Program-made: the position numbers and the translations under genes
From: a virus
Taxonomy: Duplodnaviria; Caudoviricetes
DNA length: 56,746 bases
Direction: 5' to 3' (one strand)
IMG/VR virus record: IMGVR_UViG_3300031520_000193
Location: 1-56,746 of that record
The notes under the pieces: generated by a model
Database searches by the model: none
Told to the model about the DNA's origin: nothing
What the model saw: only the letters and a program-made list of their open reading frames with translations
Shown: positions 1 through 56,746 of the stretch, piece after piece
Numbering within the stretch: the first letter of the stretch is position 1
Layout: each line of letters begins with the position of its first letter

Positions 1-303
1 ATGAGCGGGGTGCTGGACCAAGACGAATATGAGTATGATGACGATCGGGATGAGCCGCTTCCCGAAGGTTCAGAATGGTGCGACCGCTGTCAGGGAGGTG
101 GTATCGCCAACTGTTATTGTGGTGGCGACCAATGCTACTGCGAAAACTATGGCGAGATGGAGTGCCCGACGTGCCACGGCGCGGGCTGGTGGGTGCCTAC
201 CCAAGCCGAGATAGCGCAACGCGCTGAGTTGGCAGAGTTGATGCGGAAGGTGTGGGCGGAGAACCCCGTGCCTCCCGCCCATGACAGCGACGGGAGAGGG
301 TGA
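1..303 (+). CDS. Hypothetical Cys-rich (CxxCxGxG zinc-binding-like) early protein
   Basis: CDRCQGGG and CPTCHGAG motifs. Confidence 0.65.
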   Translation: MSGVLDQDEYEYDDDRDEPLPEGSEWCDRCQGGGIANCYCGGDQCYCENYGEMECPTCHGAGWWVPTQAEIAQRAELAELMRKVWAENPVPPAHDSDGRG

Positions 304-432
304 TGGGCGCGGAACTTAGCCGCATGACCCCCGCCGTCCTAGCCGACCTCGCCCGCATCCGCGCGCTGTTTCAGGCCCGCCCCATCGCAGCGGTGATCGG
401 CGCACCACCACCAGACCCAGCGCGGGGGCGCG

Positions 433-630
433 TCATCTCTTGCGGCGGTGTAGCTCGGCGTCAACGGCCGCGCGAATGAAGTCCGACCGTTTCTCATTGC
501 CGACCAGCGCAGCGTCAATCTTGGCCAGCGTCCCGGTCGGAAAGCGAGCCGGTGTTTGTTCGTCGTTGATGCGCGGCCGTCCCACGCCAGCCGGACTAGC
601 TGATATTGCCTTTTGCGCCAAGCCGACCAT
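433..630 (-). CDS. Ribbon-helix-helix (Arc/CopG-like) regulator
   Basis: GRPR...ARFPTGTLAKIDA...RSDFIRAAVDAEL pattern; ATG at 630. Confidence 0.75.
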   Translation of the reverse strand: MVGLAQKAISASPAGVGRPRINDEQTPARFPTGTLAKIDAALVGNEKRSDFIRAAVDAELHRRKR

Positions 631-634
631 TTTT

Positions 635-684
635 TGATATCCCCTATTGACGATCAATCTGATATCTCTTATTTAGGTGATATC
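635..684 (+). promoter_or_regulatory. Sigma70-like promoter overlapped by three TGATATC boxes (probable RHH operator)
   Basis: TTGACG (647-652), 17 nt, TATTTA; TGATATC at 635, 660 and 678. Confidence 0.6.
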
Positions 685-703
685 AGCTACGGAGACAAGT
701 GAC

Positions 704-916
704 ATGACGACGGTACCGCCGATTTCCCCTACCCTGATGAAACTGGCCGAGGCGACTGGCTACAGCTGCAATGTAGTCGCGCTCGTCTACGTGAAGGGCT
801 GGCCGCAGCCGAGCACGAAGCCGTACCAGATCGGCTATGCCGACGGCGGGCATATTGCATCGTTCGCGGACCAGAAAACTCTAGAGCGCAACCTGCGCGG
901 CAGGGCGGGGTGCTGA
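704..916 (+). CDS. Hypothetical protein
   Basis: GGAG RBS before ATG 704; lies downstream of the promoter. Confidence 0.6.
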   Translation: MTTVPPISPTLMKLAEATGYSCNVVALVYVKGWPQPSTKPYQIGYADGGHIASFADQKTLERNLRGRAGC

Positions 917-917
917 C

Positions 918-1157
918 ATGGCCCGCTATGACGAAGCCGTCCGATGGATCGCCGACAACGACGACAGCGACCTCGGCGACCCCGATGAGGGCTTGTACAT
1001 CGTCAGCATCTGCTTGGTCGCCGACTGCTGGAACAGGGATCAGCACGTCGTCTACGCCGACGTCACGCGGCGCCGCGAGATCAATCAGGCCCGCCATCAG
1101 CGCGAGATTGATGCCGAGTACGATGAAGAGGACCGAATGATGGACGCGGCGCAATGA
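918..1157 (+). CDS. Hypothetical early protein
   Basis: Tightly packed ORF; ATGA overlap with next gene. Confidence 0.7.
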   Translation: MARYDEAVRWIADNDDSDLGDPDEGLYIVSICLVADCWNRDQHVVYADVTRRREINQARHQREIDAEYDEEDRMMDAAQ

Positions 1158-1396
1158 AGATCACCAATGTACTTCGCCACGAACGCAGCTTTACCACCGT
1201 GATCGACTGGCCCGAGCTATCCGAGATCATCGAACAGGCGGTGCGGCGGGAGACGGCGTATACGATTCACAACGAGGCTACGGTCAAGATTCGCATCGTC
1301 CAATGCGAGGAGGGCTCGCCGTCCTATCGGGTTGATCGGTGGAAAGCCGCCGTCACCATAGTTGAGGAACAAGAGCAGCCGGAGACACGACCATGA
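1154..1396 (+). CDS. Hypothetical early protein
   Basis: ATGA overlaps on both sides. Confidence 0.7.
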   Translation: MKITNVLRHERSFTTVIDWPELSEIIEQAVRRETAYTIHNEATVKIRIVQCEEGSPSYRVDRWKAAVTIVEEQEQPETRP

Positions 1397-1704
1397 CTGA
1401 CGTACAGGCGAACACCCCCACGCGGGGAGAGCGTGAATATCGCAAGACGGCGACGATACGGGCTACACAATGGTGGAAACTAGGCGACCATCCCGCCGTG
1501 GTCCTCAAAAGCGCGCCGAACCGCTACGCAGACGAGGGTATTTCGTGGTGCCCAACACTTGAGGGCGGACACATTGTGACGCCCGGCGACTGGATCGCTA
1601 CTGGCGTTCAAGGTGAACACTGGCCAATCAAGGCTGATGTGTTCGCTACCACCTATGAGCTGGTCGATAGCGCCCGCGCTGCAATGGAGACGGCCGATGA
1701 CTGA
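1393..1704 (+). CDS. PGDYG-like conserved phage protein
   Basis: TLEG..VTPGDWIATGVQGEHWPIKADVFATTYE motif. Confidence 0.75.
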   Translation: MTDVQANTPTRGEREYRKTATIRATQWWKLGDHPAVVLKSAPNRYADEGISWCPTLEGGHIVTPGDWIATGVQGEHWPIKADVFATTYELVDSARAAMETADD

Positions 1705-1999
1705 TACGCGCGATAGAGTTGTAGCGACCGTCGCCGACCGAATCCAAGCTCGCATGAGGCCGCTTTTCGGGTCACCCGAGTACCTGGCTGACCCGGTGAA
1801 ACTCGCCCGAGCGGAAAAACGTCAACGCGAGAGCGCCGAAAGCTATGCGCGTATTGCGGTTGAAGAAGCCCTCGCCAGCGCAGAGGCGGAGAACGCCCGG
1901 CTTCGTGCGGCGCTGGACGAGGCACGGACGAACAGCATCCGGTTCGCAGGTGGGCAGTCTCCGCACGTTGTCAGGTCGGGTTCGGTGACCGCCCGCTAA
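1697..1999 (+). CDS. Hypothetical coiled-coil protein
   Basis: GGAG RBS, ATG 1697, AEAENARLRAAL coil. Confidence 0.65.
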   Translation: MTDTRDRVVATVADRIQARMRPLFGSPEYLADPVKLARAEKRQRESAESYARIAVEEALASAEAENARLRAALDEARTNSIRFAGGQSPHVVRSGSVTAR

Positions 2000-2000
2000 C

Positions 2001-2120
2001 TCACTTCGGATCAGCCTTAGGCTCCGTCACACGCGGGGGTTCCACCAGCCAAGCATGCCACGGCCCGATGCGATAGCCAGTGCCATCGGGGCGAGCGGCG
2101 TACTGGCGGACGCGGCTCAT
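2001..2120 (-). CDS. Small hypothetical protein (39 aa), last late-strand ORF
   Basis: ATGA overlap with 2117-2443; translates as MSRVRQYAARPDGTGYRIGPWHAWLVEPPRVTEPKADPK. Confidence 0.4.
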   Translation of the reverse strand: MSRVRQYAARPDGTGYRIGPWHAWLVEPPRVTEPKADPK

Positions 2121-2443
2121 TCCGTCACTCCAGTTAGCGGGTTACGCCAGCCGGTGCCGGGGAACGGATTGCCCACCGTGTTGGGGTCGCCCGGCCAGCC
2201 GATCATTTTCAGCCGCGCATCGCCATGCAGCACATGACCGTCAACGCCATGCACGGGTACGGTGATCTGGTCGCCGATCGCGAGCGGGGGCACATCACCT
2301 TCGTGGCGCTTGAGGTAAAACCCAATGCACCCTTCCGGAGTGAACCCGCCCCGCGGGCAGTCGCCCTGCACGAACCAAGCGTCCGCCAGCGTCTGCGGAT
2401 ACGTAGACGAGTCCACGGCCGTGACGCTGGCGGTGATGCTCAT
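2117..2443 (-). CDS. Hypothetical protein downstream of lysis genes
   Basis: ORF packed directly after 2449-2934. Confidence 0.6.
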   Translation of the reverse strand: MSITASVTAVDSSTYPQTLADAWFVQGDCPRGGFTPEGCIGFYLKRHEGDVPPLAIGDQITVPVHGVDGHVLHGDARLKMIGWPGDPNTVGNPFPGTGWRNPLTGVTE

Positions 2444-2448
2444 GTGGA

Positions 2449-2934
2449 TTAAGCTGCGACCGCTTGGGCAACTTGAGTCGTCTCGAACGGGGTAGGCGGA
2501 AGACCAACCGCCTTCTCCACCGCGCCGAACGCCGCCGGCACGACCAGCTCCGCCGCCAGCTTGACCAGGGGGTTTGCCGACAGCGACGATGCCAGCGCGA
2601 GCGTGTCCGCCTCGATCGTGGGCAGGCTAGCGCGGAACGCCTCCGCCGCAACCGACACGGCCGCGTGGAAGAGGTCGTGCTCGACGCCCTTGAAGCCGTC
2701 CCGCTTGGCCGTGGCGACGATCGCCGTGGTGACAGCGCCCAGCTTCTCGAATCCGGTCATACCCGGCGTCGCGCCGAGCTTCGCCGCCAGCGCCTTCGCG
2801 ACTTCGCCATATGTGTCGGCGATGTGCTGCTGGATCGAATGCGTGACGGTGGCAGTCTGCGTCGGGACGCCGGGGATATGGATGCCCGACACGATGCCGA
2901 GCGCGTGACGTAGGGTGGCCATGATGTTGCTCAT
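2449..2934 (-). CDS. Lysis-cassette-associated hypothetical protein
   Basis: ATGA overlap with the holin-like gene; Ala-rich helical sequence. Confidence 0.65.
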   Translation of the reverse strand: MSNIMATLRHALGIVSGIHIPGVPTQTATVTHSIQQHIADTYGEVAKALAAKLGATPGMTGFEKLGAVTTAIVATAKRDGFKGVEHDLFHAAVSVAAEAFRASLPTIEADTLALASSLSANPLVKLAAELVVPAAFGAVEKAVGLPPTPFETTQVAQAVAA

Positions 2935-3227
2935 TTCACTTCTCCTTGTTGAACGGGGTCCGTTGGAACCGGCTGGGCAGCCGAGTTCACGACGGTAACG
3001 GGTTGCGGGTCGGCGCTCGCGCTGGCGCTTTGCGCTGCGAGCGTATCCGAGTTCGTTTTTGCGTTGTCCGCGCCAGTCTTACTCCCGCCAAGATAAAAAC
3101 CGATAGCCGTCGTAAAGGCGGCGATCATCGCGCCGATCAGCAACGGCTCGTGCGGGTTGACGAAGAACGCGAAGGCGAACAGGGCCACGATGGCAAAGGC
3201 GATGAACTCGCGCGCGTTGTTTTTCAT
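2931..3227 (-). CDS. Holin-like two-TM membrane protein
   Basis: Two hydrophobic helices; adjacent to endolysin. Confidence 0.65.
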   Translation of the reverse strand: MKNNAREFIAFAIVALFAFAFFVNPHEPLLIGAMIAAFTTAIGFYLGGSKTGADNAKTNSDTLAAQSASASADPQPVTVVNSAAQPVPTDPVQQGEVK

Positions 3228-3661
3228 GCGTCGTACTCTGTGAGCTTGTGCGCGCTAATCAGCGTCAGCAGCTTGTGAGCGTAGAGCGGATCGGTCGCGT
3301 AGTGCGCCGATAGCCGCGTCACGAACCTGTCCACGTTCGGGAGCGCCGCCATCGCCGCCGCGTACACTGGTGCTGTCGCGATCAGTTTGGCATGAGCATC
3401 GAAAGCATCGGCGATCGTCGGAAACGTGCGGAAGGGCTGCTTGCACGGGCGGTACGCACCGTTTCTGAACTCCGTGGTAGCCAGCCACTGGCACGGATCG
3501 TTCCGCCCCTCGCGCGGTTTCATCCCGAACGGATTATTGCCCGGTGAGTGCGCGCCGCTTCCGCTTTCGACGATCCATTGCGCCAGAGACACAGACGCTG
3601 GCACGTGCCAGTGCCCCATGCCAGCGCGAGCGGCGGCGATGATGTCGGATGGGATCGTCAT
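3224..3661 (-). CDS. Endolysin, GH73 (FlgJ-like glucosaminidase)
   Basis: AQWIVESG, NNPFGMK and YATDPxY motifs. Confidence 0.9.
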   Translation of the reverse strand: MTIPSDIIAAARAGMGHWHVPASVSLAQWIVESGSGAHSPGNNPFGMKPREGRNDPCQWLATTEFRNGAYRPCKQPFRTFPTIADAFDAHAKLIATAPVYAAAMAALPNVDRFVTRLSAHYATDPLYAHKLLTLISAHKLTEYDA

Positions 3662-4119
3662 TCGCCTGTTCCTCTGATTGCTGCAAGTTTCTGCATCGCC
3701 ACGCCGACGCCCATGTCTCGCGTCGCGGCTTGCGCGATCAGCTGGCGGGCCTGTTTCAGTGTCGGGTTATTAGGATCGGCGCGCGCCAGTTCACCCGCCA
3801 CCAGCTCGAAAGCGGCCTGCATCGATACCATCTGCATTTGCACGACGGCAGTTGCATCTTTCGCAATACTTGCGGCTTCGTTGGCCCTGTCTACCTTCGC
3901 TTCCAAGTCCAAGATGCGCTTGTTCATGTCTTTGAGATCGCCAGCTCGTTCGGTCAAAAGGTTCGCTTCCCGATCGTTCGCGATCTTCTTGAGTTGCGGA
4001 CGGCTCTTGATGATCGCGGCCAGCACACCACCGATCAACAAGTTAGCGAGCCCCATCATCACTGCGGTCCAGGGAAACCCGGACTGCGTGACTGCGACTG
4101 GAATTACGTTAGCCGACAT
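3658..4119 (-). CDS. Membrane-anchored coiled-coil lysis-region protein
   Basis: N-terminal TM helix followed by coiled coil; upstream of endolysin. Confidence 0.65.
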   Translation of the reverse strand: MSANVIPVAVTQSGFPWTAVMMGLANLLIGGVLAAIIKSRPQLKKIANDREANLLTERAGDLKDMNKRILDLEAKVDRANEAASIAKDATAVVQMQMVSMQAAFELVAGELARADPNNPTLKQARQLIAQAATRDMGVGVAMQKLAAIRGTGE

Positions 4120-4426
4120 ACGGGCCGCGCCCTGTAACGAGGCATGCGATCTGCAGGCCGTGGACTAGCGCGACTAGGTTGGGGTGGAGCGACGGGGTCA
4201 CCACCCTATTCCTGCGATACTGGCGTAGAGCATCGCCCACATGATCCCGCCAAGCACGGCACCTACACCCGACGTTCATCGTGAACCAGTAGCGCGCGCC
4301 CGCCTGTATGGTGATCGTTGGTGTCTGCATGACGAGGGGGACCTGTTCCGCATAGCAGTTGACCAGCCTGACCTCGGGGGGATCGGCGCGGCGGTAGGAC
4401 TGGATCCCGAACGGAACGGTGGTCAC
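4109..4426 (-). pseudogene. Probable composite remnant: P22 gp10-like N-terminus joined to a frameshifted small membrane ORF
   Basis: MTTVPFGIQSYRRADPPEVRLVNCYAEQ start; an alternative frame gives GVGAVLGGIMWAMLYASIAGIGW*. Confidence 0.35.
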
Positions 4427-5682
4427 AGATTAATTCTAGGCAGCGCCGGGTTGACGTACCCCCGCACGGCCTTCGCCGAGGTCTTCGGCGTGAACAGGTC
4501 CTGGTACACGCCGAACGCGCGTTCGGATGCGTTCGGATGCGTCGGCTGGCACGTCAGGCGGTACACGATCGCAGCGATACAGCGCGGGTCCGATTCGACC
4601 TCGTTAAGGAGATTGATCATGCTCGCGTCGCCCGCTAGCAGCGTCGGGTCGCCCGATGGCGCGGTCGGGCTGGTGGCGTACCGCTGGTTGCCGTTAAGCT
4701 CTTCGTCGATGATCGGTAGGCCGAACGACCCGTACAACGCCGCCATGTCGAACGCCGTCTGTCCCTGAACGATGCCGAGGGATGGCACCGCCGCAGCCGC
4801 AGGCCCCCCATACTGACGCCGCAGGCTGTAGCTCGCCGTCTCGTAGATGTGGCGACCGACCGCATCGATCTGCACGCCCATCTGGATGTTCGCCGCGATC
4901 CAGCCCACATTGATGTTGGTCGTGTTGAGCACGACCTTGCCGCCGAACTCATGCACGGCGCGTGCAATGCCGCGGTTGAGCACGATCAGCTTGTGCGCGA
5001 GCAGGCCAATCTTGGCATGGTCGATGTCCGTGCCGCCATTGTAGACGCCCGTATTGCTATAGGCGGGCGGGAAATAAGTCGGATCGGTTTCCGCCTTGTT
5101 GTTGAGCACGACCTGACCGTTGTTCGCGGTGAGACTGCCCGGCTGCGGGTTCAGGAACTCGGCTGCGGTTGTACCGCGACCAAATAGCGGGTCAATGTTG
5201 TACGCGAAGCAAAGCTGAAGGTTGGCCTCGTTCATCAACCCCCACCAATCTACGATGCCCGAGAAATAAGAGACCGGCGGACGCAGCCAACCGTAAGCGG
5301 AATCCTCAAGCTGCTGATCTGTCATCGTCGCCATGGGGCCGGTGCCCATCAGCGTCGTTTTGGGAACGTACATGCCGGGCACCGCGTTATCGACGATGAC
5401 CTTCTTGCCCTGGCCGTGTAGGATCGATGCGATGCCGCCCAGGCGATCCACCAGCGGTGTCGCGAGCGCGGCGGTATCGGGTGCCCAAAACGCGCTGACA
5501 CGCGCCCACGTCATGCCCATGGAGTTCATCAGCACGCTCATCTGGCCGATGTTGCCGTTCTGAAATGCGCCCGTGTTCGGATCGGCGAAGTCGGTAGGTT
5601 CGCCACCGCCGGTGAGCGAGCCAAGGTTGACGCCGAACCCGATGCGGGAAGCAGAGACCGGGGCACTGTTGATGAAGCGCAT
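4423..5682 (-). CDS. Clan GH-A-like TIM-barrel glycoside hydrolase (putative virion-associated depolymerase, module B)
   Basis: WGLMNEAN acid/base-like motif, DAVGRHIY, PIIDEELNG nucleophile-like motif. Confidence 0.7.
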   Translation of the reverse strand: MRFINSAPVSASRIGFGVNLGSLTGGGEPTDFADPNTGAFQNGNIGQMSVLMNSMGMTWARVSAFWAPDTAALATPLVDRLGGIASILHGQGKKVIVDNAVPGMYVPKTTLMGTGPMATMTDQQLEDSAYGWLRPPVSYFSGIVDWWGLMNEANLQLCFAYNIDPLFGRGTTAAEFLNPQPGSLTANNGQVVLNNKAETDPTYFPPAYSNTGVYNGGTDIDHAKIGLLAHKLIVLNRGIARAVHEFGGKVVLNTTNINVGWIAANIQMGVQIDAVGRHIYETASYSLRRQYGGPAAAAVPSLGIVQGQTAFDMAALYGSFGLPIIDEELNGNQRYATSPTAPSGDPTLLAGDASMINLLNEVESDPRCIAAIVYRLTCQPTHPNASERAFGVYQDLFTPKTSAKAVRGYVNPALPRINL

Positions 5683-5683
5683 G

Positions 5684-6034
5684 TCAGGACTCCGTCGCGG
5701 CGAAGGACTTGCCTGCCGTCGCGCAAAACACGGAGATGCGCTTGTTCGTGCTGACGTTGACGGCTTGGCCGGGGGCGATCACGAACCCTGTGGTCGCGGT
5801 TGCGTCCGCACCGCTTTCAGTAAGCCGCATCGCGGTATCGCTGGTGTTCTGAAACGTCATGCCGACGCGCGTGGGGTTTGCTGGGGCTACGTCCTGCGCG
5901 GTGTTGGCGGTAGTGATGGTGCCGCTGCGATCGGTGCCAGATGGAAGAGCGGACGTGGACCCGCCAATTATCGTGACACCTACCGCTTCATGGTAGTTGC
6001 CCGCCGCATCCCGATAGACTGACGTGTCGCCCAT
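5684..6034 (-). CDS. Small beta-rich putative tail accessory protein
   Basis: Thr/Gly-rich beta-strand pattern; lies between fibre and hydrolase. Confidence 0.6.
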   Translation of the reverse strand: MGDTSVYRDAAGNYHEAVGVTIIGGSTSALPSGTDRSGTITTANTAQDVAPANPTRVGMTFQNTSDTAMRLTESGADATATTGFVIAPGQAVNVSTNKRISVFCATAGKSFAATES

Positions 6035-6057
6035 CTACTTATCCTTCAGTAATAAGT

Positions 6058-6774
6058 TCATGCGCTGCGCCCGATGCAACGCCAGTCGAACCCGTCGAGA
6101 TAAGGCTGTACGGACCCACCGGGCCGCTGATATTGAACCGAAAAGCTCGTAGTCGACTTGCTGTTTTGGATTATTTGCACCCAAGTATCGCTAGTCCCGC
6201 TCGGGCCGTTGATCGCGGGCGTGATCGCGATGTTGTAACTCCCGTCATAGAACGGGACCACCAAGCTAACGCCGACAACCGGCTCACCATAAGAGCTGGC
6301 GTTGACTGTACCCCATTGCTCGACGAAGCTGTTTCGATGACGGATGACGTTCTGCGACATATCGCCGGGCGCGATAGTGACAGCGATCCACCCGTTCGCA
6401 CCGCTGGCGTCGGGATTGGACGTGTTGCCGTCGACTGTAGACTGCCACAGTGTTCCGGGAGTCGTCGACGCCAACAGCGCGCTGAACGGGTAGCCGCCTA
6501 CTGCGCCCGCGAACGCCGCATCGAAAGTCGCCGCCCCGCCCGCCGCGCTCCATCGCGCCCACGCGGACAAGTCCGCCAGCACGCCGTTCATATCTTGCCC
6601 AGACGGGAACGAGCCGCCGCTAGCGATCGGCTGGAACGTTGCGGGCGGGAATCCCGTTGAGTAGCTCGCCGCACCGCCGCTCGTACCCGAGTCCGGCACG
6701 TTACGGATGAAGCCCGCGCCTGCCTGCGCAGCCCAGGTAACACTAATCCGGCGCGGCTGATTGCTGATTTGCAT
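6058..6774 (-). CDS. Tail fibre, module B (Bcep781-like N-terminus, gp53-like C-terminal domain)
   Basis: ASYSTGFPP..GQDMNGVL..FDAAFAGAVGGYP; EQWG...WRCIG end. Confidence 0.8.
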   Translation of the reverse strand: MQISNQPRRISVTWAAQAGAGFIRNVPDSGTSGGAASYSTGFPPATFQPIASGGSFPSGQDMNGVLADLSAWARWSAAGGAATFDAAFAGAVGGYPFSALLASTTPGTLWQSTVDGNTSNPDASGANGWIAVTIAPGDMSQNVIRHRNSFVEQWGTVNASSYGEPVVGVSLVVPFYDGSYNIAITPAINGPSGTSDTWVQIIQNSKSTTSFSVQYQRPGGSVQPYLDGFDWRCIGRSA

Positions 6775-7400
6775 TAGGAGTGGACCTCGCCAGATACCGA
6801 CACGCCGACAGGCTTGGGCAGCACACCCGCTTGCGCGACGATCGCGAGTTCGACAGCCGACAGCACCGCGCCGAACACCAGCGTCATGCTCATCCCGCCA
6901 TCGTCCCGGACGTAGCAGTTGCCCCGGCCCGGAAAGAGCGCGCGCATCGCCGCGTTGATCGCAGGGATAGACCCGTCGCAGATGTTGAGCGCCGCCTTGG
7001 CAAGGATTAGCCGCCGGAACGCCTCATCCGATAGCGCGAAGTTCCGCGTGATCGCTCCCGCGCCCCACCAGATGCCTTGACCAAACGGCTGTTCCGCGAA
7101 GCCGATGTACGGAACATCGGCGGGAATATGCAGCACACGGTTCACGCCAACGATGCGTCCCCACACATCCAAACCCCAGCCGCGCGCGGTTTCGACGTTC
7201 CACACCAGCGCGTAGAAAGCATCGACGTTGGCTTGCTGATCGAGTGCATCCGCCGTTCGCCTGATCAACTCGGTCAGCACTGGGCTATTGGCGTACTGAC
7301 TAAGCATCGTCTGGCGCACGTCGAACGACGGCAGCCCCATGACGCTATCCGGCCCCGCGTCTCCGATCGGTGCGCTGGCGGGTGCCAGTTTCTCGCTCAT
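6774..7400 (-). CDS. DUF2612 baseplate wedge protein, module B
   Basis: TMLSQYANSP, WNVETARGWGLDVWGRIVGV. Confidence 0.85.
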   Translation of the reverse strand: MSEKLAPASAPIGDAGPDSVMGLPSFDVRQTMLSQYANSPVLTELIRRTADALDQQANVDAFYALVWNVETARGWGLDVWGRIVGVNRVLHIPADVPYIGFAEQPFGQGIWWGAGAITRNFALSDEAFRRLILAKAALNICDGSIPAINAAMRALFPGRGNCYVRDDGGMSMTLVFGAVLSAVELAIVAQAGVLPKPVGVSVSGEVHS

Positions 7401-8608
7401 TGGAGCACCACGGCGATGTTACCCGGATCAAGCACCGGATACTGATTGATGTTGACCGCGACACTGTCGCCGGTCGGACTGGCGGACGTGCCGACGTGCA
7501 GCGACACAAGTTGCGCCCACGGCCCGAGCGCGACGATTCCCGCCACATAGCGGAGCGCATAGATGGTCGTGCCGATGCGCACCCGCTGGCCACCGTCCGC
7601 GCCGGTGAACGCCTTCACGATCGCCGCCTTGATCTGCGCGGCGGCATCGGACGGCACCGCACTTGACGATGCGATGGTGACGCCGAAATAAACCGGCAAC
7701 GCGGCCGGGCGCTGAAACGTGATGTTGTAGGCCGGGTATGGCGGCACATAGCCGCTCGACAGGTCCTCTACCGTGATCGTGATGTTGCCGTAGTAATCGC
7801 AGCCGGGATTTTTCTTTGACCATATCGCCCGCGCCACGTCCGCGTCGGTTCCGCCCTGCGCCGCGACGTACAGACTGTGCGCGGGTAGCGTGACGCCCCC
7901 GGTCGTAAGGGCGTTTGCGCCACTGTTCTCCGTCACATAGGCGTCGAGCACGCCGGAAACGCTCAGCACCGCCGCTCGGATCGAAGGGAGAATGCCGAGC
8001 GCGTTGATCGCCACCGATGCGACCCGGCGCGCCTCGAAATCCGCCCGGCTCTCCACGTCGCCCCCCGCAATACCTGCGGCCGGATTGATGATCGCATCCC
8101 AGCCCGGAATCGCGCGATAGATGCGGTTGAGCGCGCCGACCGGACAGGCGACGGGGCCAGTGTCGATTGCCGCGAAATTTACGGTCGCGGTGCCCGAGCT
8201 GGCAATCGTCGCCGTGCCCGTCGCCTGATAGATTGTGCCATCGGTCGCGATGGCGAGCGCGCCAGCCAGAATGACCGTGCCCGGCGCGCCGGTGCATATC
8301 GCCGCCACCACCGTCGAGTTCGGCGGGTTGCGGGTCATAAAGTAAATGCGGCCGATCGCGTCCTGCATCCGACCGCTCGCCGAAGCCGGGTCGACCTGAT
8401 TGGTGATCAGCAGGAACACCGCGTCGACCGCCGCGCGCACCGCCGTCAGAGACGTAGCGATCTGCCCTTGCGGCGTGGCCATGTCGGGATTTAGGTTGCC
8501 GCCGAACGCCGCTTGTAAGTCAGCGACCACACCCGCGAACACGTCAATCTCATCGGGCGCAGCGAAGCCGTTGTCCGTCAGTACGGGCGCGGGGACATTG
8601 GTCGCCAT
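7397..8608 (-). CDS. Baseplate J/gp47 protein, module B
   Basis: TPQGQIA, GRMQDAIGRIYF, ESRADFEARR. Confidence 0.9.
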   Translation of the reverse strand: MATNVPAPVLTDNGFAAPDEIDVFAGVVADLQAAFGGNLNPDMATPQGQIATSLTAVRAAVDAVFLLITNQVDPASASGRMQDAIGRIYFMTRNPPNSTVVAAICTGAPGTVILAGALAIATDGTIYQATGTATIASSGTATVNFAAIDTGPVACPVGALNRIYRAIPGWDAIINPAAGIAGGDVESRADFEARRVASVAINALGILPSIRAAVLSVSGVLDAYVTENSGANALTTGGVTLPAHSLYVAAQGGTDADVARAIWSKKNPGCDYYGNITITVEDLSSGYVPPYPAYNITFQRPAALPVYFGVTIASSSAVPSDAAAQIKAAIVKAFTGADGGQRVRIGTTIYALRYVAGIVALGPWAQLVSLHVGTSASPTGDSVAVNINQYPVLDPGNIAVVLQ

Positions 8609-8638
8609 CGCCCCACTCTAGCCGAGGACGAGCGTGAC

Positions 8639-8992
8639 CTAGAAAGCGGCGGTTTGGACCGTGCCGTTCGTCAGCCGGAGCTCTACCTGCCCCGCCAGCT
8701 TGCGCCCGCCGATCGGGGCAAGCGATACCGTCGCGCCAGCGACGCCGGGAACCCGTTTGGCCTCAGCCGCCAGCCGCTCACGTAGCACCGCTAAGGGCGT
8801 GGTGCCGGAAAACACCTGGTCGAAATACGGGACGCCACGCGAGGTGTCGTACCATGCTTCGCCGTAGAACACCCGGCATGCGGAAGCGGCGTCCTGCACG
8901 ATCGAATAGGGCTCCGTCGCGACCGCGATGTTGCCGAGCGCGTCGATGCATAGGTCGTTGGTGGCGCGGTCAAGTAGCAGGGTCGCGGGCAT
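8639..8992 (-). CDS. Baseplate gp25/W-like sheath initiator, module B
   Basis: LLLD..NDL.IDA.GNIAVA; FYGEAWYDTSRGVPYF; ATG at 8992. Confidence 0.8.
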   Translation of the reverse strand: MPATLLLDRATNDLCIDALGNIAVATEPYSIVQDAASACRVFYGEAWYDTSRGVPYFDQVFSGTTPLAVLRERLAAEAKRVPGVAGATVSLAPIGGRKLAGQVELRLTNGTVQTAAF

Positions 8993-9020
8993 GGGGTAGG
9001 GTGTAGCATGGCGCGCGCCG

Positions 9021-9056
9021 GGTTGGAGAGCGGCGGTTGCGCGCCGCCCTCCAACC
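9021..9056. terminator. GC-rich hairpin after the antirepressor gene
   Basis: GGTTGGAG-AGCGGCG...CGCCGC-CCTCCAACC stem; no clear U-tract on the minus strand. Confidence 0.45.
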
Positions 9057-9059
9057 GTT

Positions 9060-9638
9060 TCACGCCGCGTCAGATTCCGGCGGCCGGACCATGCCATAGT
9101 GGAACAGGTCCGGGTCGTTCTGCCCGTGATTGATCATTGCGGGCACGATCGGCAGATTCTGGTTGAACCATAGCTGCCGAGCGGCGAGCGGGCCGAACGT
9201 CTGACGCGCTTCCGCGACCAGTGAGCGACGCTCGTTCATCGACGGACTGGGGTCCGGTTCCTCGTCGCTGCCGAGTGCAGGCGGCCGCTTGCCAGTGAAG
9301 TGATCGTGGAGGACTTGATAGCACTCGCGCTGGTACAGAATGACGCGCTCGCGGACGGCTTCGTCCTTGATCCGGCCGCTGTCGATGCCGAAAAGCCAGC
9401 CGTTCACCATCTCCAGCTTGATGCAAAGCGTCTCCTGCGCACCCCCACGCCCGAAAGGTATCCGCATGACACGAATACCTTGGGAGAGAACCGGGTCGCG
9501 ATTGACCCGTTCGTACTGGCCGGGCCACATCAGCCCCATCGCCTCGACCATCGGTTTGAGCGCGAGAAACGTCCCGTCGTCTTCCCGAAAGCCGAACAGG
9601 TCGTCACCCCTGAAATTGACGGTCAAAATATCGCCCAT
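9060..9638 (-). CDS. ant: Antirepressor (P22 Ant N-terminal domain)
   Basis: LKPMVEAMGL.W..Q, NGWLFGID, YQRECYQVLHDHF. Confidence 0.85.
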   Translation of the reverse strand: MGDILTVNFRGDDLFGFREDDGTFLALKPMVEAMGLMWPGQYERVNRDPVLSQGIRVMRIPFGRGGAQETLCIKLEMVNGWLFGIDSGRIKDEAVRERVILYQRECYQVLHDHFTGKRPPALGSDEEPDPSPSMNERRSLVAEARQTFGPLAARQLWFNQNLPIVPAMINHGQNDPDLFHYGMVRPPESDAA

Positions 9639-9684
9639 GAAGCGACTCCACAAATAAGCCGACGCCGATTATGGCCGCGCCTGT

Positions 9685-9790
9685 CGACTGGTTGAGACTG
9701 GCGACGGCCGGGGCGGATTGGCCGTCTCAAAAGCGTCCGCCCCGGTCATCGACCTCCCGGCTGGGAGGCTCCGGGCGCGCGAAGCCCGAA
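9685..9790 (-). promoter_or_regulatory. Structured leader upstream of the antirepressor
   Basis: Three hairpins, including CCGGGGCGGA/TCCGCCCCGG, plus a TTGAGAC/GTCTCAA pairing. Confidence 0.5.
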
Positions 9791-9802
9791 CTGTGAATGG
9801 TT

Positions 9803-10132
9803 TTACGCCCTGCCCACCAGAACCGCCGACGTGATATAATCCGCTGCCCGCGCGATCTCGTCCCCGGACTTTTCCGACACGGCGGCAACCTCCCTGCTGA
9901 CGCTCCGCAGCCGTTCGATCGGGAGCGCTTTCAGCATGGCCATGACGATCAACAGCTCGGGCGTCCGCGTGATCTCGACTGGTTTTCTCGCGGGCTTGCG
10001 ATGTTCGTAAGCGACGGCCATCGAATACAGATTGTCGAGGTGGCACTCGCCGAACTTGCCGCCGAAGCGAAAGCCGCTCCCGCCTACGGATGGAAACTCG
10101 GCAATGTTGGTGATAAGGGCAGCTGTAGCCAT
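9803..10132 (-). CDS. Hypothetical protein co-transcribed with the antirepressor
   Basis: GGGAG RBS; lies between promoter and ant. Confidence 0.65.
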   Translation of the reverse strand: MATAALITNIAEFPSVGGSGFRFGGKFGECHLDNLYSMAVAYEHRKPARKPVEITRTPELLIVMAMLKALPIERLRSVSREVAAVSEKSGDEIARAADYITSAVLVGRA

Positions 10133-10203
10133 GATCGTCTCCCGGACGGTGGTGGTCAGAGGCGGCGCGGGGAGTGATGATCCCTTGCGCCGCTTCGTGT
10201 TTT

Positions 10204-10238
10204 CAGATAGCCGCTATCAGATATGCCGTCAATAGCCG
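10204..10238 (-). promoter_or_regulatory. Leftward promoter with palindromic operator
   Basis: Minus strand TTGACG, 17 nt, TATCTG; GATAGC-C-GCTATC palindrome at 10206-10218. Confidence 0.55.
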
Positions 10239-10411
10239 ATAACAGAAAAGCGCGGGGTCGCCCGCCAACAGGGATAGGCCCGCCGATCGGGTTGCGGCTC
10301 TATGCAAGTCAGCTTGCGGCCTTGGACACGTGGATTGCCGCGCAGCCCGAACCCCAACCGTCCCGCCCGGAAGCGATACGCCGCCTTGTGGACAAGGGGC
10401 TGGCGGGGTAG
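10223..10411 (+). CDS. Ribbon-helix-helix repressor (Mnt/Arc-like)
   Basis: RGRPPTG..IGLRL..QLAALDTW..SRPEAIRRLV. Confidence 0.85.
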   Translation: MPSIADNRKARGRPPTGIGPPIGLRLYASQLAALDTWIAAQPEPQPSRPEAIRRLVDKGLAG

Positions 10412-10427
10412 CCCTGCGCCGAATTAG

Positions 10428-11300
10428 GTGGGGCATGGCATGAGGCTGCTTTGTGAGTATTGTCGTGACGTGTTTCCGTCGACTGAAACAACCGTCGTCA
10501 CGGATCAAGTGTTATCGGGAGAGTCGACTTCTAGCCGCCTCTACAAGGGAACGCGCGGGGGGCTTGGTTTCGGTGGTACTTCGCGCGTCTCTTATCGATT
10601 TAAAGAAAGAGCGATTTGCCTTAATTGTGCGGAGAAGCGCGCAAGAAGATTCCGGAAAGCGGAAACTGTAAGGCGGGTAAAAAGGATTGCCGGTTCCATC
10701 ACGCTCATTGCGCTCGTGGGATATTGTGTGGCAAGATCAGAAAACATCCCGACCCATATACCCGAAACCGATGTAGAATGGCTTACAGTGCACGGTAACG
10801 ACCCGAAGGCATTGAGCGATAAGTTTGGAAATCAAGCCGACGCAGAATGCTCGTCTAAGGCTGACGACTATCTTAGAAGCATAGCTAAGCACGAGTTTAA
10901 GTGGAATGGCGACGCTCAAGGATTTCTAGCCTATAAGTTTGATAAGTTTAGTCTGCGATCGCTTGGAGACGGACTTCTTACAGAAATCTCGTCTAAAGCG
11001 GAGCTTTCTAATGGTTTTGGCGCATTTGATTCTATTCAGTTTTACTGCGTGTATAACGTAAAAACCGATAAGGTTGTTCGTTATTCGCTATCTGATCCGG
11101 GCCTTGATCTTATTCCGACGCCAGCCTTGCAAGACAAAAGCGACTTGCCTGCTACGAGTGTCGACAATGAGGCCAATGAGTCCAGCGGCGCGCCCACTCC
11201 AGACCCTACCGAATCTGTGCAGCCCCCCGCCCCGACAAGCCAACCAGACTCCCAAGACGACCTCCCACCACCCGAAGAGCCGCCCCCGCCGAACGACTAG
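10428..11300 (+). CDS. Moron: membrane-anchored protein with two CxxC pairs and a Pro-rich tail
   Basis: Opposite strand to the late genes; visibly AT-richer; CEYC/CLNC, TM helix near residue 90. Confidence 0.7.
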   Translation: MGHGMRLLCEYCRDVFPSTETTVVTDQVLSGESTSSRLYKGTRGGLGFGGTSRVSYRFKERAICLNCAEKRARRFRKAETVRRVKRIAGSITLIALVGYCVARSENIPTHIPETDVEWLTVHGNDPKALSDKFGNQADAECSSKADDYLRSIAKHEFKWNGDAQGFLAYKFDKFSLRSLGDGLLTEISSKAELSNGFGAFDSIQFYCVYNVKTDKVVRYSLSDPGLDLIPTPALQDKSDLPATSVDNEANESSGAPTPDPTESVQPPAPTSQPDSQDDLPPPEEPPPPND

Positions 11301-11920
11301 ACGATCCGAGTCACGATCCCGTTCGCCACCGTCACCACCTTTCCGTCCTGCGACGTGAACGTGCCGGTCGCGCCGTTCCCCGCCGCCAGCGTATGCGTCG
11401 TGCTCACCAGTCCCGCGTCGAGCAGCACCGTCCCGCTGGTCGTCATCTTGACCTGCGCGGTCGCCACCAGCTCCACGCCGCCGTTGGGCAGGAACTTGAC
11501 CCATTGCGTCGGCTCCGCGTTCAGCACGCCGCCAAGGTAGATGCCGTCCGCCCAATCGAACTTGCGAAACGAGCCGGGGTTGCTCGGGGCCTTGTTCGCC
11601 TTCGCCGAACTGATATCCGAATGCGCGAACACGGCTAGTCCGATATCGCCCACCACGGGGTCCATGATCACCGCATTGCCGCCTGCCTGGTAGCGCCAGA
11701 CGGGCAGGTTGTGAATCACCCCGTGCGGGACCGCGTTCTTCGCGCCGTCAAGCTGGTGGACCATCGGCTGCACGTCCACGCTGCCCGCGCGCACCGCCTT
11801 GACCTGAACCAGCGTTGCCGTCGCCATCTTGTTGACGATCGAGCGCATGGCGAAATCCAGGCGGTTCCACTCCGATGTCCCGCTCGCGAGCGTCCCGGTC
11901 CCGGCGTAGGCGTCAGACAA
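11297..11920 (-). CDS. Baseplate spike (gp138-like), module B
   Basis: VDVQPMV, MDPVVGDIGLAVF..DIS, RKFDWADGIYLGG. Confidence 0.88.
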   Translation of the reverse strand: MSDAYAGTGTLASGTSEWNRLDFAMRSIVNKMATATLVQVKAVRAGSVDVQPMVHQLDGAKNAVPHGVIHNLPVWRYQAGGNAVIMDPVVGDIGLAVFAHSDISSAKANKAPSNPGSFRKFDWADGIYLGGVLNAEPTQWVKFLPNGGVELVATAQVKMTTSGTVLLDAGLVSTTHTLAAGNGATGTFTSQDGKVVTVANGIVTRIV

Positions 11921-12794
11921 TGGGCACCTCGTGGCCTAGCACGCTGCCCTCGATTTGCGTGAACCACTGCCCGCCCGGCATTTGCGCGTCGAGATTGTGA
12001 TTGACCGACGCCAGCACCCAATATCCGCATGCCGGCTGTAGCGTCGAGCGCACCTCGACCTTGCGCCCGAACGTCAAGCCCGGATTGTAGAGCGTAGTCA
12101 GCCGGATGCCATTCTGAGTGAACTCGGGATAGCCCACCATCCCAGTATCGGCCGATATGAGAGGCACCAGCCCGTCCCGCGAGCCGCCCTTAGGCCATAT
12201 CGCCAGCGTGTCGTTCTCGACGATATACTCGAAATCGCATTGCCGGCACACCGCTTGGAGCTGGTCCATCGCCGTGCCGGGCAGGTAAGTGTTGCTAAGC
12301 TGCGCGGTGACGCCGTTGTTCTCCACCGACAGCGGCGGGGCCATTTGCGCGCAGACGTTACGAAGCACCGTCACCGCGTCGATCGTGCCGTTAAAGCTGA
12401 TCGCGGGAACTGGACGTACCTTGTCGAGCAGGCCGGTGTTGGCGGCGAGATGGAGGACGCCTTCGGGAGCGGAGCGCATATCCGCCCACGCCTCGCTTAT
12501 GATGCCGACGAAGCACACCGACATGCCGCTTTCCTTGTCCCCGGCCGAGACGGTGACGGTGTTCAGCCGAGCGCTGGTATAGGCGAGCTGGTTCAGCACA
12601 GTCAGCTTCGCCATCACGTCGAGTGGTAAGCCCCATACGCGCAGATCGAGCTTCGTCATGAAAACGCCGCCCGCTTTGTCGATGTTGGCGGAACAGCGCA
12701 GCCCGGCGAACTCCACCACGTTGGACCCGTCCTCGCCGAACGCGCCGGTGCCAAGCTCAAATCGCAACCCGATCATGCGCTCAACGAACGACAC
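11913..12794 (-). CDS. Baseplate hub protein, module B
   Basis: GLRCSANI, ISADTGMVGYP; gene order. Confidence 0.85.
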   Translation of the reverse strand: MSFVERMIGLRFELGTGAFGEDGSNVVEFAGLRCSANIDKAGGVFMTKLDLRVWGLPLDVMAKLTVLNQLAYTSARLNTVTVSAGDKESGMSVCFVGIISEAWADMRSAPEGVLHLAANTGLLDKVRPVPAISFNGTIDAVTVLRNVCAQMAPPLSVENNGVTAQLSNTYLPGTAMDQLQAVCRQCDFEYIVENDTLAIWPKGGSRDGLVPLISADTGMVGYPEFTQNGIRLTTLYNPGLTFGRKVEVRSTLQPACGYWVLASVNHNLDAQMPGGQWFTQIEGSVLGHEVPIV

Positions 12795-12797
12795 GAC

Positions 12798-13313
12798 CTA
12801 AGCGCCTAGCCATAGAAGGACGTAGCGAGTGCCCAGCCCGTCATAGGTCGGATCGCTCGCGCCTTGCGTATCAACGAACGCCAGCTCGCCCACGAAGCCG
12901 GTATATGCCGCCCGGACCAACGCCGTCCGGTCCAAGCATAGCACCCCAAGCGCGATCGACGCATCGTTGACGTAGAGGTCGAGATACGGCCCTGTCAGCC
13001 GCGTTCGAATCACGATGCGGCATGATTGACCGCCAAGCGCCACCGCCAGCATTTGCGACGGGACCGCGCTGAGCGGGACCACCATCGACGGCACCGCCCG
13101 CGCTACCGCCGCGACGATGCTCCCGGTTCGGGCGGACGGGGCGGGAAGCGGCGTCGGCGCGGGGGGTGGCGGTGGCGGGGGGCTTGGCGTGGGAGATGGC
13201 GATGGCGTCGGTGTAGGCGTCGGGCTGGGCGTCGGCGTTGGCGTGACAGGCGGATAAGAGCCGTCACCACCGTCGCCGGGGTTGATGTCGATTTGTCGGC
13301 TAGACGTGGTCAT
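12798..13313 (-). CDS. Baseplate plug-like protein with Pro/Thr-rich N-terminal extension, module B
   Basis: PLSAVPSQ...F.GELAFVDTQG..DP.YDGLGTRY core. Confidence 0.8.
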   Translation of the reverse strand: MTTSSRQIDINPGDGGDGSYPPVTPTPTPSPTPTPTPSPSPTPSPPPPPPPAPTPLPAPSARTGSIVAAVARAVPSMVVPLSAVPSQMLAVALGGQSCRIVIRTRLTGPYLDLYVNDASIALGVLCLDRTALVRAAYTGFVGELAFVDTQGASDPTYDGLGTRYVLLWLGA

Positions 13314-14131
13314 CTGACGGGCCGGTCATATTTGTACCCGACGCCCGGCACATAGCTTGCGATGCCTTGCGGTGTGACGATGTTGCCCGCGCCGCCCTTG
13401 CCGATTGCCTGCCCGATCGCGCGCGCTTGTACCGCGCCTTGGTTCTTGACCTGAGCCGCCGACGCGACCTTCGTCTTCCACGATCCTCCGATAGCCTTCA
13501 CCGACGCGCCAGCCGGGGGCAGTCCGCTTTTGGACTTGGCGGCGGTGGCGCTGGTCGCTGCGGACGTAGTGGCATCCGGCGTGGCGCTGTCCGGCGCGGC
13601 TGCGGGCGGGGCGGTACTGTACGCCACCGCCACGGTTTGCCGAATCTCCTGCAACATGATCTCAACCGTGAGGATGCCAGCCCCTTGCGTCGCGCTGCGC
13701 GACATACCGGCATGCGTTACGTTTACGCCAATATAGACCTTCTCCGGCGTCGCCACGTCCACTAAATCAAGCGACGCGCGAAGGTCCTCCAAGACGTTCA
13801 GGAACGCCGTTCGGTCGGCGACGGAACCGCCTTTGCTAAGCGCGAGGCGAATGCTGAACGGCACCGCGACCTTGTTGTAAGACTGGAACCCGCCTTCCTC
13901 CATCGGATAGTCGGCAATGCGCTGTTCGGCCTGATATTCCAAAGCGATCACGCTATCGGGCTGAGCGATCGGCTGTCCCGAGCGGTCAAATATGCCCCAA
14001 TCGTCGGAACTCGCCACCGGGGCATCCGCGACATTCGGGAGCGCGGTATAGGCTTCAACCAGCGCGAGAGGCGCGCGCAGCACGGGCGGAACGCCGATCG
14101 CGAAAGGCACGTCGGGCAAGCCGATGCTCAC
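13310..14131 (-). CDS. Tail tube initiator/Dit-like baseplate protein, module B
   Basis: WGIFD, IADYPMEEGGFQSYNKV, DVATPEKVY. Confidence 0.82.
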   Translation of the reverse strand: MSIGLPDVPFAIGVPPVLRAPLALVEAYTALPNVADAPVASSDDWGIFDRSGQPIAQPDSVIALEYQAEQRIADYPMEEGGFQSYNKVAVPFSIRLALSKGGSVADRTAFLNVLEDLRASLDLVDVATPEKVYIGVNVTHAGMSRSATQGAGILTVEIMLQEIRQTVAVAYSTAPPAAAPDSATPDATTSAATSATAAKSKSGLPPAGASVKAIGGSWKTKVASAAQVKNQGAVQARAIGQAIGKGGAGNIVTPQGIASYVPGVGYKYDRPVR

Positions 14132-15783
14132 GAGGTCATGCCCGATTGCGCTTGGACGACAAGCCCGCGGGCCCGGAGCGCCCCGGACAGGTCGCGCGCG
14201 ATCCCGTGCGCGTCGGCCGCTTGCGTGTGGATAGTGATCGGTCCGACGTTGGTCGTGCCGCCGCCACCCGAGCCGCCGCCACCGCCCGCGTTAGCGGACC
14301 GGACGGCCGCGACCGTTTGCGGAATGCCAAGAAACTTCGCGCCGCGTCGAATGTCGCTGGCATTGCCCGCCGCATCGGCCCGCCCGAAGTTCGTGACCGT
14401 CGCACGAAGCGTATCCAGCCCGCCACTCGACGCGCGCACCGCCTTACCGCCCGGATCGCCGCCCATTAGCTCCCACACGAGAAACTCGAGCTGCTGGCCC
14501 ATCGTCGGATGATCGCCGTACTTTTCGCGCAGCCGCCGGAGCCGAGGCCCGCGCCATTGTCCAATGCCGTGCGCTCCTTGACCACCACCGGCATTGTTGG
14601 CGGCCTCCGGGTTGCCCCCACTTTCCGCCATGACCCATGCCGCGATGCCGCTCGCCTGCCCGCCGCTGAACCCGTGCGAAGAGAGGTAGGAGGAAATCGC
14701 GCCCATGTTGCCCGATTTGACCGCGCCCCCGCCGTCCCCGCCGCCAAAGCCGCCGTGTTTCTGCGAAGCGTAGCCGGGGAAGGCGGAAGCGTCGAACCCG
14801 CCAGCCGCATTCCCGGCGGAGCCGTTCTGCACGTCTTCTGCGCTACCGTGCATGAACGTCTGTAACGCGTCGGCATAGTTGCCGGACTTTAGGTCCTGCC
14901 AGATGCGAACGAAATCATGCACCGACGCCCGCACGATGTTGAAACCGATCGCGATCCGATGAAGCGCGCCGTCGACCACATCGAACGCGCCCTTGATGTC
15001 ATCTCCATGCTTCGCCAGCTCGACGAAATCAGCCGTCAGCTTCTCAATCTCGGGTCGCGCCGCGCCCTGAATCGCCCGCTTTAGTGTTGCCAGCGCAGCC
15101 TGAAACGCCTCCGCAGACTTGGCGTCCTTGTCAGTGGTAACCCCTAGCCTCTCCTGTTCCGCCAGCAAGTCCGCCGTGCCCTTGCGCCCACGTTCGAGCA
15201 TAGTGATCACGCTCTCCGGGATGCCGATGCGCTGCAACCGGTTGACGAACTCGGGCTTGCTCAGACGCTCGCCAGCTTCAGCCATTTTGAGCAGCGCCTG
15301 GGTTGGGTCGCTCAGGTCCTTCAATGAGACGTGTAGGCCTTTAAGGTCTTCATCGTGGCCGCTGTTGCCGGCGAGGTGCCAGTTCTGAAACGAGGTCACC
15401 ATCGCCCTCAGGGCAACATCAGCGTCCTCAGCTTTGCCGCCCACGGTCCCAACCGCGCCTTCCCATGCCGACAGCTTCTCCGTCGCCATGCCCAGGTTGG
15501 TGGCCAGCCGCCCCGTAGCGGCGTCGCCCGCGATGATCCCCGCAGCGAAGTCCTTCAGCGTCGACGCGCCAGCGAACGCGAAGAACAGCCCGACCACCTC
15601 ATTGCGGAGCGATCGAAAGAACTCAGCCGCGCGCTTGCCATCCGCCTCAAGCTGCGAAGCGGTTTTCGACCCCGCTTCCCGCGTCCGCTTCAGGTCCTCG
15701 TCGGTCTGTTTCTGACCCGCGCGGAAATCGTGGTTGTCCAAGCCCAGCGTGACAACAAGCGCGTCGATGATGCTAGCTGGCAT
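14128..15783 (-). CDS. Tape measure protein with C-terminal tail-tip lysozyme, module B
   Basis: IIDALVVTLGLD start; AESGGNP..GIGQW.G.R..QQLEF motif. Confidence 0.88.
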   Translation of the reverse strand: MPASIIDALVVTLGLDNHDFRAGQKQTDEDLKRTREAGSKTASQLEADGKRAAEFFRSLRNEVVGLFFAFAGASTLKDFAAGIIAGDAATGRLATNLGMATEKLSAWEGAVGTVGGKAEDADVALRAMVTSFQNWHLAGNSGHDEDLKGLHVSLKDLSDPTQALLKMAEAGERLSKPEFVNRLQRIGIPESVITMLERGRKGTADLLAEQERLGVTTDKDAKSAEAFQAALATLKRAIQGAARPEIEKLTADFVELAKHGDDIKGAFDVVDGALHRIAIGFNIVRASVHDFVRIWQDLKSGNYADALQTFMHGSAEDVQNGSAGNAAGGFDASAFPGYASQKHGGFGGGDGGGAVKSGNMGAISSYLSSHGFSGGQASGIAAWVMAESGGNPEAANNAGGGQGAHGIGQWRGPRLRRLREKYGDHPTMGQQLEFLVWELMGGDPGGKAVRASSGGLDTLRATVTNFGRADAAGNASDIRRGAKFLGIPQTVAAVRSANAGGGGGSGGGGTTNVGPITIHTQAADAHGIARDLSGALRARGLVVQAQSGMTS

Positions 15784-15997
15784 GCGGGTTCGCCAATCTC
15801 TGATTATACGCGTTGACCTGCGCTATTTCGAGCAGGTCGTACAAATCTTCTAGCCCGTAGATGCTGGCGAGCTCGTGGTACGTTGCGAGGCTCGTGCTGA
15901 CCGCCGCCCCGATCGTTTGCGGGATGTTGACGTAGCCGATGGACGCATCTTCGCCGCCTGCCCCAAGGTCGAGAGGGCGGCGGCTACGGAAAAACCC
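15773..15997 (-). CDS. Tail chaperone -1 frameshift extension (gpT-like), module B
   Basis: G GGT TTT slip into LATYHEL.SIYGLEDLYDLLEI frame. Confidence 0.75.
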   Translation of the reverse strand, partial: GFFRSRRPLDLGAGGEDASIGYVNIPQTIGAAVSTSLATYHELASIYGLEDLYDLLEIAQVNAYNQRLANPHAS

Positions 15998-16374
15998 GTG
16001 TGCAGTTCCACCACCTCCCCGCGCAGCTTGAGCAACGTGCCGACCTCTTCCGTGTCGTCGTCGATCAGCGCCCGCATCACTTCGGGCCGCGAGGGATTGG
16101 GGACGATCTGAACACACGCCAGCATCTCGGCTAGCAGCGGCTCCGCATCCGGCCATGCCATCGACGTAAGCGCCCGCGCGCCGAAACTGATGATTGCGGC
16201 CGCGCCCGCATCCATCGCTTCGTCCGGCACCTCCACACCCGCCTTGGACAGGCCCAGCAGCGCGCGCGTGGCCCATGCCTCGGCCGCTCTGGCGCTCATC
16301 TCCGTCAGGACAAACTGCTTGCCCTTGTCCCGCCCTTCCGCGTCGATCGTGACAACCTTGCTCTTTCGCGCCAT
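15850..16374 (-). CDS. Tail assembly chaperone (gpG-like), module B
   Basis: GRDKGKQFVLTEM; GGAGG RBS; lies between tube and TMP. Confidence 0.85.
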   Translation of the reverse strand: MARKSKVVTIDAEGRDKGKQFVLTEMSARAAEAWATRALLGLSKAGVEVPDEAMDAGAAAIISFGARALTSMAWPDAEPLLAEMLACVQIVPNPSRPEVMRALIDDDTEEVGTLLKLRGEVVELHTGFSVAAALSTLGQAAKMRPSATSTSRKRSGRRSARASQRTTSSPASTG

Positions 16375-16382
16375 GTCGCCTC

Positions 16383-16823
16383 CTAATTCGCGGCGGGCTG
16401 GACCCGCTGCCACAGCACGGTGAACTTGCGCGGTTGAAGCACTTTCGCCACCGCCGGAAGCTTGACGATGTTCGTCAGAAACCCGCGCGTCATGCTGTAT
16501 TTGCGGTTCGTCGCGGGAAGCACGATCGACCCGAACAGCACGTATTTCTCGCGCGCGGTTTCCTCGGCGCTGATCAGCGTATCGAAAAAGTCGTTGCTCG
16601 CCGAATCCGCCTGGAGCGTGATATTCTGGGGCACCGGAGCGAACGCCCAGCCCGCCGACAACCGGCCGTCGACCCCCGTCAGGGTTTCCGTGGGCTGGTA
16701 AGCGTCCATGTCGGTAATGTTGTCGGCGGCGAACCCCTCGATGCGCTGCGCCGTGTCGAACAACCCCGTTGCGCCGAGCAGGATGATAGCGTTCGCCGCC
16801 GTGATCGTGCGGTTGTTCGCCAT
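16383..16823 (-). CDS. Tail tube protein, module B
   Basis: TITAANA, GVDGRLSAG, ITLQADS. Confidence 0.88.
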   Translation of the reverse strand: MANNRTITAANAIILLGATGLFDTAQRIEGFAADNITDMDAYQPTETLTGVDGRLSAGWAFAPVPQNITLQADSASNDFFDTLISAEETAREKYVLFGSIVLPATNRKYSMTRGFLTNIVKLPAVAKVLQPRKFTVLWQRVQPAAN

Positions 16824-16826
16824 GAT

Positions 16827-18314
16827 CTACTCCACCGCAATGCTGTTGAGGGTGATCTGCTGAATCGACTGGCCATCGGTGTACCAGAAATACACTGGCG
16901 GGGAGCCGCGCGCCGCGCGCACCGCCGGCGAGGCCGGGAGCGCCAGCGCATACCAGCCGCGCTGCGAAAGCGTGGTGGCGATGTCCCGCCCCGCCGCCGC
17001 GTTGACCTGCGCGATCTGTGTCGCCGATAGCGTTACTCCGGCCCGGATCGCGCCATAGGACACCGCCGCCGCGATCTGCGGGAGCATCGCCGTCTCGACC
17101 ATGGCGTAGCCGTCCGCATTGTACGGAAGCTGTCCCGTCGCCAGGAGCAGCTGAATGAGCGCGAGTTGAAACCCGGCGTTCATCCAGACTTCATTGATGT
17201 ACGTGTCGATCCACAGAAACGGACCGGCAATCTGCCCGGGGTAGAAGAACGCGAACCCTTGATTGGCGGTCGCATAAGCCGCGTAGAAGTTGTACCCGCT
17301 CGCCTGAAGGTTAGTCGCCGTGGTCGCGTTCGTGACACCCGCCGGGACCGTAGACCCGGACCGAAAGGCGAGATTGACCCGCCCGTTCGTCCGGCTGAAG
17401 TTGATCGACGCCAGCGCCCCCATGAAGAAGGCCGCGACGCGCGCGGGGCTGTTCGGATCCCAGATCGGCACCGTGCCGGACAACGCGCCCTGGTTAACCT
17501 GATAGCCCAGCGACGCCGTGTCGTTGGCTTGCGTCGGGACAGGGTCGCTATCTCCCATCGCATATAGGTAGCGGTTGCCCTGCGCGGCGTTCCACGTCGC
17601 GAACGCGAGGCGATCGGCCGCGCTCGGCATGAACGTCGTGGTAAAGCTGACGAAGTTCTGTGTTGCCGCGACCACGCCCGCCATCGCCGCCGCCGGGGTA
17701 GCCTGCGCCGCGCCCTGCGAAACAACCGCGCCGGTCGCGGCCGTGAGCGCGAGCGACGCCGCCAGCGGACCGGTAGCGAAGTCCATCGCCGAGGCCACGC
17801 CGGTAGCGGTGTTGGTGAACACGAACGCTCCCGACACGCTGTCATAGGCGACGGTGAACGGGGGACCGGTAAACCCCGCCTGAATCAGCGTCGCCGCATT
17901 GCTGTAGCTCGTCGCGCTCGCAAGATTGATCGTGGCGCTGGTCGTGGTCGCTCCGCCGCTCTTGATCGTGAGCACGCCCGAAAGCGCCTGAAGCCCCGCC
18001 AACGACAGGCCGAGATTCCCGCCGCGCAGATAAGCCGCGACCGCCGACGTGGGATACTGAACAAACAGGAGGGCGGCGGGCTTGATCGTCGAACCGTCAT
18101 AGCCCGCGAAGTAGGTGGCCGCGAGCGTCGCTTCGTTCGACGTGGGGCCGAAGAACGCCGCAACCGCTGGCGACGACGCGAACCGCTGTACCGCGCCAAT
18201 CGGAACGCGACCGGAGTCGGTCAGGAACAGCCCGACAAGGTCAAGCCCCGATCCGCCGACGCCCACCACGTTCGGAATGACGTTGACGATTGCCGACGCC
18301 GGAATGCTTGGCAT
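16827..18314 (-). CDS. Tail sheath protein DUF3383, module B
   Basis: IPASAIVNVIP, F.WIDTYINEVW, WYTDGQSIQQI. Confidence 0.92.
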   Translation of the reverse strand: MPSIPASAIVNVIPNVVGVGGSGLDLVGLFLTDSGRVPIGAVQRFASSPAVAAFFGPTSNEATLAATYFAGYDGSTIKPAALLFVQYPTSAVAAYLRGGNLGLSLAGLQALSGVLTIKSGGATTTSATINLASATSYSNAATLIQAGFTGPPFTVAYDSVSGAFVFTNTATGVASAMDFATGPLAASLALTAATGAVVSQGAAQATPAAAMAGVVAATQNFVSFTTTFMPSAADRLAFATWNAAQGNRYLYAMGDSDPVPTQANDTASLGYQVNQGALSGTVPIWDPNSPARVAAFFMGALASINFSRTNGRVNLAFRSGSTVPAGVTNATTATNLQASGYNFYAAYATANQGFAFFYPGQIAGPFLWIDTYINEVWMNAGFQLALIQLLLATGQLPYNADGYAMVETAMLPQIAAAVSYGAIRAGVTLSATQIAQVNAAAGRDIATTLSQRGWYALALPASPAVRAARGSPPVYFWYTDGQSIQQITLNSIAVE

Positions 18315-18315
18315 A

Positions 18316-18819
18316 TCAGCCGACCTCCACCATGTTCACGGCCACGTTAGCCGCGAAGTCGACTGGGACGGCAACCGGCGGATTGGCCTGCACCGCCGCC
18401 GTCATCGTCCATCGGTCCTCGTACTGATATTCGCCGTTCACCAGCGGCATCTGACGACCATCGTCACAGTAAAGCGGCTGCACTTGGTAAGGCGCGAGGA
18501 AGTCGCACCCCCACGCATCCCGGAACAGGGTGGCGATCACTTGGACGTTGTCGGTTGAGTTCGGGCCGTACACATCGAGCTGGAAATGCACCGCATTTGA
18601 CCGTGCGACGACGCTCATGCCGGTCGCCATACTGTAACTATGCGTCGTGGTGGATAGCTGCTCGCGACGAGCAGGCGTGATGATAACGTGGTCAAGGGAT
18701 GTCGGCTCGGGCACGCGGTTGACCTGCCCAAGCACGACCTCAACGCCATCAGGAAGCACAGCAAGCAGGAACGCCCGCAACGCGGTGATGATCGCGTCGT
18801 CGGTCAGGACAGGCGTCAT
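18316..18819 (-). CDS. Tail terminator/neck protein, module B
   Basis: GQVNRVPEP, QLDVYGP, PLYCDD..QMPL.NGE.QYE.RW. Confidence 0.82.
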   Translation of the reverse strand: MTPVLTDDAIITALRAFLLAVLPDGVEVVLGQVNRVPEPTSLDHVIITPARREQLSTTTHSYSMATGMSVVARSNAVHFQLDVYGPNSTDNVQVIATLFRDAWGCDFLAPYQVQPLYCDDGRQMPLVNGEYQYEDRWTMTAAVQANPPVAVPVDFAANVAVNMVEVG

Positions 18820-19229
18820 TGCGGATGCCCAAGCATTTGCTCCGCCAAAGCGACCTTGCACCATCCCGCCGTTGACCAGTCCTCCAGCACGGCGATGACA
18901 AGCCAATCATAGACGATGCCCGCGAAAGGACCGGTCGGGTCGGCGAATGATACGATATCACCGCCCGAGCGCGTAATGCGGTCGACCCCGGTCAGCTGCG
19001 TGTCGGCGTAGATTGCGCGGGTGGCATTGGACAGGTTCATGCTGTCCAAATGCTCCACCTCTTTCTTGGCCAATGCCTGCGCCTGAATCGTGACTGGCAC
19101 GGGCGGGACATAGGCCGGGACCTGCTTTCCGTTCGCCGCCGTCGTGTACCCGGTGCAAACGCGCACCGTTGCGGCGATGTTCGGGTTGATGCCCCGCGTC
19201 GCGCGGTTGGCGATGGCGCGGACGTTCAC
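18816..19229 (-). CDS. Head closure/head-tail joining protein, module B
   Basis: G.Q.P.Y, GGDIV.F, WLVIAVLEDW..WCKV. Confidence 0.8.
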   Translation of the reverse strand: MNVRAIANRATRGINPNIAATVRVCTGYTTAANGKQVPAYVPPVPVTIQAQALAKKEVEHLDSMNLSNATRAIYADTQLTGVDRITRSGGDIVSFADPTGPFAGIVYDWLVIAVLEDWSTAGWCKVALAEQMLGHPQ

Positions 19230-19681
19230 CGTGTCACCTCTTTGTCGACCGACGCCAGCATGTGACCAGTGTCGACCAGCGGCTTGTCCGAACCTTTCCG
19301 CGCGATCGTGTCCGGTGACAGCTCGGGAGCGTTCGTGTCGACGATAGACTGACGAAGCTGCCCAGCGATACCCTCGCCCATAAGCGCCAGCGCCTTCCCA
19401 CCGTCCCAGTCCGCCTGTTCCAGCACCTTCGCCAGCTTACCGCCCCACTCAGGCGATTTTTCGTTCACCATCTTGGAGAAGAACGGCCGCGCCGGAATAC
19501 CCGCGTTGGGCGCGCCGAAGTTCTGAATAGCCGCCACCATCGCGACGGGCGTTCCATCGGGGTAGGTCGCGCCTTCAAGGAAACCGACCCGAAGCGTACC
19601 CGGATTGCTCACCTTGTCGGCGAGTTTCTTCAGGTACGCCTCCAGCTTCTCCCCGCCCTTGACCGGGCTAACGACCGCCAT
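19226..19681 (-). CDS. Neck protein (HK97 gp10-like), module B
   Basis: VGFLEGATYPDG, IPARPFF, KGSDKPLVDTG. Confidence 0.85.
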   Translation of the reverse strand: MAVVSPVKGGEKLEAYLKKLADKVSNPGTLRVGFLEGATYPDGTPVAMVAAIQNFGAPNAGIPARPFFSKMVNEKSPEWGGKLAKVLEQADWDGGKALALMGEGIAGQLRQSIVDTNAPELSPDTIARKGSDKPLVDTGHMLASVDKEVTR

Positions 19682-20120
19682 AGCCGACCCTGCCGGGGAA
19701 GCCGTAGAACGGGTCGAACGAGGGCTGAGCAACCGGACGATACTGCATCCGCATGTAGGGCCGCACCGCCGCCCAGAAGGCATAGCCGTAGGCCGTCTGC
19801 GCGTACCATGCCGCCGTGCCCGGCTCCACGCCCGCATCAACCGAAACAGACACCGACCCTTCACCCGCCGACGTGACGCGCCCGACTAGGCCAGTCGGCT
19901 TGCCATCGGCCTCCAATGCCCCGCCAAGCGTCGCGAGATGCGCCACCAGCATGTTGAACAGCATCAACCGCCGGTCAACGTCCTGCACGATCGAGCCGTC
20001 GCTGTTGTCGAGATATAGTCCGGCCTGTTGGAACAGAAGCGCGGCGCGCGCGGGCGTCACCCCCGCCAGCTCGGGATAGAGCGTATTCCACGCGGCGTAG
20101 TCGAACACCGCGACGGCCAT
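19668..20120 (-). CDS. DUF4054 head-tail adaptor, module B
   Basis: FDY.AW..LYPE, LVGRVTSA.EGSVSV, WY.QT.YG..FW. Confidence 0.9.
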   Translation of the reverse strand: MAVAVFDYAAWNTLYPELAGVTPARAALLFQQAGLYLDNSDGSIVQDVDRRLMLFNMLVAHLATLGGALEADGKPTGLVGRVTSAGEGSVSVSVDAGVEPGTAAWYAQTAYGYAFWAAVRPYMRMQYRPVAQPSFDPFYGFPGRVGYGGR

Positions 20121-20122
20121 GC

Positions 20123-20560
20123 TCAGCTGTTCTTGCCGGAGTTCACCAAGCCGGGAGTAGCCGCCGCTGCGCGCTTGATCTCGGCATCGCCGTCAAGGCC
20201 GTCAAACCCGGTAGCAACATCGGTCGTGGTCGCAGACGTATCCTTGCGGGCGTCGCCTTCCGACTTGTACGGCTTGATCACGCCATTGAGAAGCGGCTGA
20301 AACGGCTCCTCCAACAGGCCCTTGGCCTTCTCGCCGTCCTTGTAGAGCGCGCGGTTGGACCAGTCCTCGAATACCGCCGCGTCCTGATCGGATAGCGTGG
20401 TCAGCCCGAACCCCGCCGACAGCCCGGTGCCATCGGCGAGCGCGCCGTTCTTGTCGGGGGAGAGGGCGTCAAAGTTGACGTTCGACCCGTTGATGTTGAT
20501 CGTTCGGCCCTGGTGAGTGATGGTGAGGCCGTGCGGGAGCTTGCAAGCGATGATCGGCAT
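20123..20560 (-). CDS. Conserved Bcep781-like protein after the capsid gene, module B
   Basis: ACKLPHGL start; gene order. Confidence 0.75.
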   Translation of the reverse strand: MPIIACKLPHGLTITHQGRTININGSNVNFDALSPDKNGALADGTGLSAGFGLTTLSDQDAAVFEDWSNRALYKDGEKAKGLLEEPFQPLLNGVIKPYKSEGDARKDTSATTTDVATGFDGLDGDAEIKRAAAATPGLVNSGKNS

Positions 20561-20563
20561 GGC

Positions 20564-21589
20564 TTAAATCCCCAACATCTGCGCGATTGCGAGGGGGCGA
20601 CGAATGATCGTGCCCCACGTGCCCGCGCTCATTTTCTGATCGGTCCACGAAGTGTGAACAACGATGGCGTGGGCGCGCGCCTTTTCGGTGAACCCGCCGT
20701 AGGCCGTGTCCTGCCCCTGGTAGCTCGAAAGCCACAGCTGCATCAGCTCGCCGCCCGAAGTCGAATACTCCGGGATCGTTTCGACCTTCATGTTCGGGAA
20801 GTTTTGCTGAATCATCTGGCGCGCGGACACGTTGAACGCGGACAGCTTAGACAGCAGGGCTTCACGGCCCGGCGACAGTACCAGTACCATCTGTGTATTG
20901 CGGTCGATGTTGTTGCCCATCTGCGCGAGCAGCTGAGTGAACAGCGCCAGCACGTCGCGGTATTCTTCGTCGGCGGTGGCGGTGAGAAACGACACGCCTC
21001 CACCCGCCTTGACCGCCGGGGTCGTCGGCGCGATCAGCGACGGATCGTTCAGCGCGCCATAGTTCTGCAAACCGGCAATGCCGAAAGCATAGCTCCGGTT
21101 CTGAAACCGCTGAAACACATACGCCCACGCCGCGTCGAGCTGCGCGTTGTAGTTGATTCCCGCCACGCCCCACATGGCGACCGTGCGTTCACCGTAGCGC
21201 TTGTGCGTCTGATAAGTGAACGACTGGCGCGGGACCCAATTGCCGTTCGCGTCGACCAGCCCGTTGTTGTCGAAGTCGCCGTAACCGGCAACCGAACCTG
21301 CCAGCTCGACGGTCGGGAAGGTCGCGGACAGCGTGGTCCAGTCGCCCTTCTTGACCTCGCCGAACACCACCGCGAACCGCGACGGCGCGGTGACGATCTT
21401 CACCACCTCGGGGTCGACGATATTGGTCAGGAAGCCGGGAATACCCGCATTGGTCTGCGAAACCATTTGCGGTTGGGCGTCCTGCGCCAGCTGGAGGTCG
21501 TCGCGCCAAGAGTCCTGAGCGTAGATCGCCGTGGGCGGGAAGTGTACGCCAACGCGGGCGAGTTCGCGGCGTTCGAGAAGATCGCGCAT
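20564..21589 (-). CDS. Major capsid protein B (DUF2184-like)
   Basis: NAGIPGFLT..VDP, E.KKGDW, GLQNYG.LNDPSL, GTWGTIIRRP. Confidence 0.92.
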   Translation of the reverse strand: MRDLLERRELARVGVHFPPTAIYAQDSWRDDLQLAQDAQPQMVSQTNAGIPGFLTNIVDPEVVKIVTAPSRFAVVFGEVKKGDWTTLSATFPTVELAGSVAGYGDFDNNGLVDANGNWVPRQSFTYQTHKRYGERTVAMWGVAGINYNAQLDAAWAYVFQRFQNRSYAFGIAGLQNYGALNDPSLIAPTTPAVKAGGGVSFLTATADEEYRDVLALFTQLLAQMGNNIDRNTQMVLVLSPGREALLSKLSAFNVSARQMIQQNFPNMKVETIPEYSTSGGELMQLWLSSYQGQDTAYGGFTEKARAHAIVVHTSWTDQKMSAGTWGTIIRRPLAIAQMLGI

Positions 21590-21595
21590 TGTTGA

Positions 21596-22114
21596 TTACC
21601 CCCGAGTCGACATTTTGGCGAGGCCCCCGGCGGGGGCGAAGCTGTCCACGAACCACGCGGTTTCGGTAGCACCGGCTACCGTCGCGCCAGCCGCGCCCGC
21701 GACAGCCGAACCGTCCACGTTGGTGGCGAACAGCTTCTGGCCCGGCGCTCCACCGGCGGCGAGGCGAACCCAAAAGTCGCCACCATCGGCGATGTCGGTT
21801 TCCTGCCCCGCGTACAGCGCCATCGCCGCCGCGCCGAGGTAGCCCTGAATGAGCACCGGCTGAAAACGATGCACGAACCCGATGCGGATTCCGGTCCCGC
21901 CCGGATTGACGCTGACGACCGTTCCCGCGATCGTGTCCGCAAAGCCGAAACGCCCGACGATCAGCCCGCCGGTGCCAGCCTTCCACGACGAATAGCCGGA
22001 CGTGGCGGAGTCCCCCGTGTTGGGGTTGAGCATCGAATGATGCGGGTTGACGCTCGCCCACCCGCCTTCGAGGCCGGGGGCCGGATCGAGCAGCACCTGA
22101 GTCTGAAACGGCAT
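21596..22114 (-). CDS. Capsid cement/decoration protein B
   Basis: FQTQV...PAPG.EG..AS.NP, GDFWV; gene order. Confidence 0.85.
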   Translation of the reverse strand: MPFQTQVLLDPAPGLEGGWASVNPHHSMLNPNTGDSATSGYSSWKAGTGGLIVGRFGFADTIAGTVVSVNPGGTGIRIGFVHRFQPVLIQGYLGAAAMALYAGQETDIADGGDFWVRLAAGGAPGQKLFATNVDGSAVAGAAGATVAGATETAWFVDSFAPAGGLAKMSTRG

Positions 22115-22115
22115 G

Positions 22116-23402
22116 TTAAATCGTCCTCAGTTTGGCGGCGTTGGGGTAGCGCGACGCGAAGTCGCTGCGATGCGTGGTGACCGTGGCGGCGTCCTGCGCG
22201 ATCACGGCGCTGGCCTTGGGCAGCATTCCCACCATCGCCTTAAGCGACGCCTGATCGGCAGTCGCGGGATAGCTGACTTTCGCCGCGTCGAGCGCGAAGC
22301 GGTAGATCGCGTCAGCCGAGTCCATGCCGACCACCGCGCCGACATACGGCTGTACGTCGCGCTTAGCCTGGTCGATCGCCGCCACGCTCGCCGCGCCACG
22401 CTTTTCCGCGTCCGTAATCATGCCCCTGACGGTCGCTGCGTCCATGGCCGGCTTTTTCTTGTCGTCGGGTTCGGCGTCCTTAGCGGTTTTATCCGCTGCG
22501 GCCTGCTCGCGCTTTTTGCGCGCGGCGTATTCTTCATCGGACTCGTCTTCACGCTGATCGGCGGGTTTATCCTCATCCTCGGCGATGTCGTCCTCGTCTT
22601 CGGGAGCGGCCTGAACCGCTTCGATCACCTTGACGAGTTCTTCCACGTCGAGGTCGGCATCGGCGGCGAGCTTGCCCTTGGCCGCGACCGCGACCTTGGT
22701 GGCGAGAGCCTTGGGCGCGCCGTCCATCGCCAGCGACTTGGTGGACACGGTGTTGAGCGCGGACGAAAGGTCGAGCCTCGCATCCTTGGCGAGCTTCGGA
22801 CGGACCATGGCGGCGATGGCCCCCGATACCATCAGCGCCGTGCGCGACTTGAGCTTCATGTGTTCATCTCCGACGACAACATCCGGTCCCGCACGGCCCT
22901 CGATAACGAGCGCCACGTGATTTCCAACGATATCGCGCATCACTCCATCGTAGCGTGAACCGGCGGTTTCGCCCGGCGTCATGTCGGCGCGGTAGCGATA
23001 CGCGCTTGATAGTTCCTTCTGACGATCAGTGCCGATGCCATCGATCTGAGCGCGCTTCCACACCGACAGACTGTTCTGCATGTACGGAGCGACGAACACG
23101 GCATGGCTTCCCGTCGATCCGCAAATCAGTTCTTCGGGAAAGTCATCCGACGATACCGGGACGTGCTCGCTCAGAATCGGGAGGTTGTTGAACGTGGACG
23201 CTGCTTTGGCGAGTTCTTCCGGGTCGCGGAGAAGCTGGTAGATGCGATCGGGATTGAGCCCGAGCATTTCCCAGTCGGGTATCTCCCGACCGCTATACGG
23301 GCACACGTTCGCCTTGGAGATGTTGGACACCTCTACGTGCAGGAAACCGTTAGCGTCGAGCTGGCGGACCGTGGCGCGGTCCATGGCGAAGAGTAGGGTC
23401 AC
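22116..23402 (-). CDS. DUF2213 prohead protease/scaffold B
   Basis: SNISKANVCPY.GREIP, ELSSAYRY.ADMTPG, NHVALV.EGRAG; GTG 23402 with GGAG 8 nt upstream. Confidence 0.92.
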   Translation of the reverse strand: MTLLFAMDRATVRQLDANGFLHVEVSNISKANVCPYSGREIPDWEMLGLNPDRIYQLLRDPEELAKAASTFNNLPILSEHVPVSSDDFPEELICGSTGSHAVFVAPYMQNSLSVWKRAQIDGIGTDRQKELSSAYRYRADMTPGETAGSRYDGVMRDIVGNHVALVIEGRAGPDVVVGDEHMKLKSRTALMVSGAIAAMVRPKLAKDARLDLSSALNTVSTKSLAMDGAPKALATKVAVAAKGKLAADADLDVEELVKVIEAVQAAPEDEDDIAEDEDKPADQREDESDEEYAARKKREQAAADKTAKDAEPDDKKKPAMDAATVRGMITDAEKRGAASVAAIDQAKRDVQPYVGAVVGMDSADAIYRFALDAAKVSYPATADQASLKAMVGMLPKASAVIAQDAATVTTHRSDFASRYPNAAKLRTI

Positions 23403-25945
23403 GCCGCCCACTCCAGCGTCATCGCCGCGCCAGCCTGCACGGTGCAGGTGCCCGCGCTGTAGTCGCCATAACCGGTGGTCGGCGCGGCGAGCAGGAACAA
23501 CTCAACGTTATCGCCGGGGCCACTTCCTAGCGTGACAATGCGGCCTTTAAGCTCAAAGGCATGTGCTGCGTTGTGCGGGCTGGTGTCGTTGGCGCGGACA
23601 TAGTTGCCACCCTTCCAGGTTGCTCCGCTGCCGTCACTAAACCCATCGCCGACTGATCGCAGCGTCGTGGAAGCAGGATCGGTGTGGTCATCCGCGCTGG
23701 TCTGGAGATAGCCTCTGCCGTTGAACGACGAGATGTTGGCGGAGTCGAGCAGGTCCATGGCGAGCGCGACGCCGCGATCAGACGAAACTGTGCCTGTGAT
23801 CTGCGCCTCGATCACAGACTTGATCGGCAGCCGCGCTCCCATCGCTCGGTGGTAGTTGCCCGTGCTGTCCATCGCGAGCGACAGCGTCCGCTTGTGGCCG
23901 ACTCCGATCAGTTCCAAGGTCGGCGTCGGCATTCCGCGCAGGTCCGGGTTGCCGCGCACCGTCATGACCGGATAGTCTGGCTGGATGCGGTTTTCGCCGT
24001 TCGCCTTGCCGGTGAAGGTGCCGCCGACTAGCCGGATTTGCGGTACATTGTCGTTGAGCCCCCACAGCGATGCTTGCGAACCAGCCGGGAGGCCCTGTCC
24101 TAGCGTGATAGTCGGTTCGATGATTTCGAGTAGGCACTTGCCGATGGCGACGTATGCAACGGCGTTCTGCGGGTCTGATCCTGCCACGGTTTCCCCGTTT
24201 TCGGTCCGAAGTTTGCTGAAGCCATTCGGATCGCTGCTACTGATGCGTGTACCGACCCCATGCGTTTCGATGTAGCTGCCGGTGACCGTTAGTTCGTTGC
24301 GCGCCGCCTTGATGTTCTCGACGTTGATGCCTGGGCTGGCGCTGCCGACGGTGATGCGACTGCTCTCCAGCCGGTTGCCGATCATGTCCTTGTTGGCCGG
24401 GCTGTCGTTGAGTGCGTAAGCTCCGTTAACCGCGTAAGCCGCCGAGCCGATGTATCCGCGCACTACGGTTCGGCACGTCCCGTTTACCCAGTGAACCATC
24501 GCCTGCGTGATAATGTCGCCGTCACCCGCCTCTGTGACGTGATCGGTTGAAGTCCATTCATCCGCATTGGAGAATTCTAGCGGGATGTGGGCGTTGATGG
24601 AGTGGGTCCGCACGAAGCGCCCGCGCAGGCCGCCGAACGCAACGAACGCGTATCCTGTACAGCCCAGGACTTGCACGTTCTCGCAGACGTAATCGTTGGC
24701 TTGGAATGGGCTGACGCCATGCACCCGTTGCTGCTGGTCCTGCGTGCCCGGAGTGTTACCGTCGAGCGCACCGGTCTTAGCGATGTCAAGAATGAAGCCG
24801 ATGTCGCGACACCCGGTCGTGCCGAGCGGATCGGTCGTCCACGCCCGTGCGCCCGAGCCGTCGCCACCAGCAAATCCGGTGAAGTTCTTCGCCCGCATTA
24901 TTGTGGCGCCGGGGACGCCTTCGAATGTCATGCCGGACTTTTTGACTACGGAGCGGCTGAAACAATAGCTGCCCGGTGCCGCGCGAACGTGCGAAAGCTC
25001 GGGGTGCTTCACCAACCAGTTGATCTGCGCCTGCCAGTCGGTCACGCCGTCCGGGCGCACGCCTGCCCAGCCGAGCCGCGCGTCGCCGTCGTGATTGCGA
25101 CGCCAAGCGCCCTGCGAACCGCTGGGTTGTTCGGCGGGCGCGACGTAGATCGCCTGGTACGGATCGGCCGCGACCAGAGCGGACATGTCGATGGCCTGCC
25201 ACTCGAAATCGCCGTAGCGCCACTTGTCGGACAGATACGCTTGCGTCCCGGCGGTCAGGTCAGCGACGCGAAAGCCCGCCAGAATGCCGATCGACGCGGC
25301 TTGGAGTCGCAGCTTCGAGTTCGTCGGAAGCTGCCCGAGTGCTACCCGGACTGCCGCGTCGTACTGACCCGCGACGGCCGCATGCGCTAACGCGTCATCG
25401 GCGCGCGATCCGGCGAGCGCGGCGAAGGTTCCGGCTTGGTCACGTGCGGCAGTAACCTGATTTTGTGATGCCGCTGCTGTTGTAGCAAATCCGGCAGCCG
25501 TCGCCGCGTAACCGGACGCTGCGCTCGCGAATACGCCGAGCGGCGAAGTCCAAGTGCCGGTGCCGGGCGCTCCCGCCTTGACGTAGAGGTCGTTGTACAA
25601 CGCGACTGGGTCCGCGTACACCAGCGCAAACGCCTTATCCGCCGGACTTAGATCAGCGCGCAACGCCGCTTGGGTAGCATATACACGGCCGCCGACCAGC
25701 GCACTGACGGTTCCGGTCGCCAGGGCGGAATTGGCTGCCGTGATCGCTGACGTGTTCGTTGCCACATTCGCGGTAAGCGTCTCCGTCGCCGCCGAGATCA
25801 GCGATTGCAAGGTTAGCTGCTTTAGCTGATCAAGAAACCCGTTCGTTGGCGCTGTCGGATTGACGACACGCACCGGAACATAGGCGTTCGGATAGTCCGC
25901 CGGCCCCGCGATCGGGGTGGTCGGGTCCCAGTTCGTTCCGGACAT
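23399..25945 (-). CDS. Tailspike with pectate-lyase-like beta-helix (depolymerase), module A
   Basis: Ala-rich N-terminal anchor, GV.PDGVTD helix-cap motif, repetitive beta-helix-like core. Confidence 0.75.
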   Translation of the reverse strand: MSGTNWDPTTPIAGPADYPNAYVPVRVVNPTAPTNGFLDQLKQLTLQSLISAATETLTANVATNTSAITAANSALATGTVSALVGGRVYATQAALRADLSPADKAFALVYADPVALYNDLYVKAGAPGTGTWTSPLGVFASAASGYAATAAGFATTAAASQNQVTAARDQAGTFAALAGSRADDALAHAAVAGQYDAAVRVALGQLPTNSKLRLQAASIGILAGFRVADLTAGTQAYLSDKWRYGDFEWQAIDMSALVAADPYQAIYVAPAEQPSGSQGAWRRNHDGDARLGWAGVRPDGVTDWQAQINWLVKHPELSHVRAAPGSYCFSRSVVKKSGMTFEGVPGATIMRAKNFTGFAGGDGSGARAWTTDPLGTTGCRDIGFILDIAKTGALDGNTPGTQDQQQRVHGVSPFQANDYVCENVQVLGCTGYAFVAFGGLRGRFVRTHSINAHIPLEFSNADEWTSTDHVTEAGDGDIITQAMVHWVNGTCRTVVRGYIGSAAYAVNGAYALNDSPANKDMIGNRLESSRITVGSASPGINVENIKAARNELTVTGSYIETHGVGTRISSSDPNGFSKLRTENGETVAGSDPQNAVAYVAIGKCLLEIIEPTITLGQGLPAGSQASLWGLNDNVPQIRLVGGTFTGKANGENRIQPDYPVMTVRGNPDLRGMPTPTLELIGVGHKRTLSLAMDSTGNYHRAMGARLPIKSVIEAQITGTVSSDRGVALAMDLLDSANISSFNGRGYLQTSADDHTDPASTTLRSVGDGFSDGSGATWKGGNYVRANDTSPHNAAHAFELKGRIVTLGSGPGDNVELFLLAAPTTGYGDYSAGTCTVQAGAAMTLEWAA

Positions 25946-25954
25946 TTTGTATCC

Positions 25955-27514
25955 TCAGTTGCCGATGGCAATCCAGCGGACATTGCTGCCCGCGCTGATG
26001 GCTTGGTTCAGGTTGCTGGTATCGGCGGTGTAGTTGCATCCGTTCGCCGTGGGTCCGGCGAACAACATCACGATGGGATGCCAGTTGTTGTTCGCTGGGC
26101 CGTCGGCGTTGCCGACCACGACGAAACAAGAGTTCGGAAAGGCGACGGGAAAGTTGATCGCCCCTTGAACGACGTTTGATCCGCTGCCGAGCGGCGTGGT
26201 GCCCCATTTTAGCACCAGGGTTAGACCGCCGACCTGAAACGAAACCGAGCCTGAGGCCCCGATGGTCCCCGATAGCATCGCCGCCGCGAAAGCGGTCGTC
26301 GCTAGGTTCGTCGAACTGTCGCCTACCGCTGGCGTCGGCGCGGTCGGCGAGCCGGTAAGCGCCGGAGAGACCAGAGGAGCCGCGCCCGATACGTCACTAA
26401 CCCCAAGCGTGATCGCTCCGGTTCGGCCAACGACCGATGTTACTGGAGCGGACAGCGATCCGACCAGCGACTGCACGAATGCCGTCGTCGCGACCTGCCC
26501 GGTATTCGTGCCGGAAGGAGCCGTGGGGGCGGTCGGGACGCCGATGAACTGCGCGTTCAGCAACGGGCCTGATAGGTCGAACGCGCCGTTCGCGCGTCCC
26601 CGTAGCCAGCCATATTGCGTTGAACCGTTCGTCGCCGTGAACTGGAGATAGGCCGCGTCTGGATTGTTCGCAGCGTCGCGGACTCGCACGCCGCCGTTGG
26701 TGCCCGCCCCTGATGAAGTTCCGTCAACGATGCCCTGAGCCGTAACCGCGCCGGTGAAGACGGGATTGGCGAGCGGAGCCGCGCCCGCCACATCACCGAC
26801 GCCGAGCGTGATCGCGCCGGAGCGACCCGCGACCGAGATCACCGGCGCGTTGGGGATGTTGCCGAGCAAGCCCGACGCCGGAATGATGTTCGTACCGGGA
26901 TAGGCCGCAATGTTCGACTGAGCGACCGTCGTCTGACCCGCCGCGACCGTCACGGTCCAAAGACCAACGCACCCGGCGTCTGGAGCGGGGGTCTGCTGCG
27001 ACCCGGTGGTGCCCGCCGCGCCGGTCTTGATCGTCAGCACGCACATGCCCGCGCGCGTTGTGCTCTGTGTCAGGCCATTCCCGCCCGCGCCGCTCAGCGG
27101 TTGGGTCGGGTTGGCCGAGTTGTAATATGGGAGGAGCTGCGGGGTGGTGTCCTGATCGGCGTAGGTGCCCTGAATAAGATACACGACCGAATTGCCCGCC
27201 GTGGTCGGCGCGGGCGTCGGGAAGCTGATTGCGTCGGTGTGTCCCTGCTTCGTGACGTTGTGCGCGCTATCTGCGGGGAGTGTGGAATAGGCCGAAGCCT
27301 CAAATGGCTGGACCGAGTAGATTTCGCCACTCGCCACATTCACCGATAGGGCGGGCGCTGACGGGGCCTTGCAGGCCAAGCCCGACACGGAAGCTCCCGT
27401 CGTGCCCAACACCGCGCCCGCGAGGCGGCCAAGCCCCGCCATGGCGAACTGGTTGGTCTTCAGAATATCCGTTTCGAGCGGGATTGCGCCCGCGTAGACC
27501 GTAGCCCGATCCAT
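25955..27514 (-). CDS. Tail fibre, module A
   Basis: MDR..VY.GAIPLETD start, PTAPT..ATTAF repeats, KWG..FPVAFPN..WIAIG end. Confidence 0.88.
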   Translation of the reverse strand: MDRATVYAGAIPLETDILKTNQFAMAGLGRLAGAVLGTTGASVSGLACKAPSAPALSVNVASGEIYSVQPFEASAYSTLPADSAHNVTKQGHTDAISFPTPAPTTAGNSVVYLIQGTYADQDTTPQLLPYYNSANPTQPLSGAGGNGLTQSTTRAGMCVLTIKTGAAGTTGSQQTPAPDAGCVGLWTVTVAAGQTTVAQSNIAAYPGTNIIPASGLLGNIPNAPVISVAGRSGAITLGVGDVAGAAPLANPVFTGAVTAQGIVDGTSSGAGTNGGVRVRDAANNPDAAYLQFTATNGSTQYGWLRGRANGAFDLSGPLLNAQFIGVPTAPTAPSGTNTGQVATTAFVQSLVGSLSAPVTSVVGRTGAITLGVSDVSGAAPLVSPALTGSPTAPTPAVGDSSTNLATTAFAAAMLSGTIGASGSVSFQVGGLTLVLKWGTTPLGSGSNVVQGAINFPVAFPNSCFVVVGNADGPANNNWHPIVMLFAGPTANGCNYTADTSNLNQAISAGSNVRWIAIGN

Positions 27515-27541
27515 GCGCTTCTCCTATTTGACGAGCCTTGA

Positions 27542-28303
27542 TCAGGCGAGGACGATGGGACCGGTGCTCAACGTGAACGGGTTGAGGTCAAAGGTGACCG
27601 GCCCCGCATCGCTCGCCAGCGTGCCCGTGCTGGCGTTGGTCATGTTCTGGATGGTCAGGACGACCTTGATCCCGGCGGGCCTGTTCCGGTCGACGCAACT
27701 CATGATGTCCGCGTCGCTCACGAGCACGCCGACCTGCGACAGGGTAGCGTAACCGATCGTGCCCCGACCCCAGCCACCGGTCGATACGCGCCATCCCGCG
27801 AACGGCGGGACCAAGGCGTTCACCGAGCGATAGACGGTCAGAAATGCCTCGTTGGGCACCGCCAGCGACCCATAGGCTCCAGCGACACCATAGCCGAGCA
27901 CGGGGCCGCGATAGGCACCCGCGTCGCGGACATTCCAAGGCTCGAAAACCGAAGGGGGCAGTCCGGTGAAGTCGGTAACTGCCGCGATCAATCCATGCCG
28001 GGTCGCGCGCTCCCGGAATAGTTCTCTTTCGATCCTGGGCCGGTAAGCGGCATCGGGCTCGCTCACCCTACGCGGCAGGGCGTTGCCCAGAAAATCGCTC
28101 CCGATCGCATCTAGCCATTGGTCGGAAGCGGTCGCAATCCGGGTCTGTGCGGTTACGTAGGTGAGCTGTCCATAGGCTCGCGCCATCACCGCCGCGATGC
28201 CGCCAAGCACCGCGTTCAGCAGCGGTGACGTGTCTCCAAACCATCGTTTCGGGACCAGCGCTTTCAGGCGACGAAGCTGATCGCCAGGATTTCCAATCGC
28301 CAT
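27542..28303 (-). CDS. Baseplate wedge gpI-like protein, module A
   Basis: QTRIATA..WLD.I..DF.G, RERATR. Confidence 0.82.
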   Translation of the reverse strand: MAIGNPGDQLRRLKALVPKRWFGDTSPLLNAVLGGIAAVMARAYGQLTYVTAQTRIATASDQWLDAIGSDFLGNALPRRVSEPDAAYRPRIERELFRERATRHGLIAAVTDFTGLPPSVFEPWNVRDAGAYRGPVLGYGVAGAYGSLAVPNEAFLTVYRSVNALVPPFAGWRVSTGGWGRGTIGYATLSQVGVLVSDADIMSCVDRNRPAGIKVVLTIQNMTNASTGTLASDAGPVTFDLNPFTLSTGPIVLA

Positions 28304-29430
28304 CAGGACACCGTGACGGTGCCGACCTTGAGCACTCCGTTGGCTGCGGGAATGATGTCGACCGCGCCGCCATTCAGGACCAGCCCCGTCGCGTTGGTGA
28401 CCAGCGGCGTCGCATCATAGACGATCTGCAACAGCCGCGACCATGCCAGCGTCGAGCCGACGGGAAGCGTGTTGATATACTGCTTCAACGCCGCCTGGAC
28501 GATGGGGGCGGCGGCACCCTTGTTCGCGGCGTTCGCCGCAGCGATGGTGAGCGCGACGTTCACCGACTGGATGACAGGGCCAAGAACCGCGAAGCGGACG
28601 CCGAGCGGGCGAACCGGATCAATCACGCCGTAGACCTGGCCGATCAGCGAGGGCGGTGGAGCGCCGGTGCCATCGTCGATCAGCACGTAGAAAAAGCCGG
28701 GGTTCGGCGTGCCATCAAGGTTCTGGTTTTCGACGATCGTGTAGGCGACGCCCGGAAAGTTGGTGCCGATCGCATACGCCACCGCCGTGCGAACGGCGCG
28801 CGACAATGAAGCGATCCAGTTGACGAATCGCGCCCGAAACGCCGGGTCGCTCTCGGCATTGCTCCCAGTCGTGAACGGGCTCGGGTTAGTCACCGTGTCG
28901 ACGCCCGGCAACGCCTGCGCCAGCGTGCTGATCTGACCCGCCAGCGCATTCGCTCTCGCGCCGGGCGTCAGTGCCGCGACCGGGATTGGAAATGAAACCG
29001 CCCCTGGTGGGATGGTGTAGCCACCTAGCGTGGCCGAGTAAGCGGCGTTGGTCGGGTCATCCGTCACTTGGTAATTATTCGCGCCGTCCCCGGTCTCCAC
29101 CTGCGCTGTGATCGGTACGAACGCGGAAGTCGTCGCAGTGAAGCGCGCGAAGGTGACGGTGCCGGTCGCCCTGGTCGCCACCAGCCGCGGAAAGTCGAAG
29201 TCGGCCATCCAGCTATCAAGGTCGATCCCTTGCGACGTTCCCGCCCGCGTCAGCCCAAGTACGGCGAGGATCAAGCCTTGAAGCCAAAGGATCAGCGCCG
29301 CCGTGGACTCCGCGACCGCGCGCAGTATTGACCCTACGCCAAAATCAATCAGTGACCGGGACGACGCTCCTTGCACCGTTGAGGCCTGTTCCGCGACCAG
29401 CGCGTCGAAGTCCCTGATGTCTAACGGCAT
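28303..29430 (-). CDS. Baseplate J protein, module A
   Basis: GSILRAV.E, ATGTVTF.R, ESDPAFRARF. Confidence 0.9.
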   Translation of the reverse strand: MPLDIRDFDALVAEQASTVQGASSRSLIDFGVGSILRAVAESTAALILWLQGLILAVLGLTRAGTSQGIDLDSWMADFDFPRLVATRATGTVTFARFTATTSAFVPITAQVETGDGANNYQVTDDPTNAAYSATLGGYTIPPGAVSFPIPVAALTPGARANALAGQISTLAQALPGVDTVTNPSPFTTGSNAESDPAFRARFVNWIASLSRAVRTAVAYAIGTNFPGVAYTIVENQNLDGTPNPGFFYVLIDDGTGAPPPSLIGQVYGVIDPVRPLGVRFAVLGPVIQSVNVALTIAAANAANKGAAAPIVQAALKQYINTLPVGSTLAWSRLLQIVYDATPLVTNATGLVLNGGAVDIIPAANGVLKVGTVTVS

Positions 29431-29439
29431 AGACGGTTC

Positions 29440-29823
29440 CTACCGGTTGACATTGAAGCTGAGCGTGGCGGGCTGGCCCGTTGGCGCATCGGTGTAGGCG
29501 ATCGACACCGAAAACCCGCCGCCTGCCGTGTTGGGAATGGGCACGATGCTGATCACCGGCTCAGGTTTTCGCGACACCGCGTCCTCCAGCAAGACCTGCC
29601 CCCGGATAAGTGCGGTCAGCGCCGGTATTTCCGCCAAGCGTCCGATCCATGCCGGGAGGCCTGCGCCGTAGTCGGGGTGGAACGGCAGTTCGCCCGGGTT
29701 GGTCATCAGCCGGCGGAGGATGCGCTGTTGCCCCCGGATGGTTGTCGTCACCGTCACTAAATCGCCCGACGACGTGCTGGAGAGATCGCCGCCGACGTAA
29801 TGTGACAGGTCGGCCAGCAGCAT
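29440..29823 (-). CDS. Baseplate gp25/W-like protein, module A
   Basis: QQRILRRLMTNPG...HPDYGAGL. Confidence 0.88.
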   Translation of the reverse strand: MLLADLSHYVGGDLSSTSSGDLVTVTTTIRGQQRILRRLMTNPGELPFHPDYGAGLPAWIGRLAEIPALTALIRGQVLLEDAVSRKPEPVISIVPIPNTAGGGFSVSIAYTDAPTGQPATLSFNVNR

Positions 29824-29835
29824 TGCGAAGGCTCC

Positions 29836-30402
29836 TTACTGGGGCAGGCCGCTCGTTCCGGTGCCCGGCTGCACGGCGCTATGCTTGTGAGTGTGAAGGC
29901 TGATCGTCCCCGCCTTTACGTCGCCCTGAGCCATCACACTGCCGCTGACGACGACGTTGCCCGTAATCGTGACGTTGCCATCATTGGTAAGCGCGAGCAC
30001 CGCTCCCGCCGGATCGGCGAGCGTGATCCTGCCGTCGTTGGTCAGCTTTACCGACGCCCCGGATTTATGGACCAGCCATGCCTCACCTGAGGGAGTAGGA
30101 AGCGGACGGTCAGCATCGTTGAAAAAGCGCCAGCCTGCCGTTCCCGCGCCGCCGTTCGCTTCCTGAAACTCGACCTCGATCGCGTCCCCTACCGACGGCG
30201 CGAGGTGCAGGCCCCAGCCGTTCCCGATCCATGCCGACTTGAGTGGAAGCCATCCGGTCAATGTACCGTCTGGTTGCAGCGCGACCTTCACCGCGTGGGC
30301 GTTCGGATCGTAGCTCGTGATCGTGCCGTGTCGCGTGCGTGCCCGTGATTGGTCGGCCATCCCTGCGCGGGCGGCGACTAGGTTCATCAAGCCGTCAATC
30401 AT
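29836..30402 (-). CDS. Baseplate spike gpV, module A
   Basis: TGWLP..W.GNGWG, ISLHTHKH metal-binding tip. Confidence 0.9.
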   Translation of the reverse strand: MIDGLMNLVAARAGMADQSRARTRHGTITSYDPNAHAVKVALQPDGTLTGWLPLKSAWIGNGWGLHLAPSVGDAIEVEFQEANGGAGTAGWRFFNDADRPLPTPSGEAWLVHKSGASVKLTNDGRITLADPAGAVLALTNDGNVTITGNVVVSGSVMAQGDVKAGTISLHTHKHSAVQPGTGTSGLPQ

Positions 30403-31495
30403 TGGCCTTGCCCGCCTCGACACTATCCGACTGGTTCTTGGCCGAGAACGTCATCCGATACCCTTCCGACACCGACAATGAGCGCTTCACGCTGTCCGGA
30501 TAGTAGACCTGATCAAACGTCGTGCCCGTGCCTTGTACCGTCACCGTCTTGTTACAGTTCAACAGCGCGTCGCCGGGCAGTTCGGCTTCCAGCTTCACCA
30601 TGTGGGCGGCTATCTGCGCGTAAAGGTTTTGTGCGCGTTTTTGAGCTTGATCCGGGGTGAGGCCCGCAATGGTGTAACGGTAGACTTGGGGACTCTCCGA
30701 ACCGCCCGGCTTAACCGCCTTTGGTGCCTTCGGCCATGACTGAGTGAATGATTTCTTCTGCTTCGCATTCCATGATCGAACCTCGACAGACACGCCTTTG
30801 ACTATGGTGAGGTCGCGCGTAAACTTGAGCGAGTTTAGGTCGGCTTGCTTGGATTGCGTCGCGGTCGGCGGTGTCCACACTATCGGGTAGTCACCCGCCG
30901 TCGTATTACTCGGCTCGAAGTGAAGTTCATGCCCTCTCACATAGACCGTGTAATCTTCAGCCGCCGCTAGCCGGGTAAGCAGTTCCCATTCGGACTGCTC
31001 CTGCGTCACATCGGCATGATCGATCTGGTAATACTCGCCTGCCTTTATCTTGGTCGGCACAACGACCGGAGTAAGCCCGTGGCGTCCGGCCAGCGTTTGC
31101 GCGATTTGCGAAGCGGTCTGGTTAGCGAAATGCTCGCTAGTCTTCGTGTCGATCAGAAGCGCGGTCAGGTCTCTTCCACTTAACTCAACGGTATTCGCGG
31201 CGGGATCATAGTCCAGCTCGTCCACCCGACCGGTCAGCAACAGGTCGCCCGATTGCGGCGCATACCCCTCGGGATTGCGAGGCGTTTCGGTCATGTAAAC
31301 CTCAACCTCAATAGTGGTTTGCGAGGCCAGCCATGAAACGTTCCGTTTCTTGGGCAACGCGTCGGCGATCAAGACAACCCGGAACGTATCGGCGCTGCGA
31401 TGGACGTTGTTGTCGACCTCCACCGAGTCCCAGCTCGTGATGTTAATGCCCGCCAGCTTCACCGCGCCGCGTGGCGCGCGCGCTTCCGCCTTCAT
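30395..31495 (-). CDS. Baseplate hub (gpD-like), module A
   Basis: ADTF, LSGRDLTALLID, SEWELL. Confidence 0.87.
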   Translation of the reverse strand: MKAEARAPRGAVKLAGINITSWDSVEVDNNVHRSADTFRVVLIADALPKKRNVSWLASQTTIEVEVYMTETPRNPEGYAPQSGDLLLTGRVDELDYDPAANTVELSGRDLTALLIDTKTSEHFANQTASQIAQTLAGRHGLTPVVVPTKIKAGEYYQIDHADVTQEQSEWELLTRLAAAEDYTVYVRGHELHFEPSNTTAGDYPIVWTPPTATQSKQADLNSLKFTRDLTIVKGVSVEVRSWNAKQKKSFTQSWPKAPKAVKPGGSESPQVYRYTIAGLTPDQAQKRAQNLYAQIAAHMVKLEAELPGDALLNCNKTVTVQGTGTTFDQVYYPDSVKRSLSVSEGYRMTFSAKNQSDSVEAGKAND

Positions 31496-32409
31496 GCCAG
31501 GACGCCGCCCGTCGATACCGGGTTGGGTGGCACGACCAACGTCATCGGGCCTGGCAACACCGGATCGCGAAGCCCATTTGCTGTCGCCAGCGCCGTCCAG
31601 AGCCGAGCGTCGCCGTATTGATGAACCGCCACGTCGAACAGCGTTCCGCCCGAAACGTCCACAACGGTGCCGCCTCGCGTCGCCGCGCCGAAGTTCACGC
31701 CGATCCGCCCCAGCAGGCCGTTGAGTTCGACGAGTGGTCCTTGCGTCGTCACGCCCGAGGTCAGCGCCGGTAGCGCCGTCGGGCCGATTCCAGCAGCGCG
31801 GATGCCAGCGCCCGTCGTGGCGATCAGCGCCGTCACGCGAGCGTGTGCCGCCTGCAGTGGACCAGCGACAGCGGCTACGACCGAGTTTCTGGCGACGGCG
31901 AGCGTCCCGGCGGATGCGATTGAGCCGGCAAGGCTGTTCATCAGCCCGGTCAGCACGGGGTCATTCACATCCGCTGCGAGATCGGCGGCGGCCGTCACAT
32001 CGTCGCTGATCAGGCCGTCAATCGTTGGGAGCGCGATACCGGACACTGGCGCGGTGTCGTCGGTGATCGTCTCAAGCGTGATGTGGTACGGGATGCGGTT
32101 CGCGCGCCGAAAGTCGGCATGGAAGGCGGACACCACCACGGTGAACGCGAGTTCGGACCATGTCAGCGACAGTGCTTTGCCATCGCGACGCAGGCCATCA
32201 ACGTAGCGCGCCCGGTCAAGTGCGCTTGACCCGGTGAAGGTACCCGTCCATTCGATCGTCGGTGGAGCTTGGCCGAGCATGTCGATGACCCGCTTGCCGC
32301 CGATCAACTCATGCCGAACGATCTTGTGCTCGCCACCGAACGGAATGCTGTCCGGGACCTCGAAACCCGAAAACTCGAAGTCACCGAGCAGCAGCGGGAA
32401 GTCGGTCAT
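31492..32409 (-). CDS. Tail tube initiator (gpU-like) with LysM-like C-terminus, module A
   Basis: FEVP..I.FGG..H.LIGG.R.ID; TLF.VA...YGD...W..LA.ANGL.DP. Confidence 0.85.
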   Translation of the reverse strand: MTDFPLLLGDFEFSGFEVPDSIPFGGEHKIVRHELIGGKRVIDMLGQAPPTIEWTGTFTGSSALDRARYVDGLRRDGKALSLTWSELAFTVVVSAFHADFRRANRIPYHITLETITDDTAPVSGIALPTIDGLISDDVTAAADLAADVNDPVLTGLMNSLAGSIASAGTLAVARNSVVAAVAGPLQAAHARVTALIATTGAGIRAAGIGPTALPALTSGVTTQGPLVELNGLLGRIGVNFGAATRGGTVVDVSGGTLFDVAVHQYGDARLWTALATANGLRDPVLPGPMTLVVPPNPVSTGGVLA

Positions 32410-34391
32410 CGCATTACGCCCATGCCGACCGGCGGCTTGCCGTAGCTGAAGTCCACGCCGCCCATGCCGCGTTGTGTCTGTCCGGTTTTGGTCTGATGCC
32501 TAGACACGGCCTGGGCGACCTTTCGTCCGTCCATATTGACCGTGGTATGCACCTGCATCGGACGACCGCCGCCGGGCTGTACCACGTTCCTAGGCTTTCC
32601 TTGAGCGGCGGCGTCCCTAGCCGCCAATGCCACTTCCATCCTGTCCGCGAAGGTGGTTTTTCCTATTTGCAATGCGGTCGGCAGGATCGTGTTCACCCCG
32701 GCGATGATGGTATTGAACAACGTCTGGAAGCCCCGAACCAGCACCAGCGAGAAGTGCCCGAGCGCGCCGAGAATGTCACCGTTGAACAAGGCCATGAACC
32801 CGGCCTTTATGTCGGTCCACGACTTGATGAGCGATCCCTTGATCTCGCTCCAGTTGTTCCAAATAAGCAGGCCAACACCGACGATTAGCGCTCCAGTCAA
32901 GCCAAAAACTCCGGCGATAACGCGCAGCCCGCTAAGGAGGTAGGGAAGCGCCGCGACGACAATGCGAACCGCGCCGCCCGCCAAGCCGAACAGGCGTCCG
33001 AGCATCAGAAGCCGCGCACCGGCCGTGACGAGAAGCGCCGATCCTCCAAGGATGGCTAGAACGGAAACAAGCGCGAGGCCACCTACCGCGAACTTGGTCA
33101 GCAGCGGGTGCGCGCGCGCGAACACCGTCATTCGCCCGATCGCCTTTCCCATCAGGTCAACCGCCTTGGTGGCGAAGTCCAGAACCCCGCCGTCTCGGCC
33201 TAGAACGAGCAAGAACGAGTGCCACTTGGCAGTCAGGATCGCTTGCTTGCCCGCATAGGTTTTCTCGACGCTCTCGACGCTCTGGTCGATGCCTTGCGAC
33301 TTGTTAAACGCAAGCCGCGACCGAAGAATGGTCGGAAGCTGGCGGTCGATGCGCTGGAACAGGTCGCCGCCGGTTCGTCCGAACAGCAGCGTATTCTCTC
33401 GCGCCCGGTCCATCGTCGAAAGGTGGCGGGCCTGATAGTTGGGCAGGACGTACTTACGGTAGTAGTCCACCGGGGCGGAGCCGAACAGTTCCGCGTGCTT
33501 GAGCGGGTTGCGGAAATACTCCTTCACACCGCCTTGCTTGGTCCGGGAGAACGCGCCGCTGTCCCATAGGCCCAGCTTCAGATACTCGTTCACCCCCGCT
33601 ACCGGCATCTTCATCGTCGTGCCCGTGGCGCGACCGAACGCCGTCATCAGTCCGACGCCCGCGCTTCCCTTCAACTCACCGATGAGTGGCTCGAAGTCGG
33701 CGAACAGCGATCGTCCGCTTAGTCCCTGCCCAGCGATACCCGCGCGGGCCATGAAGTTGCGATAGAGTCCCCAGTTGACGTTGCCGCCCGAGCCCTGGAT
33801 CGCCTTGAACCCGGCGTCCGCGAGCTGGTTGAACTTGGCGGCGGAGTTGAGCCCTCCCGCCAGCTCAACAAAGCGGAGCATGTCCTTTTCTTGCACCTCG
33901 CGAAGCCCCCGCGAGTGCTCGTCTAGGCCTTTTGACGCGAACGCGATTTTTGCGAGCAGCGGTGACGCGAGCTTCGCGCCTTCAAGCTGCTTCCCGACGG
34001 TCAGATTGCCCGACTCGCGAAACACGCCTTGAGCCTCGACGAAGTAGCGCATCATGTCGTTCGTTGACGCGCCCTGGATATCCGCCGCCTCGACGAACTT
34101 CTTGGCCTGCGCCAGCGCGACATCGCCCATGCCGAACTGACGGAAGCGGGCGACCAGAGTTTCGTATTCCTGGGCCTGCTCCAGCGGCTTCTTGAGCAGG
34201 TCAAGGCCGACCATGCCGGCTCCGACCAACGCACCCCCGGCAATCGCCATCTTGCCGATGCTGTGCAGCCGCCCGTTCAGCGCCTTGGCGTCAACGTCCG
34301 TGCGCCGCAGTGCACCCGAGATCATCGCGAGACCGCGCGTCGCGTTTTCGATTAGGTGGAGGCGAATCGCAACGCTATAATCGCCCGCCAT
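32406..34391 (-). CDS. Tape measure protein, module A
   Basis: Long helical Ala/Gly-rich ORF with TM segments; YSVAIRL start; position before baseplate genes. Confidence 0.85.
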   Translation of the reverse strand: MAGDYSVAIRLHLIENATRGLAMISGALRRTDVDAKALNGRLHSIGKMAIAGGALVGAGMVGLDLLKKPLEQAQEYETLVARFRQFGMGDVALAQAKKFVEAADIQGASTNDMMRYFVEAQGVFRESGNLTVGKQLEGAKLASPLLAKIAFASKGLDEHSRGLREVQEKDMLRFVELAGGLNSAAKFNQLADAGFKAIQGSGGNVNWGLYRNFMARAGIAGQGLSGRSLFADFEPLIGELKGSAGVGLMTAFGRATGTTMKMPVAGVNEYLKLGLWDSGAFSRTKQGGVKEYFRNPLKHAELFGSAPVDYYRKYVLPNYQARHLSTMDRARENTLLFGRTGGDLFQRIDRQLPTILRSRLAFNKSQGIDQSVESVEKTYAGKQAILTAKWHSFLLVLGRDGGVLDFATKAVDLMGKAIGRMTVFARAHPLLTKFAVGGLALVSVLAILGGSALLVTAGARLLMLGRLFGLAGGAVRIVVAALPYLLSGLRVIAGVFGLTGALIVGVGLLIWNNWSEIKGSLIKSWTDIKAGFMALFNGDILGALGHFSLVLVRGFQTLFNTIIAGVNTILPTALQIGKTTFADRMEVALAARDAAAQGKPRNVVQPGGGRPMQVHTTVNMDGRKVAQAVSRHQTKTGQTQRGMGGVDFSYGKPPVGMGVMR

Positions 34392-34611
34392 GCGAACCCT
34401 CCGTAAGCTGCAACTGTGGGCCGCCGAGCGCGACTCACGCTTTGATCAACCTGGGATTTACCGTCGACCGCCCCGCGATGAGGCGCCCAAGGCATCGCCG
34501 ATCGACCGGCTGCTGATCGGGTTTGCAGGACTGGTCCTGCTTTTATTCGGGATGTTCGGGATGCTGGCCGCGCTGTTCGTGCTCTGGGCCATCTTGGCCA
34601 CGATCTTTTAG
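34390..34611 (+). CDS. Small membrane protein (moron)
   Basis: C-terminal hydrophobic helices; TATAAT 8 nt upstream of ATG. Confidence 0.5.
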   Translation: MRTLRKLQLWAAERDSRFDQPGIYRRPPRDEAPKASPIDRLLIGFAGLVLLLFGMFGMLAALFVLWAILATIF

Positions 34612-34766
34612 ATGAACTCGGAAAGGCGGTCGCCAAATGAAGTCTACTGACGACGAAGTGCGAGAGCGAAAGCATTTGGCCGCAGGCTGCTTGACCGCCC
34701 TAATCGGGGCTGGAATTATCACGTATTGCTCGTCGCGACCAAGCGCCTCGCCAAAACAGGATGACG

Positions 34767-35030
34767 CTACCCCGCGATCCCACCGTGATGCGAGCACGTC
34801 CCGCTCCGGTGCTCACTGAAGCTCCACGTTCCGTCGCCGCAATGCGCGGTCGCGCCAACCGGGCGGCGCGATGCACGCGCGGGGCGGTGAACCCGATGGC
34901 CGGAGACGTTTGTGTAGAAGTCGGACTCGCTACCATAGGTTTCATAAACGTGATGGTGGGCGTGCCGACGCGCCTCCGCGCCGGTCGCGGACAAGCCCAG
35001 CGCCAGCGCGGCAATCAGGAACAGCTTCAT
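34767..35030 (-). CDS. DUF3761 secreted protein
   Basis: Signal peptide; GATAHCGDGTWSFS.HRSGTCSHHGG. Confidence 0.85.
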   Translation of the reverse strand: MKLFLIAALALGLSATGAEARRHAHHHVYETYGSESDFYTNVSGHRVHRPARASRRPVGATAHCGDGTWSFSEHRSGTCSHHGGIAG

Positions 35031-35059
35031 GGTTCGTCTCCCGAGTCGAGCGGGGGAGA

Positions 35060-35551
35060 CTAGCCGATATCCCGATCATACCCCAACGACCGATGCACCG
35101 CCGTTCCATCGCCGAGCATAGCACCCGCCATCGCCTTGCCGATCGTGTCTTTGATGAACTCCTCGTTCCGGTCCAAGGCGGGACCAAGCACTGGGCGGGG
35201 CGGGATGCGCGAGGTGCCGAACTCATGGTATGGCATGATCTCGCTGGTTGATCCGATCACCGCTTCCGCGCCGTGCGTCTCGTGCTCAATGCTGTCGCGA
35301 AGGGTGCCTTCCCGAAGCAACGGTTCATCTTCCGAATAGCCGAGCGCGACGCGCTGTTCCTTGGTCGACTCCGCCAGCTCGGCCCATGCCGGAAAAGGGC
35401 CGGTCGCGTCCTGATACGAGCCAAACTCGCTTTTCGCGGTGTCCTCGATCCGTTGAGCGCACTTCTCCAGCGCGCCTTCCCCGGCCTCGTGGACGGCCAA
35501 TGCCGCGAACGCGAGCCGCTCCACTAGCCCGAGAAGCCCGATCTCCGACAT
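35060..35551 (-). CDS. HK97 gp10-like tail completion protein, module A
   Basis: W.ELAESTK, PLLR.G.LRDSI, EFGTSRIPPRPVLGPA. Confidence 0.85.
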   Translation of the reverse strand: MSEIGLLGLVERLAFAALAVHEAGEGALEKCAQRIEDTAKSEFGSYQDATGPFPAWAELAESTKEQRVALGYSEDEPLLREGTLRDSIEHETHGAEAVIGSTSEIMPYHEFGTSRIPPRPVLGPALDRNEEFIKDTIGKAMAGAMLGDGTAVHRSLGYDRDIG

Positions 35552-35737
35552 TCAATCCTCCGAAGGCTCGACGAACCTCATCGCGTCCCGATCAAACTTC
35601 GCACCCGTGAACTCGCTGAATGTAATCGCCATGGCCGCGCGCATCGTGTTCTCCACGCCGAACGCCACTTCAAGCGGAATGCCATTGTGGACCAGCCAAA
35701 GCGCCTCGCGCAGTGAATGGTCCTCTAGAAGTTTTTT
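35552..35737 (-). CDS. Tail chaperone -1 frameshift extension (gpT-like), module A
   Basis: A AAA AAC slip into LLEDHSLREALWLVHNGIPLEVAF...FDRDAMRF frame. Confidence 0.75.
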   Translation of the reverse strand, partial: KKLLEDHSLREALWLVHNGIPLEVAFGVENTMRAAMAITFSEFTGAKFDRDAMRFVEPSED

Positions 35738-36075
35738 AGGCCCTCATCCCCGTCATCCTTGGGCATGAAATGCTCGACAAGGCCGCGCTGCGCCGCTTCG
35801 TTACCGTCGTCTCCGAGCCTGGCATAGAGCGCGCGCAGTTCTGCTTCGGTGCTCGGGGTCGGCACAACCGCCCCGTCGATGGCGACCACGTATTTGAGGT
35901 GCGCGACTTCCGACAGGTACAGCATGTTGACCTGCCCACCACCCGCCGCCTTGGCGAAGTCTAGGTTGGCGAGCGGGTTCGGCTTCGCGAGCTTGATCAC
36001 GCGGCCCTGCCCGTCCGTGACCTCGACCTCCTTGCGCCCCGCCGTAAGCTGCGCTGCTACCGTCTGTTCCGCCAC
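35725..36075 (-). CDS. Tail assembly chaperone, module A
   Basis: VTD..GR.I.L.KP, V.AIDG..VP.P; follows the tube gene. Confidence 0.82.
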   Translation of the reverse strand: MAEQTVAAQLTAGRKEVEVTDGQGRVIKLAKPNPLANLDFAKAAGGGQVNMLYLSEVAHLKYVVAIDGAVVPTPSTEAELRALYARLGDDGNEAAQRGLVEHFMPKDDGDEGLKNF

Positions 36076-36086
36076 CGTCTGTCCCC

Positions 36087-36524
36087 TTACGCCAGTTGCA
36101 CGCGACGCGCGGCCATGAAGTCGATCTTCTGCGCGACCGTCTTGTCAGCCGCCCAGTCGCCAGCGTCCGTGTACGTCATGATCACGCCGTCATAGCGAAA
36201 CTGACTGACCCCGCCGCCGCTCGGCTCGGCGATAGTCGTCTGCATCGACGCCGCCGGTTCGTCGAGATTGGCGAAATAGTTCGCTTCAAGCTGCGCGAAA
36301 TAGGCATCCATGTCGGGGCCGGTGCGGTTAACCTCAAAGTTGCCAGACCACCCCTCCCAGAAGCGGAGATGCGCGATAGGCGCGTTGATCGGCTTGACCT
36401 TCTCGTTGGAAGTGTCGGGCTTGGAGACGAACTTCATCACCTTGCCGAGGTTGAGTACCTGGCCGGTTCCGGTGATCACCGTGATGGTGATATCCCGCCC
36501 GAGCGAATAACCCTGCTGCGACAT
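36087..36524 (-). CDS. Tail tube protein, module A
   Basis: YSLGRD, GWSG.F...R, YFAQLEA.YF; follows the sheath gene. Confidence 0.85.
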   Translation of the reverse strand: MSQQGYSLGRDITITVITGTGQVLNLGKVMKFVSKPDTSNEKVKPINAPIAHLRFWEGWSGNFEVNRTGPDMDAYFAQLEANYFANLDEPAASMQTTIAEPSGGGVSQFRYDGVIMTYTDAGDWAADKTVAQKIDFMAARRVQLA

Positions 36525-36537
36525 TCTCTCGCGCTCC

Positions 36538-38085
36538 TTAGGCCGTGGTGACGGGGATGATCGTCACGTTGACGGTCTGGCCGCCCTCGACGTTGACGAG
36601 CAGCTTGGTGATGACGCCGAGGTAGGTAACCCGCACGTCGATCTGCATGTAGCCGAGCGCCACCTGCGACGCCGGATTGTTCGTGGCGTCGCACTTGACC
36701 GAATAGGCCGGAGCCGTCGGCGAGTTCACGTTGCCGATCTGCCTCGCCTGTTGCATCGTTGACAGAAACGCGGAAGTCGTCGCCACCGCTTGGGCGCGAA
36801 CCGTCAGGTTTTGCAGCCGCCCGACGAACTTGCCCATCCCAGCGTTCAGCGTGTAGGCGATATAGTTGGTCAGGCGGGTATAGTTGTCGCCGTTCACCGC
36901 CGCGTTCGATGCGCTGTTCAGTCCAAGGCGCGAGCCGAAGTACGCGCCACCTGGGGCCGGGTTGGCGATCACGTCGATGCCCGCCTGCGCGAGCTGCTGA
37001 AGCTCCGCGCCCGAGTAAGGCGTGCCCGTGGTGCTCCGTTGCGTCCCGAGGATGCCGTAGAGCGGCTTGTTCAGCGCGGATTCCTGCGGAGCCAGCGCTG
37101 ACAACCGCCCCGCGACGAAGCCCTGCGGCGAGATCAGCCGGATGACGCCGTTGACGTTGTCTCGGAACTGACACCAGTCGCCGAACATCAGCTTGGCCGC
37201 GTAGCTGTCCACGCCCACGCTGGCCTTGGTTGTCGCCGCGTTCACGATCGTATCCCCAGCCGGGCCGGTCGCGATCATGTACGTGCCCTCACTTAAGCCA
37301 TAAGCGACCTGAGCGGTGTAGGTAGTCGGATCGTCGCAGTCGGCGAGGAACGCCACCGCCGCGCCCGTGCCACGAAGCGCGTACATGCCACGCCGTGTCG
37401 AGCCCGCGCCATCGACCCCGATCAGCGTCGAGCCGACAACCGCGCCGGTGCCGTCCGTGCCCCCGGCAAGCGCCGTCGTACCCGCCACGGGCGCGGCAAC
37501 ACTCGCGCCCGTTGATGCGACGATGATCTGCGAAGGTCCGCGTAACGGTCCCGCGCCGCTGTTGATCGCGGCGGCGATGGCTGCCCACAGAGCGTTGCCG
37601 GTGAGCCCCAAGCCGATATTGTCGAACACCTCGGGCACGATGCCGGGCAGGCCGATCACGGCCTTCCACGTGCCGCTACGGGCGCCGGTGGCAAGAGTGA
37701 ACTGGACCTGATTTCCGAGCACACCGGTATACCGGCCGGTCACGGTCAGTCCATTGGTGCCAATCGTCGCGGACGCCGCTGTGTCAGTTCCGTCACTCAC
37801 GCGCACCGCCTGGATGGCGTTAGCGCCGTTCAGCGTCGCCGCCCAAATCGCGGTCGCGAGATCATATTTCCGATTGCCGACCGGGCCGAACGTGGCGATA
37901 GCCGAGGCATAGCCAGATATCGTCTGCGGCGCATTCACCGGCCCCCACGATCCGACACCGACGATGCCCAATACGTTCGACGGCACCCCGTTCAGGAAGT
38001 TCTCCTGCGGCGGCACGATCTGGACGTAGAGGTCAGGAACCGTCAGCGCGGTGATGTTGATCGCGCCTTGCTGAACGACAGTCAT
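36538..38085 (-). CDS. Tail sheath protein, module A
   Basis: VPDLYVQI.PP, WGPVNAP, DNYTRLTNYIA, CD.TNNP. Confidence 0.92.
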   Translation of the reverse strand: MTVVQQGAINITALTVPDLYVQIVPPQENFLNGVPSNVLGIVGVGSWGPVNAPQTISGYASAIATFGPVGNRKYDLATAIWAATLNGANAIQAVRVSDGTDTAASATIGTNGLTVTGRYTGVLGNQVQFTLATGARSGTWKAVIGLPGIVPEVFDNIGLGLTGNALWAAIAAAINSGAGPLRGPSQIIVASTGASVAAPVAGTTALAGGTDGTGAVVGSTLIGVDGAGSTRRGMYALRGTGAAVAFLADCDDPTTYTAQVAYGLSEGTYMIATGPAGDTIVNAATTKASVGVDSYAAKLMFGDWCQFRDNVNGVIRLISPQGFVAGRLSALAPQESALNKPLYGILGTQRSTTGTPYSGAELQQLAQAGIDVIANPAPGGAYFGSRLGLNSASNAAVNGDNYTRLTNYIAYTLNAGMGKFVGRLQNLTVRAQAVATTSAFLSTMQQARQIGNVNSPTAPAYSVKCDATNNPASQVALGYMQIDVRVTYLGVITKLLVNVEGGQTVNVTIIPVTTA

Positions 38086-38294
38086 TCGGGCTTCTCCTCG
38101 ATCGCGTCAGAATGGAGCGGAGCGGGCTCGGGAACCGGCGCGGCGCGGTCGTCGACCACGGAAACGATGTACGCGGGATGATCTGCCAGCACGGCATCTT
38201 GTTCGGGTTGGTCAACGATCTGATCGCCGGTCACGAAGCGACCAAACGGTTGTGTGACAACGAGCATCAGCGCGCCTCCTAGATTGTCCGCCAT
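38082..38294 (-). CDS. Small pre-sheath protein, module A
   Basis: LVVTQPF....GD.I.D; ATGA overlap with sheath. Confidence 0.65.
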   Translation of the reverse strand: MADNLGGALMLVVTQPFGRFVTGDQIVDQPEQDAVLADHPAYIVSVVDDRAAPVPEPAPLHSDAIEEKPE

Positions 38295-38329
38295 CAGGCG
38301 AAGTTGATCTGGTTACCGGTCAGGTCGAA

Positions 38330-38980
38330 CTAGTCCGTGCCAAGCCCGACCGGCGGGGGGATTTTTGGTCCGACGCCTACGCTGAGCGTGATCCCTGGCA
38401 GGTCCACGCCCGCTCCGAGAGACGGGGTAACGCTCAAAACCGTAGCCACGATGGCGAACTGCGCGGTGGTGCGCGTCGTCGCGTAATTGACCGAGTAGAG
38501 CAGGTCGCGCCGGTAGACGCCTTGTCGCTGCTCGCTATCGTTCTGCGTTGAGCTGACGTAGGAAACCAAGCCCTGTGTGCCGTCCGGCAGCGCTAGACGG
38601 GACGTTGCGGCAAGCGCGGTGTCGATCGGCCCGGCAATGGCGTCGCGATGATCGGGACGCGATGCCCAGACGCTCACCTGAAATGTCCGGGTCTGGCGTC
38701 GCAGCTCGACAACGCCGCTTCCCGTGGTTCCATTATTGGTGGCCTCGATCCACTCACCATCACCCATAACAACGTCGGTGGTCTTGTCTCCTGGGCGGGG
38801 CCAAATCGAGACATGCACTTTGCCCGCCGCCAGATTGGCGTTGAGCGTGTCTACATCGGGCCAGCCCGGGTAGACAATAACCTGGTCGCCGCTGACTGAG
38901 GCCTGCCTAGTGCCATTGGGATAGACAGCCGCCGCCACCATCGCGACCAGCACGGTTCCCACATCCGACAGATCGGCCAT
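38330..38980 (-). CDS. Tail terminator, module A
   Basis: MADLSDV, YPNGT, GWP, YRRDL.Y.V.Y. Confidence 0.8.
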   Translation of the reverse strand: MADLSDVGTVLVAMVAAAVYPNGTRQASVSGDQVIVYPGWPDVDTLNANLAAGKVHVSIWPRPGDKTTDVVMGDGEWIEATNNGTTGSGVVELRRQTRTFQVSVWASRPDHRDAIAGPIDTALAATSRLALPDGTQGLVSYVSSTQNDSEQRQGVYRRDLLYSVNYATTRTTAQFAIVATVLSVTPSLGAGVDLPGITLSVGVGPKIPPPVGLGTD

Positions 38981-39328
38981 CTACGCCTCCAGCGTGCGGG
39001 CAGTCAGTCTGTAGCCAAGGGAATCCCAACCCGGCGCGAGCACTTGGTAGCGCGCTCCGACATCATCGGTGACGATATCTCGAGCCTTGATCGTGCCCAA
39101 GGCGCAAGTGGTCAGCGGAATGTATATGCTCCACAGCGGCACCGTGGCGTCGCCCGGCAATCCGGTCGGGTTAGGCGAGCCCTGCCGCTGCTGCTGAATG
39201 CTGGCAGGCAGTCCCGATACCACCACGGTTTCCGACGTTCGCGTCTGTCCGCCATAGCCTTGCGGGCCGACGCCGGACTGCGCGCCCGGACGGGCAATAC
39301 TGATCATGCGCGGGTAGATGAAGCTCAC
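38981..39328 (-). CDS. Head closure protein, module A
   Basis: GTGA overlap; DIVTDD.G.RY.V motif. Confidence 0.75.
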   Translation of the reverse strand: MSFIYPRMISIARPGAQSGVGPQGYGGQTRTSETVVVSGLPASIQQQRQGSPNPTGLPGDATVPLWSIYIPLTTCALGTIKARDIVTDDVGARYQVLAPGWDSLGYRLTARTLEA

Positions 39329-40230
39329 ACCGTCACCCGCGTACGGTATGACCACAGCAACGCTGCCGTGTCGCCGTCGATGTTGCGGTCGGAGAAGCGT
39401 TCCATTTTCGTACCGCCTGCCTGCACCACCCGATAAATCGAATTGGCGTCGACTTCCTGCGCAAGCGCTTTCAGCACGTTCGCGGTCGCCTGCTTGATTG
39501 CGGATGGTAGTGCGGCGGCGGAAAACCCGGCGATGTACCGAAGCCGCACTTCGGAGAAGGTTGCCAGCATGAGTCCTGGAGTGATCCAGCATTCGCCCGT
39601 AACTGCGCTCGTTGAGATATTCGCCACGTCTATCGGCTGCCATGATTGCGCAGCGCCAAGCGTTTGCAGATTCGCTAGGAGGTTGAGATCGTTGCCATAG
39701 CCGCCGGCCTGATCAGAGCGTCGACCATAGCCGTAGCGTCCGACAGCGGACAACAGTCCCGCAAGATTAGGTCGCGATACCCGCGCGATTGAGCGCCCGG
39801 CAGGCAGTGCCCGATCCTCAATGATCGCCAGCCCGCTTTCGAGCAGCGCGCCAGTCGCGTGCCCCTTGGCGACCCGCGCTAGCGTGATCGTGCCGGCGAC
39901 AGGATCAACGCCTACCACCGTCACGATCTCGCAAAGCGTGGCTTGCGCGCGGTCAAGCACGAATACTTCGCCTATCAAGTCGTAGCTGGCGAAGGGCAGG
40001 GCGACAACGACCCGCGCGCCTGGCGATACCGGCGCGGCAAGCGTCACCACCTGCGCGGGGCTGATCGCCGTCATGTAGGCGGGACGACCAAGCGAATCCG
40101 CCGCCCACACCAGCCCTTCCGGGCGATCAAGATAGTTGTCGATCAGTCCCGACGCGCGCCGGACCTGCGATGGCATTGCATCCGGGGCGTACTCCGCATA
40201 ATCGGCGGTTGCCAGATATTCGGATGGCAT
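39325..40230 (-). CDS. Head-tail adaptor (gp6/gp15-like, with insertion), module A
   Basis: YL...DY, AS.LID.YL.R, Y.AGF...LP.AIKQA. Confidence 0.75.
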   Translation of the reverse strand: MPSEYLATADYAEYAPDAMPSQVRRASGLIDNYLDRPEGLVWAADSLGRPAYMTAISPAQVVTLAAPVSPGARVVVALPFASYDLIGEVFVLDRAQATLCEIVTVVGVDPVAGTITLARVAKGHATGALLESGLAIIEDRALPAGRSIARVSRPNLAGLLSAVGRYGYGRRSDQAGGYGNDLNLLANLQTLGAAQSWQPIDVANISTSAVTGECWITPGLMLATFSEVRLRYIAGFSAAALPSAIKQATANVLKALAQEVDANSIYRVVQAGGTKMERFSDRNIDGDTAALLWSYRTRVTV

Positions 40231-40472
40231 CAGGCCGCCACGCGCCGAAACGGCAAGTGCAGCGCGGAAGCCTGTTTGGTCGCGGTTAGGTAGCGCCCGA
40301 CACTGCTGGGCACGATCGCCATGCCTTTCTTGTCAAAGGTGACCGCGATCATCCGTGGTGAACCGTCATGCTCCAGCCAATCGCTGTCGAAGCCCGCCGC
40401 CTGCGCGCGCGGGTCGGACGCGGGCGTCACGAACAGCGTGTGCGCCTTCCCGGTAGGGTGATACACTCGCAT
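40230..40472 (-). CDS. Small protein after capsid gene A
   Basis: GGAGG RBS; gene order. Confidence 0.7.
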   Translation of the reverse strand: MRVYHPTGKAHTLFVTPASDPRAQAAGFDSDWLEHDGSPRMIAVTFDKKGMAIVPSSVGRYLTATKQASALHLPFRRVAA

Positions 40473-40527
40473 TGCTCGCCTCCTGCTAGAAGCTGCGGGG
40501 GCGACCGCCAGATCGCCCCCGCGCGCA

Positions 40528-41556
40528 TCACTGCGCGACCACCGCCGGGCGAACCACGGCCACCACCGCGTGCGCGGAGTCGGGAGACTTCGCCACCACG
40601 GTCGTGAAGTGCACAGCCACGTACTGACCCTGCAATCCGCCCACGAGCCCCAGCTGGAAGATGCGCGGCTTCAGGTTGCCGTCCTCGCCGTAGACAACGG
40701 GGCGCTCGATCATGCTTTCGGTCACGATCACGGCGAAGTAGTTGCTGTTGCCCTGCCCCGGAGCCACGAACCCATAGCTGGTATCCGTGGTCGCGCCGAT
40801 GAAAGGATCGCCGATCAGCGGCAGCAATCCTGCTTGCGTGTTAAGTGCGGTGACGGTGACGCCCGCCGCGACCTCGACGTTCCGCAGGTCGATATGCGCC
40901 GCCTTCGCCTCGCGGTCGATCAGGTCGGCAAGGATCGGGTTGCAGTAGATCGCGGTCGGGCGCGGCGACTTGAGCGGGTTGGCATACATCGCCGCCACCT
41001 TCGCCTTGAGGCCATCGACGATCGACGCCCCCATCCCGATCGTGGTCTGGTTCGTGATTTGCGTCATCAGACCGCAGAACGAAGGCGTGGCGCTGTCGGT
41101 GATGGCCGTAGCGGTGCCGTTCCAGCACGCCGCGGCCTCAACGAGGACGACGCCCGCGATCACATCTTCTATGTCCTTGGCGGCGACGTATGCGAACTGC
41201 TTTTGCATCTGCGTCACGTCGTGATCGAACAGGCCGAAGTTGACCTGCGCGACCACCGCCTTGATGTAGGCTGCGCGCTCCACGCGGGTCGGGCCAGTCG
41301 CGACGGGAGCGAGCGCGCGCGGGTCGCTGAAGTTCGCCCCCGAGATCGCGGTCTGTTCGAAGAAGCGATGCGGATGGCCGGTGGCGGGCGTCTCGCCGAC
41401 ACGGGTGAGAAACACGGAGTCGCGGCGCATGATGTCCACGATCTCGGTTTCATAGCGGTTCACCTCGATCGCGCCGTTGCCGAGATAATCGGCGCTGGCT
41501 TTAATACTTACGATTTGCGGCGTCGACTTGGGGAGCGCCCCGGCTGCGATATTCAT
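40528..41556 (-). CDS. Major capsid protein A (HK97-fold)
   Basis: GGAGGT RBS; follows scaffold; F.GL..QI, PTAIYCNP; 342 aa. Confidence 0.85.
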   Translation of the reverse strand: MNIAAGALPKSTPQIVSIKASADYLGNGAIEVNRYETEIVDIMRRDSVFLTRVGETPATGHPHRFFEQTAISGANFSDPRALAPVATGPTRVERAAYIKAVVAQVNFGLFDHDVTQMQKQFAYVAAKDIEDVIAGVVLVEAAACWNGTATAITDSATPSFCGLMTQITNQTTIGMGASIVDGLKAKVAAMYANPLKSPRPTAIYCNPILADLIDREAKAAHIDLRNVEVAAGVTVTALNTQAGLLPLIGDPFIGATTDTSYGFVAPGQGNSNYFAVIVTESMIERPVVYGEDGNLKPRIFQLGLVGGLQGQYVAVHFTTVVAKSPDSAHAVVAVVRPAVVAQ

Positions 41557-41589
41557 GTTAATGACCTCCTGGAAAGTTGGGGCGTCGGA

Positions 41590-42963
41590 TCAGTCGATCA
41601 TGCCATCGGCATAAAGTTCGGCCTTCTTGCGAAGACGATCGGAGATCGACATGCCGGCCATGACCTTGTCGAGCGTTTCGCCGCCGATCTTCTTGCCGTC
41701 GGTTGGGGCCTCAACCCCCGCCTTGGCGAGCAGCGCGCCGATCTGCGGCGAAACCGTCTTGCGCTCGGGCGGGACGGTGGCGTCGCGCGCGGCGGCGATG
41801 CCGGTCTCGAGTTTGGTGGTCAGGTCGGCGACCCGCGCTTCCAAGGCGGTCACCTTGGGGTCGGCGACAGGGATAACGCTCGCGACCGGCTCGGCGCTGG
41901 CGTACATGCCGGAACCGTAGTCGGTGTCGCGGTAGATGTTCGGCATCGAGCCGCCCATTGCCTCGGCTTCCATGTTGTCCGCCATCCGGTGAAGGATTGC
42001 GGCATGGCCGCGCGTGGCGTGCGCGCCGATGCCTGCCGCCTTCATGTCGTCCGCCGTCGAGCGCAGCTTGTCCGCGAAGGGCGCGACCTTGGCCTGCAAT
42101 TCCTTGCCCGCCTCGATTTTGCCGGTCAGCTCCGTTTGACCGGCCTCCAGCGCGGTGATCTTGGCGGTCACGGGGGCGAGCGCGGAAGCGAGTACGGTTT
42201 CCAGTTCTTCCTTGGTCATCTCAATATCTCCGGCCGCCGATGCGGCAAGTGAGGTTGTGGTGTAGGCTGCCTTGAGCTTTTTCAGGATCGCGGCACCGGT
42301 GAACACGCAGGCGGTGATGATCAGGGGGTCGCCATCAAGGCTTTCGACATGGATCTGTTGAGCCTCGAAACTGAAGCCCAGTACGTTCTTGTCGCGCTTG
42401 ATGGTCGCGGCTTCCGCTGGAAAATCGCTCGCGTAGATGAAGCCCTCGATATTTAGGTCGAGGTTTTCGATGGTAGCGCCGGTAATGACGCCGATCTTCT
42501 GCCGGACGTCGTGCCCGTCAAACTCAGGAGTGAAGTCGACCGCCATGCCCAGCAGGCTCGGCAGCGCTTCCTCGGCGGCGGCGGCCGTCATTAGGACACG
42601 CTTGCCGTTTGAACCATGCGGGGCAACCGTGCTCGGCTCGTCCAGCTTCACTAGCACGCCGGCGAACGGCATCTTGTTCGGATGGTCGCCGACGTCCGGC
42701 ATTTCCAGCGCCATCGCTTGAAGCTGGAGGTTGTCGATGTGATCGTAGGTGTCGGTGGCGATACCCATTTCGCGCGCCTTCGCCAGGATGCGCAAGCGAC
42801 CGTCGGTTCGCTCCTCCGGTGACAGCCCTGCGACGCGCCCGATCTGGCTCCATCCCATTCGCAGGTGCCGCTCATCGATAAGCGGCAGGGCGCGCTTGTC
42901 GGGAACCGCGAAGTCCTCGGGCGGTATGGCGCGCCGCTCCGCCTTGGTCAGTGACGCGCCCAT
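41590..42963 (-). CDS. Prohead protease/scaffold A with N-terminal DUF6582-like domain
   Basis: ER..IP.EDFAVP.KR.LPL.D..H; DGH..KIG.I, LGFSFE, FTGAAIL; coiled-coil C-terminus. Confidence 0.8.
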   Translation of the reverse strand: MGASLTKAERRAIPPEDFAVPDKRALPLIDERHLRMGWSQIGRVAGLSPEERTDGRLRILAKAREMGIATDTYDHIDNLQLQAMALEMPDVGDHPNKMPFAGVLVKLDEPSTVAPHGSNGKRVLMTAAAAEEALPSLLGMAVDFTPEFDGHDVRQKIGVITGATIENLDLNIEGFIYASDFPAEAATIKRDKNVLGFSFEAQQIHVESLDGDPLIITACVFTGAAILKKLKAAYTTTSLAASAAGDIEMTKEELETVLASALAPVTAKITALEAGQTELTGKIEAGKELQAKVAPFADKLRSTADDMKAAGIGAHATRGHAAILHRMADNMEAEAMGGSMPNIYRDTDYGSGMYASAEPVASVIPVADPKVTALEARVADLTTKLETGIAAARDATVPPERKTVSPQIGALLAKAGVEAPTDGKKIGGETLDKVMAGMSISDRLRKKAELYADGMID

Positions 42964-42967
42964 GTGC

Positions 42968-43531
42968 TTAGAGGTGTTCGCGAACAAGGGTGAGAACTTC
43001 ACCCATCTCGCCGTCGAGATCGCCGGTGATCATGCTGGCGAAGTGTTTGAATTCGGCCCATTTGAGATCGAGCTGGTTAACCAGGCCATCGTAATTGCGC
43101 TTAGGCGCTTCGGAGACGATGTTCTTAGTCTTGTCGTCATGCACGTCTTGCAGGTTGGCACCGCCCGGTTTGGTGGGGATTACCGCGTCGGTCAAACGCT
43201 TGTCCGACGCCGGGCTCGGTTGACCGGTATCGATCGTCAGCGGCTGCGAGACCGTCGCGGCGGTTGTCGCGGTGTCCGGCAGCGAGCCGAGCGGCTGCTT
43301 GGGATCATCGACGGTCAGCGTGGTCGCCGCTAGCGGAACGGCGTCTTTGGGTACGCGCGCGTCAAGGTCCGACAGTCCGGCATCGTGGCCAGTGTCATGC
43401 GTCGGCGCTGCGGCTCCAGATGCGATTACGTCGCGCCCGGCTGCGGGATCGATGTTGGTGCCGTTCGCGTCGCTGGGCGGCGCGGTGTTCTCTTCGGTCG
43501 GCTCTTCGGTGGTGGGGTTTTTCGAGGCCAT
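42968..43531 (-). CDS. Hypothetical acidic low-complexity head-region protein
   Basis: AGGAG RBS, ATG 43531. Confidence 0.7.
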   Translation of the reverse strand: MASKNPTTEEPTEENTAPPSDANGTNIDPAAGRDVIASGAAAPTHDTGHDAGLSDLDARVPKDAVPLAATTLTVDDPKQPLGSLPDTATTAATVSQPLTIDTGQPSPASDKRLTDAVIPTKPGGANLQDVHDDKTKNIVSEAPKRNYDGLVNQLDLKWAEFKHFASMITGDLDGEMGEVLTLVREHL

Positions 43532-43541
43532 GTCGGTACTC

Positions 43542-43847
43542 CTAGGCAAGGATGAGCAGATCGAACGTACCCGCCACAAGCGTGGAGGTCGCTAAGCGGG
43601 GAGCTAGGTTCACGGTCAGCACGCCGCCGGGGCGGGTGATGTAACAGGTGGCGTCCTGACTCGGCGCGGCGAACACCATTGCGTTTGGCGGGAGGTTGAG
43701 CGACCCGAGCGGGACGACGACGGCGGCACCCGCGCCGCTACCGGCCGGGTTCGCCAGGCTCTTGCGCATGTAGACGAGTAGCCGATCGCCGAATGCGATC
43801 GGGTCGGAACCGGCGATCACGTCGACGGTGTGGAGGTTTTGCGCCAT
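43542..43847 (-). CDS. Small beta-rich head-associated protein (decoration-like)
   Basis: Lies between portal and protease; beta-strand pattern. Confidence 0.6.
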   Translation of the reverse strand: MAQNLHTVDVIAGSDPIAFGDRLLVYMRKSLANPAGSGAGAAVVVPLGSLNLPPNAMVFAAPSQDATCYITRPGGVLTVNLAPRLATSTLVAGTFDLLILA

Positions 43848-43864
43848 GTTCTCATGTCTCCTGG

Positions 43865-45193
43865 TTACGGTCGGGACCGCGCCGGGCTCGGCAGCGGCAG
43901 CCCGCGAGGAAGGTCGGCGTCCAACACCCTGTCGGTCCCGCGCGCGGCGTTGAGCGCAACCTGCGTATCGGCGTAAGTCAACTGCCCCCATGGGTTGTCA
44001 GCCGGTGGCAGGCCGATCAGCCGGCGATATTCGTCCGGGACAACCGCGTTGTTCTTGTACCGGGTCTCGTAGGTTTTCGATTGCAGGTCCTCATCGACCC
44101 GATCCAGTCCGATGAACCGGAAGCGTAGCTGGTGAAACCCGAGACGCCGATGGATCGCCTGCCGCGTTAGGTAGAATGCCAGCTCCACTGCCCTAGGCTT
44201 AATCGCTTGGTCCCAGTCTCGTTCTTGCGACACTTGTCCGGTTGAGCGGTTGACATCGCGCTCGACCCCGAGATTCTGCGGCGACAGATCGAACGACGTG
44301 GCGATTTCCGATTTCAGGAAGTCCTGATATTTGAGGTACAAAGCGTTATCCCCATCGGGATAGAGTCGCATTACCTCGGCACCTTTTGAGCCGATAATGG
44401 GCGTCTTGCCTTGGCCTTCGATCTCATTGGTCCAATAGGACCGGAACGCCAGTGCGGACTCTGCATCCGCTCCTTCGCCCATGCCGATCATGATTGACGG
44501 CTTGGCGTTCGCTGCGACGTTGCTGGCGAACTCACCGACCCCGAGCTGCCGGCTGATCGACAGAAACGCGACTTCCAGCGGCGCAAGCCCGAACGGCGTT
44601 GCGGTCGTCGGGTTGGGCCGGATGTAGATCAACTCGTCGTCGCGAAGCGGGATGGTGTTGCCAACCGCTCCATATCCGCCACCGCCAAGCTGCTGCGCGT
44701 AGCGGGCCTCATCGGGCGCTCCAGTCCACCCTGGATAGATTTGGATCGACAGCCCATCGACCGGCCACATCCAGAGCGGTCGTAGCCGGTCGCCACTGAC
44801 CCGTGTCTCGATCGCGCCGCCACTGATCAACGTGTCCTCAAGCGCCTGCTCGATCAACGTCCCGAAGCTGTCGTCATGGTTGGGCTGGGCGAAGCAATAG
44901 GTCGCGACCTCGATCTGACGTTCCAGTTCGGACGAGAGGTCTACACCCGGGATTGTCACGATCTCCCATTCCAGCATCTTCACCGGGTTCTTGATCGCGT
45001 TGATCGCACGCCGGGCGTAAGGCGTTTTCGAGAAATGCCGCAGGTTCTTGGTGGTCGGCTTGATGATTGTTTTCTGACCCGGCCGAGCCTGACCGAGCCG
45101 CTGGACTGCGGGATATGCTCCGCTGTCACGCCGGGGTTCGGCGGGCCGACGGCCAATACGTAGTATTTTACGTATGCTATCACCTAAAGCCAT
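43865..45193 (-). CDS. Portal protein (the only one in the window)
   Basis: PN..DSF, MWPVDG, YIRPNP....FGLAPLE, IA.SFDLSPQ.LG, PDEYR..IGLPP. Confidence 0.9.
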   Translation of the reverse strand: MALGDSIRKILRIGRRPAEPRRDSGAYPAVQRLGQARPGQKTIIKPTTKNLRHFSKTPYARRAINAIKNPVKMLEWEIVTIPGVDLSSELERQIEVATYCFAQPNHDDSFGTLIEQALEDTLISGGAIETRVSGDRLRPLWMWPVDGLSIQIYPGWTGAPDEARYAQQLGGGGYGAVGNTIPLRDDELIYIRPNPTTATPFGLAPLEVAFLSISRQLGVGEFASNVAANAKPSIMIGMGEGADAESALAFRSYWTNEIEGQGKTPIIGSKGAEVMRLYPDGDNALYLKYQDFLKSEIATSFDLSPQNLGVERDVNRSTGQVSQERDWDQAIKPRAVELAFYLTRQAIHRRLGFHQLRFRFIGLDRVDEDLQSKTYETRYKNNAVVPDEYRRLIGLPPADNPWGQLTYADTQVALNAARGTDRVLDADLPRGLPLPSPARSRP

Positions 45194-45217
45194 GCGCCAA
45201 GACTCCTTTGCACCGGA

Positions 45218-46672
45218 TCAGGCGAAGACGAACTTTCGTCCACCTCCGCCATGACTGAGGTAGTTCAGAGCCTGCGACGTGGAGTCCACGTCATCGTCAT
45301 GTGCCGCAGTCGGAAACCCCGCGAGCGATGTGATGTAGTCCGCAACCCAAGGTGCGCCGTCCGGCAGATGAACAAGGCCTGCCTGAATTAGCGGTGTCAC
45401 CGCATTTGCTCGGGATACTTTGTCACTATCTACCTTGATTGGGATCATGGGTAGCTTCGTCTCGCGCTGCATTTCTTGTAGTAGTGACTGACCCGACGCC
45501 TTATCCTCGACAAGGATGGCATTAGGTTGGTACTTATTGCTTAATGATGCTACAATGCGCTTGAGTTCAGGAAACTCGACCCGTTCTTTCCATAAGTGGA
45601 TCAGATAGTATCCGCTCTCGGTTTCCGCCCACGTCGTGCATACTGAGTAGTCATTCGTGGACTTGGTTTTAAACGCCGTGTCCCAGCTCTGCACTATGCG
45701 TTTAACTGGTGGGAGCGCGGCGGGATTGTAATACTTCCACCAATCAATCTTGAATATCCCACCCTCACGCGGCGCTGGGCGTTGCTGGAGCTGTCCCGCC
45801 GCGCCATACGGCCCAAGCGCGGTTTCCAGCCTGGAGACTTCCGTCTCACCTTGCCGGGCAGGCCATAGCAACTCGCCATGCTCGCGCCGGGGGTCACGCG
45901 CCCAGACATGGGGGTGGTCGGACTCGTATCGGGCCGGGAGGCAAAGGTGCGTCCAGTCCGCGCCCGCCCGCTCAAGAATGTGACCGACCAAATCCTGTTC
46001 GTGCAGGCGCTGCATGATGACGACATACGCGCCGGTTTTTGCATCGTTTAGGCGGGTCGACATCACGTCGTCCCACCAACTCGTCACGGCCTTGCGCGCG
46101 TTCTGATTGCCCGCTTCACTCGCCGAAAGCGGATCGTCCACCAGCACCACGTCGCCGCCTTCGCCGGTGGTTGTGCCGTCGACCGATGTTGCGATGCGAT
46201 AGCCGTGGTGATCGTTTTCAAACCTGATCTTGGTGTTCTGGTCCGACGTGAAAGCGAACTGCCCGCCCCAATTACGCTGATACCAAGGCGATTCGATCAA
46301 GCGACGACATTTCACGCTGTCGCGGATCGAAAGGCTATGCGCGTAGGAGCTGGCGAGGAACCGGACCTTGGGACCCATCAGCGGAGCGGCGGCATCGTTC
46401 TGAGCCCACGTCCAAGCTGGCCATGCTACAGATACCGCGATCGACTTCATGTGGCGGGGCGGGATGTTGATGATCAGTCGGCGAATGTCGCCCCGGTTTA
46501 CTGCTTCTAGGTGTTCGGCGATGGCGTCAATATGCCAGTTCGGGATGTAAGTTGCCGGATCAATATAGCGCCAGCCTAGCCGAATGAAATCAGCTAACGA
46601 CCGCTGTGCCATCGCCCGCTGAATAGCTTCAATCGACGGAAGGGGCGGGAGCTTCTGAGCCGAGTTTGCCAA
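45218..46672 (-). CDS. terL: Terminase large subunit
   Basis: INIPPRHMKS Walker A-like motif, VDDP, SWDTA, EDKASG, HDDDVD nuclease motif. Confidence 0.96.
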   Translation of the reverse strand: MANSAQKLPPLPSIEAIQRAMAQRSLADFIRLGWRYIDPATYIPNWHIDAIAEHLEAVNRGDIRRLIINIPPRHMKSIAVSVAWPAWTWAQNDAAAPLMGPKVRFLASSYAHSLSIRDSVKCRRLIESPWYQRNWGGQFAFTSDQNTKIRFENDHHGYRIATSVDGTTTGEGGDVVLVDDPLSASEAGNQNARKAVTSWWDDVMSTRLNDAKTGAYVVIMQRLHEQDLVGHILERAGADWTHLCLPARYESDHPHVWARDPRREHGELLWPARQGETEVSRLETALGPYGAAGQLQQRPAPREGGIFKIDWWKYYNPAALPPVKRIVQSWDTAFKTKSTNDYSVCTTWAETESGYYLIHLWKERVEFPELKRIVASLSNKYQPNAILVEDKASGQSLLQEMQRETKLPMIPIKVDSDKVSRANAVTPLIQAGLVHLPDGAPWVADYITSLAGFPTAAHDDDVDSTSQALNYLSHGGGGRKFVFA

Positions 46673-47051
46673 GAATCGCCTCCAATTGACGGAGGTCGTC
46701 GAGCGGGAGCGCGTCTAACATAAAGACCGACTCTGTCGCTATCGGCTTGCCTTCCGCGCCAGTGAGTTCGTGGGTAGTTGTTTCTTTCCAACGCGCCCGT
46801 GTCTTCATCCAGAAGATCATCGAGGCAACATCGCCGGACATGGCCTTTTTGTACAGCGTTCCCGCGACTTTCGAGTTAGCCTTCAACCCACCGGTATCCA
46901 ACTCGCGGCGGAAGTGACGATCCAGCGTGTCGACCGAGCAGTCAAGCAGGATAGCTATCTGTTCCTGTGTGTTGCCCGTGGCGGTGTAAATTTCCACCTG
47001 CCGTCGTTGTTCATCGGTGGCTATGAACCTTGACTTTCCCTTGGCTGGCAT
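46629..47051 (-). CDS. terS: Terminase small subunit
   Basis: HTH-like QEQIA..L..S.DTL..HF.REL, IFW.KTR..W.E; overlaps terL. Confidence 0.85.
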   Translation of the reverse strand: MPAKGKSRFIATDEQRRQVEIYTATGNTQEQIAILLDCSVDTLDRHFRRELDTGGLKANSKVAGTLYKKAMSGDVASMIFWMKTRARWKETTTHELTGAEGKPIATESVFMLDALPLDDLRQLEAILGKLGSEAPAPSVD

Positions 47052-47228
47052 TTGGGAGCCTCTCAATCGCTCGCACGGGTTCACAGTTGATAACCACTGC
47101 TGCCCGTATTCTTTCCAGAACTGCTCAGTTGTCGGGCAGTTGTTCTATTGAAGCGCGCTGTTACAAAACATTTGACGGCCAAGACTACGATTTTGCACAA
47201 TCGCTCCGCCACCAACGAAAGGCTAATC

Positions 47229-48047
47229 ATGTCAGAACTTATCGCAGCTCGACGCTCCACCGCGATCGAGTGGACCGAACACACCTGGAACCCGTTCGTC
47301 GGCTGCTCCCGCGCCAGCGATGGTTGCCGGAACTGCTATGCCGAGCGCATGGCCGGGCAGCTCGAGGCGATGGGCAAGCCCGCATATCGCGGACTCACTC
47401 GCAAGGGCAAGTGGACCGGTCAGCTCAACCGCAGCACCGACGCCACCATGCGCAAGCCGCTTACCTTCCGCGACCCGGCGGTCTTTTTCGTCAACTCCAT
47501 GTCCGACTTCTGGCACCCGAATGGCGATGATGCCTGGCGGGCGGAAGCCCTCGACATCATGGCCGCGACGTCGCGTCATACGTATCAGGTCCTGACCAAA
47601 CGCCCCGAGCTGGTCGCTGAGACGCTGGGCCGCATGGGACGAACAGTCCCCGAAAACGTCTGGCTCGGGGCTACGGTTGAGGACGGGCGGGTTGCCGACC
47701 GTATCGCCCATGTGGCGCGCTTCCCATCGCGGGTCCGGTTTCTGTCGGTGGAGCCGATCGTGCATCGGTTCGGACAGCAAGACTTGGGCGGGATCAACTG
47801 GATCATCACCGGCGGGGAGAGCGGAGCTGGAGCTCGCCCGCTGGAACCGGACTGGGTTCGCGAGGTCCGCGATCAATGCACCGCGGGGGATATCCCGCTT
47901 TTCCATAAGCAGTGGGGAGCGTACCGCAACAACCCTCTGGTCTGTGAGCAACGCCTGTCGATCGCCGAAGCGCAGCGGCTTGACCGGCACGGCAAGGGCG
48001 GCGGGCTGCTCGACGGGAGACTCTGGCGCGAAATGCCTCGCGCCTGA
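47229..48047 (+). CDS. DUF5131 (phage Gp37/Gp68) family protein
   Basis: IEWT..TWNP..GC...S.GC.NCYAE, FVNSMSD, LTKRP, FLS.EP, GGESG, FHKQWG. Confidence 0.92.
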   Translation: MSELIAARRSTAIEWTEHTWNPFVGCSRASDGCRNCYAERMAGQLEAMGKPAYRGLTRKGKWTGQLNRSTDATMRKPLTFRDPAVFFVNSMSDFWHPNGDDAWRAEALDIMAATSRHTYQVLTKRPELVAETLGRMGRTVPENVWLGATVEDGRVADRIAHVARFPSRVRFLSVEPIVHRFGQQDLGGINWIITGGESGAGARPLEPDWVREVRDQCTAGDIPLFHKQWGAYRNNPLVCEQRLSIAEAQRLDRHGKGGGLLDGRLWREMPRA

Positions 48048-48074
48048 ACGGCGGCGGGCCCGGCTCGCCTATCG

Positions 48075-48222
48075 CCATTAACAGCGGGTTCGTCCAACCG
48101 AACTCCCGGATCGACGCGGCGATCTGTGCAACCTGTTCGTCGGAATGCGTTCGGCTGTTGCGAGCGAACGGCCTCAACTCGATGACGGACCGCTGGATAA
48201 TTTTTATAGGTCCGCTATTCAT
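48075..48222 (-). pseudogene. Truncated ParB/Srx N-terminal domain
   Basis: L.P.ARNSRTHSDEQVAQIAASIREFGWTNPLL, after which similarity is lost. Confidence 0.75.
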
Positions 48223-48382
48223 GACTAGTCACGCTCAGCGGCGGCCGCACAGTCACCATCGCGTTTTCACCATGCCGCAGGAGAACGCCGAGCGACACGC
48301 TCTTGCGTTTATACCAGGGAGTGCAAGAGCACGAAGCTCCAGATCATCTAGCCCCAAGCCGCTATGGCGGCGATGTCCCTCA

Positions 48383-49069
48383 TCAGGATTGCGCGTCCAT
48401 TACACCATCGTGCGCGAGCCGCCAAGCCTCAATCTTCCAAGAGCGCGAACCGAAGATCACCATAGCGTTTCGACCGTCGCTACTCTCAACAACGCCGGTC
48501 ACGCCGGTCAGCGCTGGCATGTCATCGATTGTCACGTGCTCCCCGGCAGCAAAGTCGCGGCGTTCAGCCCGCAGCGCTTTGCGACGCTCGGCTTCCGCCA
48601 TCCGCATCGCCTTCATCCGCGCTTGTTCGGTCCTGAGCGCGGCGATACGGATGCGGTCCGCCTCTTCTCGCGTTTCGGCGTCACGCTGGAGATGGATCGC
48701 TATAGCGGCGGCGCGCTCCGCCAGTCGCAATCCACCGACCTCGCGATCTCCGATCAGCGGTATACGGCCGGCATGCTGAAACATCGAAAACGCCGGATGC
48801 TGACTGGCCGGTTTCGTCGCCAGCTCAAACAGCGAGGTGCAATCGGTAGCCCGAGCAAAGATGAACGTGGGCAGGATCGGCGCGTCGACCTCGACCGTAT
48901 GCCTGCGACCGTCCAACCGCTTGCTCGGCCTTGGCCGTTTGAAGGTCTTCACCGGCGTCCACACGTCGAACCCGGCTGCAGCGAGCGACCGCGCTAACGA
49001 AAGCGTCTTCGACCCCGAACACCGCAATATGCACCAGCGATCAACCCCGCCTACCAAATCCGTCCCCAC
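48383..49069 (-). CDS. NusG-family transcription antiterminator
   Basis: WCILR..G..V.TP..PILPTFIF NGN domain; F..GE.V.I....G..GVV KOW domain. Confidence 0.82.
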   Translation of the reverse strand: MGTDLVGGVDRWCILRCSGSKTLSLARSLAAAGFDVWTPVKTFKRPRPSKRLDGRRHTVEVDAPILPTFIFARATDCTSLFELATKPASQHPAFSMFQHAGRIPLIGDREVGGLRLAERAAAIAIHLQRDAETREEADRIRIAALRTEQARMKAMRMAEAERRKALRAERRDFAAGEHVTIDDMPALTGVTGVVESSDGRNAMVIFGSRSWKIEAWRLAHDGVMDAQS

Positions 49070-49265
49070 TTCCCCCTCACCTCCCCCATCCTGCCCTCAC
49101 AGCCCCGAAACCGCCGCGCGCCTATTCCTGCCACCCTCGCGCCGGAAACGCGCTGCACGAGGCGGAAATCGGCTGGCGGATGAGACGCGCTCTCTACGCC
49201 CGGCAAGCACCGCGTCGCCGACGCGATCCTGCGTGAGGGACTGGAGCGGAGGGAGGCGGGGTGAG

Positions 49266-50693
49266 TCATGCGGCCTCGTCCAAGCGGAACGTGCTGTCCC
49301 GATGGTCAAAGGTGACGAACACGCTGCCCTTGCGACCTGGCAGGCCCATGCGAACCTTCGTCACGCGCAGCTCGGCGCGGTTCTCGTCGGGGCGCGGTCG
49401 GTGGTAGGTCAGCCCATAATCGGCCTTGTTCGCCCAATTCGCCGACCCGCTGATGTCGTACAAGCCCGGCGCGCGATGCTTGCCCTCGCCGGGCTTGGTC
49501 GGATGAGCAATGATCCAGAACGCAACCTGGTATAGCTTGGCGAACGCCTTGATCGCCCGGAGCGCGCGGCTGATATAATCCGTTTCGGTCTCGTCACGAC
49601 GGCGCTTGTGCTCGAGCTCGTTCCACGGATCGAGCACCACGACCTTCACGCCGTCGCGGATCACCGCGGTTCGACACAGCCCGAGGAAAAAATCGAGGTC
49701 CATCTCGTCTTCCTCGTCGACCATCTGAGTGATGATCCGCACGTTGTCGGCGATCAGGGCATCGGCTTGGCGCATGTCGCGGGTACGCGCTTCGTGGAGT
49801 GAGCATAGCGCCACGGATGCGCGTAGATGATCGCGCAGAATCGGCTTAACGTCCGTCTCGAAACTGGCGATGCAGAGCGGGATGTTGTGCCGGATAAGGT
49901 TGCCGATCACCGCATTGATCAGCGTCGATTTGCCCATGTTCGCGTAGCCGGTGAACACCGTGAGCGTTCCCGGCACGATCGCCATCATATCGTCGAGCGC
50001 GGATATCCCCGTCGGCCAGACGGTCAGCTCGCCACGCTCGGGAAACTCGTCGAGCGTGTAGAGTCCCTTGATCGGGTAGGGCCGCGCCTCGTCGAGCATC
50101 CGGCACAACGCGGTGTGACCGTAGTGTTTCGCGACGTCGCCAGCGTCTTTGCACCCTTCCGGGTAAATCACGAACAGGCACCGCTCCGGCCCGAAGAGCC
50201 GGCATAAATCCGCCGCGAGCGCGCGTCCGGGAGCGTCATTGTCGACGCACAGGATCACTTTTCCGACCTTCGCGAGCAGTGCCTCGCAACGCCAGAACCA
50301 CTGATAGCGCTTGCCTTCGGTCAGCGCCGCGTCGTCACTCGTTTTCGCCGGCGCGCCGTTCGGGACGGACACGACCCGGCGCTTGCCGGCGGTCAGGATC
50401 GTCAGCGCATCCCACTCCCCCTCCGCCATGATCAGCGGTTGTGGAGCCAGCGAGTCGTCCAGCAACACGTCGTGGTTCCACAACGTCAGCGGCGCGTCGT
50501 CGTCCATCCGGTACGCATGCGCTTCCGACACGACCCGGTATTTGTGGTTCACGATCCGCCCATGCTCCGGGTAGGGCACCGCCAACCAGTTGCGGCCGCC
50601 ACCCAAGGCGGTGTGCAGGCCGAACTTGCGCGCCAGCTCTGGGTCGATACCCCGCGCGTCCAACCAGTCGACGTGCGGTTTCTTCAGCTCCAC
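49266..50693 (-). CDS. T7 gp4/Twinkle-like TOPRIM primase-SF4 helicase lacking the N-terminal zinc domain
   Basis: EGEWDAL, SVPNGA, DND.PG, KDA, TGYANMGKS, LDPWN, AHP.K, ISGS..W. Confidence 0.9.
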   Translation of the reverse strand: MELKKPHVDWLDARGIDPELARKFGLHTALGGGRNWLAVPYPEHGRIVNHKYRVVSEAHAYRMDDDAPLTLWNHDVLLDDSLAPQPLIMAEGEWDALTILTAGKRRVVSVPNGAPAKTSDDAALTEGKRYQWFWRCEALLAKVGKVILCVDNDAPGRALAADLCRLFGPERCLFVIYPEGCKDAGDVAKHYGHTALCRMLDEARPYPIKGLYTLDEFPERGELTVWPTGISALDDMMAIVPGTLTVFTGYANMGKSTLINAVIGNLIRHNIPLCIASFETDVKPILRDHLRASVALCSLHEARTRDMRQADALIADNVRIITQMVDEEDEMDLDFFLGLCRTAVIRDGVKVVVLDPWNELEHKRRRDETETDYISRALRAIKAFAKLYQVAFWIIAHPTKPGEGKHRAPGLYDISGSANWANKADYGLTYHRPRPDENRAELRVTKVRMGLPGRKGSVFVTFDHRDSTFRLDEAA

Positions 50694-50883
50694 GTGATCC
50701 GTCCTTCCATCCGCAATGGTGACAAAATGCGGCCCAGCCATCCGCGTCGATCAGCACCGCCAAACACCGGTCCGTCTTCTTCCGTCGGGTGTGCGAACAC
50801 TCGGGGCAAGTGGCGCGGTGTTCGCCTTGTCCACTTGAGCGGAGCCGAATCCGAGCGGCGGCGAGCTGGTTCGCGATGGTCAT
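50335..50883 (-). CDS. Primase zinc-binding domain encoded as a separate ORF (recognisable part about 50700-50883)
   Basis: TCPECSHTRRKK.D.CL...CHHCGW. Confidence 0.7.
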   Translation of the reverse strand: MTIANQLAAARIRLRSSGQGEHRATCPECSHTRRKKTDRCLAVLIDADGWAAFCHHCGWKDGSRGAEETARRLVGRAGYRPRAGAQVRPAHRLGWRPQLVGGALPGAWADREPQIPGRVGSACVPDGRRRAADVVEPRRVAGRLAGSTTADHGGGGVGCADDPDRRQAPGRVRPERRAGENE

Positions 50884-51581
50884 GCGAGGGGGTAAGCATT
50901 AAGCTCCTCCCGTCGATCAGCGTGAAGCTGTTCCTGGTGCTTCCGATTCAGCGCCCCCGACGTGGTGTGAAACCACGTCTTTTGCTTCACCGGATTCGAC
51001 GCGAACCACGCATCGAGCGAAGTAAGTTCTGCCAAAATGTCGGGAATAGCGTGGTAGGCTTTCCGCCACCTCGCCAGGTCGATCTCAGTCAGACGGATCG
51101 TTCCGCCTTGAAACGCATATCGACCGCTGGCGGCGCTAGCCGCGTCACCTTCTTCTTTCTTCTCTTCTTCTAAAGTGGGTGTGGGTGTGGGTGTGGGGGC
51201 ATCGTTTTGGCACGGGTTTGGCAGTGCCGTCGCATCATCTTTTTTCGCCTTATTCCAACGACTTGCAGCGTTGTTGCGTTGAGTGCGGCTCTTACCTGCC
51301 ACATACATGCGCTCAGCCGACAACCGTTTTTGCACCCAAGTCTTTGTGCGCCCGTCCCGCTTCCAGAACGCCAAAAGCGTCGCTTTGTGCGTTGCCCACT
51401 CGCGCGCGGACATTCCGGCAAGCCGTGCAAGAACCTCATCGTCATCTGGAAGCGAACAGGAAGGTCGTCGCCACGCCTCTATGAGCAGCAGCAGATAAGC
51501 ACCGTGTTGAACGGTTGTGAGATGACGAGTATCGGCAAGATACGCATCAGTCCATAGAGGCAAAGCCGGATAATCCGCCAC
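50880..51581 (-). CDS. DUF1376/YdaU-family replication protein
   Basis: PLWTDAYLADT.HLT..QHGAY.LLL, LPDDD..LARLA, QKRL. Confidence 0.88.
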   Translation of the reverse strand: MADYPALPLWTDAYLADTRHLTTVQHGAYLLLLIEAWRRPSCSLPDDDEVLARLAGMSAREWATHKATLLAFWKRDGRTKTWVQKRLSAERMYVAGKSRTQRNNAASRWNKAKKDDATALPNPCQNDAPTPTPTPTLEEEKKEEGDAASAASGRYAFQGGTIRLTEIDLARWRKAYHAIPDILAELTSLDAWFASNPVKQKTWFHTTSGALNRKHQEQLHADRREELNAYPLA

Positions 51582-51772
51582 TATACCGTCTCCAGACCAT
51601 GTATTTCGATCAGAAGATTTACGGTATCTTCCGATATGATGTTCTGCTTTCGCAGCCGATCCAGTACGCTAATCTTTGCTTCGGCTTCATCAAACGTGTC
51701 GAGTAGCGCGCTAAACGCGGCTTGGCGACGGGCCGTCACAAGCGATTGGGCGATCCACTCACCGGAGTTCAT
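51581..51772 (-). CDS. Hypothetical protein
   Basis: Translationally coupled ORF. Confidence 0.6.
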   Translation of the reverse strand: MNSGEWIAQSLVTARRQAAFSALLDTFDEAEAKISVLDRLRKQNIISEDTVNLLIEIHGLETV

Positions 51773-51945
51773 GCCGCCTGCACCTCAAAAATAGCGAACC
51801 AATCGGCGGCTTCGGCGTAACTCAGCACACCGCACTCACGCGTCAACAGAACGCGCTCTTTGCGTTCGGCCGGATCGTCACAGTTCGCGATGGCGCGTTC
51901 GACGATGGCCTTCGCCAGCGATGTGAAGGGCTGCGTCCCCCTCAC
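51769..51945 (-). CDS. Hypothetical protein
   Basis: GTGA overlap with the rusA stop. Confidence 0.6.
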   Translation of the reverse strand: MRGTQPFTSLAKAIVERAIANCDDPAERKERVLLTRECGVLSYAEAADWFAIFEVQAA

Positions 51946-52361
51946 AACGCGATCACCGTCACGTCGACGCCCGGCGCCACCCCGTACCGCTTCGCCAGCT
52001 CCCACGACGCGATGCGGCTGTCGTCAGCCCAGACGACACCGTTCAGGCCATCGCCGATCGCCTTTGCGATGTTGTCCCCGTCCGGCCGCGAGGTGTGCCA
52101 GGCGGTGCCTTCGATCGCCGCCGCGCGCTTCCGCTTCGACCAGCTCGCCGGAATCGCGAACGTCGCCACCACCTCCACGCGCAGCGGCCCGTCGAACGGA
52201 GTCTGCCCGTCCATCGCGTGGCTTCCGCGCAATGCGACCAAGCCTTCATACGCGACGGTCTTTTCCGGCGTGTACGCGCGCGCGAAGCCGTCCCGCGTGG
52301 AAATGCGGGCGCGGCCTTTCGCGATAGGTTGGCCTGGGATGTGGAAGCGCAGGAGGGTCAC
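51942..52361 (-). CDS. rusA: RusA Holliday junction resolvase
   Basis: P..KGR.R, YTP..T..YE, RPDGDNIAK...D.LNG....DD. Confidence 0.92.
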   Translation of the reverse strand: MTLLRFHIPGQPIAKGRARISTRDGFARAYTPEKTVAYEGLVALRGSHAMDGQTPFDGPLRVEVVATFAIPASWSKRKRAAAIEGTAWHTSRPDGDNIAKAIGDGLNGVVWADDSRIASWELAKRYGVAPGVDVTVIAL

Positions 52362-52615
52362 GCGGCCTCGTCGTCATGCTTGGGCATGGGTAGATGCTCC
52401 GGTTCTGATATGGTGGCGCACCCGGCCGCCTCGGGATTGGTGATGAGCAGTTCGTAAGCGTCGGCTGGCGGTGGAATCTTGGCGTCCTCCACCTCGATCA
52501 GCTTGGCCTCGCGCGCGTCGATGCCGTTGGCGATGAACGTCAGCGCATCCGCCACGCTCGCGCCGTCGCGTCGGGCGATCCGGTAGCGCCGGAGCTGCTG
52601 CGATCCGCTACTCAC
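52358..52615 (-). CDS. Hypothetical protein
   Basis: GTGA-coupled ORF. Confidence 0.6.
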   Translation of the reverse strand: MSSGSQQLRRYRIARRDGASVADALTFIANGIDAREAKLIEVEDAKIPPPADAYELLITNPEAAGCATISEPEHLPMPKHDDEAA

Positions 52616-52812
52616 CGACGTTCCTCCATCAGCGCGACGAACCCGCTCGCCACCGCCCGCCGCAATGCCGCCGTGGTGCGCGCCTTGCGATCGGCGATGA
52701 TCTCCCGGCGCTTGGCGCGGGTCAGGTCCGCCAGCGTGATTTCAATGCGCGCGGGGGCGGGCATGGGCTCGGGCGGCACGGTGCGACCAGTGAGGCGGCG
52801 AAGGATACTCAC
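52612..52812 (-). CDS. Hypothetical protein
   Basis: GTGA-coupled ORF. Confidence 0.6.
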   Translation of the reverse strand: MSILRRLTGRTVPPEPMPAPARIEITLADLTRAKRREIIADRKARTTAALRRAVASGFVALMEERR

Positions 52813-53024
52813 GCCCCCACCTCCCGCCGCAACCGCCCCTGCGCCGCCACCAGCGCCGCCTCCACCCGCCTGCGATCATCGCGCCCGTTCACCCCGTATC
52901 GGTCGCACACCGCGTCCGGAGACGCCTCCAGCACCCGCGCCGCCGTGCCGCTGGCGATGAACGTCAGCGCATCCGTCAGCTTGTTCGCTTGTGTGCGCGG
53001 CGGGGAGAAGCGAGGGCGGTTCAT
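52809..53024 (-). CDS. Hypothetical protein
   Basis: ATGA overlap with the methyltransferase stop. Confidence 0.6.
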   Translation of the reverse strand: MNRPRFSPPRTQANKLTDALTFIASGTAARVLEASPDAVCDRYGVNGRDDRRRVEAALVAAQGRLRREVGA

Positions 53025-53845
53025 GCGGCCGCGTCCGCAAACTTGCCGACCTCGTTGCCCCACGCGGACCAAACAGGGCGACTCGTGCGCGCGAACAGTT
53101 CGAGGTAAGGTCCACTGACAAGCTGCTCGATGCGCTCGCGGGCGGCTTCCGGCTTGCGGCTATGCTCGCGGCGCGGTTCCAAAATGACTTGGCGCACACC
53201 TTTTGAGAGGCGGCGAGGTGACCCCCGGGTAAATAACCAGCAAGGCTCAACCTGCTTACGTGTCCAGTATCCAAAGCCCATTCGAGGCTCTGGTATATCA
53301 CCCGTAAACAGGTCTATTTGATCCGCGCCAATCAGCCGTTGCTTGATCCAGTAGAAGGCGTCCGTTTTGAAGGTAAACCCCCACGTCGATGCGAGTTCGA
53401 TCGACTCTGCCAAATGCGAGCCGACAACCCACATGAATAATGCACAATCTCGCGCTGCGATATCGCTGATCGGAAGTGCTTTTAATTCGGCAAGAGTCAT
53501 CGTGCGATAATGATCTTCGGCGCAACGATGCGGGGTCATGTTCTCGCCAGAGAACGTGCGGAACGCCCAAGGCGGGTCGGCGTAAATCGCCCCAAAGCCA
53601 CCGGGCGGAATGGTGAGGTCTATCACAACATCCCCCCCGCTCACGCCGCCCACAGGGAGGTTGCTCAGCGCGATCGTGCGGGGAGCGGCGCGCGTCATCG
53701 CCAGCGTCACACCGTCCCGTCGGGCGCGCGCGAAAACAGACCCTGGCGTCCGCCCAAACACCGTCGCGATTTGCGACGCGACCATGCCGTCCGCCGCCAG
53801 CCGGACAAGCTGCGCGACCTCGCGATTGGTCCACCAGCGCGTCAC
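53021..53845 (-). CDS. GcrA-like HTH fused in frame to an MT-A70 family adenine methyltransferase
   Basis: WT..EV..L..L...G..ASQIA..G.T..SV; IYADPPW, HY.TM, LFMW, MG.GYWTR, REHSRKP, LELFAR, WGNE. Confidence 0.85.
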   Translation of the reverse strand: MTRWWTNREVAQLVRLAADGMVASQIATVFGRTPGSVFARARRDGVTLAMTRAAPRTIALSNLPVGGVSGGDVVIDLTIPPGGFGAIYADPPWAFRTFSGENMTPHRCAEDHYRTMTLAELKALPISDIAARDCALFMWVVGSHLAESIELASTWGFTFKTDAFYWIKQRLIGADQIDLFTGDIPEPRMGFGYWTRKQVEPCWLFTRGSPRRLSKGVRQVILEPRREHSRKPEAARERIEQLVSGPYLELFARTSRPVWSAWGNEVGKFADAAA

Positions 53846-54021
53846 AGCGTCATCACCACCGGCTCGGAAACCGGGTGGAACGAGAACAGCGCACCGCATG
53901 CCTCAACCGGGCCTAGTGCGGGCTGAACGCGCGCCGGGACGAGTATTGGACGTGGTGAACAAACGTCCCCACCAAACGTGGTAAATGTGCCTTTGCGGGG
54001 CGAGCCGTTTTGGTACACGCC

Positions 54022-54273
54022 TTAGCCCTCCCCGCCCGCGATCGGGGGCGCTACGTCATCGTCATGCGAGCGCGCGCCAGTCACGAACGGCTCAAAGCTG
54101 CCCGCAATGGGATACGAGAACCCGTCAAAGTACGCGGGCTGGTCCGGCTGGTCCGGCTGGTCCGGCAAGCGGTACGGCCGCAGGTCGAGTTCGTCGGCGC
54201 GCTTGCAGCCGGTGAAGAAAACCAGCAGCAAGGCTACCGCGGTGGCGTAGAGGATGAGGCCCAGCGCGATCAT
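54022..54273 (-). CDS. Small membrane/lipoprotein-like protein
   Basis: Hydrophobic N-terminus ending FTGC; PDQ x3 repeat. Confidence 0.55.
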   Translation of the reverse strand: MIALGLILYATAVALLLVFFTGCKRADELDLRPYRLPDQPDQPDQPAYFDGFSYPIAGSFEPFVTGARSHDDDVAPPIAGGEG

Positions 54274-54453
54274 CTACGCGGCCTCCGGCCGCATGATCGC
54301 CGCCCGGCACCACTCGTCGCGTTCGCCTTGCGACAGCAGCGGCCACAACGCCGGATCGCGGCTCGCCTCGAAACACTCGCGCGCTTGGGCGAGGATGAAG
54401 GCTTCGGGATCAGCCACCATCTCTGGATCGAGCGGAGGGACGAGGAGCGCCAT
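54274..54453 (-). CDS. Small hypothetical protein (59 aa)
   Basis: MALLVPPLDPEMVADPEAFILAQARE...; packed ORF. Confidence 0.5.
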   Translation of the reverse strand: MALLVPPLDPEMVADPEAFILAQARECFEASRDPALWPLLSQGERDEWCRAAIMRPEAA

Positions 54454-54456
54454 GTC

Positions 54457-54618
54457 CTACAGGCCCGCCCAATGCAGAGCCTCGGCCACCAACGCCCCGA
54501 CAGCAACAACGGCGGACACTCCAAGTGTCGCGCCAACGGCGGACCAGTAACCGGCCTCGATGCGTTGCGTCCACGAAGGAGGGCGGTACACGATGATGAT
54601 GCGACGTTCGTCGGTCAT
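54457..54618 (-). CDS. Small membrane protein (53 aa)
   Basis: GAAGGA RBS; TM segment AVGATLGVSAVVAVGALVA. Confidence 0.5.
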   Translation of the reverse strand: MTDERRIIIVYRPPSWTQRIEAGYWSAVGATLGVSAVVAVGALVAEALHWAGL

Positions 54619-54621
54619 CTG

Positions 54622-54744
54622 CTACAGTCCTTCCTCATTCATGCGGTCGCGCTCGGCTTGTCGCCTCTTACGGGTCGCGGACTTCGTTATGATGAGCATC
54701 GTCACCGCAAGGCCGGCGGCGTAGCCTGCCGTGAACATGATCAT
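54622..54744 (-). CDS. Small membrane protein (40 aa)
   Basis: ATGA overlap; MIMFTAGYAAGLAVTMLII. Confidence 0.45.
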   Translation of the reverse strand: MIMFTAGYAAGLAVTMLIITKSATRKRRQAERDRMNEEGL

Positions 54745-55115
54745 GCGCCTAGTCCTTCCACTAGGTCAGCCCAGTGAGTCGGTTCCACCGCCAGAAACAG
54801 CGGGCCGTGCGCCGTTCGCGCGATCTCCCACCGTCCGGCGTCGGCAGCCCACACGCCGGTTTCGATGGCGTCCGGGTCGCTCGCGATGGCGAGCATGACC
54901 TTGCGCCCGTCGCGGGGAGCGGTGGCGATTGGCTGCCAGTCGATTGCGGCGTTGATCCGGTCCCGGGGCGATTGCGTCCCGTGCTGTACGAACGCGGCGA
55001 GAGCATCGGCGGCGGCTATCACCTCATCCGAGCTAGCGGAGCGATGAACATTGGCGAGAGTCAGCTCCACGCATTTCAGGCGCAGGGCTTGGTCGGGATT
55101 CAGGTAATCGCTCAT
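54741..55115 (-). CDS. Hypothetical protein with DUF551-like WQPIATAP domain
   Basis: WQPIATAPRDG...PTHW. Confidence 0.7.
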   Translation of the reverse strand: MSDYLNPDQALRLKCVELTLANVHRSASSDEVIAAADALAAFVQHGTQSPRDRINAAIDWQPIATAPRDGRKVMLAIASDPDAIETGVWAADAGRWEIARTAHGPLFLAVEPTHWADLVEGLGA

Positions 55116-55345
55116 GCTGCTTGCTCCACGGGTGTGACGCGGGCGCGGGCCACCGTGCCAGAAAGCTCTGCCGCGTTAAGCTCGCCCGCTGTCGCCCGCT
55201 CAACATCAAGCGCCAAGTTGGGTGGCCATTCGGTCGAGTTGCGAAGTTGAGACAGTCGCCCCTTGGAAACGCCCATTTCGAGACTGAGCGCCGTGAGCGA
55301 CTTCGCGTCCGGTCGGGACAGGTATGCGTCTAGCGTCATGTCCAT
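55112..55345 (-). CDS. cro: Cro/YdaS-like HTH protein
   Basis: L.AYL...S...LS...GVS.GRLSQ; divergent from the repressor gene. Confidence 0.78.
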   Translation of the reverse strand: MDMTLDAYLSRPDAKSLTALSLEMGVSKGRLSQLRNSTEWPPNLALDVERATAGELNAAELSGTVARARVTPVEQAA

Positions 55346-55347
55346 AG

Positions 55348-55400
55348 GTTTAGGCAGTCTAAACCAATCGCGCAAGCCCCTTAGTTCAGGCTGGCGAAAC
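55348..55400. promoter_or_regulatory. Right operators and cro promoter
   Basis: GTTTAG-N5-CTAAAC (55348) and GTTCAG-N5-CGAAAC (55384); minus strand TTGCGC, 17 nt, TAAACC. Confidence 0.75.
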
Positions 55401-55433
55401 GACGCCGCGCGGTCGGGCTGGTATCCCCGACAC

Positions 55434-55745
55434 ATGACAGCGCCGCGCCACGACTGGTTTTTGCGCGAATGGCTGCGAACGCTCGGAAAGCGCCAGGCGG
55501 ATATTGTGAAGGACTTGGACTGGAATAAGTCCAAGGTGAGCCTGATGATCCGGGGCGAACAGCAATACACCCGCGAAACGGTCAACGAGCTGGCGGATTA
55601 TCTGAGCCTCCGGCCTCACGAGCTGTTGATGCACCCCGACGATGCGATGGCGCTTCGCCGGTTGCGAGCGGACATGCTCCGGCTCGCTCACTCCATAGAA
55701 GATGCCGAGCCGGAATCGGCGATGAAGAAAGTTTCGATCGGCTAA
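55434..55745 (+). CDS. cI: XRE-family phage repressor without S24 peptidase domain
   Basis: WFLREW....RQADIV..L.W.KSKVS..I.G HTH; 103 aa; flanked by operators. Confidence 0.82.
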   Translation: MTAPRHDWFLREWLRTLGKRQADIVKDLDWNKSKVSLMIRGEQQYTRETVNELADYLSLRPHELLMHPDDAMALRRLRADMLRLAHSIEDAEPESAMKKVSIG

Positions 55746-55783
55746 ACTTTCTGCTTGCCAGTTCGGTTTAGCCATTCTAAACA
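55731..55783 (+). promoter_or_regulatory. Left operators and early promoter
   Basis: GTTTCG-N5-CTAAAC (55731) and GTTTAG-N5-CTAAAC (55766); TTGCCA, 17 nt, TAAACA. Confidence 0.75.
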
Positions 55784-55883
55784 GCCCCCAGACGCCCTCC
55801 CGGCGCTCGGAGCTAAACATGCCCCTCACCCCCGACCCGGCCACCACGGCCACGATCACCGCTCCCGCCGACGCGGTGCTGGC

Positions 55884-56159
55884 ATGAGCGCGCTTTCCCC
55901 CGCCCTTCGCACCGAGCTGGTGAAGCTCACCCTTGCGCAACAGCTCGACCTCCTTGGCGAGCTGGTAGAGCCGAGCATCCGCACCCCCTTCGACACAAAC
56001 GGCGATCAACAGGACGAATGGTTCGACGTACTCGCCCCGGTGACAGAGGCCTACGTTGCCGCCTTCCGCGCGCTGCAGGCGGTTGCCGATCCGCAGCCGT
56101 TGTCCGGCTGGCACGATGATGCGGCTGACCGCCGGTATTTCGAGCGGGTAACGGCATGA
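55884..56159 (+). CDS. Hypothetical early protein
   Basis: ATG 55884; ATGA overlap with next ORF. Confidence 0.6.
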   Translation: MSALSPALRTELVKLTLAQQLDLLGELVEPSIRTPFDTNGDQQDEWFDVLAPVTEAYVAAFRALQAVADPQPLSGWHDDAADRRYFERVTA

Positions 56160-56746
56160 CGCGCGCGAAGAAAGCAGCGCCGGTTGCCACTCCCGGCGAC
56201 TTCACCCCCGACGCCCTCGCGCTCCGCACAACGGACGCGAAGGGTCGGGCGTATGGCGGCTATCAGTGGCCGGTCGAGGTCGGCGCGATTGTCGAATGTC
56301 CCGATTGGAACCCGGTGGCCAAGTGCGGAAACGGCTTTCACGGCTATCTCGACGGCCTCGGCTCCCGCGACCAGTGTTCGGATAGCGCGGACGCGCTGTG
56401 GTGGATCGTCGAGGTGGTGCGCGCGGAATGCGTGTTGATCGACGGCGACAAGGGCAAGTTTCCGCGCTGCCGAGTGGCCTATGTTGGCTCTTTCGGCGGG
56501 GCGCTGGCAAGGCTTCCCCTTGAAATGGTGAAGGGCATTTTTGCTCAAACCGAGGCCGTCAGCTCCGCCGCCGCGACGACCGGGGTCAGCTCCGCCGCCG
56601 CGACGACCGGGTACAGGTCCGCCGCCGCGACGACCGGGGACGGCTCCGCCGCCGCGACGACCGGGTACAGATCCGCCGCCGCGACGACCGGGTACAGGTC
56701 CGCCGCCGCGACGACCGGGGACGGCTCCGCCGCCGCGACGACCGGG
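56156..56746 (+). CDS. Phage protein with 9-aa tandem repeats (partial, runs off window end)
   Basis: YGGYQWP..G..VECPDW....CGNGFHG domain followed by (xxSAAATTG)n; absent from the ORF track because it has no stop. Confidence 0.8.
   Translation, partial: MTRAKKAAPVATPGDFTPDALALRTTDAKGRAYGGYQWPVEVGAIVECPDWNPVAKCGNGFHGYLDGLGSRDQCSDSADALWWIVEVVRAECVLIDGDKGKFPRCRVAYVGSFGGALARLPLEMVKGIFAQTEAVSSAAATTGVSSAAATTGYRSAAATTGDGSAAATTGYRSAAATTGYRSAAATTGDGSAAATTG
56558..56746 (+). repeat. 27-bp tandem repeat, 7 units up to the window end
   Basis: N6-TCCGCCGCCGCGACGACCGGG units. Confidence 0.95.

Follow-up and report, generated by a model that had tools for sequence, protein, structure and literature searches.

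The window analysed here, the whole 56,746-bp record, is an excised provirus from a rock-dwelling bacterium, recovered from a metagenome; a second rock metagenome study was used for comparison. A single late-gene run, on one strand and nearly free of gaps, holds a complete myovirus module (A) plus an unrelated head-and-tail module (B). The backbone of the element is an "A-type" temperate myovirus, with a repressor-like HTH gene, a primase-helicase, TerS, TerL, a PF04860 portal, head genes, a contractile tail, a fibre and a beta-helix tailspike; the lysis genes lie at the far end. The late genes of module A are as follows.

46629..47084, minus strand: small terminase subunit (phrog_309 terminase small subunit, E 3.9e-18)
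45218..46672, minus strand: large terminase, the window's only one (PF17289 Terminase_6C, E 1.2e-21)
43865..45193, minus strand: portal of PF04860 type, the window's only portal (PF04860, E 7.3e-33)
41590-43002, minus strand: 470-aa head protein in the scaffold/protease position (role from position only)
40528-41556, minus strand: major capsid protein (PF17236 SU10_MCP, E 2.7e-5)
27542..38085, minus strand: contractile-tail block (Pfam PF05954, PF04717/PF18946, PF04865, PF05069)
25955..27514, minus strand: tail fibre (PF21882 Gp53-like_C, E 1.3e-10)
23399..25945, minus strand: 848-aa beta-helix tailspike, the last A gene (N-terminus match and structural matches)

Judged from position, the tail block would encode a 515-aa sheath, a tube, a 661-aa tape measure and a 253-aa wedge; it also holds a Phage_tail_S protein, a GPD hub, a gpV spike with an Apex motif and Baseplate_J, and is syntenic with three A-type records (G006-G008, 35-68% identity). 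Portal A shares 44-68% identity with the portals of 55 IMG/VR loci, and identity to relatives reaches 77% for the capsid protein and 64% for the 470-aa head protein. The N-terminal 214-220 aa of the fibre are 45-50% identical to the fibres of G006-G008, and the N-terminal 52-55 aa of the tailspike match the N-termini of its positional counterparts in these records (E 7e-8 for G008, 2e-4 for G006 and 0.013 for G007). Beyond this the tailspike gives a weak PF12708 match and beta-helix tailspike-like Atlas matches, with structural alignments that extend to residue 846; its C-terminal half has no sequence relative among 5.8 billion proteins. The 848-aa tailspike is A's own and appears whole. Mosaicism is usual in the A-type group, whose members differ in TerL, in their lysis genes and in the body of the spike. 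In the layout of G006, the fibre is followed by a large fibre/spike protein, the endolysin and then an integrase. Given this order, module B occupies the A-type fibre-to-lysis transition.

Module B, at 6058-23402 on the minus strand, is a complete E217/Pa193-like head-and-tail block running from DUF2213 to a fibre.

22116..23402, minus strand: full-length DUF2213 head-maturation protease/scaffold (PF09979, E 7.7e-46)
21596-22114, minus strand: cement/decoration protein (Pfam; PF23982 and PF22758 together with the capsid gene)
20564-21589, minus strand: major capsid protein (E217 8frs_B, E 1e-11; Pa193 gp26, E 3e-11)
20123-20560, minus strand: small ORF among the neck genes, 145-aa protein (phrog_2085)
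19668-20120, minus strand: DUF4054, of the neck gene set
18316-19864, minus strand: neck1/tail-completion protein, collar-like protein and neck terminator (Pfam/PHROGs)
16827-18314, minus strand: DUF3383 sheath (PF11863, E 1.1e-126)
16383-16823, minus strand: tube (PF22764, in the sheath-tube block 15773..18314)
within 15773..18314, minus strand: tail-assembly chaperone pair (-1 slippery site GGGTTTT at 15997)
14128-15783, minus strand: protein in the tape-measure position (Phage_lysozyme2, PF18013)
11297-14131, minus strand: Dit-like protein, Pam3 gp18-like plug, E217 gp41-like hub and spike (Pfam)
8639-9097, minus strand: baseplate wedge (phrog_120)
7397-8608, minus strand: Baseplate_J (PF04865)
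6774-7400, minus strand: DUF2612 (PF11041, E 2.4e-54)
6058-6774, minus strand: fibre (PF21882)

Several of these assignments are supported by more than one match. In DUF2213, phrog_2229 "head maturation protease" covers residues 5-426 of 428, and the protein matches the Pa193 gp24 scaffolding protein (9b40_G, E 2.4e-10). The neck gene set (18316..20560) gives PF13262 (E 2.7e-14), PF23961 (E 1e-21), a weak PF22755 match and phrog_222 (E 8.7e-43); the sheath matches those of Pa193 (gp32) and E217 (gp31) at E 8e-27; phrog_3976 matches the frameshifted C-terminal part of the chaperone pair; and the block from tape measure to spike (11297..15783) also yields PF21821, PF22479, PF22759 and PF18352. 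The first-pass annotation had reported that everything from a full-length DUF2213 onward is present and that the tape measure of B carries a lysozyme domain; Pfam and PHROGs bear out the former gene by gene, and the latter corresponds to Phage_lysozyme2 at residues 359-469 (E 7.5e-17). All 19 structural genes of B are open reading frames and all 19 have homologues in B-type relatives (best query coverage 0.62-1.00), while the genes from wedge to fibre (6058..9097) are syntenic in G002-G005. Invariant columns are kept at 24 of 24 positions in DUF2213 (38 homologues), 18 of 19 in the capsid protein and 46 of 51 in the sheath. Module B is hence complete and intact, as seen in its open frames, homologues, slippery site and invariant residues.

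What B lacks lies upstream of DUF2213. A profile search of the 56,746-bp record, a kind of check which the first-pass annotation had proposed, with DUF1073 and Mu gpF, for the rest of the contig and the host, gave no match to the PF06381 portal and none to PF04233 (Mu-F); as a control, PF06381 was found in three of three B-type records and in neither of two A-type records. When six portals, four Mu-F proteins and three TerL proteins from relatives were used as tblastn queries against the record, the sole significant match was that of one TerL (L003) to the window's single TerL, at 31% identity; the best portal and Mu-F values were E 0.025 and E 0.39. HMMs were also built from these proteins and searched against 1086 six-frame pieces, where the best E values were 0.19, 0.28 and 1.2. 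The earlier statement that no DUF1073-type portal, minor head gene or second terminase occurs in the window thus holds, according to four methods, for the 56,746-bp record, and the evidence supports a module B that is without terS, terL, portal and Mu-F only and is otherwise whole within the record. The record also lacks an integrase, and its end falls within a tandem repeat; since it is an excised provirus of this kind, "anywhere in the window" is not the same as anywhere in the host. In the relatives these genes have a regular place: by Pfam, a PF06381 portal lies just upstream of DUF2213 in five of five loci, with Mu-F there too in three. Among 30 Acetobacteraceae loci, 23 have a portal or Mu-F at most 1.5 kb upstream of DUF2213, in two others a portal lies further upstream, at 1.6-1.7 kb, and five carry no assignment.

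At the junction of the two modules, that place is taken by the last gene of A.

23399..23402, minus strand: GTGA at the A/B junction, where the TGA stop of the tailspike overlaps the GTG start of DUF2213

This GTG is preceded, 8 nt upstream, by a GGAG motif. A DUF2213 start at 23411 was rejected, as homologue N-termini align from the GTG at 23402. Novacetimonas-type relatives show the same kind of overlap, with the TGA of the upstream gene overlapping the ATG of DUF2213; wherever this upstream gene could be assigned, it is the portal, and in L121, L123, L124, L126 and L127 the frame of the portal directly adjoins the start of DUF2213. A foreign tailspike gene therefore stands where the PF06381 portal gene stands in several relatives.

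It is very improbable that the assembler simply joined two different prophages of the community at this point. The metagenomic source would allow it; both assemblies that show the junction were built from the same reads, and none of the second-study pieces listed bridges 23,400. However, the join is a stop/start overlap of unrelated genes and not a repeat, and no second copy of the junction flanks occurs in the window. A 40,388-nt contig of a second assembler bridges the junction with 0 differences, on reads of the probable source sample only, and its depth is even with that of the neighbouring contig (14.5 vs 13.9). Each flank also has identical pieces in the second study (21863-22179, 23470-23779 and 24403-25039). 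Codon usage is also alike on both sides: the RSCU values of A and B correlate at 0.98, compared with 0.965 for a within-module split-half, which places both modules in the same host background.

Along the array from TerS to the lysis genes, just two gaps of at least 40 nt lie inside or border B: a 2.2-kb insertion in the baseplate cluster and one at the chaperone pair, the latter a product of how the frameshifted pair was delimited. No gap of at least 40 nt separates module B from the genes downstream.

9098..11296, no strand: 2.2-kb insertion in the B baseplate cluster, with no counterpart in the B-type relatives G002-G005
9060-9653, minus strand: Ant-type antirepressor (PF10547, E 1.3e-26; phrog_524)
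10428-11300, plus strand: 290-aa ORF of the insertion (ORF call)
2117..6034, minus strand: downstream genes common to both modules (Pfam, PHROGs, Atlas)
4423-5682, minus strand: 419-aa glycoside-hydrolase-like protein (Atlas match)
3224-3661, minus strand: endolysin, the element's only one (PF01832 Glucosaminidase, E 3e-20)

The downstream set also includes a 116-aa protein (phrog_22789), small ORFs and three further small ORFs after the endolysin; for the genes at 2117-6034, no homologues were found in the A-type or B-type relatives compared.

How common is this arrangement? B genes were found in none of the 55 A-type loci and the B sheath in none of five whole A-type records, and the B-type loci examined hold no A genes. 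For none of ten tested A and B proteins did about 15 billion proteins include a relative at 90% identity. The proteins of B are 23-57% identical to any relative found, the nearest solved relatives of the module, which the first-pass annotation called Bcep781-like, being Pa193 and E217. The arrangement is a singleton among the records examined; hence selection for it cannot be demonstrated.

The simplest reading, absent from the first-pass annotation, which did not consider assembly error either, is that the element is a young recombinant in which B is passenger DNA lying between the fibre genes of A and the sole lysis cassette. Most likely the two recombining partners were phages or prophages of the same host, and the event would have attached to the A-type backbone, at a gene boundary, all the morphogenesis genes that follow the portal in an unrelated E217/Pa193-like myovirus. 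Without a portal, Mu-F and terminase, B alone cannot make DNA-filled heads or a tail-attachment vertex. The assembly of myovirus tails, on the other hand, proceeds without heads, so that free B tails would be expected alongside A virions on induction. We infer that B would be transcribed by read-through from A's late operon; induction would then yield A virions, free tailocin-like contractile B tails and portal-less B shells, and the single endolysin cassette would release all particle kinds. We give even odds to this whole reading, a young recombinant prophage whose module B, if read through, would produce unattached contractile tails and shells without a portal in addition to A virions. The second kit can probably make only free tails and empty shells. 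Of the three options raised in the first-pass annotation, free tails with DNA-free heads would thus be the default outcome if B is transcribed, with use as a weapon or decoy being putative.

A different history, which we consider unlikely, is that a deletion between tandem prophages took B's early and packaging genes and A's distal end, leaving B as a remnant that is not expressed productively and will decay. The singleton arrangement and a record without an integrase fit such an origin; the insertion, with its opposite-strand ORF, could interrupt transcription; and an SD-like motif stands before 8 of the 18 starts in B, compared with 14 of the 20 in A, a weak point given that longest-ORF starts were used. 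Nevertheless, the genes of B are intact, with frameshift site and invariant residues kept. The stop/start overlap would require both deletion end points to fall at gene ends, and the junction leaves no room for a terminator or other gap. Since the only endolysin lies downstream of B, A needs transcription through or past B, barring an internal promoter.

The undecayed head genes of B fit the youth of the recombinant, and equally a head function that our preferred reading denies. Under such a function, portal A would nucleate both A and B heads, and the B heads would be filled with prophage DNA by A's terminase and then joined to B necks and tails, so that one genome would give rise to two forms of virion. 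The absence of decay in the neck genes as well as the head genes is in its favour. So is the relation of the B capsid protein to those of E217 and Pa193: the capsid lattice given for Pa193 in the available part of PMC11456595 is T = 9, and the element is at least as large as expected of A-type genomes, for which CheckV estimates about 51-56 kb; a larger head would help. Furthermore, in two loci (L141 and L144) short DUF2213 proteins follow a 479-490-aa ORF matching neither PF06381 nor PF04860, from which the protease domain may travel with other portal types. Against this, PF04860 and PF06381 portals are different Pfam families with no detectable sequence similarity, and literature phrase searches gave no precedent for keeping two full virion sets. 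In P22, portal incorporation is said, in work by Motwani et al. in 2017, to be scaffold-specific. We find such sharing highly unlikely.

Only slightly less remote is an interplay with a B-type phage, in which a co-resident or infecting E217-like phage would lend portal, Mu-F and terminase in trans, or B proteins would poison its assembly. Partners could be at hand: of 401 genomes from the likely host family, 43 carry DUF2213-type prophages, and contigs 85-99% alike to parts of B are found in both rock metagenome studies, but most of these partial matches are short and may be GC-rich repeats. The evidence of absence covers the record only, and B contains an Ant-type antirepressor, a class of protein that can switch on other prophages. 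Yet B has no regulator for sensing another phage, it would depend on A's late operon for expression, and the closest relative found is only 57% identical.

Known systems share parts of this design. The DUF2213-led modules of Pa193/E217 (Pbunavirus) and of Acetobacteraceae prophages have, like B, a protease/scaffold (Pa193 gp24), a decoration protein and an HK97-fold capsid, then neck, DUF3383 sheath, tube, tape measure, E217 gp41-type hub and baseplate, and B is syntenic with the prophage relatives G002-G005. Unlike them, B has a foreign tailspike gene upstream in place of a PF06381 portal, Mu-F and terminase, and an antirepressor-carrying insertion in its baseplate cluster. The cf-PICI capsid-forming satellites encode their own capsid, packaging, integrase and replication genes and borrow tails; B resembles them as a partial virion gene set relying on another element for missing parts, but the division of parts is reversed, and B has no integrase or replication genes. 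The R2/F2 pyocin locus of P. aeruginosa holds two divergent tail-building sets, co-regulated, with one lysis cassette. That locus is named in the accessible portion of PMC2647930, which also describes chimeric prophage 03 of P. fluorescens Pf-5, where modules of different lineages are joined at gene boundaries as in our element. A precedent for two tail kits is found, as far as the available text of PMC12090994 goes, in the Pseudomonas chlororaphis two-tailocin locus, with divergent contractile-tail sets of separate origins, one locus and a single lysis cassette; divergence of the two sets would limit assembly interference. Tailocins, according to the same text, lack head, packaging and replication genes, whereas in our element A is a whole phage and B keeps its head genes bar the portal; the predicted B tails also differ in having no known killing activity. 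SPbeta-type hybrids likewise combine modules of different phage lineages in one prophage (available part of bioRxiv 10.1101/2020.05.06.055103). In known hybrids, modules are swapped, for instance a siphovirus head on a myovirus tail, whereas our element adds a second head-and-tail set alongside a complete first one.

A last observation concerns the 2.2-kb insertion, which the first-pass annotation did not mention: it also holds a 125-aa ORF, and its GC3 is 0.65 vs 0.76-0.78 elsewhere.

The window carries one terminase and one portal, both belonging to module A, together with two complete and unrelated head, neck, tail and fibre gene sets and one endolysin cassette downstream of both. Its G+C content is 59-66% along its length, and almost every long reading frame is on the minus strand. 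The genes of module A are arranged as follows:

Upstream of TerS (-): HTH repressor-like gene, MT-A70 methylase, DUF1376 and primase-helicase (Pfam/PHROGs)
46629-47084 (-): TerS
45218-46672 (-): TerL (Terminase_6C)
43865-45193 (-): portal, PF04860 type
Between portal and capsid protein (-): conserved 470-aa head protein
40528-41556 (-): capsid protein of A
Contractile-tail block (-): GPD hub, gpV spike and Baseplate_J of A
25955-27514 (-): fibre of A
23399-25945 (-): 848-aa protein (tailspike) of A

Portal-to-tail synteny with module A is common to 55 IMG/VR loci at 44-77% protein identity, and three whole A-type relatives (G006-G008) are syntenic with it as far as the fibre. The 848-aa protein is also part of A, since its residues 1 to 52-55 match the N-termini of the genes in the same position in G008 (E 7e-8), G006 (2e-4) and G007 (0.013). 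The remainder is predicted to form a β-helix tailspike-like body, with structural alignments extending to residue 846 of 848 (an Atlas lead); its C-terminal half matches only itself among 5.8 billion proteins. In G006 the fibres are followed by a 738-aa protein, two small genes, a GH108 endolysin, small ORFs, a nuclease and, at the record end, an integrase. At the other end of the module, the window TerL is just 24-44% identical to the TerL of A-type relatives, their portals being 44-68% identical, and no homologue of it was found in G006; judged by sequence comparison, the terminase/portal boundary is a mosaic joint in A's phage group.

Module B, the second head-and-tail set, spans 6058-23402 and begins with a DUF2213 protease/scaffold (22116-23402, -), a decoration protein and an HK97-fold capsid protein, in this order (PF09979, PF23982/PF22758). 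The N-terminal 160 residues of DUF2213 match Pa193 gp24 (9b40_G), deposited as a scaffolding protein, and the capsid protein is related to those of E217 (8frs_B) and Pa193 (9b40_A). An identical gene order is described for Pa193, with gp24 as putative scaffolding, gp25 as decorating and gp26 as capsid protein (T = 9), in PMC11456595. The genes that follow include two ordered blocks:

After the capsid protein (-): neck of B, comprising DUF4054, Neck1, a collar-like protein and a neck terminator, in order
Baseplate of B (-): Dit-like protein, plug, gp41-type hub, spike, wedge, Baseplate_J and DUF2612, then the fibre

The contractile-tail set is complete, including the fibre: sheath, tube, chaperone, tape measure, hub, spike, wedge, Baseplate_J and DUF2612 are all present. 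The DUF3383 sheath has relatives in the sheaths of Pa193 and E217, and next comes an E217 gp32-type tube. The tail-assembly chaperone pair (15850-16374 and 15773-16000) has an intact canonical -1 slippery heptamer, GGGTTTT at 15997, and only the -1 shift gives access to its conserved phrog_3976 part. The first-pass annotation had claimed that everything from a full-length DUF2213 onward is present and that the tape measure carries a lysozyme domain. Both claims hold: all 19 structural genes have homologues in the same order in B-type relatives (best query coverage 0.62-1.00), the phrog_2229 match ('head maturation protease') spans the whole of DUF2213, and the tape-measure-position protein contains a Phage_lysozyme2 domain. 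Between A and B, a weak Baseplate_J match is the only sequence similarity.

As for the state of these genes, DUF2213 retains 24/24 columns invariant among 38 homologues, the capsid protein 18/19 (25 homologues) and the sheath 46/51 (9 homologues); in a leave-one-out control these values fall within the homologues' own range, with a low rank for the capsid protein and the sheath. The sequences of B thus appear free of decay, which would be compatible with youth or function alike. The same preservation speaks against the reading of B as a silent remnant, which we consider unlikely.

What module B lacks is the means to package DNA. The absence from the window of a DUF1073-type portal, a minor head gene and a second terminase, as reported in the first-pass annotation, was borne out by Pfam, tblastn and HMM searches. 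For the rest of the contig and the host, it had proposed an HMM search for DUF1073 and Mu gpF; run on the window with Pfam, such a search gave 0 matches to the PF06381 portal and 0 to the Mu-F protein (PF04233); the PF06381 blank carries weight because the same search is positive in 3/3 B-type and 0/2 A-type records. With six portals, four Mu-F proteins and three large terminases of relatives as tblastn queries, only the window's single TerL was matched (31% identity to the TerL of relative locus L003), and profile HMMs built from the relatives' portals, Mu-F proteins and TerL found nothing better than E 0.19 among 1086 six-frame pieces.

In relatives, the portal is adjacent to DUF2213 in 5/5 loci tested by Pfam, with Mu-F also present in three of those five. 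DUF2213 was found in 43 of 401 sampled Acetobacteraceae genomes, and 23 of 30 loci from this sample have a portal or Mu-F gene within 1.5 kb upstream. The remaining seven comprise two with the portal 1.6-1.7 kb upstream, two (L138 in G105 and L139 in G048) with a PF06381 portal 12-13 kb away, two (L141 in G305 and L144 in G345) with a short DUF2213 of 277-281 aa, and one that runs to a contig end; hence the rule that a portal stands beside DUF2213 has exceptions. L138 and L139 lie in Acetobacteraceae genomes of 1.9-2.0 Mb, their distant portal sits inside a 1087-1239-aa open frame, and in G048 a second DUF2213 copy occurs 19 kb from the first; both loci may represent additional prophages of the DUF2213-led type that are rearranged or in tandem. 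In L141 and L144, the ORF before the short DUF2213 (479-490 aa) matches neither PF06381 nor PF04860, and a PDB sequence search with that of L144 gave nothing useful; the protease domain of DUF2213 may also accompany a different family of portal.

With one portal in the window, module B might borrow it. Such portal sharing strikes us as very improbable, and we give just as little credence to its fuller form, a two-form phage in which both capsid types share the one PF04860 portal and terminase. If true, the genome would exit both as A head/A tail and as a larger E217-like B head/B tail; the two forms would differ in receptors, and the B head would give space for an enlarged genome. PDB sequence searches with portal A and DUF4054 gave nothing useful, and a complex prediction that paired B DUF4054 (12-row alignment) with two copies of portal A (residues 21-442, 35-row alignment) gave no answer, at the lowest possible score, and is evidence neither for nor against. 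The portal might instead come from a co-infecting B-type phage, an interplay that we regard as quite improbable.

The A|B junction is without a gap. The tailspike gene ends in GCG GCG TGA, and the G before TGA gives the GTG start of DUF2213, which has a GGAG 8 nt upstream; DUF2213 homologues align from this GTG (window VTLLFAMDRATVR vs MTGILAHDRIGSVR). In Novacetimonas-type relatives, the TGA of the upstream gene and the DUF2213 ATG overlap with the same geometry, and that gene, where identified, is the portal, its frame abutting the DUF2213 start. The foreign tailspike therefore occupies the portal's exact place, with the same coupling geometry. On one reading, the crossover would have fallen within the portal gene's last codons, the TGA being B's own; the letters shared at the junction are few and not significant.

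Could the junction be an error of assembly that joined two prophages? Among the listed pieces from the runs of a second study none bridges 23,400, and both assemblies that show the junction were built from the same probable source reads. Against this, a 40,388-nt contig from a second assembler covers 13459-25499 with 0 differences at a depth of 14.5 (13.9 for the next contig), pieces from the second-study runs match each side of the junction exactly (21863-22179, 23470-23779 and 24403-25039), the join at 23,400 is not within a repeat, and codon usage is the same on either side of it, so that we consider an error highly improbable. The codon-usage correlation is 0.98 between A and B and 0.965 between halves of one module; by this measure, the phages behind A and B would have had hosts alike in codon usage, which has no bearing on timing. 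We also considered and rejected an insertion of A into B as a prophage: the A-type integrase and lysis genes stand beyond the fibres, and there is no integrase or lysis gene between tailspike and DUF2213; the record has no transposase.

At the far border, 23 nt separate the B fibre from a 116-aa gene; next come a 419-aa glycoside-hydrolase-like gene, small ORFs and the endolysin (PF01832), the sole one of the window. Seven gaps of at least 40 nt occur from TerS to the lysis genes; the two in B or at its borders are a 2.2-kb insertion and a delimitation artefact of the frameshifted chaperone pair. No direct repeats flank B beyond chance-level 25-nt matches, and promoter and terminator scans of 5000-24500 did not rise above shuffles (5 vs 4.2 ± 2.2; 23 vs 15.1 ± 3.8). 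In two B-type prophages, no endolysin was found by Pfam in 10 ORFs downstream of the fibres.

The 2.2-kb insertion (9098-11296) lies between the spike and wedge genes of B and is missing in B-type relatives: the spike-wedge distance is at most 200 nt in G002, G004 and G005, and in G003 the spike is followed by Baseplate_J. Its GC3 is 0.65, vs 0.76-0.78 elsewhere, and it holds the following:

9060-9653: Ant-type antirepressor
Within the insertion: 125-aa ORF
Within the insertion, opposite strand: 290-aa ORF, no Pfam, PHROG or PADLOC match

PADLOC, run on 10 unannotated ORFs including the 290-aa one, gave nothing but one weak match (E 0.005). The match to a 5.8-kb contig from another study is confined to the antirepressor gene, which therefore occurs in other contexts too.

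Among the records examined, the combination of modules appears in this one alone. At 90% identity among ~15 billion proteins, 10/10 tested A and B proteins were singletons, and the window's proteins are on record from one 167,197-bp contig only. B genes were found in 0/55 A-type loci and 0/5 A-type records, and no A genes in the B-type loci examined. The best match to DUF2213 among viral, genome and metagenome contigs is 54% identical, and none of the matching contigs has A genes; the tailspike had no match among viral contigs, and the relatives of A's Baseplate_J sit on short contigs and share less than 50% identity with it. No match came from a megablast of 6058-25945 against 50,697 GenBank phage records, and no relatives were close enough for a substitution-rate test.

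Regulators of the element are found only in A's early region. We propose that transcription of A's late operon would continue into B. Assembly of myovirus tails is independent of heads in T4, P2 and Mu, and B tails would thus be expected to assemble, while the B capsid protein and protease/scaffold would yield portal-less shells, neither fillable nor joinable to tails. The lysate would then hold three kinds of particle: A virions, empty shells, and free contractile tails of B fitted with B's own fibre. Of the first-pass interpretation, the premise of missing parts stands and the option of DNA-free heads with free tails corresponds to this putative lysate; the notion that the arrangement is an adaptation found no support. 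The element is a chimeric prophage, a singleton from a metagenome, probably one of rock, and possibly an early step towards a tailocin.

Among described structural modules, B most resembles that of E217/Pa193, sharing the head trio, DUF3383 sheath, gp32-type tube, gp41-type hub, Baseplate_J and DUF2612, but the PF06381 portal found there upstream of DUF2213 (with or without Mu-F) is missing. The nearest known systems include two divergent tailocins released by one lysis cassette, as presented in PMC12090994, and the R2/F2 pyocins named in PMC2647930. Module B is like an R-type tailocin in its complete contractile-tail set with fibre. However, tailocins are by definition without head genes, and B retains its protease/scaffold, decoration, capsid and neck genes; it would therefore be at most a precursor. 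Phage satellites (PICI, cf-PICI, P4-like) have their own integrase, replication and helper-exploitation genes, whereas B has none of the three, containing structural genes and the Ant-bearing insertion only (no PF00589 or PF00665 in the record). An exact-phrase literature search, which by its nature cannot exclude a case in print, returned no prophage with two structural modules.

If B is expressed, the element would represent an undescribed stage in a possible tailocin origin, before useless head genes go: a working phage whose late control and lysis genes also govern an additional, head-disabled tail set. The element would, besides, offer a natural test of how specifically portal and scaffold recognise each other across unrelated head systems. 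If B is only a young accident, whole 15-kb morphogenesis blocks would be addable at a gene boundary, not merely swappable. Such addition bears on genome-size limits, prophage finders and completeness estimates, the record being scored as one 100% complete provirus.

That rating, by CheckV, applies to the 56,746-bp IMG/VR record. A and its flanks hold the temperate-myovirus features TerS, TerL, portal, capsid, tail, fibres, lysis, replication and repressor. An integrase and attachment sites, likewise expected of a complete temperate myovirus, were not found in the record: Pfam detected neither a tyrosine integrase (PF00589) nor an rve transposase (PF00665), and searches for tRNAs and for flanking direct repeats came back empty. 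The right end (56535-56746) falls within a 27-nt tandem repeat of 7-8 copies inside an open frame with DUF7666, which means that the record may be cut short there; it probably is, and part of the early region may be missing. The A-type relatives, which are proviruses, measure 54-56 kb, and A-type fragments of 39-40 kb are rated 73-79% complete, which gives an expected A-type genome of ~51-56 kb. Without module B, the window leaves 39.4 kb of A, of which early genes make up no more than 9.7 kb up to the cut end; either module B has taken space that early genes would fill, or the element clearly exceeds A-type size.

Two further genes deserve mention. A DUF5131 gene (47148-48047, +; E 9.5e-81) lies between the replication genes and TerS, on the opposite strand. 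The 419-aa protein (4423-5682) has no match in Pfam or PHROGs and a TIM-barrel glycoside-hydrolase look, with a very high Atlas feature score and a structural TM-score of 0.68 to GH53-like clusters; on this modelled fold, it could be a polysaccharide depolymerase.
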